NCBI RefSeq assembly: GCF_963921235.1
Contig: NC_086097.1
Location: 41,108,001-41,172,000, forward strand
DNA: 64,000 nt
Source of the DNA: Mobula hypostoma
Lineage: Eukaryota
Direction of reading: 5' to 3'
Shown here: in pieces, positions 1-64,000 of the stretch
Numbering within the stretch: position 1 is the stretch's first letter
Layout of the letters: each line of letters starts with the position of its first letter
The notes under the pieces: generated by a model
Told to the model about the DNA's origin: nothing
What the model saw: only the letters and a program-made list of their open reading frames with translations
The model's database searches: none
Program-made: the position numbers and the translations under genes

Positions 1-1887
1 GCATTGGTCATTTTAAAAAAAATCTGAAATGTGATTTTTAAAATTGTATTTCTTAAGTAAATAGACTGATGAAGAAATGTGTCGAATTGTGCTAAATTGT
101 CTTTTGGTCGGGGATACTTTGCAGTGGAATAGTGTAAAGAAAAGTTGCTTAGAATTACAGCTACGAACAATAGAACAAATATATTTTTATTGATGTGGAA
201 ATGTTGACTAAGAAGAACAAGGTCTGAGTAAATTCAGAGGTTGCTGCAGTACTTCATGTTCAGCAACTAATGACCTTGCATGTTGACTACATGACTCCAA
301 AACGAGATTGTTGAAAGATGTGTTGTGGGTGAAGCACTGCTTCAGTTCTCCCCCCGAGCATGAAGGAAATTTTGGTAGATGGTCCTGCTAATTCTGAAGT
401 GATTTGCTGGAGAAGAACCAATGTGGGACTTCAAGTTTGTCTAGTGCCAGAAATGAATCTACATCTCGTTGTGAATTCAGCAAGAAAATCAGATTGTTGC
501 AATGTGTGGCCTTGGGTAGGTGTGGTTGATGGTCAATACAAGACACAGTATGTTAACAGAAAGCTCAATTTTTGTAAAAGTAAAATCATTAAGTGCCTCT
601 TGTAAAGTTATTATGCTTTTTATGAAGTGCACTCTTCAAAGAGTTTATGGCAGCCTTTCTCATATTAATTGGTAAATTAGAGGGGATAAAATTCTAGGGG
701 AGGATCATGTTACAGGAGTTTGTACACAAGGAAGGTCACATATAGATCAAAAATGACATGAACAACCTTTAATGCCATACTTATTCAGCAGATCTTCCCA
801 GAGAATTCTTAAATTCACGTATGATACATCACTGCAGCAATGTTATCAATTAGGATGAGGGATGCACTTGTGTAAATAAGTACTGCTGGCTCTTTTAGAT
901 GTGTGAGGTGTTGCTGCATTTTCATGGCACAAACTCATTGCCAAACAGATTGTGAAGGGATACCTTGTCAAAAAAAATCAAGAAAACTTTTCTATGTTTG
1001 AAATTACCTGAGTCTTCATTCCTCTCGCATGGTTCAGCGGTATCATTTGACACAACATATTTCTGTACAGCTGCTCCAGTGTACTGATGTTGTTACAGAT
1101 AGACTGTGGCGCTCAAGAAATATATGGAGTGTCTGGACATTTTTGTGATCTGCCTCCAGCACTTTGGCTGCATCACTGTAATTGTCAAACAGGGAAATGT
1201 TCTTCCTCAGTAACATTTCACAAATCTTTCTGCTTGTGTATAGGTCTAACACACAACAGCACAAGTATTAATTAACCATCAACAGAGAAAAAAATTATAA
1301 ACATTTTAGAGAAATTTCATAACATTGATAATAGCATTTGGTTGCATCTTTTAATGTCAGCAGTATCTCAGTTAATAAAACTCCAGCCTTTTGAGGTGAC
1401 AGTTTTAACCCACTGCAATGACTTATCTATATAAAAACGTTAATTTGTCTTAGATGTTTGCACTTAACAAACATTTTGATCATTAATTGAGGGATGGGGG
1501 AAAAAGAGGATGAGAGGGAGGGTTGGTGAAGAGATGGTGTGAGACAACAATAGCACCATACTGTAGAATGCCAGATTTAAAATTATTGATTGAGAATATA
1601 ATTGAAACATTATCAACCTGCTGCTTCTTACAGGAGACAGCTTCACACTTTGCAATCCTTGCATGAAGCAGTGTTTCCTAATTTCTGCTGCCCAATTTGA
1701 GTGCTGCAGGTTTTTCGTAATTCTATACAATAAGAAATGTCCCATCAGTGAGGAATCAATATCATTCTGTAGGTCCATTGTGATATTCTGTGTCACTGGA
1801 GTAGGAACATGATATCTAAAGTGAGGAGTCCTCTGGCTTCCAAAGCACAGATCCATGGTTAATGTTCTATTTGGGCTTTTATTCGTA

Positions 1888-2921
1888 AAGAGGGCCTTTT
1901 CTAGTTGGCTGCCGGTGACTAGTGGTGTTCCTCAGGGATCAGTATTGGGGCCGCTACCTTTCACATTGCTTGTCAATGATTTAGATAATGGAATTGATGG
2001 CTTTGTGGCAAAGTTTGCAGATGATATGAAGAGAGGTGGAGGGGTAGGTAGTGTTGAGGAAGCAATGTGATTACAGTAGGACTCGGACAAATTGGAAGAA
2101 ACAGCAGAAAAGTGGCAGATGAAATACAGTGTTGGGAATTGTACAACAACGCATTTTAATAAAAGGAACAATAGTGCGGACTATTGTTTAAATGGGGAGA
2201 AGGTTCAAACATCAGAGGTGCAGAGGGAACTGGGAGTCCTCGTGCAAGACTCCCAGAAGGTTAATTTACAGGTTGAGTCTGTGGTAAAGAAGGCAAATGG
2301 AGTGTTGGCATTTATTTCAAGGGGAGTAGAATGTAAAAGCAAGGAGATAATGCTGAAGGCTATAAGACTCTAGTCAGGCTGCACTTGAAGTATTGTCAAC
2401 AGTTTTTGGCTCCATAGCTCAGAAAGGATATGTTGTCATTGGACAGAGTCCAGAGAAGGTTCACGAGGATGATCCTGGGAATGAAGGGGTTAACATGTGA
2501 GGCGCATTTGGCAGCTTTGCATCTGTACTCACTGGAATTTAGAAGAATGTGGGGGGTGGAGGTATCTCATTGAAACCTACCGAATGTTGAAAGGACTAGA
2601 TAGGGTGGATGTGGAGAGGATGTTTCCTGTGGTGCGAGTATCCAGAACTAGTGGGCACAGCCTCAAAATTTCGAAAAGAGGTAAGGAGAATTTTTTTTAG
2701 CCAGAGGGTGGTGAATCTGCCACACACTGCATTGGAGGCCCAGTCAGTGCATATATTTAACGCGGAAGTTGATCTTTTCCTGATCGGTCAGAACATCAAA
2801 GGAAATGGCGAGAAGGCAGGTGTATGGGGTTGAGTGGGATCCAGGATCAGTCATGATGGAATAATGGAGCAGACTCGATGGGCTGAATGGACTAATTCTG
2901 CTCCTATCTCTTATGGTCTTA
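1888..2921 (+). mobile_element. CR1-clade LINE, 5'-truncated, degraded RT C-terminus and 3' UTR
   Basis: Frames read WLPVTSGVPQGSVLGPL...VAKFADD and KWQMKYSVGNC; 3' end AATGGACTAATTCTGCTCCTATCTCTTATGGTCTT is shared with other copies in the window. Confidence 0.9.
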
Positions 2922-3040
2922 AATGCTGTATTAAAAATTGTAAATTAAGTGCAGTTACCTATGTAAGTTTTTTTTTAACTGGGCAGGTCTCCAAATCTAA
3001 GTTATAAAGAAGGCATTGATTAGTAACAGCTGGTGCAGCA

Positions 3041-3327
3041 GGGGCAGCACAGTAGCGTTGTGTTTAGCACAAGACTTCATAGTACAGGTGACCTGTGTTG
3101 AATTCCCACCGCTGCCTGTGAAGAGATATGTATGTTCTCCCTGTGTCTGCATGGTTTTTCTCCAGGTGCTGCAGTTCCCTCCCAAAGTCCAAAGACATAC
3201 CAGTTGATACGTTAATTGGTCACTGTAAATTGTCCCGTGATTACACTAGCGGTAAATCAGGGAATTGCTGGGTAACGTGGCTCAACGTGCCGGAGGGGCC
3301 TACTCCACACTGTATCTCCAAAAAAAA
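3041..3327 (+). mobile_element. tRNA-derived V-SINE (HE1-like)
   Basis: tRNA-like head with degenerate A/B boxes, V-domain-like core TCTCCCTGTGTCTGCATGGTTTTTCTCCAGGTGCT...CCAAAGA and GTTAATTGGTCACTGTAAATTGTCCC, A-rich tail; paralogs at 13087, 14020 and 27940. Confidence 0.8.
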
Positions 3328-3374
3328 GTGCTCCTGAAAAGGCCACTACCCTGTATCTCAGCCTGCGATGTTGT

Positions 3375-4330
3375 TCAAATGGAAATTTATCATCAAAGTA
3401 CATATATGTCACTATATACAACCCTGAGATTCATTTTCTTGCAGGCATACTCAAATCCATAATGGAATAGTATTCATAGTAGAATCAATGAAAGACCGAA
3501 ACCGGGCGTTCAGCCAGGGTAGAAAAGACATCAAACTGTGCAAGTACAAAAAGAAAGAAAGAATAATAAAGGAATAAACAATAAATATTGAGAACATGAG
3601 ATAAAGAGTCCATGGGTTGTGGGAACATTTCAAAGATGGGGCAAGTGAAGATGAGTGAAGTTAGCCCCTTTGGTTCAAGAGCCTGATTGTTGAGAAGAAG
3701 CAACTGTTTCTGAACCTGGTGTTGTGAGTCCTGAGGTTCCTGGATCTTCTTCCTGATGAGAGCATGAATCCAGGATCAGTGAAAAGAGAGTGTGACGTGG
3801 GTGATGGGGGTCACTGATGATGGATACTGCTTTCCTGTGATAATGCTCTTTGTAGATGTGCTCAATTGTGGAAAGGGCTTTACCAAGGATTAACTGGGCC
3901 ACATCTGTTACTTTGTGTAGGGTTTCCCGTTCAAGGCCACTGGTGTGTCCATACCAGGTTGTCATGCAATATGCTCTCCACCACACATCTGTAGAAGTTT
4001 GTCAAGGTTTAGATGTCATGCTGAACCTTCACAAATCCCTTAGGAAGTAGAGAAGCTGTTGTGCTTTCTTTGTAATTGCACTTATGTGCCGGGCACAGGA
4101 CAAGTCCTCAGAAATAATAACCCTGAGGAATTTAAAGTTGCTGACGCTCTGCGCTCTGATCCTGTGATGAGGATTGACTCATGGACCTCTGGTTTCCTTC
4201 TCCTGGAGTCAATAACCAGCTCTTTGGTCCTGCTGACATTGAGTAAGCGGTTTTTTTTTGGCACCACTCAGCTAGATGTTCATTCTCCCTCATGTATGCT
4301 GATCCATGGCCACCTTTGATTTGGCCTACA
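3375..4330 (-). mobile_element. Rex1/Babar-like LINE 3' fragment
   Basis: Minus frames LNVSRTKELVIDSRRRK and AYCMTTWYG...LHKVTDVAQLILGKALSTIEHIY match the Rex1-type RT C-terminus seen in other copies. Confidence 0.8.
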
Positions 4331-5072
4331 GTTCAGAAAAGGAAATGAAATAACGCCAAGGTGTCTGCCTATTTGAGGTGCTTTTTTCTAATTTGTATTG
4401 CTATTTTAGATGAGGGGTATATGTAATAAGGAGTGATGAAGCTGTCTACCTTATGTTGGAAATATGCAAATTTCAATCCTAATATAATGTTGTGAGCAGT
4501 GAATTTTGGAAAACTCCCAAATGGCTTGCCTCTTAGCTAACCATACCAAATTTTATTTTACTACAAAGTAATTTTGTCTGTTAATCCTGTGAGAATGAAT
4601 CGTTATTATTGCATTTAGAAGCAAAACACTAATTTAAACCATTGATTAAACCACAAATCTTTCTGTTTGTGTGTAGGCTTATTCAGAGCCTGAGCATGTT
4701 ATCATTAACAATGCCTCATAAATTGAGGTAGCCTCCAACCGTAGTATCCACATATCGAAAGAAAACGGAACACTATTCCACGCTGTGGAATATTCACGAT
4801 AGAGGAATTATTCTGGCTAGAAGATAATATGTAGAGGTGATTGGTAACATTTACGAAAATAACATACTATACAGATGGTGTATATATGTTTAACAATGTA
4901 TGTCCATACATTAGGAAGATATATATGCAAGGGAACAAACAGGAACTTAACAGGAGCAACTGTATAAATACTATGAGAGCAAGAACAGAACAGGGCCAAG
5001 GGTAATCTGGTAAATGACCCTTGACTTGGTGAAGCCATTTTACCAAGAAAAAGGTTGTAATGTCAAACCTAC

Positions 5073-5790
5073 AGAGTCATAAAGTAATGCATGGAACCAG
5101 GCTCTTCAGCCCAACTGCTTCATGCTGATCACGGTATCCTCCCTAATACATCTAATTGCCCACATTTGGCCCATAACCCTCCAAGCCCCCTTCCCTCCAT
5201 GTACCTATCCAAATGCCTCTGAAATATTGCATTTTTACCTGCCTCGACCACTTCCCCTCTAAGCTCATTCCAGGTACTCACTACTTCCTGTGTAGGGAAC
5301 TTACCTCATAAATCTCTCCCCTTTCATATTGTGTTTGTGCCCTCCAATTTTGGACTCTCCAGCCTTGGGGAAAAAAACTATCAGCATCCCCCTTATCCAT
5401 AACCTCATGTTTTTATACATTTCTGTGAGGTCATTGCTTATTCTGCTGCACTCTACGGAATAAAGAGCAAGTGCCAACCTCTCCCTATAGTTCAGGCCTT
5501 CTCGTCCAAGCAGCATCCTTGTCAATATCTCTTTTACCCCCTCCAGCATGACAATGTCTTTCCCATAATGGTACACAATGCTCCAAATACAACTTAATAA
5601 CTGCAAAATAATGTGCCTGATCCTAAATTTGATGCTCTGACTGATGAAGGCCAATATGCTAAATGCCTTCTTCACCATCCTGTATCCTTGCATGGTTGCA
5701 TTCTGCTAACTGTGCCCTTGTGTTCCCAGAACCCTCTGTTCCATAACATTCCTCAGTGCCTCTGCTCTTCAATATATAAGCCCTACCCTG
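5073..5790 (-). mobile_element. CR1-clade LINE 3' fragment, degraded
   Basis: ORF 5301-5693 MVKKAFSILAFISQSIKFR...LEGVKEILTRML...GLNYRERL resembles the CR1 ORF2 C-terminus. Confidence 0.8.
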
Positions 5791-7052
5791 ACTTGATTGT
5801 GTTTGGTGCAAGAGCGTTGATGTTCTTGTTGCCATTTGCGTGATTTGTTTCTTTGCATGTGGGGGGGGGGGCGTGGGTGTTGATGCTTTTTCCTTTGAAT
5901 GGGTTCCATAGTTTTCTTTGTTTCATGGCTGTCTGTAGAGAAGACGAATCTCGGGGTTGTATACTGCATACTTTGATAATAAATGTACTTTGATTCTTTT
6001 CAGTTACAAACCTACGGTTCTCATAATTACATGCAATTCATTGACATATCTACTCCTCAAGTTCCTACTGATTATGGAGGGAGGCCTTACAGAGGAAATA
6101 GAGGAGCTATTTCTAAGTTTCATCCAAATGTTCTTGTTGGATTATCCCTGAATAATATCCTCTCTAAGCACTGCTGTTGTGTTCTCCATTATCAAAAAGG
6201 CAATGCCTTCTCCACTCTTGCCTGTTCTTCTATCTCACCTGAAGCATCGGTATCCCAGAATACTGAACTATTAGTTCTTTCCTTTTCTCAACCATGTTTC
6301 TGTTGTGGCCACAATATCCTTGTTCCCAGAGGCAATCTACACCCTCAGTTCATCTGCCTTACCTGTGCATTGAAATAGATGCAATTTAAAGCAGTGGTCC
6401 TGTCTGAAATAATGCAAAACATATGGTCCCATTTGACCTTTTAATGTACACGTGGCTATCCTGACTGATAGGCTTACACTCTTTGCTTGCTGCATGTACC
6501 CCTATATTCTCACTGACTTTTCTCTCTAAAGTCCCAACCTTGCCAATCGAGTTTCAACCCTCCCTGGGTTATTACTGTAAGTTATAATTTTTTAAAAATT
6601 GTGCAATGGAGTATAGTGTGCATGGACTGTTCAGAAATGTGATGGTGGAGGGGAGGAAGCTGCAGAAATTGCTGTCATATGGTGATCAGTTCCCCTTAGC
6701 TCAACAGAAATGCCAAGAGGAATGTAGCTTTACAACCTCCTGAGCCTGTTCCATATGGGAAAGGACTGTGTACAGCTATCACTCTTGCAAAGACTGCATG
6801 TGGCCAAGCGTTCAGCAAGGTTACAAGGGATTACAGTGTTTCAGACATTCAACAAGGAGAAGCATAATTCAGTCTCTTGGCTAATGGTCCAGGAGATTAC
6901 CAGATTTGAAGCAGCGGTGTCCCTGGCAAATAACTCAGTTGAGATTGGAAGTAGAATAACATGTAACTTAACCTGTCTTCAGACGACGTGCCCATGTAAG
7001 AGATGATCCAGAGCGGATCTTCAGATGTGAAACATGATGATCAGAGCAGAAT

Positions 7053-8525
7053 ATGGTGGATAAATCTCCTGGACCTGATGGAGTGCACTTTCGGGTTCTG
7101 AAGGAAGTAGCTGGAGAGATTGCGGAGGTGCTAATGATGATCTTTCAAGAATTGAAAGATCCTGGCATTGTACCAGATGACTGGAAAATTGCAAATGTTA
7201 CTCCGCTATTTAAGAAGGGTTGGGAGGCAGCAGAAAGGAAACTATATACCTGTTAGCCTGACATCAGTGGTTGTGAAGTTGTTGGAATCAATTTTTAGGG
7301 ATGAGATTACGGCGTACCTGGAGGCACATGACAAGGTAGGCCAAAGCCAGCATGGTTTCCTGAAAGGAAGATCCTGCCTGACAAACCTACTGCAATTCTT
7401 TGAAGAAATTACAAGCAGGGTAGACAAAGGAGATGCAGTAGATGTGGTGTACTTGAATTTTCAGAAGGCCTTTGACAAGGTGCTGCACATGAGACTGCTT
7501 AGCAAGATAAAAGCCCATGGAATTACAGGGAAGCTACTACTGTGGGTGGAGTATTGGCTGGTCAGCAGAAAACAGAGAGTGGGAGTAAAGGGATCCTATT
7601 CTGGCTGGCTGCCGGTTACCAGTGGAGTTCCAGAGGGATTGGTGTTGGGACTGTTACTTTTTACGATGTATGTCAATGATTTGGACTATGGTATTAAGGG
7701 ATTTGTGGCTAAATTTGCTGATGATACAAAGATAGATGGAGGAGCGGGTAGTGTTGAGGAAACAGAGAGCCTGCAGAGAGACTTAGATAGTTTAGGGGAA
7801 TGGGCAAAGAAGTGGCAAATGAAGTACAATGTTGGAAAGTGTATGGTCATGCACTTTGGTGGAAGAAATAAATGGGTAGACTATTATTTAGATGGGGAGA
7901 GAATTCAAAATGCAGAGATGCAAAGAGACTTGAGAGTCCTTGTACAAGATACCCTAAAGGTTAACCAGCAAGTTGAGTCGGTTGTGAAGAAGGTGAATGC
8001 AATGTTGGCATTCATTTCTAGAGGTATAGAATATAGGAGCCGGGATGTGATGTTGAGGCTCTATAAGGCACTTGTGAGACCACACTTGGAGTATTGTGTG
8101 CAGTTTTGGGTTCCTTGTTTTAGAAAGTATATACTGACATTGGAGAGTGTTCGGAGAGGCTTCACGAGAATGATTCCAGGAATGAGAAGATTACCATATG
8201 AGGAATGCCTGGCAGCTCCTGGGCTGTATTCCCTGGAGTTCAGGAGAATGAAGGGGGATCTCATAGAAAATTCCAAATGTTAAAAGGCCTGAACAGATTA
8301 GATATGGCGAAGTTATTTCCCATGGTAGGGGATTCTAGGACAAGAGGGCACGACTTCAGGATTGAAGGACATCCTTTTAGAACAGAGATGCGGAGAAATT
8401 ACTTTAGTCAGAGGGTAGTAAATCTGTGGAATTTGTTGCCACGAGCGGCTGTGGAGGCCAAGTCATTTGGTGTATTTAAGGCAGAGATAGATAGGTTCTT
8501 GATTAACCAAGGCATCAAAGGATGA
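7053..8525 (+). pseudogene. CR1 ORF2 reverse transcriptase, two frameshifts (ORFs 7053-7256, 7168-8283, 8205-8525)
   Basis: Motifs KSPGPDG, DWKIANVTPLFKKG, PVSLTSVVVKLLE, QHGFLKGRSCLTNL, YLNFQKAFDKV, SGVPEGLVLG, KFADDTK, RPHLEYCVQFW. Confidence 0.93.
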
Positions 8526-8633
8526 AAGCAGGGGAGTGGGGATGACTGGGTGAAGTAGATCAGCCCATGATTGAATGGCAAAGCGGACGATGGGTCGAAT
8601 GGCCTACTTCTGCTGCTATATCTTATGGTCTTA
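7053..8633 (+). mobile_element. CR1-clade LINE, 5'-truncated, relatively young
   Basis: Continuous CR1 ORF2 homology from KSPGPDG to the C-terminus, then a 3' UTR ending TCTTATGGTCTT. Confidence 0.95.
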
Positions 8634-8805
8634 ATGTCTAATATTTGCACCTGCTGACAGAAGGTATTTCCTACAAGGCTTAAAGTCATAGAGAACTTAA
8701 TAATAAATGTCACACCTTGAAAAAAGAAAATAAAATCAAGTGTGTACTAGTGCTTCCTTCAGACTTTCGTAATCCTATGCAAAGAGAGAATATTTGGATG
8801 ACAGA

Positions 8806-9531
8806 ATTGATGACGTTGTGGCCAAGTTTGCTATGATACACAGGTAGGTAGAGGGCCAGGGAGCTTTATGGAAGCAGAGAGGCTACAGAAAGACTTAGAG
8901 AGATTAGGTGAAGGTGCAAAGAGTAGCAGATGGAATACAGTGTCAGGAAGTATGTAGACATACACTTTGGTAGAAGAAGTAAAAATACAGTCTTCTAAAT
9001 GGGGAGAAATTTCAAAAATGGGCCCCTTATCGAAGAAAGGACGCCCTCATTGGAGAGGATTCAAAGGAGGTTCAGGAAAACATTTCCGGGATTGAAAGGC
9101 TTGTCAGATGAGGAGTGTTTGATGGGTTTGGGCCTGTACTCACTGGAATTTAGAAGAATGAGGGGTGGGAAATCTCATCGAATCCTATCGAATGTTAAAA
9201 AGCCTTGATAACAGTGGATATGGAGAGGATGTTTCCTATGGTGGGGGAGCCTTAGAACACATAATTCAGCAATAGAACAGAGCTGAGGAAGCATTTCTTT
9301 CACCAGAGTGTTAAACCTGTGGAATTCGTTGCCACAGGTGGTTGTGGTGCCCAAGTCACTGGGTAGATTTAAAGCCGGGGTTGATAGATTCTTGATTGGT
9401 CAGAGCATGAGGGATATGGAGAGAAGGCAGCAGATTGGGGTTGAGAGGGAAATTGATCTGCCATTAAGAAATGTTGGAGCAGACTCAATGGGCCAAATGA
9501 CCTAATTCTGGTCCTATATCTTATGGTCTTA
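8806..9531 (+). mobile_element. CR1-clade LINE fragment with internal deletion
   Basis: GTGGCCAAGTTTGCTATGATACA (KFADDT remnant), LERIQRRFRK...GLYSLEFRRMRG, standard CR1 3' end. Confidence 0.85.
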
Positions 9532-9637
9532 TTTATTTCATACCTGCTCTGAACTAAGCCTCCATCAACTACAGAGTTTAGCCTCCAGGAAGCCTCAGTA
9601 TGTGAATGCCATCACACATCAATGAGAGACAATGAAA

Positions 9638-10137
9638 TAACACAAAAGAGATTCTGCAGATGCTGAAAATCCAGAGTGACACATACAAATGCTGGAGGAA
9701 TTTCGCAGTGTCTGTGGGGAAAAATGAAGAGATCCTTCATCAACACAGGGAAGGAAAGGGAAGCTGTCAGAATAAGAAGATTGGGGGAGGGTAACGAGTA
9801 CAAGCTGGAAGGTGATAGGTGAAGTCAAATGAGGAGGATGGTAGGTGGGTGGAGGATGGAGGACTATGTGAGAAGCTTGCAGGTGATTGGTGGAAAACCT
9901 GAAGGGCTGATGGAAGCGGAGAGCGGACCATGGGAGAAAGGAAAGGAGCAGGGCCACTGGGGGTGGTGAGGTGGTGGTGACAGGCAGGCGAGGAGAAAAG
10001 AAGAGTTTAGAGGGGAGCTAGAATGGGGAATGGAAAAGGACAGATTGAGGATGTCATGTTAGGGGCTACTCAAAGGGAATATGAAGTGTTGCTCTTCCAA
10101 TCTGAGAGTGGCCTTATTGTTACAGTAAAGGAGAGTG
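9638..10137 (-). mobile_element. Penelope-like element 3' part, degraded
   Basis: Collinear with 23734-24412: same tail, purine-rich UTR (on +) and remnant LLYCNNKATLRLEEQHFIF; hammerhead partly deleted. Confidence 0.8.
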
Positions 10138-10640
10138 CAGTACAGTAAAAGTTTTTCATCTATTGCACTTAATAGTTTAGCCACTTCAAACACATCTTCA
10201 CCTCGGAAATAGGCAGCTTTGCTACTTCAACAAGTGTAGAAAACAGTCAAAACGCAGACTAGGAGGATCATGCCCCACTGAGGCAGCTAACGTCTGCTTA
10301 AGTGGAGATAAAATCAAATGGGTTGATCGAATGAGTTCACTCAGCATGTAAAGAACGCAAATGCAAGATTAATGGAATGGTACACAGTCTCTGCACAATA
10401 GGAGCATCATCTTAATGGCTATATCGCTTCTAAGAGGCGGAATATTTTATTTATTTGGGGTGGTGAAAAGGATGAAAGTAAGACGATAGAGAAGTAGAGA
10501 GGACTTTGGGGGACATTATTCAATGTGAAAGTCGGAAGAGTGATTGGGCAGATGATCGGCGAAGACCTGTGCATTGACTGCACATGTCACAGAAGAGCTT
10601 AGAGGCATCTACTTGGCGAAGAACCCTGCTAAAGCAAATA

Positions 10641-10742
10641 GCCCTGATGAAGAGTCTCAGCCCAACTTGTCTGACCTGCTGATTTCCTCCGGTATTTTGT
10701 GTTTATTACTCCGGATTTCCATCATCTGTAGAATCTCTTGTA
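10641..10742 (+). mobile_element. Short PLE 3' repeat with broken hammerhead
   Basis: CCCTGATGAAGAGTCTCAGCCCAA followed by the family tail CTGACCTGCTGATTTCCTCC...CATCTGTAGAATCTCTTG. Confidence 0.75.
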
Positions 10743-11049
10743 TCTCTGACTCAATCTGAGAATTGGGATGGGGGCGGAGGGCACAAAAACAGTAATAGCT
10801 TGATAAACTTGCTATTTATTTATAAGACAGCAATGGATGCAAAAGGGCATTTGAAAACCATGCCATCTTATTCTGCAAACAAAGGTCTATACAGATTCCC
10901 GCATTCTGGAAGATATGGGAAGACAAGGAACCCGACAATCTCCTCAATGTCTACGTCTGTGGGAGGTTCGCTCAGGTTCGGCTCCTGACAAACTAGATCA
11001 AGGAAATGGAGCTGGGTCTGGAGTTACACAGTATCATCTGGGAAACTGA

Positions 11050-12230
11050 AAGTCACAGACTTGCTGAGGAGTGATCACGTCCAAGGGACCAATTTCAGAT
11101 CGATGGCTGATTGTCAAGAGAAGGAAGCAGAGAAGGCAGTCAGTGCAGGGACTCCTTGGCCATCCCCTTCACAAATAGATAGACCTCATTGAGTGTGATG
11201 GTCTTTCTAGGGTGAGCAGTAGTAGTCCAGTCTTTGGCACTGTAATTTGCTCTGACAGTCAGAGGAAAAGTGTACAGTATGATAGGGCAATAATGATAGG
11301 AGACTAGATGGTGAGAGGTGACGGCAAAAGAGATGCCAGGGTGGGGTGTGCCTCTCTCAGGTACCAGTGTCAAGAATACCTCAGAGCAGCTACAGAAAAT
11401 TTGAGGATGGGGTGAGCAAGCAGCAGAGGTCATCCACTTTGGAAGGAAAAACAAAAGAGCAGATTATTATTTAAATAGCAAAAAAATTCAACATGCTGCT
11501 GTGCAGAGGGACTTGGGAGTGTTGGTGCATAAATCACAAAAAATTGGCTTGCTGCTGCAGCAGGCTGTCGAGAAGTCAAATGGAATGTTGGCCTTCATTG
11601 CTAGAGGGATTGAATTTAATAACAGGGAGGTTATGCTGCAACTGTACAGGGTACTGGCGAGGCCACACCTGGAGTACTGTGTGCAGTTCTGGTCTCCATA
11701 CTTAAAAGATGTACTAGCTTTAGAGGTGTTGCAGAGGAGGTTCACTGGGTTGACTCCAGAGATGAGGAGGGTTAGCCTATGAGGAGAGATTGAGTCGCCT
11801 GGGTCTTCTGAAATATACTGGAATTCAGAAGAATAAGAGGAGATCTTATAGAAACATATAAAATTATGAAAGGGATAGATAAGATAGAGGCAACAAAGTT
11901 GTTTCCACTGGTAGATGAAACTAGAACTAGGGGACATAGCCTCAACATTTGGGGGAGTAGATTTAGGATGGAGATGAGGAGGAACTACTTTTCCCAGAGA
12001 ATGGTGAATCTATGGAATTCTTTGCCCAATGAAGCAGTGAAGGCTACCTCAGTAAGTATACTTAAGACAAGGTTGGATAGATTTTTGCACAGCAGGGGAA
12101 TTAAGGGTTATGGGGAAAAGGTGGGTAGGTGGAGATGAGTTCGTGGCCAAACAGCCATGATCTTATTGAATGGGAGAGCAGGCTTGATGGGCCAGATGGC
12201 CTACTCCTGCTACTATTTCTTATGTTCTTG
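11050..12230 (+). mobile_element. CR1-clade LINE: possible ORF1 remnants joined to ORF2 C-terminus and 3' UTR
   Basis: QRDLGVLVHKS...RPHLEYCVQFWSPYLKD and TRTRGHSL...FSQRMVNLWNSLP; tail ATTTCTTATGTTCTTGTTC. The ORF1 assignment of 11050-11430 is tentative. Confidence 0.85.
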
Positions 12231-13086
12231 TTCATATTTCATTGTATATATTGACACAAATAATGTAGGTTGAGCAAGCAATGAGGTCCTAAAGGTTGAG
12301 TGCAGAGAGTTAGGTAAGAAATTAAAATGCAGGACCTCAAAACCCCCATCACCCAGGAAATGCCCTCTTCTCATTGCTACCATAATAGCAGAGGTACTGG
12401 AGCTTGAAGACACATACTTAATGTTTCAGGATTAGCTGCTTCACCTCTGCCTTCAGATTTCTGAATGGACAATGAACCCATTGAAGCTACCTTATTATTT
12501 TTTTGCTCTCTTTTTGCACTAGGTATTTATTTTCTTATTGTAATCTATACTTTTTAAAATTATGTACAGCAATGTGCTGCTGCCGCTAAACGATAAATTT
12601 AATGATGTATGCCAGTGATATTAAACCCAGTTATGATTCTGGGGGTTGTGATTTGCAGATTATTTGCACTGCCACATGCTATTGAGTCCAAGTAAAGAAT
12701 GATAGGTCAGATGATTGTGTGGCTGAAGAGAGGGTGCAAGGTGCATGGGGGGGAAATTCAGGTTCATTGATCACTGGTAGAGAGGTACAGGGATGAGGTA
12801 GATTGTCTGGTTGAGTAGTGTTACAGACAATAGGTGCAGGAGTAGGCCATTCGGCCCTTCAAGCCAACAGAGTTCAGATTCATTTATTTATTATATGTGC
12901 TTTGAAATGTGAGGTGAAATATGTCACTTATCTCAACAACCAACAAAACTGAAGGATGTGGTGGGACAAAATAACTATTCCAGCACCAACATAGCATGCG
13001 CACAATGTTCAGCTGACAACACAAAGAAAATATCATTCCCGAAACAAGCCTCTATCGTCCCTCCCTCTCACGCACTCACACATTCA

Positions 13087-13380
13087 GGGTAGCACGGTAG
13101 CATAGTGGTTAGCACAACGCTTTACACTACAGGCAACAGGGGGTCAATTCCCACTGCTGCCTGTAAGGGATTTGTACGTTCTCCCCATGCCCACGTGGGT
13201 TTCCTCCAGGTGCTCTGGTTTTCTCCCACAGTCCAAAGATGTACTGGTTGGTAGGTTAATTGTTCATTGTAAATTGCCCCATGATTTGGTTAGGGTTAAA
13301 TTGGGGGACTGCTGGCTGGTGTGGCTCGAAGGGCCAGAAGGGCCTATTCTGCTCTGTGTCTCAAGAAATAAGTTAATAAA
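13087..13380 (+). mobile_element. tRNA-derived V-SINE (HE1-like)
   Basis: A box TAGCATAGTGG, B box-like GGTCAATTCCC, V-domain GTGGGTTTCCTCCAGGTGCTCTGGTTTTCTCCCACAGTCCAAAGA, AATAA tail. Confidence 0.85.
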
Positions 13381-14019
13381 CAGATAGTCCTCCAACTCAA
13401 GGACAGGTCACCTCTGGTCCTTCAGACATTTCAACTCTGACTTTGCCCAGTAGACTCGTAAACTCGCAGATCCAAAGCTTCAGCCATTGGACATGTCTGG
13501 GCTCACCGACTTCGGTCTTTGACCTTCTGACTTCAATCTTTGGTCTCGACCCCAGAACCCACTGATTCCAGGCCTCAAAACTTCATACTCGCTGGTTACA
13601 GAACCCTGAACTCCAGACTTGACAACTCACTGACCAATCTCCTTACACTACCTCCAAGTCTGGTGGAAGTTACAAGACTCTTGACCTTTGCTGAAGCTGG
13701 CCAAACTAACTTTTACTTTATCAGCTTTGGTTGCTTCTCCTATATCTGTTCCTCAGCACTCTCCTTCTGCTGTTTTTCCTTCCCCAAAGGCCAATACGTT
13801 ATCGGTCATGGTCTGCTCTATCTGACATCTTGAGCTCAGTGGAACTCTCCTCAACAAACTCTACATTTTTTGCATCCAGCATCCTTAAAGTTTTGCATTT
13901 TCAGCATCTTTGTAAGATAGTGAAGCCTCTTCATTCAAATCTCTTGGATCGAAGAACATCTTCAGCTTGCCACTTGGTTTCTCTACACATACCAAGTGGA
14001 TACCCAGTGGGTAGACATC

Positions 14020-14250
14020 ATATCCCACTGCTGTCTATAAAGAGTTTCGATGTTATCCCTGTATCTACTTGGGTTTCCTCCAGGTGCTCTGGTTTCCTCC
14101 ACAGCCCAAAGGTGTAGTGGTTGCTAGGTTAATCAGTCACTGTAAATTGTCCTATGATTAGACTCGGACTAAATCGGGTGTTGCAGGGTGGCGCATCTCG
14201 AAGGTTTGGAGGGTCTATTCATGCTGTATCTCAATAAATAAATGAATAAG
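14020..14250 (+). mobile_element. V-SINE, 5'-truncated
   Basis: TGGGTTTCCTCCAGGTGCTCTGGTTTCCTCCACAGCCCAAAG and GTATCTCAATAAATAAAT tail. Confidence 0.8.
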
Positions 14251-14499
14251 TGTAGTGACGATCTGTACCTTAGTTATTCTATCCTCCTTGATGTTAAGTT
14301 TGTCCTTGAAAGCCACTGTTGATGCATATAAGTTTACTGCTGCTTCTCATAGGACAAAATGGTATTTGTATTTTAATTTCCTGTTCCGTGAAAGATACCT
14401 TCATATGAAAACTTTACATTAAAGCAATCTTCAGGATCTTGTCATGTTCTACATCAGTCTCGTGAGTTCTACCACTTCCAAATGAAAGTTTTGGCTTCT

Positions 14500-15050
14500 T
14501 TCTAAACGGCGACGGTGAAATCCAAATCAAAGTCCTCTTCATTCTTTGGATGTAGCAACCTCAGGGAGTATTCTCCCAACTTACAGTAGTTCCACATAGT
14601 CTTGTTGAATATTACTTTGAGACTGATGGCTTGCTTCAGGAAGCTTTTCTACCTTGTTTTCAGTGCAGATGAGATGAGGAGTTATTGACAGCCCTTGCAC
14701 ACATTGCCATTGATCTGTCTTCCACTGAATTGATTTTGTGTGGCACCAAAAGCATTTTGATCAACAGATACTTTGAATCTGGCCCTGCTTCCATCTCTAC
14801 ACAGGTCATCTTGTTCACTCGTTCCTCTATTGATATTCTCATCATGGTGAAAAATAATTACCCATCCTGTGAGAATGTTCACAGTACATGCAATAATTAA
14901 GCAACTTAGACCATGTTATCCCTGTTCTGCCTTCTGCTTCATGTCTGTAATTCCTGTCACGCCATCCAACATTTCTGACCAGGCTTTGGATAGTTCTGCA
15001 GTTTTGCATGCATGTTTGCCCTGACAGAGGGACCACTGTCTCATTTAGTA
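14500..15050 (-). pseudogene. Possible ancient LINE (RTE-like) AP-endonuclease remnant
   Basis: Broken frames RNVGWRD...KLLNYC...NYF...VNKMTC...LIKMLLV...VED...SSHL follow the order of APE motifs (NARVG, LLxFC, NTFF, TW, IDYILV, SDH) but are heavily diverged. Confidence 0.35.
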
Positions 15051-16158
15051 GTCAAACTGCAGGATTCTACAAAGTAATCTGACCTCTTTTAAATCTGTTT
15101 TAAGCAGGAAGTTATGTGCTTGTGATACATTTGGTGCTTTCTCTGGAGTCTCAGCTGTGGTGCGGTACAGCTTTCTCCCTTTGTGATCTTCGGGATACAA
15201 TATTGTCTTCACTTCCATCTACTCTGGTTTATCTAGCCTAGCAATAAATAGTGTGGAGTTCTCATACGACTGACTCCAAACTTCAGAAAAGTCGCTTGCT
15301 TGGAAATCCAGCAGTTCACTTTATTGTTCCACTGTGAACTATTCCAGTCGAACAACAGAGCTCATGGTTTCTTGGCAGTCATTCCCACATTATCTCCATT
15401 GGGAAGGACCCAGCTGAGTTGCTGCAAGCAGATTTCGGAACATTGTATACGTTTCATAGTTTTGTTCTGAAGCTATGCTTTAGAATCTCTTCCAAAGTAC
15501 TGCAAGATACTGATCTGAACAAAAGAAAAGTTAAGTGGATTATCTTTGCTGTAGTCCACACATGTCGATCAGTGTTGCCTCTTCTATGGCAAAGCATAAG
15601 TGGTTTCAGACAGAGCAGTTGGACACCCAGTAAAAATCGTGAAGTGGGCACACCCAATATTACATAAGCCTCATATGTTACAGTTCTTGCAGAAGACTGC
15701 TAGATCACACCATTGAGCAGGATTGTAGGGGTACGTTCACCAGGTACACTGCAGCAACTCAGTGAGCTAATTCAGTGTCACACCATCAGGATGGGTAATT
15801 AACACTGACCTTGTCAGCAATGGTTGTGTTTCATGTCCTAATGAAAACAAACAATAGATATGATAGAAATCAATGATAAAGTGAAGTTGAAGTTTGAATC
15901 ATACTGAATGAATCAGTGAATCTAAATCAGAATCAGGTTTATTAACACCGGCATGTGACATGAAACTTGTTAACTTAGTAGCAGCAGTTCAATCCAATAA
16001 ATAATATAGAAGAAAAAATAAAATAATAATGATAAATAAATCTTATTCAGTATACTTTATACAGTGTACGTCAGGGGTCCCCAACCTTTTTTGCACCGCG
16101 GACCGGTTTAGTATTGACAATATTCTTGCGGACCAGCCGACCGGGGGTGGTGTTCAAG

Positions 16159-16835
16159 GAGGGTTAAACTCACCTCAACATGATGTTTTTTATAGTTAGG
16201 GTTGCCAACTTTCTCACTCCCAAATAAGGGACAAAAGTAGCAGTCAGATCCTGATGAAGGGTCCCGGCCCGAAACGTCGACTGTACCTCTTCCTGTAGAT
16301 GCTGCCTGGCCTGCTGTGTTCACCAGCATTTTTTGTGTGTGTTGGCGGGATGCTTGTGTTTACCCCGAGAAAGACTACCATGACTATGAAGCCTTGCGCG
16401 GGCACCTGTGTGCACATGCATGACGTGCGCATATGTGACGTGCTCATGCACGTACGTGCCGATTTTTTTTCCACATATCAGTTTTGGCTTAACCTTCCCG
16501 ACTACACTGTACATGCATTATTTCTACTTTATATAGGCTGTGTATTTAACTTATCATTCCTGCTTTTACTATATGTCAGAGTTGTTTTAGGTGTTATGTG
16601 TTATTTGGTATGATTTGGTAGGTTATTTTTTGAGTCTGGGAACGCTTAAAAATTTTTCCCATATAAATTAATGGTAATTGCTTCTTCGCTTCATGCCACT
16701 TCGGCACGAGAGGTTTCATAGGAACATTCTACTTTGGCGGGAAAAATATGGGACAAGGGCTGTCTGGTATAGGACAAACCAATTTAGACCAATATACCAG
16801 ATGTCCCGGCTAATACAGGACAGTTGGCAACCCTA
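16159..16835. mobile_element. Second hAT-type element nested in the first
   Basis: 8-bp direct repeat TGTTCAAG at 16151-16158 and 16836-16843; ends GAGGGTT...AACCCTA; perfect 14-bp inverted pair TAGGGTTGCCAACT (16197-16210) / AGTTGGCAACCCTA (16822-16835). Confidence 0.75.
16249..16284 (+). ncRNA. Minimal type I hammerhead motif in a short PLE repeat (repeat extends to about 16343)
   Basis: CTGATGA 16251-16257, extra A, helix II GGGT/GCCC, GAAAC-GTC 16271-16278. Core intact; helix I reduced to 2 adjacent bp by 5' truncation. Confidence 0.75.
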
Positions 16836-17898
16836 TGTTCAAGTTCAACAGTGCGTGACAGGGAATGAGGAAAGGTGCAGCTGACTCATATCGTTTCCTC
16901 ACCGCCCAGTAGCACATGCTTCGCGGCCCAGTGGTTGGGGACCGCTGGTGTACGTATATTGAATAAATTAAAAATCGTGCAAAAGCAGAAATAATATATA
17001 TTTTTTTAAAAAGTGAGGTAGTGTCCAAGGGTTCAACGTCCATTTAGGAATCGGATGGTAGAGGGGAAGAAGCTGTTCCTGAATCACTGAGTGTGTGCCT
17101 TCAGGTTTCTGTACCTCCTACCTGATGGTAACAGTGAGAAAAGGGCATGCCCTAAATGCTGGAGGTACTTAATAATGGATGCTACCTTTCTGAGATACCG
17201 CTCCTTGAAGATATCCTGCGTACTTTGTAGGCTAGTACCCAAGATGGAGCTGACTAAATTTACAACCCTCTGTAGCTTTCTTCAGTCTTGTGCAGTGCCC
17301 CCCCCCATACCAGACAGTGACACAGCCTGCTTAACGCTCTTCACACTACATCTATAGAAGTTTTTGAGTGTATTTGCTGACATAACAAATCTCTTCAAAC
17401 TCCTAATAAAGTATAGCTGCTGTCTTGCCTTCGTTATAACTACATCGATATATTGGGACCAGGTTAGGTCCTCAGAGATCTTGACACCCAGGAATTTGAA
17501 ACTGCTCACTCTCTCCACTTCTGATCCCTCTATGAGGATTGGTATGTGTTCTTTCATCTTACTATTCCTGAGTTCCACAATCAGCTCTTCGTCTTACTGA
17601 CACTGAGTGCCAGGTTGTTGCTGTGACACCACTCCATTAGCTGGCATATCTCATTCCTGTATGCCCTCTTGTCACCACCTGAGATTCTATCAACAATGGT
17701 TATATTGTCAGCAAACTTATAGATGGTATTTGAGCTATGCCTAGCCACACAGTCATGGGTATAGAGAGTAGAGCAGTGGTATTTTTTATACAGGATTAAT
17801 AGAAAACATTTATTAAGACAGTGACATTATCTTCCACTTGCTTCTTACATGACCAATATAAGTAGAAGCAAAGTTCAAGATCTGTAAAGTATTTGTTT

Positions 17899-19500
17899 AG
17901 AGTCATACAGCACTACAGCACAGAAACAGGCCCTTCAGCTAGCGTACAGTAGTTCCTGCTGAACTGTTATTCTGCTTAATCTCATCAACCTGCACTTCAA
18001 ACATAGCTCCACAAACCACTCCCATCCATGTACTTATCCAAACTTCTCTTAAATGTTGCAATCAAGCCTTCATTCACCACCTTTGCTGGGAACTCATTCC
18101 ACACTTGTACCATGCTCTGAGTAAAGAAAGTTCCCCTCAAGTTCCCCTTAAATATTTCACCTTTCACCCTTAACTGATGACCTTTAGTACTAGTTTCACA
18201 CAACCTGCTTGCATTTACCCTGAGTGGGTCAGCAATTTTAAATTCCTTGGCATTCTCATTTCAGAGGGTCTGTCCTGGGTCCATCATGTAAGTGCCATTT
18301 CAAAGAAAACAAAGCAATGCCTTTACTTTACTTAGAAGCTTGCTAAGATTTGGCATATCATCTAAAACTTTAACAAACTTATATAGATGTGCAGTGGACA
18401 GTATACCGACTAGGTGCATCATGGCCTGGTATGGAAACACCAATCGCCTTGAACGGAATAGCCTACAAAAAGTAATGAATATGGCCCAGTCCATTACAGG
18501 TGAAGCCCTCCCCAATATTTAGCGCATCTACAAGGAGCGCTGTTACAGGAAAATAGCGTCCATCATCAAGGATCCCAACCATACAGGCTATGTTCCCACC
18601 GCTGCTATCAGGAAGGACGTACAGGAGCTTCAGGACCCCCACAGTCAGGTTCAGGAATGGTTATTACCCCTCAACCATCAGACTCTTGAACCAGTGGAGA
18701 TAACTTCACTTGCCCCAAAACTGAACCATTCTCACAACCTATGGATTCACTTTCTAGGACTCTTCATCTCATATTTTCAATATTTTTGCTTATTTGTTTA
18801 CTATTACTATTTTGTTTCTTTTTTTAATTTTTGCATTTGCACCGCTTATTGTATTTTGTACATTGGTTGTTTGTCCATCTTGTTGTGTATGGTTTTTCAC
18901 TGATTCTATTGTGTTTCTTGTATTTACTGGGAATGCCCACAAGAAAATGAGTCAGGGTAGTATATGCTGACATGTATGCACTTCGATAATGAATTTACTT
19001 TGACCTTTATCTATACATACACTACATAGGTACACTATCTATCTATATCTCTCAGAATTTTTTTCATCTATATCAAATCTCCCATTATTCTCCCATGCTC
19101 CAGGGATAAAGTCCTAACCTATTCAAACTTTCCCAATAACTCAGATCCTCAAGTCCCAGCAACATCCTTTTAAATTTTCTCTGTACACTTTTAATCTCAT
19201 TGATATATCTTCTGTGACTAAAACTGCACAAGTAAACCACATTTGGTCTCACCAATGTCTATACAACCTCAACATATCAATGCTCAACGTATCAGTACTT
19301 TAACTTATGAAGACCAAGGTTCCAAAAGATCTAGTTATGGCTCTCCCTATGACATCACTCTCAAGGAATTAGGGTTCTGTATTCTGAGATCCCTTTGTTA
19401 TACCACACCCCTCAGTGCCCCAACATTCACTGTGCAAGTTCCACCCTGGTTTGTCCGTACAATGTGCAATCTCACACTTGTCTGCATTAAACTCCATCTG
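17899..19500 (-). mobile_element. CR1-clade LINE 3' fragment split by a Rex1 insertion
   Basis: TKGHQLRVKGEIFKGNLRGTFFTQSMVQVWNEFP at 17997-18203; CR1 homology resumes at about 19010. Confidence 0.75.
18222..19006 (+). mobile_element. Rex1/Babar-like LINE 3' fragment
   Basis: LRSLLRFGISSKTLTNLYRCAVDSIPTRCIMAWYGN; family 3' UTR ending ATAATGAATTTACTTTGAC. Confidence 0.85.
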
Positions 19501-19616
19501 CCTTCAGTGTTCATCACATCAGGATTTGTTTCCAATGTTTATCACATCCTTCTCAGGACCTGTGCATGTTTTCTAAAAGAAGAGCAAGATCTGTACACAA
19601 TATAAATTTCCTACCT

Positions 19617-19752
19617 AAGGGTCTCAGCCCAAAATGTCGACTGTACTTTTTTTCCATCGATGCAGCCTGGCCTGCTGAGTTCCTCCCCTATCATGTGTAC
19701 GTGTGTGTGTTGCCTGGATTTCCAGCATCTGCAGATTTTCTTTTGTTTGTGA
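19617..19752 (+). mobile_element. Short PLE 3' repeat truncated inside the hammerhead
   Basis: Begins AAGGGTCTCAGCCCAAAATGTCGACTG (no CTGANGA box), then the family tail to GCATCTGCAGATTTTCTTTTGTTTGTG. Confidence 0.85.
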
Positions 19753-20702
19753 TTGAATATAAATGTAGACTTTTTTAAAAATATGTGCTGATGGGTTCAT
19801 TTGTGACTGTGCTACTTTCTGGCTACTTAAATCGCTGATGTTGCTAGCACATTTATGATATGATTCTCATCCATCCATGTTGTGCCCTTGTAAAACTTAA
19901 CATTTACCCTTTATGTAATTAAAGGAAAATGAAATACACTGATTACCAAAGCAAGATTATGTGAGACATCCAAACCAGCATATTTATGTGTGGAAGTGAC
20001 ATCAATGAGTCTATTCGTTGTCTTTAATTGCTGTAATCAGGCAAAATTTCATGTGTTTTTTATATGATAATGTAATCAAAGACTAATTTCTTACATTACT
20101 TAAGATATTTACACCTGGGGTACAACTAAGATGTGCTTACTATATGAAATCAGCTAAATTGCCTCCTATTAAGAAGTCTTAACCTGACATTTTGAATGTA
20201 TACTGAGTACTATGAATAAATTAAGTATGGACAGATGAAACCTGCAAAAACGATTAGTTTTAGTCAAGATTGATAACTTTGTCCCAATTGAATGATTTCT
20301 AGGTAACTGAAAGATAGGATGCTTTCCATCTATTCTGTTGCTAACTTGTATATATTGCCTTCTAGGTATCACTTTATCTGATTTAATCTCTGCTACTATT
20401 CTGACACAATGCTCCTCCCTTTGCTCTCAGTTCCTGCATTTCATGTAGTATATTCATATGTATCTCCAGAACCCTGACACACCTTGATCATCGTTCCTTT
20501 AGCAAGCACCATGCAAAATCCTCATTTCATACCTCAGCCTTTTATTTCCTCCATGAAATAATTTCCTTTTTCACTCTCCTTACAATTATTTTCCCGTTAG
20601 TGTGTCTATGGAAGGTTTTTGGATTCCCTTTCATGCCAGTTACCAATCCATTTTGTTCCTGTCTCTTAGCCCACATTTTCTTTTTCACTTACCCATACCA
20701 GA

Positions 20703-21015
20703 ACTCCTGTTCTTGGCAAATGCGAATTCCCTCTGAGAAATCGCTCAGGTCCTGATAACTTTATGACTGAAGAAAATCCTCCTTGGCTACCTTCTACTGA
20801 CAATAATTTTAAATCTTCAACTTTTGTTTATCCACCCTTGTGCGTAGAGATAGTCAAACTGTTTTCTTCGGCTTTTGGTGAACTAACAGAAGTTGAAGAT
20901 TTAAAATTATTGCCTGTGGAAGAATGCGAAGGAGAATGTTATTCAGTCAGGGAGTTATCAGGACCTGAGAGATTTCTGAGACTGAATTAGAATTAGAATT
21001 GCCAAGAACAGGAGT
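20703..21015. repeat. Long inverted repeat / foldback (MITE-like)
   Basis: Arms of about 125-130 bp (20703-20828 and 20885-21015) with a roughly 55-bp spacer; terminal ACTCCTGTTCTTGGCAA / TTGCCAAGAACAGGAGT is perfect. No clear TSD. Confidence 0.9.
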
Positions 21016-21058
21016 GTTGAGAACATAGTGTAGAAAGGTTCAGCCATTCTTACTCGGT

Positions 21059-21194
21059 GGTCCTGACGAAGGGTGTCAGCCTGAAACGTCCACTGTATCT
21101 CTTCCTAGAGATGCTGCCTGGCCTGCTGCGTCCACCAGCAACTTTTATGTGTGTTGCTTGAAATTCCAGCATCTGCAGATTTCCTCGTGTTTGC
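21059..21194 (+). mobile_element. Short PLE 3' repeat with hammerhead core
   Basis: CTGACGA 21063-21069, AGG/CCT helix II, GAAACGTC 21083-21090 (first helix I pair mismatched), full family tail. Confidence 0.88.
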
Positions 21195-23079
21195 CTGACT
21201 AGATGGTAGAACAGATTCTGTACTACCTTCTCCTGATCCTATATCTCATCATTTTATGAGAATGGATCATGGTGCAGGAAACTGCATTGCAAAAAAGGTT
21301 CACCATGGGATTCTGGAAAAGTGATGGTGAAGCTCTAAGAAAGAGCAATAGCTATCATTAATTTTATTTTTATCCAGGCAGTAAATAATATTGGAGTTGT
21401 ACATTAAATATTGGTGAGGAGTACTGTTTTAAGGAATTCTAGCCTAATCTTGTTGCGGATTACCAGGCAGTCAAGCCACCAATTCAGTCGCTCTCTGAGG
21501 TGAAGGGAGAAGGTGGTGGTATTGTAACAGAGAGGAGAACGTACGTGAAAAGAGTTAGCTAACACTGCTGTCATGATGAGAATGTTGAATGTGAGAACTG
21601 GGATTGGTCAACACTAATCAATCACAGTGATCCAATCGTTTTTGCATGTGATTATAGATCTGGAGCAGAGAGCTAGGCCATTTGGCCCAGCTGATCTCTA
21701 GCCATGTGTAAACACTAGATAAACTGGCTACTAGTCTCCATAATTCCCTCTCCTACCCACACTACGCCTCTGATCTTTACTGTCTCCCATCTGTCTGACT
21801 ATCTCCCTCAATGCCATCTGCTTCAACTATTCGACCTGCAATTAAATGCCTTGTTCTCTCTGATTTTCCGTTTTTTGTGAGTTGTTTTGTATTTGGTATT
21901 CACCCCCCTCGCAAAATAATTTGTCTACATGTAGCCCATCGAAGACTTCCTCTTTTCGAGGACCTCCGTCGGGCTCCTTGCTGACCTTGTCCATCCCATA
22001 GGAAAGTGGTCCGTGTTTTACAACGCTTTAGGTGGCTGTTTGCATGTGACTTCTGGAAATCTGTTTTGTGTGCTCAGTATGCTGACGGGTGCAACTGATC
22101 CAGAGTGACCAAATAAGTCAAATTCAGTTTTTATAACATCGAATTCTGGAAGCTTTATCACTGCTTTGGGGATTGAGTTCTGTATATCCAGTTATTTTCT
22201 GAAGCAAACTATAAACCTTAGTGATGGATTAAAGGAAAAACTGTGTGAAGCTGTTTTTACTTGTTCTGTTACTATGGTAACTATTTTGCCATGAGGTGCT
22301 AACAGCTGTTTAATGATAGATTCTCAAATAGATTCTTCATTGCTGTATTACATATTAACCTTTATCCCGGCATTGGCCTGTTTCGTAAATTACTATGCCT
22401 GTGGCTCTGTATTGATCCATATTTAGCATTGCTGAGTTCTCAACAATTAATAAAGCTTATTTGTGTAGTATTTTCTAGATAAACATCATGTAAAATACAT
22501 TCTATGCAAGAGTTAGCTCATTCGTTATTCTCTGTCATTGTGGACTTTGTACTATAGCCTGAAACCCACTTGCATTCATACAGTTGTGTAGATTCAGTCT
22601 TCGTCCTATTTAAACTTGCTTCATGAATATTCATTGATTGTGCAAGTAATACATCTTGACTGCTCTACATTGATTTCTACAGAACACTTGTCAGATGTGT
22701 TTTGAACTGCCTAGCCTCGGTACTTTTAAAAATGGAATGTGATGTCAATACCCATCACAACACAAAATCTTACAGAGTAGCTTCTATTAAAATAATGTCA
22801 AGATTCCAGCTGTACTTATTATTTGATCTTTTTACATGAACACACCAAAATATTCTCCCCTAGCCAGTTGTGCTAAACTAGCTATAAAGTTGCTTCAGTA
22901 TGTTATACATGGCTGCTGATATTCACTCCCCTTCTACCCTTGTTCATTGCCTCCCGCCATGTTTTCTGATGGTCAGGAAGCTCCCTTAATAGTCATTTCC
23001 CTTTTCAGCAGAATGCTTTCTTCAGCAAGCATGCTTTCTCAAATGCTGAGGAATCTGATCTCTAAGCTTTTATTGCTAT

Positions 23080-23415
23080 TGAATATTGAAAGGCCAAGAC
23101 AGAGTGGACCCACAGAGGATGTTTCCTGTAGTGGGCACAGCCTCAGAATAAAACAATATCCCTTTAGAATAGAGATGACAATTTCTTTAACCAGGATGTG
23201 ATGACTCTGTGGAATTCATTGCACAGATGGCTGTAGAAGCCAAGTCAGTAGGTGTATTTAAAGCAGAGGCTGATGACTACTCATGTAATCAAAAGTTATG
23301 GGGATAAGACAGGAGATTTGGGTTCAGAGGGAAATTAAATCAGCCATGATGGAATGGTGGAGCAGACTCGATGGGCCAAATGGCCTGACTCTGCTTTTAT
23401 GGCTTATGGTCTTGT
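23080..23415 (+). mobile_element. CR1 3' end fragment
   Basis: GGGCACAGCCTCAGAATA...GAGCAGACTCGATGGGCCAAATGGCCTGACTCTGC, as in other CR1 copies. Confidence 0.8.
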
Positions 23416-23791
23416 ATATGCGAACATGTGTTTGTATGTGCAAATATGTTTGTTTATGTTTATGCTTTCCATTAGCACAGGTGCATTACAGGCTGTGAGT
23501 TTAAACCCCTACTCTGCTCACTTTATACTTATTCCTGTGCGGCTAAGCACAGCTCCAATACCGTATTTAAGTTTGCCAATGACAGAGCTGTCATCAGCAG
23601 AATCAAAGAAGGTGGCGAGTCAGCATATAGGAGGGAGTCTGAAAATCTGGCTGAGTGGTGCCATGACAATGTCATCAAGACCAAGCAGCTGATTACTGAC
23701 TTCAGGAGGAGAAAACCAGAGGTCTAGGAGCCTCACACATCAAAGTTGCTGGTGAACGCAGCAGGCCAGGCAGCATCTATAGGAAGAAGCG

Positions 23792-23829
23792 CAGTCGACG
23801 TTTCAGGCCGAGACCCTTCGTCAGGACTA
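23792..23829 (-). ncRNA. Minimal type I hammerhead ribozyme, best-preserved copy
   Basis: Minus strand UAGUC-CUGACGA-AGG-GUCUCGG-CCU-GAAAC-GUC|GACUG: helix I UAGUC/GACUG, helix II AGG/CCU, both conserved boxes, palindromic ACGU in place of helix III. Confidence 0.88.
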
Positions 23830-24121
23830 ACTGAAGGAAGAGTGAGTAAGGGATTTGAAAGCTGGAGGGGGAGGGGGAGATGCAAAATGATAGGAGAAGA
23901 CAGGAGGGGGAGGGATGGAGCCAAGAGCTGGACAGGTGATAGGCAGAAGGGGATACGAGAGGATCATGGGACAGGAGGTCCGGGAAGAAAGACGGGGGGG
24001 GGGTGACCCAGAGGATGGGCAAGAGGTATATTCAGAGGGACAGAGGGAGAAAAAGGAGAGAGAGAGAAAGAATGTGTGCATTAAAAAGAGTAACAGATGG
24101 GGTACGAGGGGGAGGTGGGGC

Positions 24122-24412
24122 CTAGCGGAAGTTAGAGAAGTCAATGTTCATGCCATCAGGTTGGAGGCTACCCATACGGAATATAAGGTGTTGTTCCTCC
24201 AACCTGAGTGTGGCTTCATCTTTACAGTAGAGGAGGCCGTGGATAGACATGTCAGAATGGGAATGGGATGTGGAATTAAAATGTGTGGCCACTGGGAGAT
24301 CCTGCTTTCTCTGGCGGACAGAGCGTAGATGTTCAGCAAAGCGGTCTCCCAGTCTGCGTCGGGTCTCACCAATATATAAAAGGCCACATCGGGAGCACCG
24401 GACGCAGTATAT
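24122..24412 (-). pseudogene. PLE GIY-YIG endonuclease domain, 96-aa open frame without a start codon (absent from the ORF track)
   Basis: Manual translation: IYCVRCSRCGLLYIGETRRRLGDRFAEHLRSVRQRKQDLPVATHFNSTSHSHSDMSIHGLLYCKDEATLRLEEQHLIFRMGSLQPDGMNIDFSNFR*. Shows IY...YIG, CxxC with downstream His residues, and the R, E and N positions typical of PLE GIY-YIG domains. Confidence 0.92.
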
Positions 24413-25020
24413 CTATCCTTATTGGAGGGATCACAGGTGGAGAGGGTCAGCAACTTTAAATTCCTCAGTGTTATTATTTCAGAGGATGTGTCCTTGGCGT
24501 ATGTGCAATTACAAAGAAAGCATGGCAGCTCTTGTTTAGAAATTTACAAAGATTCGGCATGATATCTAAAACTTTTAACAAACTTCTATAGATATGTGGT
24601 GGTAAGTATATTGACTGGCTGTATCATGTGGAAACACTAATGCCCTTAAACAGAAAATCCTACAAAATCTGGTGGATACAGCTCAGTCCATCACAGGTAA
24701 AGCCCTTCCCACCATCGAGCACATCTACATAGAGTGGTGTTGCAGAAAAGCATCATCCATCATCAGGGACCCCTGCGACCCAGGTCATGCTCTCTTCTCA
24801 CTGTTGCCATCAGGAAGAAGGTACAGAAGCCTCAAGATTCACTCTACCAGGTTCAGGAACAGTTATTACCCCTCAACCATCAGGCTCCTGAACCAGAGGG
24901 GATAACTTCACTCAACTGTTCTCACAATCTATGTACTCACTTTCAAGGACTCTTCATCTCATGTTCTCAATATTTATTGCTTATTGATTTATCGTTATAT
25001 TTATTATCATTATATTTGTT

Positions 25021-25372
25021 TCTTTTCTCAGCTCAGGCTGGTTAAACCTGAGGTATAGGCATAGCCAAGCACACTCATTTGTGCTAGGAACTTTCAGCCT
25101 ATTCTCGTAGTACTTAATATTTAAGATTTACATAGAAATTACTGTACTATTGTGTCTTTGTAGATATTACTGTTGGGACAATGTACAATTTGTTCATGTT
25201 CCAAAGTCTTACAATTTCCTCTTTTAATTCAGCTTATTTCTGGTGTTTTTCATTTATTGATTTCTGTAAGTTGTGTGTGTTTAGAATGGCTAGATCTATC
25301 AAGTAAGTTGTTCTTGCTTGTTTATCCTGTATTATTATATCTAGATGGCTATTATGGATTGTCCTATCTGTA
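25021..25372 (-). mobile_element. R4/Dong (Rex6-like) non-LTR retrotransposon 3' fragment with restriction-like endonuclease remnant
   Basis: TDRTIHNSHLDIIIQDKQARTTYLIDLAILNTHNLQKSINEKHQK*AELKEEIVRLWNMNKLYIVPTVIS, then an ILSTTRI...KFLA-like C-terminus; fits a degraded RPD...D...EK RLE motif. Confidence 0.8.
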
Positions 25373-25739
25373 TTTTTTTTTCCTATTTTTGTATTTGCGC
25401 AGTATGTTGTTTTTTGCACATTGGTTGTCCACCCTGTTGGTAAGGTCTTTCATTGGTTCTGTTATGGTTATAGGAGTTATTGAGTATGCCCACAAGAAAA
25501 TGAATCTCAGGGTTTTTTATGGTGGCGTATTTGCACGTAGATAATAAATTTAATTTGAAAATTTGAACTTGAACTTTGAAAGGCAGACAACTTTATATCA
25601 AGTGTGTTGACATCATTGATTTGTCATTAATACTGACTACATTTAAATACTTGAACTTAACCCAGTACAGCTTCCTTTTACCCTGTGCTTTTAAGCATAG
25701 TATATTTACTAAATGCAATATATAAAGTTACTTATGATT

Positions 25740-27870
25740 GGAGATGACGAAGTAGATTGATGAAGGCAGGGCAATAGACATTGTCTACAAACGTACCTGG
25801 ACTTTACTAAGTTGATGGATAAAGTGTCTGGCGGTAGAATAGTTGAGGTGAGGGCATGTGAAATCCAAAATGAGTTGGCTAATTAATTCCCAACTGGGCG
25901 TGGTGGTAGGAGGCAAAGGATGATGATGGAAGAATGCTTTACTCATTGAAAATAGTGATATACCATAGGGATTGGTGCTGGGACCCTTATTGTTCGTGAT
26001 ATATATTAATGGCTGATTTAATTGTAAGAAGAATAATTTGTAGGTTTGTGAATGATGTGAAAATTTGTGATTTTGTGGGTAGCTAGGAAGGTTGTCCAGG
26101 GCTACAACAGGTTATAGGTCAGATGGAGAGGCGGGCAGTTTTGCAGATAGAATTTAGTCTCAACAATTGTCAGATGTTGCATTTTGGGAAGTTCAATAGA
26201 GGTTGGACATATACTATAAATAGGGCACTGAGGAATGTTTGTAAACTGAAGAACTTTTGGGTTCAGTCCATAGTTCCCTGTAAGAGGCAACACAATAGGA
26301 AGAGTAGTGAAAAAGGCATATTGCATGCTTGCCTTCAAAGATTAGGGAATGGAATATGTTACCACTTTACAAAACACTGGTTAGATGGCACATCTGTGTG
26401 GTTGGGTTTGCCAAACTGTACGTAGCACATGATTACACTAAAAAGAATGTAGAAGAGATTCACTGGGTTGCTGCTCTGATTGGAATTTTGGGGTGAGTCT
26501 GAATGGGGCTTTTTCAACCATATAAGATCCTGAAGGTGCTTGACAGGATAGATTTGATCACAAACAAGAGAAAATCTGCAGATGCTGGAAATCCTAGCAA
26601 TCCTTTGGAAGGACCAAAGGATCTTGGCCTGAAACATCGACTGTACTCTTTTCCATGGATGCCGCCTGGTCTGCTGAGTTCTTCCAGGATAGATTTGAGA
26701 TGTTTTCACTGGTAGGAAGTCACAAAATGTGGGGCATTACAACAGAATTAGGGCCAGTCTCTTAAAAAGGAGAAGCATATATGTTTCTTCTCTAAGAGTG
26801 ATGTGAATCTCTGGAATTCTCTGCCCCCAAGGGTGATGAAGGCCTGATCATTAAATATTGTTAAGGTGCAGATGGATGCAGAGAAATTGAAACACAAGAT
26901 GAAGTCCTAATGAAGCGTTTTGACTGAAAAATCGACTGCTTTTCCTCTCCAAAGATGCTGCCTGACCTGTTGAGTTTCTCCAGCATTCTGTGTTTGTTGT
27001 CTCAGATGCAGAGAAACTTTGGGGCTTATAGAGCCGTTAATGGAATGGTCAAGGAATTAGCTGGTAGAATTTGAAGTATTTTGAAAGATGTGATGTGTTC
27101 CACTTTAGTAGAAAAAATTACAAAAGCAAGACTATTTTTTAAATAGTAAGAGATTGGAAGTTGCTGGTGCTAAGAGAGGCCTCATTTTCTTTGAAGCAGA
27201 AAAATAATGTGCAATAACAGTGAGCAATTAAGATATCAAGTTGGCCTTTATTCTGAGATTACTGTACAAGTGTAAAGATACTTTTACTGTAATTATATAG
27301 AGACCCATTGAGATTAGCTCGAGAAAAATGGAAGGTGTTTTCATTACAATGTACATAATTGTTGCAGAGCTTGACAGGGTAAATGTGACATTGATGTTTC
27401 CCCAGTGGTCTATTGGGAATCGCAGACCATGGCCTCAAAAACAAAGTGGCCATTCAAAACAGAGGAAGGAAAATATCTCTACTCAAACAAAGGTAATCTT
27501 TGGATTTTTTTTTATCTAAGAGAACTTTGAAGACTCTGTCGCTGACTTTATTCAGGACAGTGATTGATTGATGGTAGGAAATCCTTCTCCTTAGCAGAAG
27601 AGTTTAAAACCAGAGAAGGTAGTTTATGGTAAGATTTGGAGGGGATCTGAGAAAGAATTTGTTCACTTGACAGATAATTGGGATCATCTGTGAGTGTGGT
27701 TGAGGTGGTTGAGGCAGCAACTCACACATTTAAGTGTCCAGACGAGCACACGGCACAGAGGGCTATGGGTCAAATCTTGCTGAATAGATTTAATAAATAG
27801 ATGGATACATATGGTTGGCGTGGATGTGAAGGGGTGTGGCTAAAAGGCCTGTTTCTGTACATGACTGACT
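25740..27870 (+). mobile_element. Cluster of old CR1 fragments with two inserted PLE repeats (about 26558-26687 and 26903-26999)
   Basis: Degenerate CR1 motifs (ATACCATAGGGATTGGTGCTGGGACCCTTATTGTTC; CQMLHFGKFN) and PLE tails GCCTGAAACATCGACTG and AGTCCTAATGAAG...ATCGACTG. Confidence 0.7.
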
Positions 27871-27939
27871 TCAAATGCATCTGTTGAAGAACTGTAATTA
27901 AGCCCAGAAATGTTATTACATTTTATTTATTGACTTAAT

Positions 27940-28185
27940 TTATGTAGAGAACTGGCCCTTTGGGCCCAACGAGCCACGCCACTAAGTAATATCCTGTTTA
28001 GCCCTAGCCTAATCACAGGACAATTAACAATGGCCAATTTACCTACTACCTGGTATATCTTTGGACTGAGGGAGGAAACTGGAGCATCTTGAGGAAATCA
28101 ACATTGTCACGGGTAGGACGTACAAATATCCTGTAGATGGTGTCAGAATTCAACTCTGAATTCTGTTACCCCAAGCTGTGGAAGT
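27940..28185 (-). mobile_element. V-SINE-related element
   Basis: CTTTGGACTGAGGGAGGAAACTGGAGCATCTTGAGGAAATC is the reverse complement of the V-domain core. Confidence 0.65.
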
Positions 28186-29767
28186 GTTTTTTTTTTCATT
28201 TGCTGTTAATCACAGCTATTTAGGTTTGTGGCATTTATGAGAAATACTATATTTATTTCTTTCTCACAAATGCTACAAACGTCTGCCTTGATTACATGAA
28301 CACAAAATTTACAACCTGCATAACATATGAGAAAGCCATTACCTGTAAGATACCAAAGATAAGAAATTTATTGCTCAATCAGTGTTCAGATCATCTGGTA
28401 ATCCATGCAAAAATGAACTCATAGGTAGAAACCAAGGGCAGAGAGATTGGGGTTAACCTTTGCTGGTGTATAAACACATTGCTTGGCTGGTGGCAAATTA
28501 TAGCCCTGCAAGAAGATCATAAAACTGATGGAAGATGTGCAGCTTTTAGTGAGGATTATCCTCAAAATAATGTGTTACTTTGTGGCCTGCCAAGGTCACA
28601 GTGCGAGTCACCCTGATTTATCACACTGCCACTATGCCACTGGATGGCAATCAGAGAAGGGCGTCAGCCCTTGAAGTCACACCCCCCCCCCCCATACCCA
28701 TTGCAGATGCACGTCAGGCTCTCTCAACTGGAATGGACAAGAGAATGACCAAAGAGGATCTAGAATTTCTGAAAAAGAAATTGAAGTGTTGGAGAATGAT
28801 CATCTTTGGGAGAGAGAAACCATGGCTGAGGTGTGATGCAAAAAGAAAATACCATCGCCTCACTGAAAATCTCATCAACCTAATTAATATATCTTTTTAA
28901 TGCTGATAATTTCCCAAATTCTATAAATGAATGCAAACAATAAAAAAATTATTCACTTCATGCCCTCTATTGGAGCAGAAACAGCTAGGAGTGGAGGAAG
29001 TCCTGCTGGATGGGAAGGGACTTCACATATACAGTCCCTCACCAGTCAAGAAGGACGGGTCTTCCTCAGGGACAGAAAGACAACTGAGGAACCCATTGAA
29101 TTAACTCCTATGTAATTGCACATTCTCTAAAGCACACTTTGTCAGTTTTCCCAAAATCTGAGTACTCGGGAAGCAGTGTGAGTGTTCTAATTTATAAGAA
29201 CTCGGCAGGTGAAGTGTAGTGTGTGTAAACATTGAACTCGATGGGTGGCGCTCTCTCCTTCCAGGATCTTGACGTCCAATTCGTGTTAAGAAGATTTTCA
29301 AACAGGCATTCCCTGATGATTGAAGTGTGCATCCTTTGCCAGGAAAACTTCCAACATGGCAACTTGTCTCTTGACTGGAAGTGCCTAGTCCAATTTCACA
29401 ACTGCTGCAATTTGCTGGAGAGTAGCAGACAAGCAATCTCACATCTTCCAGAGGATTGCTGGCTTCCCAGCATGCAGGCTGCACATGCAATGACTTGTGA
29501 TTGGCAGGTTTCAACTTAAATCAAAAGGATCCGCACACTCCTCACCCCACTGCCCGCCCAGACTGACTTTATGCAGTTACTGCTCGCATCCTGTTTGCAG
29601 TCATGATCTCTTGAATGAGGTGTGGGGGCTACCTGGCATGATAGTGTAGTTACTGACTCCAGTTATCAGTGAGGAGGTTGCAGATGGACATAAATGAAGC
29701 CCTAAATTGGCTCCAGGTGTTAACTGCCTTTAAAAACATGAGTTGCTGAAAATCTCGAGGAATATAG

Positions 29768-29940
29768 ACAAAATGCTGGATGAAGTTAGAAGCTCAGGTA
29801 GCATTTATGGAGAGGAATAAGCAGTTGATGTTTCGGGCTGAGATCTCAACCTGATGAACAGCTTTGGGCCCAAAATGTCAACTGTTTATTCCTCTTCGTA
29901 GATGCTGCCTGACCTGCTGAGTTCCTTCAGCATATTGTGT
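29768..29940. mobile_element. Inverted pair of PLE 3' repeats
   Basis: Minus-oriented tail 29768-29845 abuts a plus-oriented copy starting CCTGATGA (29850); the arms are mutually complementary. Confidence 0.85.
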
Positions 29941-30439
29941 GAGCTAAGTTTATAATTCACAGCCTGGTTTTAAGTAGTCCTTTGAAGAAGTTGTGATTCA
30001 TCCCCTTTGTAGTCTCTGCAACCGAAGAGCAACACGATTAGTTCTGGCTGCCCTCTACAAACACACTAATCAGGCAGCAGCAAGTGTGTGTGTGCTTCCT
30101 GCTCTGTGCGTTCTCCACACATCCCCATTTCTATACCTAGTTATGGGTATTAACCTACTTAGACCTCATTTGCCTCAGGTTTTCTCATTACTTTCTAAGA
30201 CTAAATAATAATTCATCTCATTTTAAAGTATTTTATCCATATTCATTCCCTACTTAGTTTAATATCACTGATAAGTTTGCATTTGAAGCTATTGAAGCAG
30301 ATTAGAAGGACTGGTCAGGCCAACGCTGATAGTTTGGGCCTCTGCAGCTGGACTTCATTATCGGAAGATCACTGTCAGTGCAGCTTGGTATTAACATCTT
30401 GCTGGTAATGAACGAGGATGTATGTTTAGTTCATTACTC

Positions 30440-31110
30440 TGTGCTCATGACTATATGATGACTAAGTACAGCTCAAATGCCATACATAAATTTGCCGATG
30501 ACACCATTATTGTTGGCAGAATCTCAGATGGCAATGAAGACTGAGATAGACTGGCTGGTAGAGTGTGTCACAACAACAACTCCACACCCACCGTCAGCAA
30601 GATCAAGTCATTGATGATGGTCTTCAGAAGGAGATGTTGGGGGAACTCGCACCAGTTCTCTTTGAGGAATCAGTGGTAGAAAAGGTGAGCAGCTTCAAGT
30701 TCCTTACCATCAACATCTTAGAGGATCTAACCTGAACCCAGTACATTTATGCAATCATGAAGAAGGCATACCTTTAGGAGTTTGAGGAGATTTGGTGTGT
30801 CACAAGACTCCTGCTAATTTCTACGCTAGTACAGTTGCATCACATCCTGCTACAGAAGCTCTAATGCAAAGGGTAACAAGAGGCTACAGAGTTGTTGACT
30901 CAGCTAAACCTGACACAGGCACACCTTCCCCTCCATCGAGGACATCTTCAGGATGCAATGCCTCAAGAAGGCAGTATCCATCACGAAGGAACCTTACCAT
31001 CCGGGACATGCCCTCTTCCCTTTACTACTGTGGGGGAAGAGGTACAGACGTCTGAAGGTCCCTACTTAATGATTCAGGAACAGCTTCTTTCCCTCCACCA
31101 TCAGATTTGA
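30440..31110 (+). mobile_element. Rex1/Babar-like LINE fragment
   Basis: CATAAATTTGCCGATGACACCATTATTGTTGGCAGAATC (KFADDTIIVGRI) and AGCAGCTTCAAGTTCCTT. Confidence 0.8.
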
Positions 31111-31755
31111 TGCAAGTCTTTGATGGATACAAGCTGCTCGATAGCACTATGTGAACACCTTTCACTAGCTCGCTGATGATTGGCAGTCACTTCAGTGCCT
31201 GACAGAAGAAATATTTGCATTCTAATTCTATGTTAAGTATTATAGCACAAGTTTGTCTTGTACACTGGTTCAATTTATTACTGACAATTGGAGATTATTT
31301 AAGGAGAATGGTTTGCCTTCTAATAGACTAACCATTGTCACATTAATACTTCAGTAGCCTACAGTCCCCATTTTGTGTTCACCAACCTGGTCTTCTCCAG
31401 CACCTTCTCCATAGGTTCTGCATCCTTATTTGGGAGCAGGCTACATTGATGGGAAGGGCTTGTGTTGGAGATGTCTTCACTTTTCTGGTGCCAGCCAGTG
31501 TTCAGTAAATTTGATCTGAGCTGTCTTGTGTGTTCCTAAGCCGTTGCAGTTGGAAATGGAGAAGAACATCACTCTTTCATGAGTCTGTTTATTAAATTCT
31601 CTAGATTGTATTGATAAAGGATTTGATGCAAGAGACAAGCTCTGTTCAATGTGCAAACACTAAAAGAATGAGTATCATTTTGATATCCTAACCTTTGTGA
31701 TTTTTGCCGTTTTGGCGCATTAAATGGCTGCTACACATTATTAATCAACAAGCTG

Positions 31756-32768
31756 CAGAATCAGGATTCGTATCACCAGCACGTGATGTAATATTTGTTA
31801 ACTTAGTAGCAGCAGTTCAATGCAATACAGAATATAAAAGAAAAAAATAAAATAATAATAAGTATGTAAATCTTATTCAGTATTCCTTATACGGTATACA
31901 TATATTGAATAGATTAAAAATCATGCAAAAAACAGAAATACTATATATTAAAAAAAAGTGAGGTAGTGTCCAAAGGTTCAATGTCTATTTAGGAATTTGA
32001 TAGCAGAGGGAAAGAAGCTGTTCCTGAATCGCTGAGTGTGTGGCTTCAGGCTTCTGTACCTCCTACCTGATGGTAACAATGAGAAAAGGGCATGCCCTGG
32101 GTGCTGTCTTTTTGAGACACTGCTCCTTGAAGATGTCCTGGGTATTTTGTAGGCTAGTACCTAAGATGGAGCCAACTAAATTTGCAACCCTCTGCAGCTT
32201 CTTTCGCTCCTGTGCAGTAGCCACCCCCCCCCCACCCCCGTACCAGGCAGTGATGCAGCCTGTCAGAATGCTCTCCACGGTACATCTATAGAAGTTTTTG
32301 AGTGTATTTGTTGGCATACCAAATCTCTTCAAACTTCTAATAAAGTATAGCCGCTGTCTTGCCTTCTTTATAACTGCATCAATATGTTGGGACCAGGTTA
32401 GATCCTCAGAGATCTTGACAGCCAGGAACTTAAAACTGCTCACTCTCTCCTCTTCTGATCCCTTTCTGAGGATTGGTATGTGTTCCTTCATCTTACCCTT
32501 CCGGAAGTCCACAATCAGCTCTTTTATCTTACTGACATTGAGTGCCAGCTTGTTGCTGTGACACCACTCCATTAGTTGGCATATCTCATGCCCGTACGCC
32601 CTCTCATCACCACCTGAGATTCTACCAACAACGGTTGGATCGTCAACAAATTTATAGATAGTATTTGAGCTATGCCTAGCCACACAGTCATGGGTATAGA
32701 GAGAGTAGAACATTGGGCTAAGCACACACCCCTGAGGTGCACTAGTGTTGATCGTCAGCACGGAGGAC
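31756..32768 (-). mobile_element. Rex1/Babar-like LINE, 5'-truncated, with a long open RT frame (32063-32821)
   Basis: APQGCVLSPMFYSLYTHDC...YKFVDDPTVVGRI...LNVSKIKELIVDFRK...KKARQRLYFIRSLKRF...VESILTGCITAWYG. Confidence 0.93.
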
Positions 32769-34121
32769 GTGGTCGTATCTGAACTATGAGTTTGTGGATG
32801 ACAGGCACTTACTGGTCTCACAGCTCATGTCTCATCCATGCCTGGCTGACTGCAAAGTGACCTGAGGTCGGAGTTGTTACAGTGAACTCTCCATAGCACT
32901 CATGGAAGTGAGGGAGGTGGGGGGTTATGGCAAATGGAAGTTCAAGGCGAGAGAGAACTCAAAAGCTTGAAGGGGTGATGAGTTAATGGGTGCAGCAGAG
33001 TGTGAAAGAACCTCCCACCCCGTGGAAGAGCTGCAGTCAGGTCTGTATCATGATTAGGCTACTGTTACAGTGATCATTGAGGTTAAGGTTTGCAGCATCT
33101 CACTAAGCTGAGGTGTTCTCAGATGCTACAGTCCTTCTCTGTATGACCTGTCTGTATCAAGGCAGTGCAGTGATTATAATATAGACACCACATCTAGAGC
33201 CCTTTAAATTCCATATTGTTCTGTATCACTGTGAATGAAAAAAATAAACGCTGCAGCTTTACAGCCTGATTTCTAGATGTAAGTCAGAAACCTGTGCTGT
33301 GTCTGTTTATGATTCATTTGTTTTGTGGCGGCAAGTTCCTGGTCCATTTTCCCAGTGGGCGATGATACCACAAGGAATAGCTGCAAGCAAAACATCAACA
33401 AATATATTTATGAACAAATTATGCTGAATAAAGATGCAAAATAATTTTTCTAATCCAATTTCCAGCTTTTAGTGTTCCATAATTTCCTTTGGTGTTAGAT
33501 TCCAAATTCAAATGAATGAGTCAGAATGAGTTCAATCAGAATGGACTGTAAAAATGACTAATTAGTTTGAATAGATACACATAGAAATGTCCAGTGCAAT
33601 GTCTAGCCATTGTTTTATTGCTGTTTTGAGTGGTTTTTTTTGAGTCGAGATTACTTCTAGTGTAATACAAGTTTACAGCCATTAAACATGAGATAAGATT
33701 GTCTTAGGAAATTAATGTTATTATGAAGCCTGGGAAATTCTGTCTCACTGTACAATAAACAACAGAGTCTGCCTTTCTTATGGATGTATGAATTTGATAG
33801 AGAAATTTAATCTTAATAATAAAACTGCTTCATGCAATATCCTTGTATCCAATCACAGAGGCAGGAAGATAGCATCAATAAAACTATTTTATCACCGTGT
33901 ACTTCTGTGGACAAATTACACAAATTTCTGTGGAATTACAACAAACTCGGGCAACAACTGAATTAAGCTGCAGGTAGTCAGCATGATCAAAAGAAAAATT
34001 ACCCACAAGAACAGAAGTGGCGAGTCTGGACTTAAGCTTGTAATGACAATTGCTGACCTTCCAAACTAAAACCAACAAAGCTTGTTTATTCCAAGAGGAA
34101 AGAAATGAGGCATCTTAAAAT

Positions 34122-34475
34122 ACATAAATGTGAGAAAGTTTGCAGATGCTGTAAATCCAAACCAACACGCAAAATGCTGGAGCAACTGAACACCTCAGGC
34201 AGCATCAATGGAGAGGAATAGACAGTCAATGTTTCAGGCTGAAACTATTCATCAGGGTTGGAAAGGAAGGGGGAAAAAGCCAGAATAAGAAGGTGGATTG
34301 GGGGGAGGGTGTACAAGCTGGCAGGTGATAGATAAGACCAGGTGAGGGGGAAGGGGTTGAAATTAGAAGCTAGGAGATGGGTGGAAGCGGTAAAGAGCTG
34401 AAGAAGGAAGAAGCTGATAGGAGAGGAGAATGAACCATGGGAGAAAGGGAAGGAGGAGGGTCACCAGAGGGAGAT
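34122..34475 (-). mobile_element. PLE 3' UTR and tail, older subfamily, degenerate hammerhead
   Basis: Minus strand CCCTGATGAATAGTTTCAGCCTGAAACATTGACTG, plus the family tail and UTR. Confidence 0.82.
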
Positions 34476-36713
34476 CGTATTGGTTATGAATACACCAGGA
34501 ATGAAATTGGTGATATGATTGTGTATTAATGATTTAGATGTGATGATAACACAAAAATATAAAATATCATTTTAACAGACTATTGTAGAAAGTAATTTTC
34601 ACCTTTTCAGGACTTTGCTGACAGAAAACTAGGTTAGAGGCAAGTGTCCCTGGAGCCCAGTTTGGAATTAGCATAAATCCAAGTTTAATGTCTGAGCTCA
34701 TGCAATTCAAGCAGGTCAATAGAATTGAGTTATGACTATGTATTAGGCTAAGACTTGGCTAAATAGCATTATGAATCCAACTCAAAGCCACATTTTCTCT
34801 TGTGATGCAGCTGCAAGAAGAACTGGCCATTAAGGTGGTTTGAATTTGGTATGGCCTTGACTGGCTGAAGGTTATATGCAACAAATTATATATTGAAGCA
34901 TTCCTTAATGTCTCAATGCAACACCTTGCCTAATCTTTCTTCATCTATGCTCATTGTCCATATGCAGAACTGTGGGATGACTTTAGACATCTTGTAATTA
35001 CAGGAAAATATCTACTGAAAAATGTCCAACAACATTAGCAATCAGATTAGTTCCTCTTACCTTCAAGGAATGACCATTGATCAAGGAAAGACATATTGAT
35101 TCGTGAAAAATTGGGTTTCTTAATAAATGTTTTAAAGCAGTTAAGGTAACATAGTTATTTTTCTAGATGGGAAATGGGAGCCCCTGGAAAGGAAATGAAT
35201 CCTGTGAGAAGGGGCAATAAAGGCTTTGTTCTCTTCTCCATGGGAAGTGATGTTTCTCAGTAATCCGTGGTATAATTTCAAGTTATAATTTTATATATCA
35301 ATTAATTGAATGAAGAATGAGGTGCCTAAAAATCAGATCATTGGCTTCTGTTTATCTGGAGTCTAGTCACAGTCCATGTTTAGCCAGACTTGCATTATTA
35401 ATATTTTAATGTTTGAAATGAAGGGGAGTGAACTGAATTGCACCGTATATTTTCAGGTCACCCTGATTTTGCTTTGGAAATATTATTCGGATAAACAAAA
35501 GTAGATCTATGAAGAATGGGTAGTGACTTCCACCATTCCCCAACCTCCCAACTTTCATAGTGCTGAACCACCTCCATACACTGTGAAAATAAATTCATAT
35601 GGGCAACTATTTCAGAGCACTTTGTTCTCTGGAATCCCAAATCTATAACTCGGGTTGTACATAGCACATGCTTATAAAACATTGACCTACTGATGAACTA
35701 TTTGCTATGCTCAGATGCACTTTGCTATTCTTTGCAAACTGGTCACCCAGTCAGCTTTGTAACAAATATGTATCCTATAATTAATTGAATATGAGTTTTA
35801 GGATAATTTTTTGGATTCATTTTTAAAGTGATATGAAGTATAAGATGGTTTACGAAAATATAAATATATTAAACCTCAAGATCTTAATCTTTTACATTAA
35901 TCTTGGTTAGAAAATAATGTGTTTTAATAAAAGAACAACTTTTTTTCTGTTATGGTTACATTGAATTTATAAAGTTTATTCAGGAAATTGGCATTTTTAT
36001 AGCTGTGTATCCTTTGGCATCTTCTAGCAAGATTCATGAAGAAATGGACATAACAAATACTGCTAAAATAATAGGAGTGCTGGAGAAATATCAGTCATAA
36101 AGCAGGATTTTAGTAATTTGGCAACAGCAAAATTCACAGTCTATATTTTTCAGTCATAGTTCTCATATCCACAGATAACATTACACTACGATATATTTCA
36201 ATGTAAGCCCTTTGCTTTCAAAGCTAATTAAACTTTTCAATTATAATATTGTTTTCATTTTCACATGAGAACAATTATCTTCATTTCCTAGGACTTATGT
36301 TGGGCTGCTAGTAGATGTGAAAAATACAGAAAAAAACAATGGACTTGACAAGTCAGGCCACAGCTGATGGAAGGTGAGATCTGATAGCAGCCAGAGCCAG
36401 AGCCATTGACAGTATGAGTGAAATGCTATGAAGCCATTTTTGATTGGCTGGAACATGAATTGGCAGACCTGGTCTGGCAGGGTTAAAGTCACTGCATCCA
36501 ATTAAATAACCAGGATCAGAGCATGGTGAGCTTTGTTACAGTGATTGAAGCTCCACGCCAGGAGCAAAATCCCACAAAATTTTTTAGACTCAAATATTTC
36601 TGAAGGCATTATACTGACTGCATAGTAGAGTACTTCGCTTGTGATTCTTTATTTTTTATGTAAATTAAATAAAATCATAAAGAGAGCTTTCATAAATCAA
36701 TTTCATAAATCAT

Positions 36714-37560
36714 GGCCTTCATAAATCAATGTCTTAAGTGCAGGAGTTGGGATATTATGTTGAAGTTGTGTAAGACGTTGGTGAGGCCTAATTTGGAGTA
36801 CTGTGTGCAGTTCTGGTCACATACTTGCAGGAAAGATATCAATAAGATTAAAAGAGTAAGGAGAAAATTTTAAGGACTTGAGTTATAGGGAAAGATTGAA
36901 TCAATTAGTACTTTATTTCCTGGAAATAAAGCCCAGAACACCCAATAGTTGTATAAGACACTGAAAATTTACAAGGATGTTGCCACGTCTGGAGAACCTG
37001 AGTTATAAGGAATGATTGAATAGGTTAGAACTTCATTCATTGGAATGGAGAAACTTGAGAGGAGATTTGATAGAGGTGTTCAAAATTATGAAGGGTAAAA
37101 TAGAATAAATGCAAGCAGGCTTTTTCCACTGAGACACGAGGAAATCTGCAGATGCTGGAATTTCAAGCAACACACACAAAAGTTGCTGGTGAACGCAGCA
37201 GGCCAGGCAGCATCTCTAGGAAGAGGGACAGTCTTGCTTCCTGGCCTGCTTTTTCCACTGAGGTTGGGCAAGACCAGAACTTGAAGTCTTATGTTAAGAG
37301 TGAAAGGTGTAATATTTAAGGGGTACCTGAGGGTGGGGGGGCTTTGAGAGGGTTGTGAGAGTGTGGAATGAGTCGCTAGAGGAAGTGGTAGATGCAGGTT
37401 CAACTTAAACATAAGAGGGAAAATTGGATAAATACATGGATGGGAGGAGAATGGAGGAATATCGTTCAGGTACAACCTGATAGGACTAGGAAGAATAGTT
37501 CAGCATGGATTAGAAGGGCCAAAAAGCCTTTTTTGGGCTGTAATACTCTGAGTCTATGAT
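36714..37560 (+). mobile_element. CR1-clade LINE 3' fragment
   Basis: GTGAGGCCTAATTTGGAGTACTGTGTGCAGTTCTGGTCA encodes VRPNLEYCVQFWS; CR1-type 3' end. Confidence 0.8.
37134..37247 (-). mobile_element. PLE 3' repeat starting at the hammerhead cleavage site, with 15-bp TSD
   Basis: Family tail 37134-37233, short inverted piece 37234-37247, direct repeat GCTTTTTCCACTGAG at 37119-37133 and 37248-37262. Confidence 0.9.
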
Positions 37561-38206
37561 AGTACAGCCCCTGTACCACTGCATCAAAAATATATTTAGC
37601 TATTGTCTTGGGTCAAATTATGGCCATCATTTCTAATGAATATTGCATCCTTTTCTTCTGCTGTGGTTTGCTGTCTTCCCTCTTTATCAATTTAGTGAAA
37701 TTTCAGACAATTTCAGAAAAGGTGGATAAAATTAGATTATGGAACATTGTGATACCTTACACAGCTGTTGTTATCTCTCCATTACCTCTGACCCATGACC
37801 TAACTGGAATCATAGTAATGAGTATTATTACCTCAAAACTGATGGAAGATCAGAGTCTGGTTAATCCCACTGTTGATAAGTGGTCCTAGGAGACTGCCTA
37901 AGAAGAAGAAGGAAAAGAAAAAAGGTAGTAATTTTGGTTTAAAGTACTTTTCAGTAAAGAGGCTTATTTTAAAGAATGCTTAATCTAGTTTCTCACTGAA
38001 GCAAGAAACCATCATTGTATCATAAATATGATATATGTATTAAGATGCCAAGTGCAGTCTTGTGGATAATTGTTTTGTTCAAGTGACAAATTCTGATGTT
38101 CTATCTTTCAGGTTTGAATTTGCAGATCAGAATTTTTGAAAGTGATTCTTACTGATTAATACCATTGTTTGTACACAGTTGTGAGGAAGGAAGAAGGACG
38201 GGATTA

Positions 38207-38207
<1 letters not shown>

Positions 38208-38244
<37 letters not shown>
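38208..38244. repeat. (TG)18 microsatellite
   Basis: Perfect dinucleotide run. Confidence 0.98.
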
Positions 38245-38248
<4 letters not shown>

Positions 38249-38759
38249 AAGATACTAGTATTCGTAAAGTGTTTTCACGTTCCACACTTGCAACTCCAAT
38301 GGAATGAAAATTGGTAGTGAGTACGATATATGGTGGATGCTCAGTGCCCATTTAACACCAGAACCAAAGGCACTAAAGCTTTACCCTCTGAAAATTGACA
38401 AGGTTTTAATGATGCAAATAGAAAAGTTGGTTGGGACATTGCACTGCTGTTTCTTTTAATTAATGCCATGAGATCTTTTGTGATCTCCCAAGAGCAGGAG
38501 AGGTCTCAGTTTCACACTAAATTGAAAAGATCACCAGCAATATCTACAGCAGGATTGCACAAGTTACAAAGCGATAATCTGCTTTTGATCAGGTGCTGCT
38601 TGAAGAAGAAATCCACCAGAACAATAGGCAGAACCTCATGGTTTTTCCTAACTGAGGACACTAGCCTTTGTTAGCTATCTGAGAGTCAGGCAGGCTCATG
38701 GATAAACATCTTATCATCGGCATAAGATATTTATCCTCGATGCTTTGTAATCCTGAGTC

Positions 38760-39284
38760 TTTATGAGGCATTGCTCAGACTGAACTCAAAATGTTGTGAG
38801 CAAATTTGGACCCTTTGTTTAAGAAAAGATGTGTTGGCATTGGAAAGGGTCCAGAGGAGGTTCACAAGAATGATCCACAGCATCTTGGAAAAGGGTTAAC
38901 ATATGAGGAATGTTTGATGCCCTGGGGTCTGTACTCACTAGAGTTTAGAAGATCTCATTGAGGCCTATCTGATATTGAAAGGCCCTAATTAGAGTCAACA
39001 TGGAGAGTATGTTTCCTATAGTGAGAGAATCTAAGATCAGAGGGCACAGACTCAGAATAGAAGGATGTCTCTTTGGAACAGTGAAGAGGAGGAATTTTGT
39101 TAACCAGAGAATGATGAATCTGTGGAATTCATTGCCATAGACGGCTGTGGGAACCAAATGGTAGGATATATTTAAGCTCCTGATTAGTAAGAGTCAAAAA
39201 TTATGGGGAGAAGGCAGGAGAATGGGGTTGAGAGGGAAAATAAATCAGCAATGATTGAATAATGGAGCAGACTCAGTGGGTCAA
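38760..39284 (+). mobile_element. CR1 3' fragment; last 28 bp displaced to 42180-42207 by a DNA transposon
   Basis: Ends GAGCAGACTCAGTGGGTCAA and resumes TGGCCTAATTCTGCTCCTATGTCTTATG after the insertion. Confidence 0.88.
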
Positions 39285-42176
39285 TAGTCCATGAGCGAGT
39301 CGGGTTGGTCGGTACCATCTGAGGAAAATGATGCTCATAGTGATTTTTGGCAAGGTATACATTGCTAGAGTTAGAAAATATGTGATAGCATTGCACCAGT
39401 GGTAGCTTTATGTGTGCTATCATGCATTTTATAACACTACCCGAAAATAAGCATTTCTAAAAAGTGGCCAATATAAAGAACAACATATATATTCAACCTA
39501 GTAGTATTTTGTCACCAATGATCCTTCAACATTGAAATTTGTCACAATGATAGCCAAGTTCAAACGCTTTTCAACAAATGTTGTTATAAAATTCTACATT
39601 GAAAACTATGTCATTGGCGGCATTCGCAGTACAGTGCCCAGTTTCAGTAGAGTGAATCATTTCATTTTTAGATGAATATTTGTCTGGTGTTTTTTTTTGG
39701 AAAGTCAATAAAAACCCTAGGACACATATAATCACATGGATTTGTAGAGCATTTATTCAGTAATCACTTTTTGTATATATTCCATATTAACATCAGTACA
39801 GCAGAAAATGTTACCCCATTCCCCCCCCCCCCCCCAAAAGGTAAAAAACCTCATTTGGAGAGATTTCTGGAGTTTTATCAATGTCATGATACTTTCCATA
39901 TTGTTGTATCAAATCAAAACAATCTTAAGCTTTAAGCTTTTGTCATAGCATATAGAATTACAGTACAATAATTCAAATGTGGGGTTCCACACGGCCATAA
40001 CCTAGACCCCATTTGGTTGTAAAATGAATATATTTAATCAAAGACTGCTTTCCATAATTTCATAACCTATTAATAATCATAATAATTTTCCAAGTCTTCC
40101 ACATCTTCATCTGCACTTTCCACACTCTCTGAGGTGGATGCCTGGTTCTCACAGACTGCCAGTCTACACATGTCAGTACACCTGAGGCAATTTGCAACAC
40201 ACATACATCTTGGGAGTGAACATTTTTTTGGACAGTTACAGGCCAGTAGATCCAGGACGGCATCCGGTGCTGGCTGGCCTTCCATCCAGTGCACCACCAA
40301 CTGTTCAGCTTCCTCTTCTCTCTCCATCTTCCATCCTCTGCCAACAGGGCTTGGCACTTGTGGGTCCTTCTCCAAACATCTTCTCCATATACCAGCCTGG
40401 TAGCTGGCTCGCTGTGCATGTTTTGTTAAGCAGTCCTGGCATGGTGGGAGTTGATGACATTCAATTTCATAGATACCTGAGCTCATTGACCTTGGTGGTT
40501 GATGCTTTTGGGGCATACAGGAGAGAAAGGATATCCTCCATACGTAGACTACGTCCTTGTGCCATCTCGATGATGCATCCAAACAAGGACCTGTCTGCTT
40601 TCAAGATGATCACCCTCCCATCTGATTTCACTTCTCTCTTCTTACACATATCACTGAATGTTTTCAGCTTGTTGGTTTTCACTAGGCCATGGAATTTCTT
40701 TGCTGATGGGTCTTCCTCTAGTCTCTCATCCTTGAAGGTTGCATAGCATTGCTCACCAATCTCATATGCCTTCATCAGGTTGGAGGCAATGTCGTAGGGG
40801 GCTGCCTTTGCCATAGAGATGCTAATAAGGTCCCGCTTCTCTGCAAATGGGTTGACCCGTTCATGTATGGGGCTAACCACTGCTGAAACTGCTTCCTCAT
40901 CTTTCTGGATGCTTGGCCGCTCTGTTTTGTTGCCTTGCACCACCTCCCTTAACAGTCTCAGGAATGCACTGTGGTGCTCAGCTGTATGTAGTAACGCTTG
41001 ATAGCTCCAGCATTCAGGCTGAACTGTGATGTGCCTCCAGGAGTCTGTGTGTCTTTGTTCACTGTGGCTTCAAAAGCCTGGTCCGCAGGGATCTGTCCAA
41101 AGGGGTTGTTACTTGACAGCTGCACTGAGAATTGGCCTGTCTTGAAGGCCTCATACACAGAAGGATTCTTCTCTGGGAGGTTCACCATCTGAGCAAAGTA
41201 AGGGGACAGGTGCCTGACATAACTCATCTTATCATAGACAAAGCACCATGGGATCATGGTTCTTATAGCATGGAGGTACAACTCCCAGTCCCCCTCACGA
41301 GAGGCGTGCAGAAGCACTACGTAGAAGTACCACGTTCTCTACCATGTCAATGTATGATATCCAGAATGTGGACAGCTCTCCATTGTTGTGATGGAGGTGT
41401 TCCTGAAAGTCTGTCCACAAGGTTATCAGCTCAGCTAAGAGTGGACTTAGTGCAGCAGATTGTTCAACTTCAGTTCCCACTCCTCTCTGGAATGTTGTCT
41501 TCAACCCACGGTGTGAACTCAGCCCATGCGAGTCTCATCGGTGCTTCGTAGATGTACTTGCAGACCCTGACAGCACGATGGTAGTGTTTACCATCAAGGA
41601 CTCCATTGATGGAGTCCTCTGCGACAATTCCAGCCTCAATGCATACGTCCTTTAGACCAGCATCCCGAAATCACTTTCCTTGGATGGGTAAGGCATTACA
41701 TATGGTATGGAATATCCCCACCCTGAGAAAAATGTTGGAGAAGCCCTCTTTGTGCCTCCAGGCAATTTCAGTGGCTTTTGTACAGAGTGCTTGATCGATG
41801 ACTACCACAATTGTTTCGAGATGAAGTTTCATCCTGATTAGCTCTGATTGGTCCAGGATTTCAAATACTGTGGTCAACTCTGTGGCTGGTGAATTGATGG
41901 TTGGCAGATACCCAACAATATCTTATGAGATTGGTTCTTGGTCCCTGGTGCTGATATTAAAGCCAGTCCTGTTTGGGACTGTCTGATTCTTTGGATCTGT
42001 TTGCCTTGCAAGTGTCCACACCAGGTTCTTCTTGCAGGCAAGAAAGCTACCACCACTGCAATGCTATCACTTATTTTCTAGCACTAGGGGTGTATACCTT
42101 GCGAAAAATCACTATAAGAATTATTCCCCCCAGATGGTACTGGTGGCCCAAATTTGGGGTCCTGGCTCTTGGACTG
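39285..42176 (-). mobile_element. Academ-like (AcademX-type) DNA transposon, internally deleted
   Basis: Imperfect TIRs of about 125-135 bp (TAGTCCATGAGC... / ...GCTCTTGGACTG; shared GTACCATCTG, ATAGTGATTTTT, GCAAGGTATACA, GTGATAGCATTGCA); 3-bp TSD CAA at 39282-39284 and 42177-42179; coding remnants inside. Confidence 0.85.
40070..41990 (-). pseudogene. Fragmented Academ-type transposase with C-terminal Cys8 (tesmin/CXC-like) zinc finger
   Basis: VVIDQALCTKATEIAW...LRVGIFHTIC, ASREGDWELYL...FVYDKMSYVR, IPADQAFEATVNKD, KADRSLFG, QLPPCQDCLTKHAQRASYQAGIW, WMEGQPAPDAVLDLLACNCPKKCSLPRCMCVANCLRCTDMCRLAVCEN. Family call from motif memory. Confidence 0.75.
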
Positions 42177-42624
42177 CAATGGCCTAATTCTGCTCCTATG
42201 TCTTATGCCCCAATTGTATTATGGATGGTCTGTCCAGCCAGCACAGCACTGGCCTGGACTTCTATAGAGTGTCAGACTGGATTTTTGAGCTCCAGTCTCT
42301 GGATGAACCCTACTGACATATTGACAGCCAAGAGTAGCCTGGGTTCAGCTCCTCAAGTTTCCTATGCTGTAACTTCATAGAAGTCAGCATATTTCTGTCT
42401 GAGGATTTGGAACATGAACTGACATCGTGTGAATTGGCCTCCTTGTCAATACTTTTTTTTAAGTAATTGTGAAACCAAATCATTAGAACTTGCAAAGCTG
42501 CATGTTATTTTCTCCTTTTTCTTCATGGAAGTAAAAGAACAACACAACCTACTGACCTGGCCTGTCCTTTTCAAATTTACTGTCTTAGCTGGTAAACCCA
42601 GGTAACTGTGGCTCATTATTGGCT

Positions 42625-42830
42625 ACACACACAAAATGCTGGTAGAGCACAGCAGGCCAGGCAGCATCCATAGGAAGAGATACAGTCGACGCTTCAGGCC
42701 AAGACCCTTCGTCAGGTCTCAGCCCGAAAAGTCAACTGCACCTCTTCCTATAGATGCTGCCTGGCCTGCTGCGTTCACCAGCATTTTGTGTGTGTTACTT
42801 GAATTTCCAGCTTCTGCAGATTTTCTCGTG
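42625..42830. mobile_element. Inverted pair of PLE 3' repeats joined at the hammerhead
   Basis: Minus copy 42625-42716 (CTGACGAAGGGTCTTGGCCTGAAGCGTCGACTG) fused to a plus copy starting GGTCTCAGCCCGAAAAGTCAACTG. Confidence 0.9.
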
Positions 42831-42859
42831 CTCGTTATTAGTGGTTGCTTTTTTCAAAA

Positions 42860-43590
42860 GTGTGTACTCATAAAAGCCTAAAGGGTACTGATGACACCCC
42901 TCTCTGTAACTGGATCTTGGACTTCTTGACAAAAAGACTCCCTGTAACTCCAAGTTGGCAGCAACAGCTCAAGCTCCATCATGCTGAGCACTAGTGAACC
43001 CAGGGCTCTACTTGCTGCTGTTCACACTGCTGACTCAGGACTGTACTGCTAGATTCAGCTCAAACTGCATCATCAAGTTTGCTGATGGTACTACAGTGCC
43101 TGGCCACGTTGCCAACAATGAGTCGGCAGGCAGAGGGATAGAAATGTTTGTCAAATCATGCGAGAACTACTACTGGAGTCTCAACATGGACAAGACAGAA
43201 GAGATGATTGAAGTTTTTCAGGAAGGCAGAAGTCAGCATCAATGGCTCTGCCAAGGAGAGAGTGAAAAGCGTGATGTTCCTTGGTGTGTACATAACAGAT
43301 GATATAACCTGGAGCCACAACACCTCCTCATAAGCCAAGAAGGGACAGCAGCATCTACACTTTCCGAGGAGGCAGGAAAGGCTCTGTGCCCCCATTCTAA
43401 CAATTTTCTACAGGAGTACCACTGAGACTGTCCTGTCTAACTGCATGATTGTGTGGTATGGAAACTGCAAGGCATCGGATCATAAGACCCTAGAGTGGAT
43501 AGTGAAAAGACACTGAGAGGATCATTGGGGTCTCCATCACCCCTATTTGTGACACTTACTGGGAGTGTTGTAGACGAAGGGCCCAAAGAG
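42860..43590 (+). mobile_element. Rex1/Babar-like LINE fragment
   Basis: LLFTLLTQDCTARFSSNCIIKFADGTTV...SLNMDKTEEMI. Confidence 0.82.
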
Positions 43591-43774
43591 AGGTATCGCA
43601 CAGAAACAGACAATTTACCATCAAATCTATTGCCAACTATCAAGCACCCATTTTTTCCTTAGTTAATCTGTTCCATTTCTATTGGTTACCTGGTGGAATT
43701 AATGTATAGAATGAGAAAATAAAATTGAGTCAATGCTTTGTTACTATATTGTAGATTTCACATTTTTGCATGGA

Positions 43775-45760
43775 TTCATTTTTGAGACCGGGGTGTTGCT
43801 GGCAAAACCAACATCTACTGTCCATTCCTACCTGCCTTTGAGAAGGTGGTGATGAGCCACTGCCTTGAACTGCAGCAGTCCCTCTGATGTTGGTATTTCA
43901 TGGCACTGTTGGGAGGTGGTGGGTGAGTTTTAGGTTTTAGGGCCAATGCAAAATGAACAACGTGGTGCTGTGTGACTTGGGAGGGACAGATAGTGGTGTT
44001 GGTACTGATATTGGTGTTAGTTTGTTATTGTCACATGTACCAAGATACAGTGAGGAGCTTGTCTTGCAGACTGTTCATTCAGATCAAATCATTCCAAGCG
44101 CATTGAGCTAGAATAAGGTAAAATAATAACAATTCAGAATTAAGTTTAAAAGCTACCAGGAAAGTACAGTGCAGGTAAATGATAAGGTGCAACATCATAA
44201 TGAGGTAAATTGTAATGCCAAGAGTCTGTCTTATTGTACAAGAAGTCTGTTCAAGGGTCTGTTAACAGTGGAATTGAGGCTGTCCTTGAGCCTGGTGGTA
44301 TGTGCTTTCAGCCTTTTTTTTTACCTTCTGCCCAATGAGAAAGAGGAGAAGAGTGAATGTCAGGCTGGGTGAGTTCTTTAATCATGCTGTCTGTTTTACT
44401 GAGGTGGCAGGAAGTATAGACAGAGTTCGGAAAGGGGAGCCAGGTTCCTGTGATGTGTTGAGCTATATCTACAGCTCTGTGGTTTTGCAGTCCAAGCTGT
44501 TGTGCATCCAGACAGAACATTTTCTATGGTGCATCAATAAAAATTGGTAAGAGTTGACAGGGACATGCTAAATTTTGTTAGCCTCCTGAGGAAGTAGAGG
44601 AGTTGGTGAAAAAGTTCTTGGCCATGACATCAGCATGTTTGGACCAGGATGAACTATTGGTGAAGTTCAAACTTAGCTACTTGACGCTCTTGACTCTCTC
44701 AACCTCAACACTGTTGATGTAGACAGAAGCATGTGCAGCACCTCCTTTTATAAAGTCAATTACTAAAGCTTTTATTGTCATGGTAACATGACATCATGTT
44801 CCGACGAACTTGCCTTCTGGGTGGTCAAAGTTGCAGGTTTGGCAGGCAAAATCAGAGTACTCTGTGTGAATGAAGCAGTGCATTTTGTAGATAGATAATA
44901 CACATTACAGCAATATGTACTGATTCTGGAGAGATTGAGGTCAAGTGTTTTAAGGGCTGTTCAACTGCACTCATCTAGACAGGTGGAGAGTCATGCTCCT
45001 GACATATGCCATATACATGATGGAAAATCACTGGATGGTTCACTGTTGAATCACTCACTGCTGGAGTCCCAGCCTCAGACCTAATCTTGTAGCCACATTG
45101 CTTTATATGGCTGGTTCCAGCTCAGTTTCCAGCTAACCTCAAAGATGTCAATTATAATACAACTGAATATCAAGGATATGTGAAAAGATTCTTTATTTTA
45201 AGGTCTTTACCCATTACTCTTCTGGCACAAATGCTACCATTTATCAATCTATGTCTGAATGTTGTTTAGTTTTTCCTGCATGCAGGTTTAGGCTGCAACA
45301 TTTTCTGAGGATTTGTGAGTAAAATTGAAAGTGTATTTATCACTAAACCACCCTTATGATGGAAGGAAGTTCATTGATGAAGTAGCAGAAGATGCTTAGA
45401 TCAGGGAAAGTGTTCTGAAGAACTCCTGCAGTGATGCTCTGGGGCTGGTTGATGGTCATCTAGCTAACTTTAGTCCATAACCATTTTCCTTTGAGCGAGG
45501 AATAACTTTAGCCATTGAAATATTTTCAATTTGATTTACCTTGACTGCACTTTCACTGAGGGGTTCTGATGCTGCATTCAGATTTCTGATTCCTTGATGC
45601 TAGAGGCATTCACCATCACCTCACTTCTGAAATTCAGATCCTTAGTTTCCAGTTGGATTTTCAAACCACCTGATCTGAAAAATGGCAGGTCTTTCTTAAT
45701 CATGGGGCAATCAGCTTTACGAAGTCTGTTTCTTATATTGCCTGCGTTGATATTGAATAG
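43775..45760 (-). mobile_element. Old L2/CR1-group LINE with a nested Rex1-like copy (about 44010-44770)
   Basis: 3' end GGTGTTGCTGGCAAAACCAACATCTACTGTCCATTCCTA resembles tails at 15790-15845 and 49003-49060; nested frame AVDIAQHITGTWLP. Confidence 0.55.
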
Positions 45761-45769
45761 TGCTGCTCG

Positions 45770-47620
45770 GGACAGGCCATTCAGCCCATGATGCTGATTT
45801 ATACTAACTGGCCTCTTCCTGTGCATCACCCATATTACTCCATTTTTTTCATATTCAAATGTCTTCTTGAAGGTCTCTTAAACTCCACCAAACTGCCTGC
45901 TTCCATGACCATCAACAGTAATGTATTCCAGGCACTGACCACTCTGTGTATATAAAAAAAATACCTGCCCCTCATGTTAGTCTTTAAACTTCTCTCCCCC
46001 CCCCACCCTTAAAAATTCCTCTGGTATTTGATACTTCTATCCTGTGGAAAAGATTCTGACTCTATGTCTCTCAGAATTTAAAAATATGTCTATCAGACCT
46101 CTACTCAGCCTTGAAGTTCCAGGGTGAATAATGTAAGTTTGACCAACCTTTCCTTATAATTTATGTTGTCTAATCCAGCAAGTCCTCAAGTCCTGGTAAA
46201 CACTATTACATCCTTTCTACACTCTCCACATACCTATGATGGGGTAACCAAAAGATCTCACAATACTCCAAGTGTATCTGACTCAAGTTTTAAACAACAT
46301 CACCATGACTTCCTCATTCTTATATTCCCATTGGCGCACCTGCCAATGAAAGCAAACATACTGTGTATCTCATCATCCACTGACAGTCACTTTCAGGGAA
46401 CTATGGACTTAGACACTACGATTCCCTCTATATTTCAATGTTATTAAGGGGCCTAATGTTAACTGTGAACATATATCCTTCATTTGACTTCCCTAAGTGC
46501 ATCACCTCATGTTTGCCCAGATTAAACTCCATCGGCTACTTTTATGCCCATATCTGTAATTGATCTATATCCCACTGCACTCTTTGATGGCCCTTTACAC
46601 CACCCATAACTCCAATAACCTTGCAACATGCACAAAATGCTGGAAGAACTCGGCAGGCCAGGCAGCATCTGTGGAAAAGAATACAGTCAACGTTTTGGGC
46701 CGAGACCCTTCAGCAGGATGGGTTTGTGATTGGATTACTCCAATAACCTTGTTTCATGTGCAGATTTGCTAATTCACCTATCTACTTTTACTTTCAAGTC
46801 TTTGATGTATATAACCGAGGGCCTTGCGGAACACGAATGATCACGGCTTTCCAAAAGAGTAACAGCCTTCCATTTTTACTGTTTGTTTTCTATGAGGAAG
46901 CCAGTTCTGAATCCAAGCTTGCAAGGGATCCAGGGTGAATTGCATCTTTCTTCTGAATCAACCTACCATGAGGGACCTCATCAAATGCCTTATTAAAGTT
47001 CATGTAGATGATACCTACTGCCTCACCTTCAGCAAGACCCCTTGTCACCTCCTCAAAAAATTTGATGAAGTGTGTAAGGCATAACCTTCCCCCACACAAA
47101 GCCATTCTGACTGTCCCCAAGTGTGCCTTGGCCTTCCAAATGCACTTGAATCCTATCTGTAAGTATCATCTCCAATACTGTTACTACCATACATGAAGCT
47201 CACGGCCTATAATTATCTGGATTATCCCTATTTCCTTTCCCAAACAAAGGCACCACATTTGCAATTATTCTATTCTCTGGGACTTCTCATGTTGCTAGGG
47301 AGGACACAACGATCTTTGTCAAAGCCTCAACAATCTCCTCATTTGCTTCTGGGATTTATATCAGGATATATGCCATGGACTTGTTCATCTTAGTACTTTT
47401 CAGAAGACCCAGCACTACCTCCTCTTTAATCTCAAACTGTCTCAGCACATTAGCATGCCGACACTGCCTTCACTATCCTCCAAATCCTTCTCCTCAGTAA
47501 TTATTGACATAAAGTACTGATTTAGTACCTCAATCGCTTACTGTGACTCCAAGCACAAACTTCTCCTTTAACCCTGAGGAGGGATCAAACATCTTAGTGT
47601 TCTTCTTTTTCTTAATGTAA
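45770..47620 (-). mobile_element. Degraded CR1-clade LINE
   Basis: GRLCLTHFIKFFEEVTRGLAEGEAVGIIYMNFNKAFDEVPHGRLIQK at 46890-47120. Confidence 0.8.
46624..46736 (-). mobile_element. Short PLE repeat with mutated hammerhead and 15-bp TSD
   Basis: Minus strand TCCTGCTGAAGGGTCTCGGCCCAAAACGTTGACTG; direct repeat ACTCCAATAACCTTG at 46609-46623 and 46737-46751. Confidence 0.88.
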
Positions 47621-47706
47621 GAAACATTTTCTTAATGTAAGAACACGTTGTTTTAATGTGAGAATATTTGAGATGTGGTTGCAAAGAACGCATCTTTGAA
47701 GATAAA

Positions 47707-47843
47707 TCACAAACAAGAGGAAATCTGCTAGAAATCCAAGCAATACACGTAAAATGCTGGAGGAACTCAGCAGGCCAGGCAGCATCTGTGGAAAAGAGTA
47801 AACAGCCGATGTTTTGGGCTGAGACCTCCATTAGAATAGAAGG
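47707..47843 (-). mobile_element. Short PLE repeat, degenerate hammerhead
   Basis: GCTGGAGGAACTCAGCAGGCCAGGCAGCATCTGTGG...CAGCCGATGTTTTGGGCTGAGACC. Confidence 0.82.
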
Positions 47844-48004
47844 TAAATGCTGTCAAATGCAAGAATTTACAACACATCAATTGTGAATGGAGGGTTAAAA
47901 TCATCGATGCCAGTTTCAATGTAGTATTACGCAGAGAAACACGATAAGTATTGGCTTGGCTGAACGGAGGAGCACTTTCAATAATAGATTAAGACAACTG
48001 GAAT

Positions 48005-48196
48005 TACCCTCGACCATTAAACTCTAAGTCAATCTATAGACAGGGAAGTCATGACCCCCTCCTGTTAGACTGTTTGAGGTAACATATTTTTAATCTTTCT
48101 TACTTCTTTCCTAATATTTGTATATCTGTGCACTTGCAATGCTACTGTAACACTGTAATTTGCTTTGGGATCAATAAAGTGTCTATCTATCTATCA
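48005..48196 (+). mobile_element. Rex1-type 3' end with (CTAT)n tail
   Basis: GTAATTTGCTTTGGGATCAATAAAGTGTCTATCTATCTATC. Confidence 0.6.
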
Positions 48197-49002
48197 TATA
48201 CTGTTTGCTTTGATTAAAGATTCAACTCAATGTGACTTGTCTTGGGGTAACTCACAATCCTTTAACACCAGATCAAAATGTAAGGCAATTTCCAACCCCT
48301 TATGGTTTCATAGTTTTAAAAATAATCAGTTTTTGATTAACCTTCAATTTATTCTATATATATTGGAATCAAGAGCAAGAGTAGTCTCCACCATTTACAA
48401 TACATCAAATGCGAATGTGGTGCTGAAATCGTGATGGTAACCTCAACTCTGCTTTCTCATTTACCCATGGTAGTTTTTCAGTCAGCTCCTTATCAATTAT
48501 CCATTGACCTTGCCTAAAATATTCAAAGACTTCCTCCATCACTCTTTGACAAAGAAAATTCCAAAGACTCACAAGCCCCCCCAAGAGAACAAAATGCCCT
48601 CAACCGACCTTATTTATTTATAATGACTCCTACTTTCTGATTCTCCTACAAGATGGAACATCCTTTGCAAATCAATCCTGCAGTGACTCTTCAGTCTCTC
48701 AGTATTTCGTTTGTTTCAACGAAGACTCTTTTCACTCTTTTAAACTCCAGCAAGTACAAGCCTAGCCTGTCCAATCTTTCTCTCATTCCAGGTATCAATC
48801 GAGTAAGTTCTCTGAACTTCTCCCAGTGCACCCCCAAAGTCATTCCTAAAATAAGAAGACCAGTACTATGCAGATATAGTTTCATTAATGCCATTTATAA
48901 TGAAATAATAACCTACCCACTTCTGTAATCACTTCTCAAATATAAACAGCTAAATTCTATTAGTTGTCCTGCTTAATTGCTGTAAATATTTCAATGTTTT
49001 TA

Positions 49003-49345
49003 AATTCATTCATGATACTTGGCTATCGCTGACAATGCCAGCAGTTATTGTCCTCCCCTAATTGTTTTCACTTTGAGTGGGCTGCCTGGCTATTCCAGAG
49101 GATAGTCAATCACAAGCAGACAAGTAATGGTTAAGAAGGCAAATTTTCTATCCCCAAAGGCAGTACTGAACCAGATGGGTTTTGCAACAATCTGCTGGAT
49201 TCATGGTTACTGTTACTGATACTGGAGTTTTAATTCCATCTTTATTTGATTAATTGGAATTAAATTCCCCAGTTGCAGTGATGGAATTTGAACTCTCATC
49301 TCTGGATTATCACTGCAGAGATCTCTGTTGTCAACCCAGTGACAA
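49003..49345 (-). mobile_element. Old SINE with L2-type tail (possibly DeuSINE-like)
   Basis: ATTCATTCATG...GCTGACAATGCCAGCAGTTATTGTCCTCCCCTAATTG tail; head with a B-box-like GAGTTCAAATTCC on the minus strand. Confidence 0.5.
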
Positions 49346-50524
49346 AAATCACACTTGTTTCCTTTGCTACATAACTGACTATAGTCCCTGAAATATTGCA
49401 ATTTATTGCAAGTGCTTTGCATAAAGATTTTCATGTTTTCACATTTAAACGCAGCGTGGACGTGTCGACCTATAAACCACACACTACAAAGGATTGCCAG
49501 AATTCTAGTACACTGATAAATCATGGAATTAAAATTACAAAAGGAAAGCCTAATTTACAAACATTGCTCTTTTTTTGGAGAATCAGAATGATCTTAGCAT
49601 TTTTGTGCTGACAGTGAGTTGACAATTGAACTGGACCTGCACTCAACGAGGACAGGCATTAGAAGTTAGTCACATAGTGGCAGGCTGACATTGTCTGTTA
49701 GCTCTTTATTTTTGTTTGCTTTTACCGGAGGCAACTGTGCAGTCGTGTCTCTTCCAGCAAATTGGACAGCTGGCCACCAAGTGAGCATATGTAGATGACA
49801 GGCATTCATTGAAGTATTATTAAGAAGGTTAATGCTTTGACAGCAGACAATAGATGGCTGAATATGAAAGCAGGCACCTGGGATTTCAGTGGAAGTGAAT
49901 GAGAAAGTAGCAAAGTTTTCAGAAAATCCATCAGAAAGGCACACCTATTTAAATAAGCCTGGTGTATTTCTAAATTTAGAGAATGATGGAGATGAGGTTA
50001 TAATTAATGCAAGATCACAACTGGATACTTACTGAAAGATTAGGGTTGTGTTTTAATATTTTTTGAGCACCTCTTACTCAACTATACAGCAACAACTACT
50101 CGCAAGAGGCTTAACAGGATCCCATACAGAAATACATTTGGGTGGTTCTTCCATCAGAATGATCACTCTCCTTCAGTGGCTGCACTGTATACTTTCCAAA
50201 GTGTACACTGCGGCTTTTCCCAAACATATTTCAGTGGAATCTCCGGACCCTGAGGCCTTTGCAACTTTCCACTCTTGAGTGGTAAAATCATTGGCATGTT
50301 GTCAATATATGTTCTCCTCCACACCTTCCTGTTCTGGTCATACATTCTTCTTCTTCTTTCATCAGTTGATCATGGTATTATAGGAGCCATCTTTTATATC
50401 TAACCCTAACTAAGGACTCCTTTTCCCATACATTGCCGCAGTTAGAGAAGGCTCACCACTACTTCAGGATGGAGAGTAAAGGCTGGTTACCAGAGTGACC
50501 ATTTTCCAGATCAAGCAAAATAAG

Positions 50525-51140
50525 CCAGTCATTGTCATCAAGAAACTACTATAGATGTTTAGTGGAAAGTATATTTACTGGCAACATCACAGCCTGGTAT
50601 GGAAACACCAATGCCCTTGAACAGAGAATCCTACAAAAAGTAGTGAATACGACCCAGTACATCATGGGTAAAGTCCTCACAGCCACTGAGCATATCTACA
50701 TGAAACACTGTCTCAGGAAAGGGGCGTCCATTATCAGGGATCCCGATCATCCAGGACTTGCTATCTTCTCACTGCTTGCCATCAGGAAAAAGGTACAACA
50801 GCCTCAGGACTCTCACCACCAGGTTCAACAACAGCTACTACCCCTTAACGACCAGGGTTTTGAACCAAATGGGATAACTTCACTCAACTTCGCTTACCCC
50901 ATCATTGAAATGTTTCCAAAGCCAATGGACTCACTTCCAAGGACTCTTCAACTTATGGTCTCAATGTTTATTGCACAGTGTGTTGTCTTCTACACTCTGG
51001 AAGAACACTCTAGTTGGGTCGTCTCTCATTGATGATTATTCTATATTTTTATTGAATGTGGCCACAAGAAAATGAATCTCAGGGTTGTATGTGGTGACAT
51101 ATATGTACTTTGATTATAAATTTTACTTTGGACTTTGAAT
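50525..51140 (+). mobile_element. Rex1/Babar-like LINE 3' fragment
   Basis: NYYRCLVESIFTGNITAWYGNTNALEQRILQKVVNTTQYI; family tail. Confidence 0.85.
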
Positions 51141-51853
51141 AATTCAATTCTGCCATTCCATGTTGAAAGAAAAGATGATTGATTATATCACTGAGAGTTT
51201 AGATCTGACAGGTCATATATTAATTGGCCAAAGTGCTATTACTGCCAGTGCTCTTCAATGATTATAGTGTATGTTGGGGATGTTCTGAGGCTGTGACAAA
51301 TTGCTGTTTAAATGCTAGAATTGTTCCTTCTCCATGGAAGTAATTTCAAAAGTAGTCACTGAAGTGGTTTGTTTCATGCAGGAAGATAATGAAGCTAAAC
51401 CAAACATCGGGAGGAATGGATTATAAATCCTAGAGCATTGTTCACTCATTATAAGGAGCAATAAGATTGAACAGTGCAATGGGATTCCTGGCAAAACTAA
51501 AGGAGGTTTTAATTTCTCAGTAAAAGTGCAAGACTTTGGTATAAAGACAGGCTTAAAAGAAGAGTTCCATGTGGAACTTCTTGCACTTGCTGAAATGTGT
51601 CCCAGGCCCATGCCCTGGATGTACATAGGTCAGTCGCTTTTGCCAGTGGATCTACTATTACTTTGTCGAAGTGCATCGAGTTGAATTCAACAGCAGAGTT
51701 GAATTACGCAGGGATTCCACAGTTTTATGCTAGGGAGCCTGGTTTTTCAAACCTGCCTTGGGATCAGAGGCACCATGCTTTTGAATGTGGATATTTAGTG
51801 AACTGTATGGTGTAGATTTTTTTGTAATTACTTTATGTCTAAAGGTTTTTTTT

Positions 51854-51987
51854 AAACACGAGATTCTACACTTGCTGGAAATCTAAAGTAACACATACAA
51901 GAATGCTGGAGGAACTCAGCAGGTCAGGCAGCATTTATGGAACTGCATAAAGAGTCAACATTTGGGCCAAGACGCTTCATCAGGACA
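51854..51987 (-). mobile_element. Short PLE repeat, degenerate hammerhead
   Basis: Minus strand GTCCTGATGAAGCGTCTTGGCCCAAATGTTGACTC followed by the family tail. Confidence 0.82.
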
Positions 51988-53518
51988 TTGATGATTTGCT
52001 CCAAGCACTTGTTAAATTCATCTTTCAATGTTCAATTTATATGCATAAGGATTTCAGTGTTCCCTTGATGATCTAAAGATTATTAATTGGTCTACTTCAG
52101 GTCTACCTGACAGATTAGCCTTTTTCTTAGTGTTGAAGGATCATTGGAGTATGGGATTGAATCAGGGCAGGTGATCATGTTTGGGGCTGCATTTCCTGGA
52201 AATCACTTTTTCCCTTCCCCTGCATGTAGCTAATGTTATCCCACTTTTTAAGCAAGGAGGGAGAGAGAAAACAGGCAATAATAGACCAGTTAGTCTGACA
52301 TCAGTGGTGGGGAAGATGCTGGAGTCAATTATAAGAGATGAAATAGTGGCATATTTAGATAGCAGTAGCAGGATAGGTCTGAGTCAGCGTGGATTTACAA
52401 AGGGGAAATCGTGCTTGACTAATCTTCTGGAATTTTTTTGAGGATGTAACTATGAAAATGGATATGGGAAAGCCAGTGAATGTAGTGTACCTGGACTTTC
52501 AGAAAGTCTTTGATAAGGTCCCACATAGGAGGTTAGTGGGCAAAATTAGAGCACATGGTATGTGGGTAGGGTACTGACATGGATAGAAAATTGGTTGGCA
52601 GACAAGAAACAAAGAGTAGGGATTAATGGGTCCTTTTCAGAATGGCAGGCAGTGACTAGTGGGGTACCGCAAGGCTCGGTGCTGAGACCACAGCTATTTA
52701 CAATTTACATTAATGATTTAGATGAAGGGACTAAAAGTAACATTAGCAAATTTGCAGATGACACAAAGCTGGGTGACAGTGTGAAATGTGAGGAGGATGT
52801 TATGAGAATACAGGGTGACTTGGACAGGTTGGGTGAGTGGGCAGATGAATGGCAGATGCAGTTTAATATGGATAAATGTGAGGTTATCCACTTTGGTGGC
52901 AAGAACAGGAAGGCAGATTACTATCTGAACGGTGTCAAGTTAAGAAAAGGGGAAGTACAACGAGATCTGGGTGTCCTTGTTCATCAGTCACTGAAAGTAA
53001 GCATACAGGTACAGCAGGCAATGAAGAAAGCTAACAGCATGTTGGCCTTCATAACAAGGGGAGTTGAGTATAGGAGCAAAGAGGTCTTTCTGCAGTTGTA
53101 CAAGGCCCGGGTGAGACCCTAGCTGGAGTATTGTGTGCAGTTTTGATCTCTCCAAATTTGACGAAGGACATTCTTGCTATGGAGGGAGTGCAGCATAGGT
53201 TCACTGGGTTAATTCCAGGGATGGTGGGAAAGTCATGTGTTGAAAGATTGGAGTGACTGGGCTTGTATACACTGGAATTTAGAAGGATGAGAGGAGATCT
53301 GATTGAAACATATAAGATTATTAAGGGATTGGACACGCTAGAGGCAGGAAACATGTTCCCGATGTTGGGGGAGTCCAGAACCAGAGGCCACAGTTTTAAG
53401 AATAAGGGGTAGACAATTTAGAAAGGAGTTGAGGAAAAACTTTTTCACTCGGAGGGTTGTGGATCTGTGGAATGCTCTGCCTAAGAAAGCAGTGGAGGCC
53501 AATTCTCTGGATTCTTTC

Positions 53519-54235
53519 GGATACCTCAGAGACGGGAAAAGATTCTTATCATATGCTTGTTTCATTACCAGGGCAAATTTTGATCTTTGTTCGATTATCT
53601 CTCTTGGATAATCTTCGTTGAAGCGGAGCTCAGATTCCATAAATCTAAAAATTCTGTTTTCTTGCCTGTCGTATTATTTGATCTTTAATTTTAAAGTGAT
53701 GAAAGCAAACCAGAACAGATCTTGGTTTACTAGAGTGCTTCGATTTCGAGATAAACGCCCTGTGTGCCCTTTCTATAGCAGGCGGCTTTGATTGAATGGT
53801 AGGAAATGAAGTGTGGAAAAGCTTACCAAAGTAAGCCGTTAGATCTCCATCTTCAGCTCCTTCCTGCAGCCCAACAATTCTTATATTCCTTCGTCGAGAC
53901 CTAGTTTCCAGGTCTATAATCTTATTTTGATATCTTTCCAAACGAGTTGTAGCTTCAGACAGCTTTTGCTTAGTTATCTTCAATTCCTCTTCGTGTGAAA
54001 TAACTTGAGTTTCCAGGTCTTTAAGTTTTCCCAGAAATGACTTCATTTCATTACTATTCTTTTCCAGTTGTTCTTTAATTGATCCATTCTGATCCTTAAT
54101 TGAATTCAGTGTCCGAACGATATCTTCAGCCCACGATGGCATTTCATCAGATCTTTCCTTTTGCACCTTTCCTTTCCCATTACCTTTATCACTAGCTTCA
54201 GGTAAATTCTTCCCACTTCTTGTTGACATAGACAT
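53519..54235 (-). pseudogene. L1 ORF1p (coiled coil, RRM, partial CTD) with one +1 frameshift
   Basis: DLETRSRRRNIRIVGLQEG, IERAHR, KPRSVLVCFHHFKIKDQII; removing one base from the homopolymer at 53647-53651 joins it to ESELRFNEDYPREIIEQRSKF...LFPSLRYP. Confidence 0.92.
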
Positions 54236-54359
54236 ATTGATCACCCTCAAGAGTCAATAAGTAAAAATTTTAAATTCAAAGCTTAAACTAGGGGGAAAGA
54301 AAGAAAACTAAGAGCAGCAGAAAAATACTGCTACTCCATTAGCAGACAGGCGGTCCTCC
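53519..54359 (-). mobile_element. L1-clade fragment: 5' UTR plus most of ORF1, 3'-truncated, 15-bp TSD
   Basis: Direct repeat TCTCTGGATTCTTTC at 53504-53518 and 54360-54374; insert starts GGAGGACCGCC on the minus strand. Confidence 0.92.
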
Positions 54360-54691
54360 TCTCTGGATTCTTTCAAGAAAAAGTTAGATAGAGCTCTTAA
54401 AGATAGTGGAGTCAAGGGATATGGAGAGAAGGCAGGAACAGGGTACTGATTGTGGATGATCGGCCATGATCACAGTGAATGGTGGTGCTGGCTCGAAGGG
54501 CCGAATGGCCTACTCCTGCACCTATTGTCTATTGTCTATTGTTCCATCTTCTCCATGTGAATTGTTTCTTCAGTGCTCTGTGACTGTACTTGAGTGATAG
54601 TCTTCAATTCTGCATGGTCTATTTATGTAGTTTCTTTCAGGGACTACACAAACTTTCAACATATGATTATGGGTGAAACTCACCTTGTCTA

Positions 54692-55175
54692 GACTCAGTG
54701 GCCACTTTATTAGGTACACCTGTCTATGTCATTAATGCAAACATCTAATCAGCCAATCATGTGGTAGCAACTCATTGCATAAAAGCATGCAGACATGGTC
54801 AAGAGGTTGAGCTGTTGTTCAGACTTAACATCAAATTGGAGAAGAAATGTGATCTAGGTGACTTTGACTGGGTATCTCAGAAACTGCTGTCTGCTGGGAT
54901 TTTCATGCACAACTCTCTCTAGAATTTATAGAGAATAGTGCAAAAAATTAAGTGAGTGGTAGTTCTGTAAGCAAAAGCACCATGTTAACAAGAGAGATCA
55001 GCGGAGAATAGCTAACAGGGAGGCAATAGTATTTCAAATGATCACATGTTATAACAGTGTTGGGCAGAGGAGCATCTCTGAAGTAACAACTCTTTTATCC
55101 TTGAAGTGGATGGCTACAGCAGCAGAAGAGCACACTGGGTTCTACTCCTGTACCTAATAAAGTGGCCACTGAGTG
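54692..55175. mobile_element. Tc1/mariner-type non-autonomous element
   Basis: TIRs ACTCAGTGGCCACTTTATTAGGTACA / TGTACCTAATAAAGTGGCCACTGAGT; TA on both flanks (54690-54691 and 55176-55177). Confidence 0.92.
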
Positions 55176-57099
55176 TATGCTTATATCTTGCTTTTTTCAA
55201 TTTCCTGATTCTTTTGCCAATCACCAGTTTTTAGACTTGTATATCTTTCTGGTCTGTACTAAGCATTTAACTATTCAGCATAATAAAACTATAAATTAAC
55301 TATATTTCCATTTTTTCCAGTGACAGAAAGCTAGGTAATGTTGGTAAGAAGTGTGGTGCAAAAATTATAGAAATAATGTTTAAAACTGCAGCAAATGGGT
55401 TTTAGCATGGTCAAGTGTAACGACTTTAGTCATAGATTTAGAATAGTAAAGGATAATTTGATAGAAGTTTTAAAATATAAAAGAAAGTTGAAGGTGGAAA
55501 TGTAGGAGAAATATTTCTATCAGTTTTGAACTTAAATAAACGGACTGAAAAGCCAGACTTTTCAAGAATAAAGACAGAAAAGTGCTGTGCATGGAAAAGA
55601 TTTTTAGAAATTTTGGAATCTTGAATTCAACCCCAACAGTTGATGTTAGATTAACTGTTAATTTTAAATCTAAATTTTAAAATGTATTGAAGGGTGTGAA
55701 GCAAAGATTTCAAGAAATATAAAGCAAAGGATAATAGATTCAGAGAGTTTGGCTAGTCATATCAGTTAATGTAATAGCTTTTATATCAGTATATGACATT
55801 CCAATCTCATTTCTATTTCCTATTATTGCATTATTCTGTTGCTTTTCTCAAATACTTTGGCACGTTTCTTGTTTTATTGTTTATATATTTTCTCCCTCAT
55901 TGATCTCATGTGCTAAAACATTCCATGTTGCATTCACTCTCTGTGAAGACATTTTTTTGGTGTCCTTTTGTTTGCTAATTGCTACAGATGGTCTTGTTAT
56001 TTAACCTCAAAGCTTTCATGATTTTGGATGTATTTGGGAAACTTTCCGGTAAAGGAGTCACAAGTTACTGAATAAACAGCAGGATCTCAACCATGATCAG
56101 CTGATAGTATTGCCATCAGAGATGTGAGATTTTCTCCATATAGCAACTCCTAGTTAAATGCAGAAAGCAACCATACTATTCAGGGCTTGTTTCAACCTTA
56201 CTGACGTCTTTAATTCCACTAATCAGCAGGGACTGTGGGAAAGCCCTCCTCAAATTCAGCTGCCCACAGAAACATAGAAACATAGAAATCTACAGCACAT
56301 TATAGGCCCTTCAGCCCACAATGTTGTGCTGACCATGTAACCTATTCCAGAAACTGCCTAGAACTTCCCTACTGCATAGCCCTCTATTTTTGTAAGCTCC
56401 ATATGCCTATCTAAGAGTCTCCTAAAAGACCTTTAATTTGTCACCTCTTTTTATTTTTCAACAATGGTATGTTAGCAGTGATGTTAATCAATCAGCCCGT
56501 AACAGAGTCAATCCCAGTGAAGACCTGGCTCAAACGAATCTTTGCCACTGCCCAATCAGTTTTCTCAACATTTCTCTCGGAATATCACACTTCACCACAG
56601 ACTGATTTCCCATGAAAGTAGAGCTAATCATCAATCCCTGTGGGAAACTATTAACCAAATGATGGCTACACTCTAGGACCAAGGTAACTCCAAACTCAGT
56701 AACTGAGCTGCCATATGTAAATGATACCTGCTTTTTAGCTCCATTCATTGCTAACTTACCCATTTTTCACATTCGCGATGACAGGCCTCACAGTCAATAT
56801 CTGCAATGGAAAGGTTCCCTTCCAATCTGACCCAAATCCACTGCATCATCTGACGATGTAAGTTTAAGTCTTTGACCATTTTCCAAATCCCTGGGGGTGC
56901 AACTTAATAATGAATTTTAATATCATCATCAGTACCCCAGCAGATCCTTTAAATGATTAAGGATAAGGGTGTTTGAAGATTAAAGCCATAGATCTGGCAC
57001 AGAAACTCATGCTCTCCTAGACAACAATGCTTCCTACATTCCTGTCTTTCTGACACCTAGACCTCTTATGGCCAAGCACTTAAAGACTCGTAAAATAAA

Positions 57100-57650
57100 C
57101 TAACAATTGCCTTCTCTGCAAAGTCCTCCAAAATCACTTGAAGAACAAGCAAAGCAATGCCAGCTTTCTCTTCCATGCCACTGAAACAGCTAATACTTCA
57201 GGATGGTTCTGTTGGTCAGGCCATGTTGTTAATATTCCATTCAGCATGATCCTGAAAGATGCAAGCAAGTCTGAGCCCCAGCGCAGGAAAAGGTTACCAG
57301 AAATATGGATGAAAATATTCACAAAGATACGCTTGAAGAAATACAATATCCTTACTCATCTCTTTGCTATCCTGGACAAAAACTGCTCAAAGGAGTTGAA
57401 GGAACATTTGGAATAGTTTTGAGAATTCACATCAAGTATCAGAAATTCACAGAAGCTTTACATGCGTGGCAGAAGGGATACACCATCTCACAAAATACCT
57501 GTCCAGCCACCTTAACAGTCACACCCTTAACCTACTCTATGGAAGAGATTGCAATTCCCATGATGACCTTATCAGCGCCCACAAAACCAGAATGGAAGCA
57601 AGTTATCCTCCATCCTGGAAGACTGCCGAGGAAGGAATAATTTCACGGAT
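57100..57650 (+). mobile_element. Old RTE-clade LINE 3' remnant
   Basis: CWSGHVV...KDTLEEI / LKKYNI resembles the RTE C-terminal LRWxGHVxR...KDxLK pattern; heavily degraded. Confidence 0.5.
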
Positions 57651-58044
57651 TCTTAAAACTTGGAGGCAGCTGCAGTGAATCGTTGAATCTGAAATAACCA
57701 GCATTCAGTTGAACGCACTGTACAGAGTAATAAGTGGCACATCTCTAAGATAATGGTCCTCTACCAGCCTCCCTCAACCACATTACATTACCTTTTGACA
57801 ATGAGACTTCGTAGACTGAGAGACCCTTTTATGCATTTTCAAGTGGAAGATTGAAGCTAATAAGTACTTGGATATTTCAATAATGTATTGGGGATGTTTT
57901 AAAGTGGGATAAGCATAAAATACATTAGAAATACAGCAAGATACATGCAATTTATTTTACCAACTGATAAATTATACAGTATATATATAGAACTACCCAG
58001 ATTTAGTCAAGGTAGTTATGTAAAGCTTATCATATTCCTCTGTG

Positions 58045-58880
58045 TGATGATGAGGCTGCATACAGAAAAGAGGTAGAGAGACTTGTCACATGGTATGAGA
58101 ACAACAACCTGAGTCTTAATGTGAACAAGGCAAAAAGGATGATTGTGGACTTCAAGAAAGTGCAAGTTGACCTCTCTCCATTACACGACAATAGCTTTGC
58201 CATGGAGAGAGTAAACAGTACGAAGTCCTATAGTGCATATAATGGACGATATAGCCTGGACCCAGAACACTGCCTTATTACTCAAGAAGGCACAACAGCA
58301 TATATACTACCTGAGGAGATTGAGGTGGGTAAGGCTCCCTGCCCCCTTTCTAATAACCTTCTACAGGAGCACCGTTCTCTGTACAATTGTGTGGTACAGA
58401 AGCTGCAAATCATCGGACCGCAAGACCCAACAGATGACAGTAAAAACCACCAAGTGGATCACAAAAATCTCCCTCCCCCTATTTGTAACATTTGCTAGGA
58501 GCATTGTATACGAAGGGCATGAAGTATTATCAAGGACACCTACCACCCATCCCACAATCTTATTGACCCACTACTGTCAGGAAGGAGGCGCAGGAGCAGA
58601 AGGACTAGGACTGCCATACTGGGTAACAGATTCTTCCCTCAGGGTGTGAGACTAATGAATACCCTACCACCACTTGTCACTAAGAGGGCAGGCTGTTTAC
58701 TGTTTACTTGTGCTGTGCACTGCACTACGTGCATTTTGAATGATATTTTATTAATTTATTTATGGAAATAAGTTATGTGCTGTGTGTGATATATGTTTTG
58801 TGAGTGCACTGTGGTCCAGAGGAACATTGTTTCGTTTGGTTGTATATATGTCCAGGCAGTTGACAATAAACTCGAACTCG
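58045..58880 (+). mobile_element. Rex1/Babar-like LINE fragment
   Basis: NKAKRMIVDFKK...KKAQQHIYYLRRLR...TFYRS...VWYRSC; tail ACAATAAACTCGAACTCG. Confidence 0.82.
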
Positions 58881-60225
58881 TGAATCATTTTCTGTAAGTA
58901 GTTTGGGACAAATCGTTTTAAACATTAATAAATTTATGCCCATTTATTTGTACATGGAGCATTCAAAAGACTGAATTTAGATTGTGTAACCAGAAGTGAC
59001 TGTTATACTTCATGGTTAATTCTGCAGTAGCTGTCACTTGTAAAACCAACAAGCAGAGTTGTGACAGACGTCGCTGGGAAGTCCGTTACTTTTCTGGTAG
59101 GAATAGAAGTTGCTTTCTCTCCAGCAATCCTATGAATTTTATTGCATATTGGAAAGCAAATAGTAAGTTCAATATCAAGAGTTCCTATGCTCATACTAAT
59201 GTTCTGTAGGATAATCAAGTTTTATTTTGGCTATAGAATTTGTTTGTAAGTGCTGCAAACTGATTGATAAACACAAATCTCTTGGTAGTAGTTTTCCTCA
59301 CTCCCATCAGTATTTGCTAAAGTTTATGAATTCACGTGGTTGTTGTGAGTTTGAATTCACATGATTGCTGTAGGCTTCCTTTTATTTATTCATTTTTCAA
59401 TTTTCCCCAGATTATCCTACAGAAGGTTTGGGTGATGCACTCTTGCATTTAACCCCTGCAATCATTCTGGTGAAGGCACACCCACAATGTTGTTAGATAG
59501 GGAGATCCTACGTTGTGATGGTATGTGCCTTATGGTATTTTAAAACAAAAAGAGTTTCAGGGGAAGAGGTGAGCTGGCAGCAGGAGACATTTACTTACTA
59601 GCATGCAGGGAGAGAGCTCTTACTATTAAAAGACTCCCAGCAATTCATTAGTCGTACTTGTGCTATCAGGAATTGATGTGACTGACAATATACTCTGTCC
59701 ATTTTTGATCCATGTCTTATGCATATTATATATGCATTATTATCTCACATGTACTGGTAAATAAATTGAAAATTCATAGCAGGAGGGTTTAGCAGAATAA
59801 ACTTCAGCAATCTCATTAACCCTGACAAAATTATTTTAACAGTGAATTTTAAAACCTGACACATAGTTATAACAGAATATACTTGAAGTCCTTAGTAAAC
59901 TATTTTATATTTCTAATCAGGAGGGACATTGTAGGTGGAGGTGTCCCCCTGTATCTGATGTACTTATCCTCTTCAACAGTCGAGGTCGCAGATTAGTAAA
60001 CTGGTACTGATGTCGGTTAAGCAAGCAATCACAATGCATGTTATGGATGGCATCTATTGCAAAGATGGCGCAATGATGGTGAAGACATTGGCTGTATAAG
60101 GTGCGGGAAAGCATGCCAAGCAGGCTGGCTACATGGTGCAGGAAGGGTTTTGGTTTTCTAGAGTGTTTTTGTAGCTGCGTTCATCCAAGTATCTCTTTAC
60201 GGTTCTGACATTTGCCTTGTAATTA

Positions 60226-60939
60226 TGTGTAGACCCCCCCCCCCCGGCCAGCCTCCGGGTCGCTCGGCTCGCTGTTGTCTAGGGAAACAGTCCTTGGCCC
60301 CGCCAAACTGGGTAATTAGTTTGTGTGGATGCTGTGTGATGTACCCCACACTGCCCAAATAACAGACAATACACCAGATACGATTAAATGAATTACAGTT
60401 TATAGATATTATTGGAACTATATAATTAATAGAGATAAAATATAACAGGAAGATAAAAGGCGCCACACATCAAAGTTCAATCTCTTCGTGCACAAACAGT
60501 TGGAGCTCGGGACCCTCCTTCTTCACCCTGTGATCCCCTCGGACCACCTCAACCTGCTGCCTGGGACCAACAACGGTGGTTCACTAGACGCTCCATACGA
60601 GTCTGTCTCCACCTCCTCTCCTCGCCGAACACCCTGGACCTCGGATTCCTGTTCGGGGTCTGACCCTGTCAGCCGACTCACAGCACCTTGTCCATCCTCT
60701 CCCCCTCTCTCGCACCTTCTGCCCAAAAACCCACGCATCACAATAACTTACTGACACACAGAAAGAAGAACATCTATCCCAATTGGTTCTCTCATCCTCT
60801 TATCAATAACATAATCCAAACAAACTGCTAGTGGGAGGACTTTCTCAGCAATTAACATAACAAAGAATCCATTTCAATTATAACAAAGAACCCATTTTAG
60901 TTAGCCTATGCAGTAACATAAAAGAAGAAACCCCTTACA
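60226..60939. mobile_element. Solo LTR (Gypsy-like, tentative)
   Basis: TG...TTACA termini, near-TSD ATTA / ATTG, CpG-rich relative to the flanks; the host repeat reads through when the insert is removed. Confidence 0.7.
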
Positions 60940-62869
60940 ATTGGAAAGGCTTTTAATTATCAGGAGGTGAGTCTTTCACTTGAGACGCGGCCTTTGAACT
61001 GTCTTTAGTAGTTTACAGTACGTATAGAGTCATCAAGTTGTACAGCAGAGACATGGGTTCTATGACCCACCACATCTCTGCCAATTATTTTGCACTTCAC
61101 CAGTATTAGTATAGTATCTTTCTAAGCCTTGTCTATTTGTGTTTGTCTAAATGCTTCTTAAGTATAGTAGTTGTATTTGATTCTGCCACCTCTTCTTGCA
61201 GTATATTCCAAATATCAACCACTCTCTTTGTAAAAATTATTTTCCTCACAACCCCATTAGAACTCCTTCCTTTCATAATACAGGCTAGTGAGGGGTTATG
61301 TTTTCTAGCTGAGGTTTGCCTTGATGTCATGCAGCTCTGTGGATGCTGGAGTCAATGTTGAGGACTCTCAGGACCACTCACTCCCACCTCTATACTATTT
61401 TGCACTCTCTTTGAGTCTGTGCTGCAATAAAAGAGGGTGAACTCGGACATTGTGATGGAGAATTCTGGCATGTTGCCTGTTATGTGTTCAGTGATTACTG
61501 TGAGTCAGCCTATTGAATAGCCACACCTATTTAAACACAAGTCCCTGTGTTTTATTTTGCAGCTTGACTGGGCACAGGAAGATCAGCCGTGTCTGCAATC
61601 AGTGTCTGACATTAGAAGAGGAATATACTATTGACCCTTCATGCTTGCTGAGCGATTGAACACAATCATGGCTGATTTTTTTTTTACCTCGGCAAGCATT
61701 GGAGCCCAGTGGTTTCTCCATTATATCACTTATCTGTTTTATGGCAATGTTTGTGATATGACTAAATGGCTTGCTGGGCCATTTCAGAGGGTATGCAGGG
61801 GACAGATGTCCTCCCATGAAGGATATTAGAATATCAACGTCACACTTACAGATTTTTCTCACAGACTTGGACCTGGAGTACAGACAGCACTACAGGCAGG
61901 TTGTCTTATGAGGAAAGGCTGGGTCTGCATTTGACTGATATACTGTACATTTCTGAAGGATCTTGAAAGGATGGTGGCTTCTTCCTGTGGGAGAATCTGG
62001 AACTAGCGGTCCCTACCCACCATTATAGGGCGACTGATTTAAGATGGGGGTAAAGTAGATATGCGGAAACGTGAGTAGATTTTAAAAAATGAAACCTGAA
62101 ATTATAACCAACTACATCTCTGGAGATGTAAAAAGAGTCAATGTTTCATGTCAGTGACCAAAACTTTTTAATTTCAGATTTATCGCAGCTATAGTATTTT
62201 CAGATAATGATTCAGATTTTTCCACCTCCTCCACATCAATGCTTTGACGTTTCACTTGCTCCATTACCAACCGCTTCCATCGTGAAGATCATTTGTTTCA
62301 GTTGTTAATTAGGGGCGCCGAGGAAGAGACCAGTGCTGAAGAGTAAGCTTGCTGCTGAGCTGGCAGGCGCTGAAAGGGGCCAGGGAAATGAGGTTATTGT
62401 AGATTGCTTGACTGAAATCTGACCGCATAAACCGCAGGACTGAATGGCCACATTCTATCCTGCCATGTTTCAGCATAATTAGGGAATAAAATGCAAATGT
62501 ATACCTCTACGCATGCAAATGTTATGAAGTTATTATATACGTCGGCACCTCTGAGAGCATGCTGTTTCCACTAAGAGGTAATAGTGCCAGCACAATGCAA
62601 TTCCCTCCTCACTGCAGAGAGAATTACGGCAGGACAAGTGAAGCTTTGGAAAGCGATGAGACATTTGAATGTATTTCAATTGTAAATTAATCTCCCATTG
62701 CTGAAATAATTAAAAATAAGGGTCCTGCAAATGATTAGTCATATCTCTAGAGGGAGAAACTTGGTTACTGTCTTAAGTCACAGATATTTCATATAGAATC
62801 AGAATCAGTTTTATTATCACTGATGTATGTTATGAAATATGTTGCTTTCCAGCTGTAGCACAATCGAAT

Positions 62870-63110
62870 AAATCAGAGGTCCATGAACCTGTCCTCATTA
62901 CGGGAACAGAGTTGGAGAGGGTCAGTAACTTGGTATTATCAACTCAAAGGATCTGTCCTGGGACCAGCACATTAGTGTCATCATGCAGAAGGCACTGCAG
63001 TGCCTCTACTTCCCTAGAAATTTGCACAAATTTGGCATGTAGTATAAAACTTTGACAAAGTTCTACAGGTGCACAGTGGAGAGCATCCTGACTGTTGCAT
63101 AATGGCTTGG
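62870..63110 (+). mobile_element. Rex1/Babar-like fragment
   Basis: GGATCTGTCCTGGGACCAGCAC...TTCTACAGGTGCACAGTGGAGAGCATCCTGACTG (FYRCTVESILT). Confidence 0.8.
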
Positions 63111-63970
63111 CTCCATGTGACCTATAATATGTAAAGACCTGTAAATAAAGCAAAAGTGAAGCTAATGGCTCACTTTTTAAAGTGCTGCTGCAGACCCTAA
63201 ATATTTTCACTGAAGAAGGAACAACAGTACCTTCTCATACTGACGAGCTTCTGAGCACAGATAGAACAAGCATTTAGACAATTGCTTCAAGGCAAACACT
63301 TTTCTCTTGTATATAACTGTAACAGACAAGGAACAGTAACCTTACTTCAGCAAGCAATTCATAGCCTTTCTTTAGGTTCTGCTGTCAAAGTGATATATAA
63401 GGAAGAGTCCTGTAAACAGAAGCCAAAAGCTCCAGCACACATTTTCTGCTTTTGAAATATGCAGTTCGGTTCTTTCAGCAATCACCGCATAAGAATTGTC
63501 TTCTCTGAATTTTAATGACAATTAGAGAAGATTATTATATTATCATATTTCTTAACTGGTACCACTGTGAAAGCAAACTCTAATTTCACTGTTCTCTATT
63601 TTACATGGTTCCATTTCCTACTGTTGCATTTTCCAAGAAAACCAAACAAATAATTGACTCAAGAAGGAAGCTAAGGGAATGCACCTTAACAGTGTGTCTC
63701 TCACAACCTTTGGATGGCTCTGTAATTCTCAGACATTGAATTACTTGCTAAGTGCAGCCAGCTTCTTCTCTACAGCAGTGGCAGTAACTAATTTATGCAG
63801 TATGACTAACTTGAATCAGATTTTCTCAGAATTGGAAAGTTCCTCTGACGGTATGCTTTTCGGTAATTCAATCAATACTTTATTCCTTCTGTCTAGTGCA
63901 GTCCAGGGGATTAATGAAAGTACTTGCTCGTTAATGATGAAAGGCTGGGTCCTTAAGGTTCATTTGGGGG

Positions 63971-64000
63971 TGTTACGTACCCCGTAACTGGGTTGCCAAA
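63971..64000. mobile_element. Possible start of an LTR at the window edge
   Basis: TGTTACGTACCCCGTAAC begins with an LTR-like TGTTA and a shift to CpG-containing sequence; only 30 bp visible. Confidence 0.3.

Follow-up and report, generated by a model that had tools for sequence, protein, structure and literature searches.

Truncated copies of a hammerhead-bearing Penelope-like element in a Mobula hypostoma sequence begin at the 5' edge of the ribozyme

The window analysed here is a 64-kb stretch of Mobula hypostoma DNA. The repeats in it derive from the 3' end of a Penelope-like element (PLE) of the Neptune type that carries an endonuclease, in a ray-like genome. Profile search of the window detected 19 arms at 16 loci with scores of 12.4-124 bits; 14 of these arms form the training set of the profile itself. 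Among controls, 10 block shuffles reached at most 8.2 bits and the reversed window 1.5 bits. The first-pass annotation had claimed about 15 PLE copies, and all 15 listed loci, by whose positions copies are named below, do carry the repeat. The sixteenth locus, a decayed fragment (62115-62150, minus strand, +20 to +55; 12.4 bits, E 0.0034), lies beyond the range of that annotation, and the copy listed at 19617 truly starts at 19609. In our numbering, +1 is the T of TCCTGA following AG, core C3 is +3 and the ribozyme cut falls between +30 and +31.

The open reading frame (ORF) end of the 23734 copy (24122-24400) reads CxxC..LYIG..H..H. Its Pfam GIY-YIG match (E 0.005) is under the curated cut-off, and the ray protein P0002 and protein P0003 are 95% and 89% identical to it, respectively. 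Both contain the linker CKRNKCYTC, short of which the window copy ends. Neptune clade is defined by a CX2-5CxxC linker between reverse transcriptase (RT) and endonuclease, Penelope and Poseidon being without it; Nematis likewise has a linker. RT itself lies outside the window; the close relative P0002 has a YIDD motif, and 890-aa relatives (40-47% identity) contain both RVT_1 and GIY-YIG domains. Both the element and the greater part of its anatomy have been described before. In the parts of PMC8557442 and PMC3846280 used here, Neptune-type elements share with ours the C-terminal GIY-YIG, the linker (CX4CXXC in the 95%-identical ray protein), a hammerhead in the terminal repeat, strong 5' truncation, an adjacent inverted 5' copy, a one-end tail of 30-40 nt and variable target-site duplications (TSDs). 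No full-length or partial-tandem PLE copy was found within the 64-kb window. As a check on whether the ribozyme module also encodes the ORF N-terminus, 159 fetched proteins were compared and a search was made with the module's translation; neither gave a match, which is weak evidence.

Three copies are long. The one at 23734-24418 (minus strand) comprises the GIY-YIG ORF end (24400-24122), a 296-nt UTR (79% pyrimidine), a complete hammerhead and an inner 3' end (see below for the two 3'-end classes). The copy at 9642-10137 (minus strand, profile match) is decayed and consists of ORF end (tblastn, 10121-10032), pyrimidine-rich UTR, partly deleted hammerhead region and outer 3' end; nhmmer matched it to the 23734 and 34132 UTRs. 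The third, at 34128-34464 (minus strand), is a decayed member of another subfamily with about 205 nt of UTR, hammerhead region and outer 3' end.

PLE ends with a minimal hammerhead, as claimed in the first-pass annotation, are borne out by the GIY-YIG ORF end and by direct reading of the core boxes against PMC4209133, on which the hammerhead assignment rests. Core boxes, helices I and II and cut triplet of a minimal type I hammerhead are recognisable, and the motif is complete with helix I only in the 23734 copy, where 23829-23825 pairs with 23796-23792, the cut lies between 23797 and 23796, and +1 is 23826. Both core boxes are kept in three of the 12 arms checked, and the ribozyme region of the 9638 and 10641 copies carries internal deletions. 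Rfam hammerhead models gave no match at E<=1 in the window, nor at E<=10 in 23740-23880. Pattern scans returned one match in viral contigs and 114 in metagenome contigs, chance short matches of which none exceeds 44 nt among the BLAST matches listed. Like the minimal type I hammerheads of metazoan PLEs treated in the available part of PMC4209133, the window motif has CUGANGA and GAAA boxes, an extra A before helix II and a palindromic minimal helix III, and such motifs are there too mostly dispersed, single and tied to truncated PLEs.

Remaining copies are short. Five end at the outer 3' site without a head-to-head partner: 10640-10743 (plus strand; 5' end at -2; lacks an internal stretch between helix II and about +55), 19609-19755 (plus; +1), the young 21060-21193 (plus; -1, possibly -17), 47705-47836 (minus; +1, possibly -10; weak TSD candidate) and 51854-51986 (minus; -1). 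The candidate TSD of 19609-19755 is an 11-bp direct repeat with one mismatch that abuts both ends (score 9, reached by 5 of 210 control pairs). At 16249-16341 (plus; +1) both core boxes are intact, the 5' strand of helix I is lost, the 3' end is inner and no TSD was found. Another young copy, 37134-37247 (minus), begins with GACTG at the cut site (+31), has a short inverted internal piece in front and is flanked by a 15-bp TSD.

Two arms occur together at the other loci. The insertion at 26559-26690 is head-to-head: an inverted tail arm (about 26559-26600, minus) ending at the inner site faces a direct arm (26616-26690, plus), with an 8-bp perfect inverted repeat at the junction and a 14-bp TSD. 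At 29741-29941, an inverted arm (29741-29847, minus; about +7/+10 to +117) meets a direct arm (29850-29941, plus; +2 to inner end), and the TSD search found none. The pair at 42625-42832 consists of a direct arm (42625-42716, minus; +2 to inner end) and an inverted arm (42714-42832, plus; +12 to outer end); CCT/AGG is common to both at the junction, and there is a weak 10-bp TSD candidate. In 26888-27003 (plus), a 12-bp TSD (score 12, control maximum 10) and about 15 nt with an inverted tail-end piece precede a short copy from -2 (26903) to the inner 3' end. Similarly, 46624-46736 (minus) has a 15-bp TSD (score 16), 15-18 nt with an inverted tail-end piece and a short copy from +1 (46718) to the inner 3' end.

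We examined where the 15 direct arms begin. Their 5' ends lie at -2 (10641, 26903), -1 (21059, 51854), +1 (16249, 19617, 46624, 47707), +2 (29850, 42625), +9 (26617) and +31 (37134), and the three long arms reach about -392 (9638), about -205 (34132) and -592 (23734). Thus 8-10 of 15 start within -2 to +2 of AG|TCCTGA, the 5' edge of hammerhead helix I. Ten is the face-value count and eight the conservative one, in which 21059 and 47707, having pyrimidine-like letters upstream, may reach -17 and -10. The pile has a firm upstream edge, few ends fall from +3 to +95, and it recurs across several subfamilies. At two head-to-head loci both arms end at the ribozyme within about 10 nt of each other (+2 with +12; +2 with +7/+10). 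Under geometric truncation, the same number of ends never fell into one 5-nt window in 200,000 trials, be it for direct, all or short-only arms and for either count (p < 1e-5 for direct arms); a harsh uniform null gave 1/200,000 (face value) and 17/200,000 (conservative). The earlier suggestion that 5' ends cluster at the ribozyme rather than at random points is thus upheld by this smooth-truncation check on the window copies, a sample of 15 loci in a single window. PMC8557442 and PMC3846280, in the parts used here, call truncation frequent or variable, whereas here it is piled within five bases. The pile-up was not found in the literature searched; Fig. S2 of PMC11167929 (PAc genomic coverage) might already show such an edge.

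An apparent start could also arise where alignment stops, since subfamilies resemble one another in the ribozyme but not in the UTR. Pyrimidines number 5-14 in the 20 nt preceding the 10 short starts, while two long copies have 16 and 19 there; the short-copy flanks are therefore not unrecognised UTR. Further, TSDs or inverted tails stand directly upstream of copies, and UTR searches recover the three long copies only. Within the window this artefact is largely refuted and very improbable as the cause of the pile. It is visible in contigs from public sequencing runs, at 23792, at 24128 and partly at 23828.

Four such runs, consisting entirely of contigs (two DNA, two guessed to be RNA), were mapped; contigs cannot reveal RNA starts. 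The largest upstream-facing loose end among those listed is at 23828 (-2), with 479 and 462 contigs in the two DNA runs; the one listed next has 66 and 55, and counts are saturated in both runs. Loose parts at 23828 have a median length of 133 and 196 nt and an agreement of 0.39 and 0.38, whereas at sites of pure subfamily switching agreement is about 0.6 and length 11-75 nt; a rough mixture estimate places 18-34% of them on one shared upstream sequence. Because their consensus is the pyrimidine tract of another subfamily, the peak is partly a homology-boundary artefact of subfamily switching. Summed DNA depth, which is not copy number, amounts to 4.28 and 3.2 million at the ORF end, or 56-58% of the 7.62 and 5.51 million found for the module, and long copies may be commoner genome-wide than the two of 15 window loci reaching the ORF.

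The first-pass annotation further proposed that cleavage sets the 5' ends or that the unit is retrozyme-like. In such readings self-cleaved monomers or circles would serve as template. The complete minimal hammerhead of 23734 and the exact GACTG start of 37134 speak for such a template, but the latter is the only one of 19 arms at the cut site and has an inverted piece at its junction, while the ends pile up some 30 nt 5' of the cut. No tandem arrays exist among 15 tandem-repeat rows, where only head-to-head pairs appear, and none of the 24 loose ends listed is at the cut site, which is inconclusive. According to PMC11167929, an anole PLE does not need cleavage and shows no cut-site reads. Non-LTR retrozymes (PMC7229834; bioRxiv 10.64898/2026.07.22.740005) resemble our copies in their type I hammerhead, short units, PLE ancestry and dispersed monomers; unlike them, the window has no tandem ribozyme units, its cut site is not a unit boundary and 3' ends lie at PLE priming sites. 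We consider both proposals highly unlikely. Stalling of RT by the ribozyme fold, also suggested earlier, fits poorly: ends lie where RT would exit from the motif, not where it would enter, and fold stability does not exceed that of shuffles (z -0.10).

Direct arms fall into two 3'-end classes, inner (about +80 to +104) and outer (about +130 to +143). Head-to-head pairs occur at three loci (26558/26617, 29743/29850, 42625/42716). An inverted tail-derived arm, found at 5 of 15 loci, accompanies five of seven inner-ended but none of eight outer-ended direct arms (Fisher p 0.007), or one of eight with the internal inverted piece of 37134 included (p 0.04); at 46624 and 26903 the inverted piece matches the tail of the subfamily to which the copy belongs. 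The two classes and adjacent inverted arms correspond to the one-end tail and inverted 5' copy typical of endonuclease-bearing PLEs, as do the TSDs, which at 4 of 15 loci score above every one of 210 control pairs, are weak at three and absent at eight (9638 having been searched with too short a boundary). These patterns fit priming from both nicks. In the part of PMC11167929 used here, Anolis Poseidon PAc protein nicks and extends both target strands and primes reverse transcription inside uncleaved RNA at two sites some 30-40 nt apart, 3' of the hammerhead, 5'-truncated templates giving shorter products. PAc belongs to another clade (our element has the linker motif) and its ORF starts inside the ribozyme; that part contains no analysis of genomic 5' ends.

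We propose, with a probability of about 45%, that the short copies are run-off cDNAs, internally primed on uncleaved RNA beginning at about -2, the RNA start itself being hypothetical. In its favour are the sharp pile, its recurrence across subfamilies, the nesting of a long copy with short arms and the loose-end peak at -2, whereas the depth at the ORF end speaks against it. By analogy with the anole PLE (PMC11167929, in part), the Neptune-type protein would nick both target strands, leaving 12-15-bp duplications, and prime RT within the RNA at the inner and outer sites. The anatomy shows that most single arms terminate at the outer site and that inner-ended arms as a rule have an inverted outer-site arm 5' of them, a pattern predicted if priming takes place at both nicks and microhomology joins the two cDNAs. 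Retention of the core 5' of the cut site in the copies shows that the ribozyme had not cleaved the template. Most cDNAs would then end at -2 to +2 through run-off at the RNA 5' end, located at about the A of AGTCC, an initiator-like sequence overlapping helix I, with 0-4 nt lost at joining. Such RNA may be the element mRNA, with priming close to its 5' terminus, or may have been begun in a 3' pseudo-LTR, which can drive transcription (PMC2377424); long copies would derive from RNAs started farther upstream. The initiator match is weak: each of the three long copies has 5-6 7-mers of this kind per 340-390 nt, and 23734 alone has one at -2.

Drosophila virilis Penelope likewise has a pseudo-LTR region upstream of the hammerhead and a helix I overlapping a YAG after a pyrimidine tract. 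Its transcription starts about 120 nt upstream of that point, where the 3' end of an intron maps to helix I (PMC2377424), whereas window short copies show no spliced upstream exon. The window AG at the same point is acceptor-like, which counts against the RNA-start reading. Alternatively, RT on a long unspliced RNA could halt at the UTR boundary, blocked at the pyrimidine tract and AG by 3' splice-site or pyrimidine-binding proteins or by melting of an rU:dA-rich hybrid. Ends do match the edge of the 76-80% pyrimidine UTR and the acceptor-like AG, PLEs retrotranspose unspliced RNA, and two copies may extend to -10 and -17. Melting would scatter ends into the tract, yet 8 of 10 stop at or before -2, and three copies read through it. 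In the guessed-RNA runs, RNA/DNA depth of the UTR is 2-4-fold lower than that of ORF end and module (0.014 vs 0.043-0.059; 0.052 vs 0.116-0.128), a weak intron hint. It is not proof of an intron: parts cannot be ranked by contig depth, subfamily mismatch can produce such a dip as sequences of other subfamilies are unmapped there, and no clean splice joint is present among the 15 listed. We regard such a block as rather unlikely.

Joints 23828-24127 and 23828-24135 were rejected as splices, having unknown letters between their parts and one occurring also in a DNA run. A spliced template was rejected as well, no upstream exon-like sequence being shared among short copies. Selection against an acceptor in host introns would, by reasoning, remove long copies and not pile ends at one spot. 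A branch point would lie at about -18 to -30, and a lariat-intermediate template, which predicts stops there, was rejected.

Repair rather than synthesis might also set the ends, if cDNAs of varied length were trimmed to, or annealed at, CCT-N5-AGG (+2 to +12) and helix I. The CCT/AGG overlap of the 42625/42716 junction, the inverted repeat of the 26617 junction, three arms beginning at about +7 to +12 and palindromes at PLE inverted junctions reported in PMC3846280 (in part) would all suit this idea. It is nevertheless improbable: the same start is found in single-arm copies joined to unrelated host DNA (16249, 19617, 51854, 10641), and pure fold-back of an inner-primed arm cannot yield the outer-ended second arm of 42625 and 29743.

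We also considered the SINE-like module of the first-pass annotation: short copies would use an internal promoter for their own transcription, be copied again in trans and form non-autonomous lineages. Near-unit length (95-145 nt), 16 loci in 64 kb and TSDs agree with this, and non-autonomous PLE derivatives are known. In a tree of 96 columns, with 10 of 12 forks weak, a clade with support 99/98 unites the long copy 23734 with five arms that are short or inverted, other short copies lie outside this clade and there is no short-only clade. Moreover, -2/-1 are lost in most short copies, and the two PLE priming classes govern 3' ends. Rfam showed no match to an RNA polymerase III source (tRNA, 7SL, 5S) at the copies. 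A single SINE master is thus disfavoured and such lineages are improbable to a slightly greater degree than repair-set ends; a looser version, unit-length RNAs copied in trans, may still apply.

PLE replication mode and the role of the hammerhead are open questions, cleavage having been dispensable in a single in vitro study. Most dispersed copies here break off in such a way that the helix I 5' strand is lost, which would be a reason for dispersed single hammerhead motifs; the part of PMC4209133 used here does not propose this explanation. Sharp 5' edge, two priming classes and paired arms would together be a fossil record of template start and two-primer insertion, predicting that RNA is capped at -2 and that ends do not peak at +31. 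A more general reading, which we hold to be somewhat doubtful, is that PLEs routinely make a "strong-stop"-like product: RNA would start at an initiator overlapping helix I, a dimeric protein would prime internally 95-145 nt downstream from both nicks, and run-off cDNAs would be inserted as unit-length heads. If true, the minimal hammerhead would mark not a cut but a module for RNA start and protein binding. Dispersed single hammerheads, head-to-head inverted ends and the one-sided tail would all be accounted for, and such heads would seed PLE-derived retrozymes.

All 15 Penelope-like element (PLE) loci claimed by the first-pass annotation were borne out by BLAST and alignment. A profile built from 14 arms and searched on the window retrieved 19 arms at 16 loci (12.4-124 bits), whereas no hit in 10 block shuffles exceeded 8.2 bits and the reversed window gave at most 1.5 bits. 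These comprise direct arms, i.e. copies in the main orientation, and inverted arms, opposite-strand pieces paired head-to-head with them. The same search doubles as an ascertainment test for copies without ribozyme core; it retrieved no copies truncated downstream of the core except 37134 (copies are named by window coordinate), one inverted tail arm and fragment 62115. The window has the character of animal intergenic or intronic DNA, rich in decayed LINE pieces.

Copy 23734 extends upstream into the end of a GIY-YIG ORF (Pfam E 0.005, below cut-off), whose best protein matches belong to rays, at 95% for Mobula hypostoma and 89% for Hypanus sabinus; a ray is therefore the most likely host. 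A CX4CXXC linker is present in close relatives of this ORF end, and both RT and GIY-YIG were found in distant full-length relatives. According to PMC8557442, Neptune and Nematis possess a linker of this type, while Penelope/Poseidon are without it. The short module at the 3' end of the element agrees, by direct reading, with the minimal type I hammerhead that PMC4209133 describes for PLEs; the Rfam search did not detect the motif. Both core boxes are kept in three of 12 arms checked, and helix I in 23734 only, since the breakpoint takes away most of its 5' strand elsewhere. The core of the youngest subfamily reads CTGACGA (23819-23821, 21066-21068) and so lacks the ATG of other subfamilies, in which the frame opened by this ATG runs for about 15-21 codons before it closes. 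No match with the module heading the ORF was found among 159 proteins, nor with the module translation as query. Two ray gene models, P0004 (named kinase isoform) and P0006 (named mucin isoform), contain the endonuclease end of this PLE, which suggests exonisation or mis-annotation.

In the numbering used here, +1 is the T of TCCTGA, which places core C3 at +3 and the cut between +30 and +31. On this scale, short direct arms begin at -2, -2, -1, -1, +1, +1, +1, +1, +2, +2, +9 and +31, and the three long copies (34132, 9638 and 23734, in this order) at about -205, -392 and -592 (n=15 in total). Two of the ten piled ends, those of 21059 and 47707, possibly reach 10-17 nt further upstream. At least eight ends within one 5-nt window were obtained in 0 of 200,000 geometric-truncation trials, whether the set consisted of the direct arms, of every arm or of the short arms alone, and in 17 of 200,000 trials under a uniform null over 81 nt. 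Simulation in the window thus upholds the earlier claim that 5' ends cluster at the ribozyme and are not random truncations.

The 5' boundaries of short copies are real, as three lines of evidence indicate. Their upstream flanks contain 5-14 pyrimidines per 20 nt, compared with 16 and 19 in long copies; searches of the window with the UTR, the pyrimidine-rich stretch between ORF end and module, match the three long copies only; and target-site duplications (TSDs) of 12-15 bp occur at four of 15 loci, above all 210 mismatched-flank controls. Weak TSD candidates were seen at three more of these loci and none at the remaining eight.

The first-pass annotation was right that PLE ends are non-random at the ribozyme; the causes it proposed are less well supported. 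Ribozyme cleavage, or a retrozyme, fails on two counts: one of 19 arms begins at +31, and tandem arrays, part of the retrozyme definitions in PMC7229834 and bioRxiv 10.64898/2026.07.22.740005, were sought in the window and not found. Stalling of RT on the ribozyme fold is a poor fit, as the ends lie at motif exit and the fold, at z -0.10, does not stand out. The tree of copies speaks against a single SINE master: it groups the long copy with five short or inverted arms (support 99/98), although most of its forks are weak.

Two readings remain: either the template ends there, or a roadblock sits at the boundary of the UTR. We favour the former, with a confidence of 0.45: cDNA would run off an RNA whose 5' end is near -2. 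Four observations speak for it: the firmness of the edge, its recurrence in different subfamilies, two pairs in which both arms extend to it, and no shared exon seen upstream of short copies. The site at -2 can be read as an initiator or, just as well, as a splice acceptor; each of these motifs occurs often in the UTR. That a roadblock at the UTR boundary sets the ends is the less likely explanation, kept alive by Drosophila Penelope, in which an intron ends at the corresponding position and the transcription start lies about 120 nt further upstream (PMC4209133, PMC2377424).

Contigs of four public runs (two DNA, two guessed to be RNA; two organisms) were aligned to 23701-24420 at 85% likeness. 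Among the loose ends listed, which are not ranked purely by count and leave 2415 further rows, the largest facing upstream is at 23828 (-2), with 479, 462, 60 and 49 contigs, followed by 66 and 55 in the DNA runs, whose counts are saturated. Its consensus is the pyrimidine tract of another subfamily. Nevertheless, loose parts at 23828 show agreement of 0.38-0.39 and median length of 133-196 nt, whereas pure subfamily-switch sites show about 0.6 and 11-75 nt, which argues for a real component beyond subfamily switching. By rough estimate, 18-34% of this loose end lies on shared sequence. At the ORF end, summed DNA depth amounts to 56-58% of the module's value. Depth thus shows no steep drop, and long copies may be more frequent than the window would indicate. 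Neither a cut-site loose end nor a clean splice joint is among the contig loose ends and joints listed. Other subfamilies in the contigs read splice-donor-like G|GTAATT at the ORF stop codon (24122-24135). Together with an acceptor-like AG at 23827, this motif would bracket the whole 300-nt UTR, making it a possible intron.

The 3' ends of direct arms fall into two classes, seven near +80..+104 (inner) and eight near +130..+143 (outer). An inverted tail-derived arm lies 5' of the direct arm in five of seven inner-ended and none of eight outer-ended cases (Fisher p 0.007; p 0.04 when the internal inverted piece of 37134 counts). Inverted arms at 26903 and 46624 are 10-15 nt long, each agreeing with the tail of its own subfamily; that at 26558 extends exactly to the inner site, and those at 29743 and 42716 continue as far as the ribozyme. 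Both the tail and the inverted copy have been described for PLEs before (PMC8557442, PMC3846280); nicking and extension of both strands, with the tail bounded by two internal priming sites, was shown in PMC11167929. We infer that paired arms are two cDNAs, one per nick. Fold-back of the inner arm alone was rejected as source of the pairs, as it cannot yield an outer-ended arm. At 26594-26624, the junction of two arms, a perfect 8-bp inverted repeat surrounds a 5-nt loop, resembling the templated filler that end joining leaves.

Other elements were also noted. The 16249 copy is enclosed by a sequence starting TAGGGTTGCCAAC (16175-16420), which resembles a DNA transposon end; a TSD was sought here without success. 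A GC-richer stretch at 40060-42400, single-copy in the window, carries overlapping broken frames and a cysteine-rich motif; three frames tested gave no Pfam match, and it is possibly a decayed DNA transposon. An open frame of 201 aa at 53645-54253 (-), with coiled-coil Pfam hints only, resembles a LINE ORF1. LINE reverse-transcriptase remnants lie at 7156-8283 (+; RVT_1 E 7e-23) and 32063-32824 (-; RVT_1 E 8e-08), with further pieces of this kind near 11405, 17282 and 52550.

No description of 5' ends piled at the upstream edge of the ribozyme was found in the titles and abstract starts of the papers listed by literature searches, although Arkhipova 2006, the Xena paper or Repbase/Dfam entries may contain one. 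The element is of a known kind with known anatomy, and its 5' edge is the one sharp property not found in print. This sharp edge bears on how PLEs are copied.

Follow-up and report, generated by a model that had tools for sequence, protein, structure and literature searches.

Minimal type I hammerhead ribozymes were described in 2014 in the pseudo-LTRs of metazoan Penelope-like elements (PLEs), those of vertebrates included (PMC4209133); cartilaginous fish are absent from the species in Table S1 and Fig. S3 of that paper. Published minimal hammerheads cut weakly in vitro, as dimers (PMC4209133), and the ribozyme of a PLE from Anolis cut only with protein present, uncleaved RNA being the main template (PMC11167929). 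PLEs can carry an optional 30–40-bp tail at one end, and a CX2-5CxxC linker marks Neptune and Nematis and is absent in Penelope/Poseidon (PMC8557442); among sampled vertebrates, a preprint lists only Neptune and Poseidon PLEs (bioRxiv 10.64898/2026.07.22.740005). Non-LTR retrozymes, in turn, have been reported in one chondrichthyan genome (PMC7229834; bioRxiv 10.64898/2026.07.22.740005).

We analyzed a 64,000-nucleotide stretch of the genome of the ray Mobula hypostoma (the window), in which the original prediction had placed a PLE with a minimal hammerhead. The ray family resembles the PLEs of PMC4209133 in its CUGANGA box, the additional nucleotide that separates 9 from 10.1, GAAAN, a palindromic 15.2–16.2, an NUH triplet, and a short helix I; further, its motif lies 3' of GIY-YIG, and its copies are mostly solo copies from truncated elements. 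The hammerhead of an Acropora digitifera Neptune element, with a helix II that starts with GGGC, has a core identical to that of the ray motif (PMC4209133). Unlike the consensus in that paper, the focal copy has U at C11.1, and its 4-bp helix II is at the short end. With Neptune and Nematis (PMC8557442), the family shares a C-terminal GIY-YIG domain with CCHH residues, the CX2-5CxxC linker (in close relatives), a 30–40-bp tail, and inverted 5'-truncated arms; it differs in that its targets are not (TA)n microsatellites and that linker and reverse transcriptase (RT) lie outside the focal copy. As in PAc, the Anolis Poseidon element, the hammerhead sits upstream of two 3' end classes, which match two internal RT starts; in PAc, cutting and extension involve both strands, so that inverted arms such as those of the ray family would result, and the ORF starts at stem II (PMC11167929). 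Poseidon (PAc) is, unlike the relatives of the ray family, without the Cys linker. The family is also like animal non-LTR retrozymes, which are short repeats with type I hammerheads and are akin to the pseudo-LTRs of PLEs (PMC7229834; bioRxiv 10.64898/2026.07.22.740005), but these form head-to-tail tandem arrays with mostly canonical hammerheads, whereas the ray copies are dispersed or head-to-head and have a minimal core. The ray family itself was not found in the literature searched, Repbase, Dfam, and most subscription journals being outside its coverage, and the manta-genome preprint contains neither "PLE" nor "ribozyme" as a whole word. We conclude that the kind is already published and that the ray family is a real, well-supported but ordinary finding, in which the focal copy shows to which element a very abundant short repeat belongs.

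The PLE insertion comprises 680 bp (23734–24413, minus strand) nested within an older LINE, so that the predicted span, 23734–24412, was almost exact and had to be refined only slightly by flank alignment and junction bases. One LINE paralogue copy at 4316–3649 aligns collinearly with both flanks, and contig joints from 23724/23732 to 24428/24429 in four public sequencing runs represent LINE paralogues without the PLE insert; any target duplication is 1–2 bp at most (T at 23733 and 24414). The interrupted host is an older non-LTR retrotransposon with an RT-like frame, of which alignment of the flanks placed the left piece at 23476–23733 (+) and the right piece at 24414–24950 (+), the latter ∼72–76% identical to copies at 18222, 4162, and 50540. 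Pfam gave no name for three frames of this LINE, a paralogous stretch at 32300–32539 (−) matches PF09004 (35.1 bits), and the Atlas lead consists of unnamed chordate clusters; the family is presumably Rex1/Babar.

Read along the minus strand, the insertion consists of a GIY-YIG endonuclease frame of 96 amino acids plus stop (24122–24412), a 292-nt UTR that is part of the pseudo-LTR and is 80% pyrimidine (23830–24121; weakly similar to the UTRs of older copies at 34260+ and 9725+), the hammerhead, and the pseudo-LTR downstream of the ribozyme (23734–23791), which ends at the shorter, tail-less 3' end class, +96 from C3. We compared the element with contigs from the four runs (X1, X5, X22, and X24), which are blind to RNA ends, strand, and level and for which no pile-ups of begins or ends were listed. 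The contigs matched to the element numbered 14,186, 6,583, 61,149, and 77,025 across the runs, which is not a copy number, and the PLE family is very abundant; no long contig from these runs spans the element. Loose ends before 23734 run on into the tail (136 contigs in X1 and 91 in X5), and in 30 contigs of run X22 a loose end past 24411 leads into the family's linker-side coding sequence. Because contigs extend past both 24411 and 23734, the focal copy is cut at both ends: it is a truncated, tail-less PLE 3' end, broken inside the GIY motif, without RT, start codon, or 3' tail. Its predicted youth agrees with the finding that 5,967 of the 14,186 X1 contigs are at least 95% alike and that four of the five CpG sites of the motif are kept, although we prefer to call it fairly young. 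We note that a branch-point-like sequence, a pyrimidine tract, and an AG lie immediately before helix I (23827–23850, minus strand), where the AG is a candidate splice site of a possible pseudo-LTR intron. X5 contig joints from 23828 to 24128–24246 were considered as splicing and set aside, as unknown letters lie between and older UTR types fit equally well.

The 96-amino acid stop-free frame that had been predicted as a GIY-YIG domain (24412–24122, minus strand) matched the Pfam GIY-YIG profile PF01541 with 23.5 bits against a cut-off of 22.6 (E 6.9e-5), a margin of 0.9 bit that counts against the PLE reading. The frame starts within the GIY motif and retains YIG, the CCHH residues, and R, H, E, and N; its Cys-6, Cys-9, His-44, and His-50 align to the conserved Cys-279, Cys-282, His-317, and His-323 of the Mobula hypostoma gene model P0001, from which it differs at five residues, and relatives share its terminal NFR. 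The first Met is residue 55, and the frame cannot make a nuclease on its own. A search of longer proteins gave 57 candidates, of which 23 reached significance, and the best five matches were ray gene models, namely P0001 (95% identity) and models from Hypanus sabinus (76–89% identity); these ray relatives are known as protein sequences, without DNA context. In P0001, P0004, and P0017, the RT motif YIDD, a thumb, and a CX4CxxC linker precede GIY-YIG. The RT (YIDD plus thumb) is likewise found upstream in other relatives and is absent from the focal copy; a CX3-4CxxC linker is present in seven of the eight relatives scanned, but the window copy itself lacks the linker region. The label "Neptune-type" is thus supported through the linker motif of the relatives but is not specific, as Nematis shares the linker; linker and the preprint's vertebrate sampling together make Neptune likely rather than Nematis.

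Several ray and skate host gene models (P0024, P0003, P0022, P0023, and P0015) include translated element pieces, the host models with such pieces being a CoA synthase, a kinase-domain protein, neuromedin-U receptor 1, and ABHD14A. Ray gene models thus appear to have absorbed pieces of the element, possibly by exonization or through annotation error. The Hypanus model P0003 departs from the PLE frame straight after NFR, and contig loose ends indicate that other subfamilies read GT at the stop codon after NFR. Further, two young copies have an open frame through ribozyme and tail, at 21029–21202 (+) and 23733–23963 (−); when the frame that spans the ribozyme was used as a query, one host gene model was the sole match, and no PLE N terminus came up.

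The predicted hammerhead, UAGUC-CUGACGA-AGG(GUCUCGG)CCU-GAAAC-GUC/GACUG, reads exactly so at 23829–23792 of the minus strand, where pattern, structural descriptor, and published consensus all place a minimal type I hammerhead (23792–23829). In the register of the motif, the 5' strand of helix I is 23829–23825 and its 3' strand 23796–23792; CUGACGA occupies 23824–23818, a bulged A 23817, helix II 23816–23805, GAAAC 23804–23800, and GUC 23799–23797, and cleavage is predicted to fall between 23797 and 23796. The window has three occurrences of the core pattern CUGANGA-N10-22-GAAACGUH, which was absent from 100 dinucleotide shuffles. When we applied the full descriptor (core, helix II, the 15.2–16.2 pair, and a helix I of at least 3 bp), one window site passed, at 23824 (−), and none did in 100 Markov-resampled windows. 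Rfam yielded no hammerhead family at E up to 1, which we attribute to models that need a closed helix III. As predicted, helix III here is the palindrome ACGU, which does not close in the monomer and forms a self-duplex of −1.7 kcal/mol. The prediction that helices I and II are both present stood, except that helix II drawn as three base pairs, AGG/CCU (−1.1 kcal/mol), is less stable than a bulged A followed by four base pairs, GGGU/GCCU (−2.3 kcal/mol); the latter is the published register, with an extra nucleotide between 9 and 10.1 (PMC4209133, Fig. S3). The motif fits the Cervera consensus for minimal hammerheads of the PLE kind (CUGANGAH, G10.1-C11.1, GAAAN, palindrome, NUH); the focal copy has the extra A, but U replaces the conserved C11.1, which leaves a G10.1-U11.1 wobble at the base of helix II. 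In the copy at 16246, which has C11.1, helix II reaches −3.9 kcal/mol.

Among the 19 window hits of the family, positions 11.1–12 read CG in 3, TG in 7, and CA in 5, while the remaining 4 have another reading or none, a set of states that has the form of a CpG-decay spectrum. C11.1 is found in the three hits with CG and in the metagenomic loci L001 and L004 described below. In the sequencing runs, C11.1 accounts for 21% of depth in X1, 21% in X5, 75% in X22, and 63% in X24. Because U11.1 is the majority state in X1 and X5 (∼79% of depth), the focal copy may have inherited it from its subfamily and not acquired it by decay. A scan of the metagenome contigs for the exact 31-nt motif gave no matches, and neither did a PDB sequence search with alignment.

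Distant metagenomic relatives, with 44–50% protein identity, were used to ask how far the hammerhead is conserved. In two of six loci, the full motif follows the GIY-YIG stop, at 422 and 86 nt (null, 0 of 500). The more distant of the two, at 919–955 (+) of L001, is a minimal hammerhead 422 nt past the stop in which U3-A8 stands in place of C3-G8. No full motif was found in the other four, of which L003, L005, and L006 are degraded or partial and L002 ends early. The L002 contig contains an intact 1036-amino acid PLE-like ORF (251–3361, plus strand) with DKG, YLDD, a Cys linker, and GIY-YIG, and stops 5 nt past a CUGAAGA box. Because automatic alignments misplaced the helices, base pairs were counted in the register of the motif. 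In helix I, 14 of 15 cells pair across the window motif, L001, and L004; of the 10 cells compared with the window motif, 6 have double-sided changes, 1 a one-sided change, 2 are unchanged, and 1 is broken. In helix II, every cell pairs in L001 and L004. Such a compensatory pattern in helix I would be hard to obtain by chance, and covariation in these distant relatives, which amounts to three sequences placed in register by the motif, argues that selection has acted on the hammerhead in this family.

With a profile made from eight copies in the window, we obtained 19 hits, representing 16 insertions, and none in five null sequences. Compared with the focal copy, 5 of 17 copies are 86–90% identical and 10 are 70–79% identical, the remaining 2 being too brief to judge. 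Two classes of 3' end, spaced by ∼35 nt, can be told apart: 6 of the 19 hits end at +89 to +96, 11 at +120 to +133, and 2 elsewhere. The difference is the PLE tail, and two such classes correspond to two internal RT start sites in PMC11167929. Target duplications of 9–15 bp flank 5 of the 15 insertions tested, and three head-to-head pairs have the tail on one arm, inverted and duplication-flanked arrangements of a sort described for PLEs (PMC3846280). All 19 hits are single or head-to-head, and the head-to-tail tandem units that define non-LTR retrozymes do not occur among them. Among the copies closest to the focal one, that at 21059–21192 (+; 89% identity) begins at helix I and is tailed, that at 16246–16342 (+; 87%) has kept C11.1 and is tail-less, and that at 37134–37250 (−; 90%), which has a 15-bp target duplication, starts at the predicted cut after a 13-nt inverted element piece and interrupts another repeat. 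The paired arrangements are at 42619–42828 (head-to-head, one arm tail-less and one tailed), 29741–29945 (older, 72% identity, arms tail-less and partly tailed), and 26568–26690 (a tail-only arm and a body arm within a 14-bp target duplication). Self-priming by fold-back of a single cDNA was considered for the pairs at 42619 and 29741 and rejected, because the arm starting inside helix II reaches further 3'. We also noted inverted tail-like pieces of ∼16–17 nt between target duplication and ribozyme at 26902–27019 (+) and 46621–46719 (−), which are very short inverted arms.

Two old copies reach further upstream. That at 34132–34475 (−) has ∼215 nt of older-type UTR, a decayed ribozyme, and a tail, and that at 9646–10133 (−) has a GIY-YIG remnant (tblastn E 1.8e-5 at 10118–10032), a UTR, a decayed ribozyme, and a tail, which points to a second, independent link from nuclease to short repeat. 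The short copies align to the PLE terminus, save for short inverted pieces of that terminus. The prediction that the focal copy links all short SINE-like repeats in the window therefore stands for the dispersed CUGA...GAAAC repeat but not for families D6 and D9, which match nothing in the element, and "SINE-like" is misleading, as the short copies bear the marks of PLE insertion, namely 3' ends of two classes, arms in inverted orientation, and target duplications of 9–15 bp. As the short repeat is tied to a PLE, it should be annotated as PLE and not as SINE.

Taken together, these observations make it very probable that the focal copy is a dead-on-arrival 3' end of a high-copy, endonuclease-positive PLE with a Neptune-type linker in the ray genome and that the short repeats are its sisters. 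From what is known of PLE biology, an intact element elsewhere would have supplied the RT-GIY-YIG protein, which would have nicked the target DNA, whereupon reverse transcription would have started within the RNA of the element, downstream of the hammerhead and at either of two sites that lie ∼35 nt from each other. Synthesis would then have stopped early, inside the nuclease coding region for the focal copy and near the ribozyme for most others, and the short repeats would have arisen alongside it in the same way, as sisters that stem from several subfamilies differing in age. The hammerhead of intact elements would probably cleave weakly, solely as a dimer or with the help of protein, and that of the focal copy is probably near-silent; insertion in this manner would not need hammerhead cleavage.

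Random truncation leaves one feature of the short copies unexplained, namely the sharp clustering of their 5' ends: 8 of 13 short insertions start 1–5 nt before C3 by script count (two more are near by eye), for which the binomial probability is 4e-9 against uniform truncation over 135 nt and 2e-6 over 60 nt. The cluster could mark an RNA 5' end or a splice junction, or it could stem from stalling of the RT at the pyrimidine tract; snap-back of the cDNA was rejected, being weak (−2.8 kcal/mol) and different from the helix I hairpin. The clustering raises the alternative that the short copies are a distinct non-autonomous unit whose 5' end is fixed at the 5' edge of the ribozyme, which we regard as unlikely on balance. 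Consistent with such a unit, the sequences upstream of the short copies are not UTR (alignment scores of at most 26, against at least 67 between two older UTRs; pyrimidine share of 0.37–0.48 versus 0.70–0.82 in the UTR), the start point has an AG after a pyrimidine tract, and in a Drosophila virilis PLE an intron ends at helix I (PMC4209133; PMC2377424). However, the short copies have no common exon-like sequence upstream, an identical cluster would arise if the RT stalled on entry to the 80% pyrimidine tract, three copies, the focal one among them, continue past the start point, and the sample is a single window. A more specific form, which we consider still less likely, is that RNA of the family starts exactly at the 5' strand of helix I, either as a short RNA or as an mRNA whose 5' end is set there by splicing or initiation, and that internal RT initiation 95–130 nt downstream then yields ribozyme-bounded mini-elements with a fixed 5' end. 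If this were true, the mini-elements would represent a kind of PLE derivative that is non-autonomous and differs from tandem retrozymes, and they would supply a very large natural dataset on PLE transcript starts and ribozyme cutting in vivo. The 5' ends of many copies could in any case serve to test PLE hammerhead cutting in vivo and RT stop sites.

That ribozyme cleavage sets where the template's 5' end lies in vivo, the short copies being fossils of cleaved RNA, is improbable. The copy at 37134–37250, with its clean 15-bp target duplication, begins where such a template would, but it is the only one of the 13 short insertions to start at the cut; the main cluster lies ∼30 nt upstream of the predicted cut, so the templates of those copies were uncleaved. 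Further, the Anolis PLE substrate is mainly uncleaved, and the RNA-seq results described for it have no ends at the cut (PMC11167929). Modeling favors an inactive fold for the focal motif: energy models that omit tertiary contacts put the active dimer at −11.5 kcal/mol, two folded monomers at −22.0, and the best dimer at −30.3. In the same energy model, the active dimer is less disfavored for L001 and L004 than for the focal motif.

It is highly improbable that the hammerhead-like motif is no ribozyme at all, that is, a chance match or a DNA- or protein-binding signal. The lack of an Rfam match could be read in this way, as could the folding of the 51-nt motif region, which is no better than that of shuffles (z −0.53) and has a minimum free energy structure that is not a hammerhead and that, in the monomer, pairs G5–G8 with the cleavage triplet. 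Against this, the null expectation for pattern and descriptor is zero, the relatives combine compensatory helix I changes with the swap of C3-G8 to U3-A8, and the published consensus that the motif fits has members that cleave weakly in vitro. Finally, the strong form of the original prediction, in which every short repeat of the window descends from the focal copy as a young parent with an active dimer ribozyme, is barely credible: the focal copy is the sole window copy to pass the full descriptor, no stop interrupts its nuclease frame, and five copies are close to it, but it is truncated at both ends (inside GIY on one side) without RT or start codon, 10 of 17 copies are only 70–79% identical, unrelated short repeats exist, and the modeled dimer energies disfavor activity. 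Given several age classes and tails (on 11 of 19 hits) that the focal copy does not have, it is a sibling and not the parent.

Two further repeats in the window are noted here. At 20719–20994, a 118-nt inverted repeat with a 40-nt spacer is 81% complementary, and its Rfam miRNA match is weak and at chance level. A second dispersed short repeat (D3/D6/D9), found at 2834–2922, 8588, 9444, 12143, 23327, 42168, and 54452, has no match to the PLE; it occurs at the 3' ends of longer LINE-like repeats and presumably resembles the CR1-type HER1 tail.
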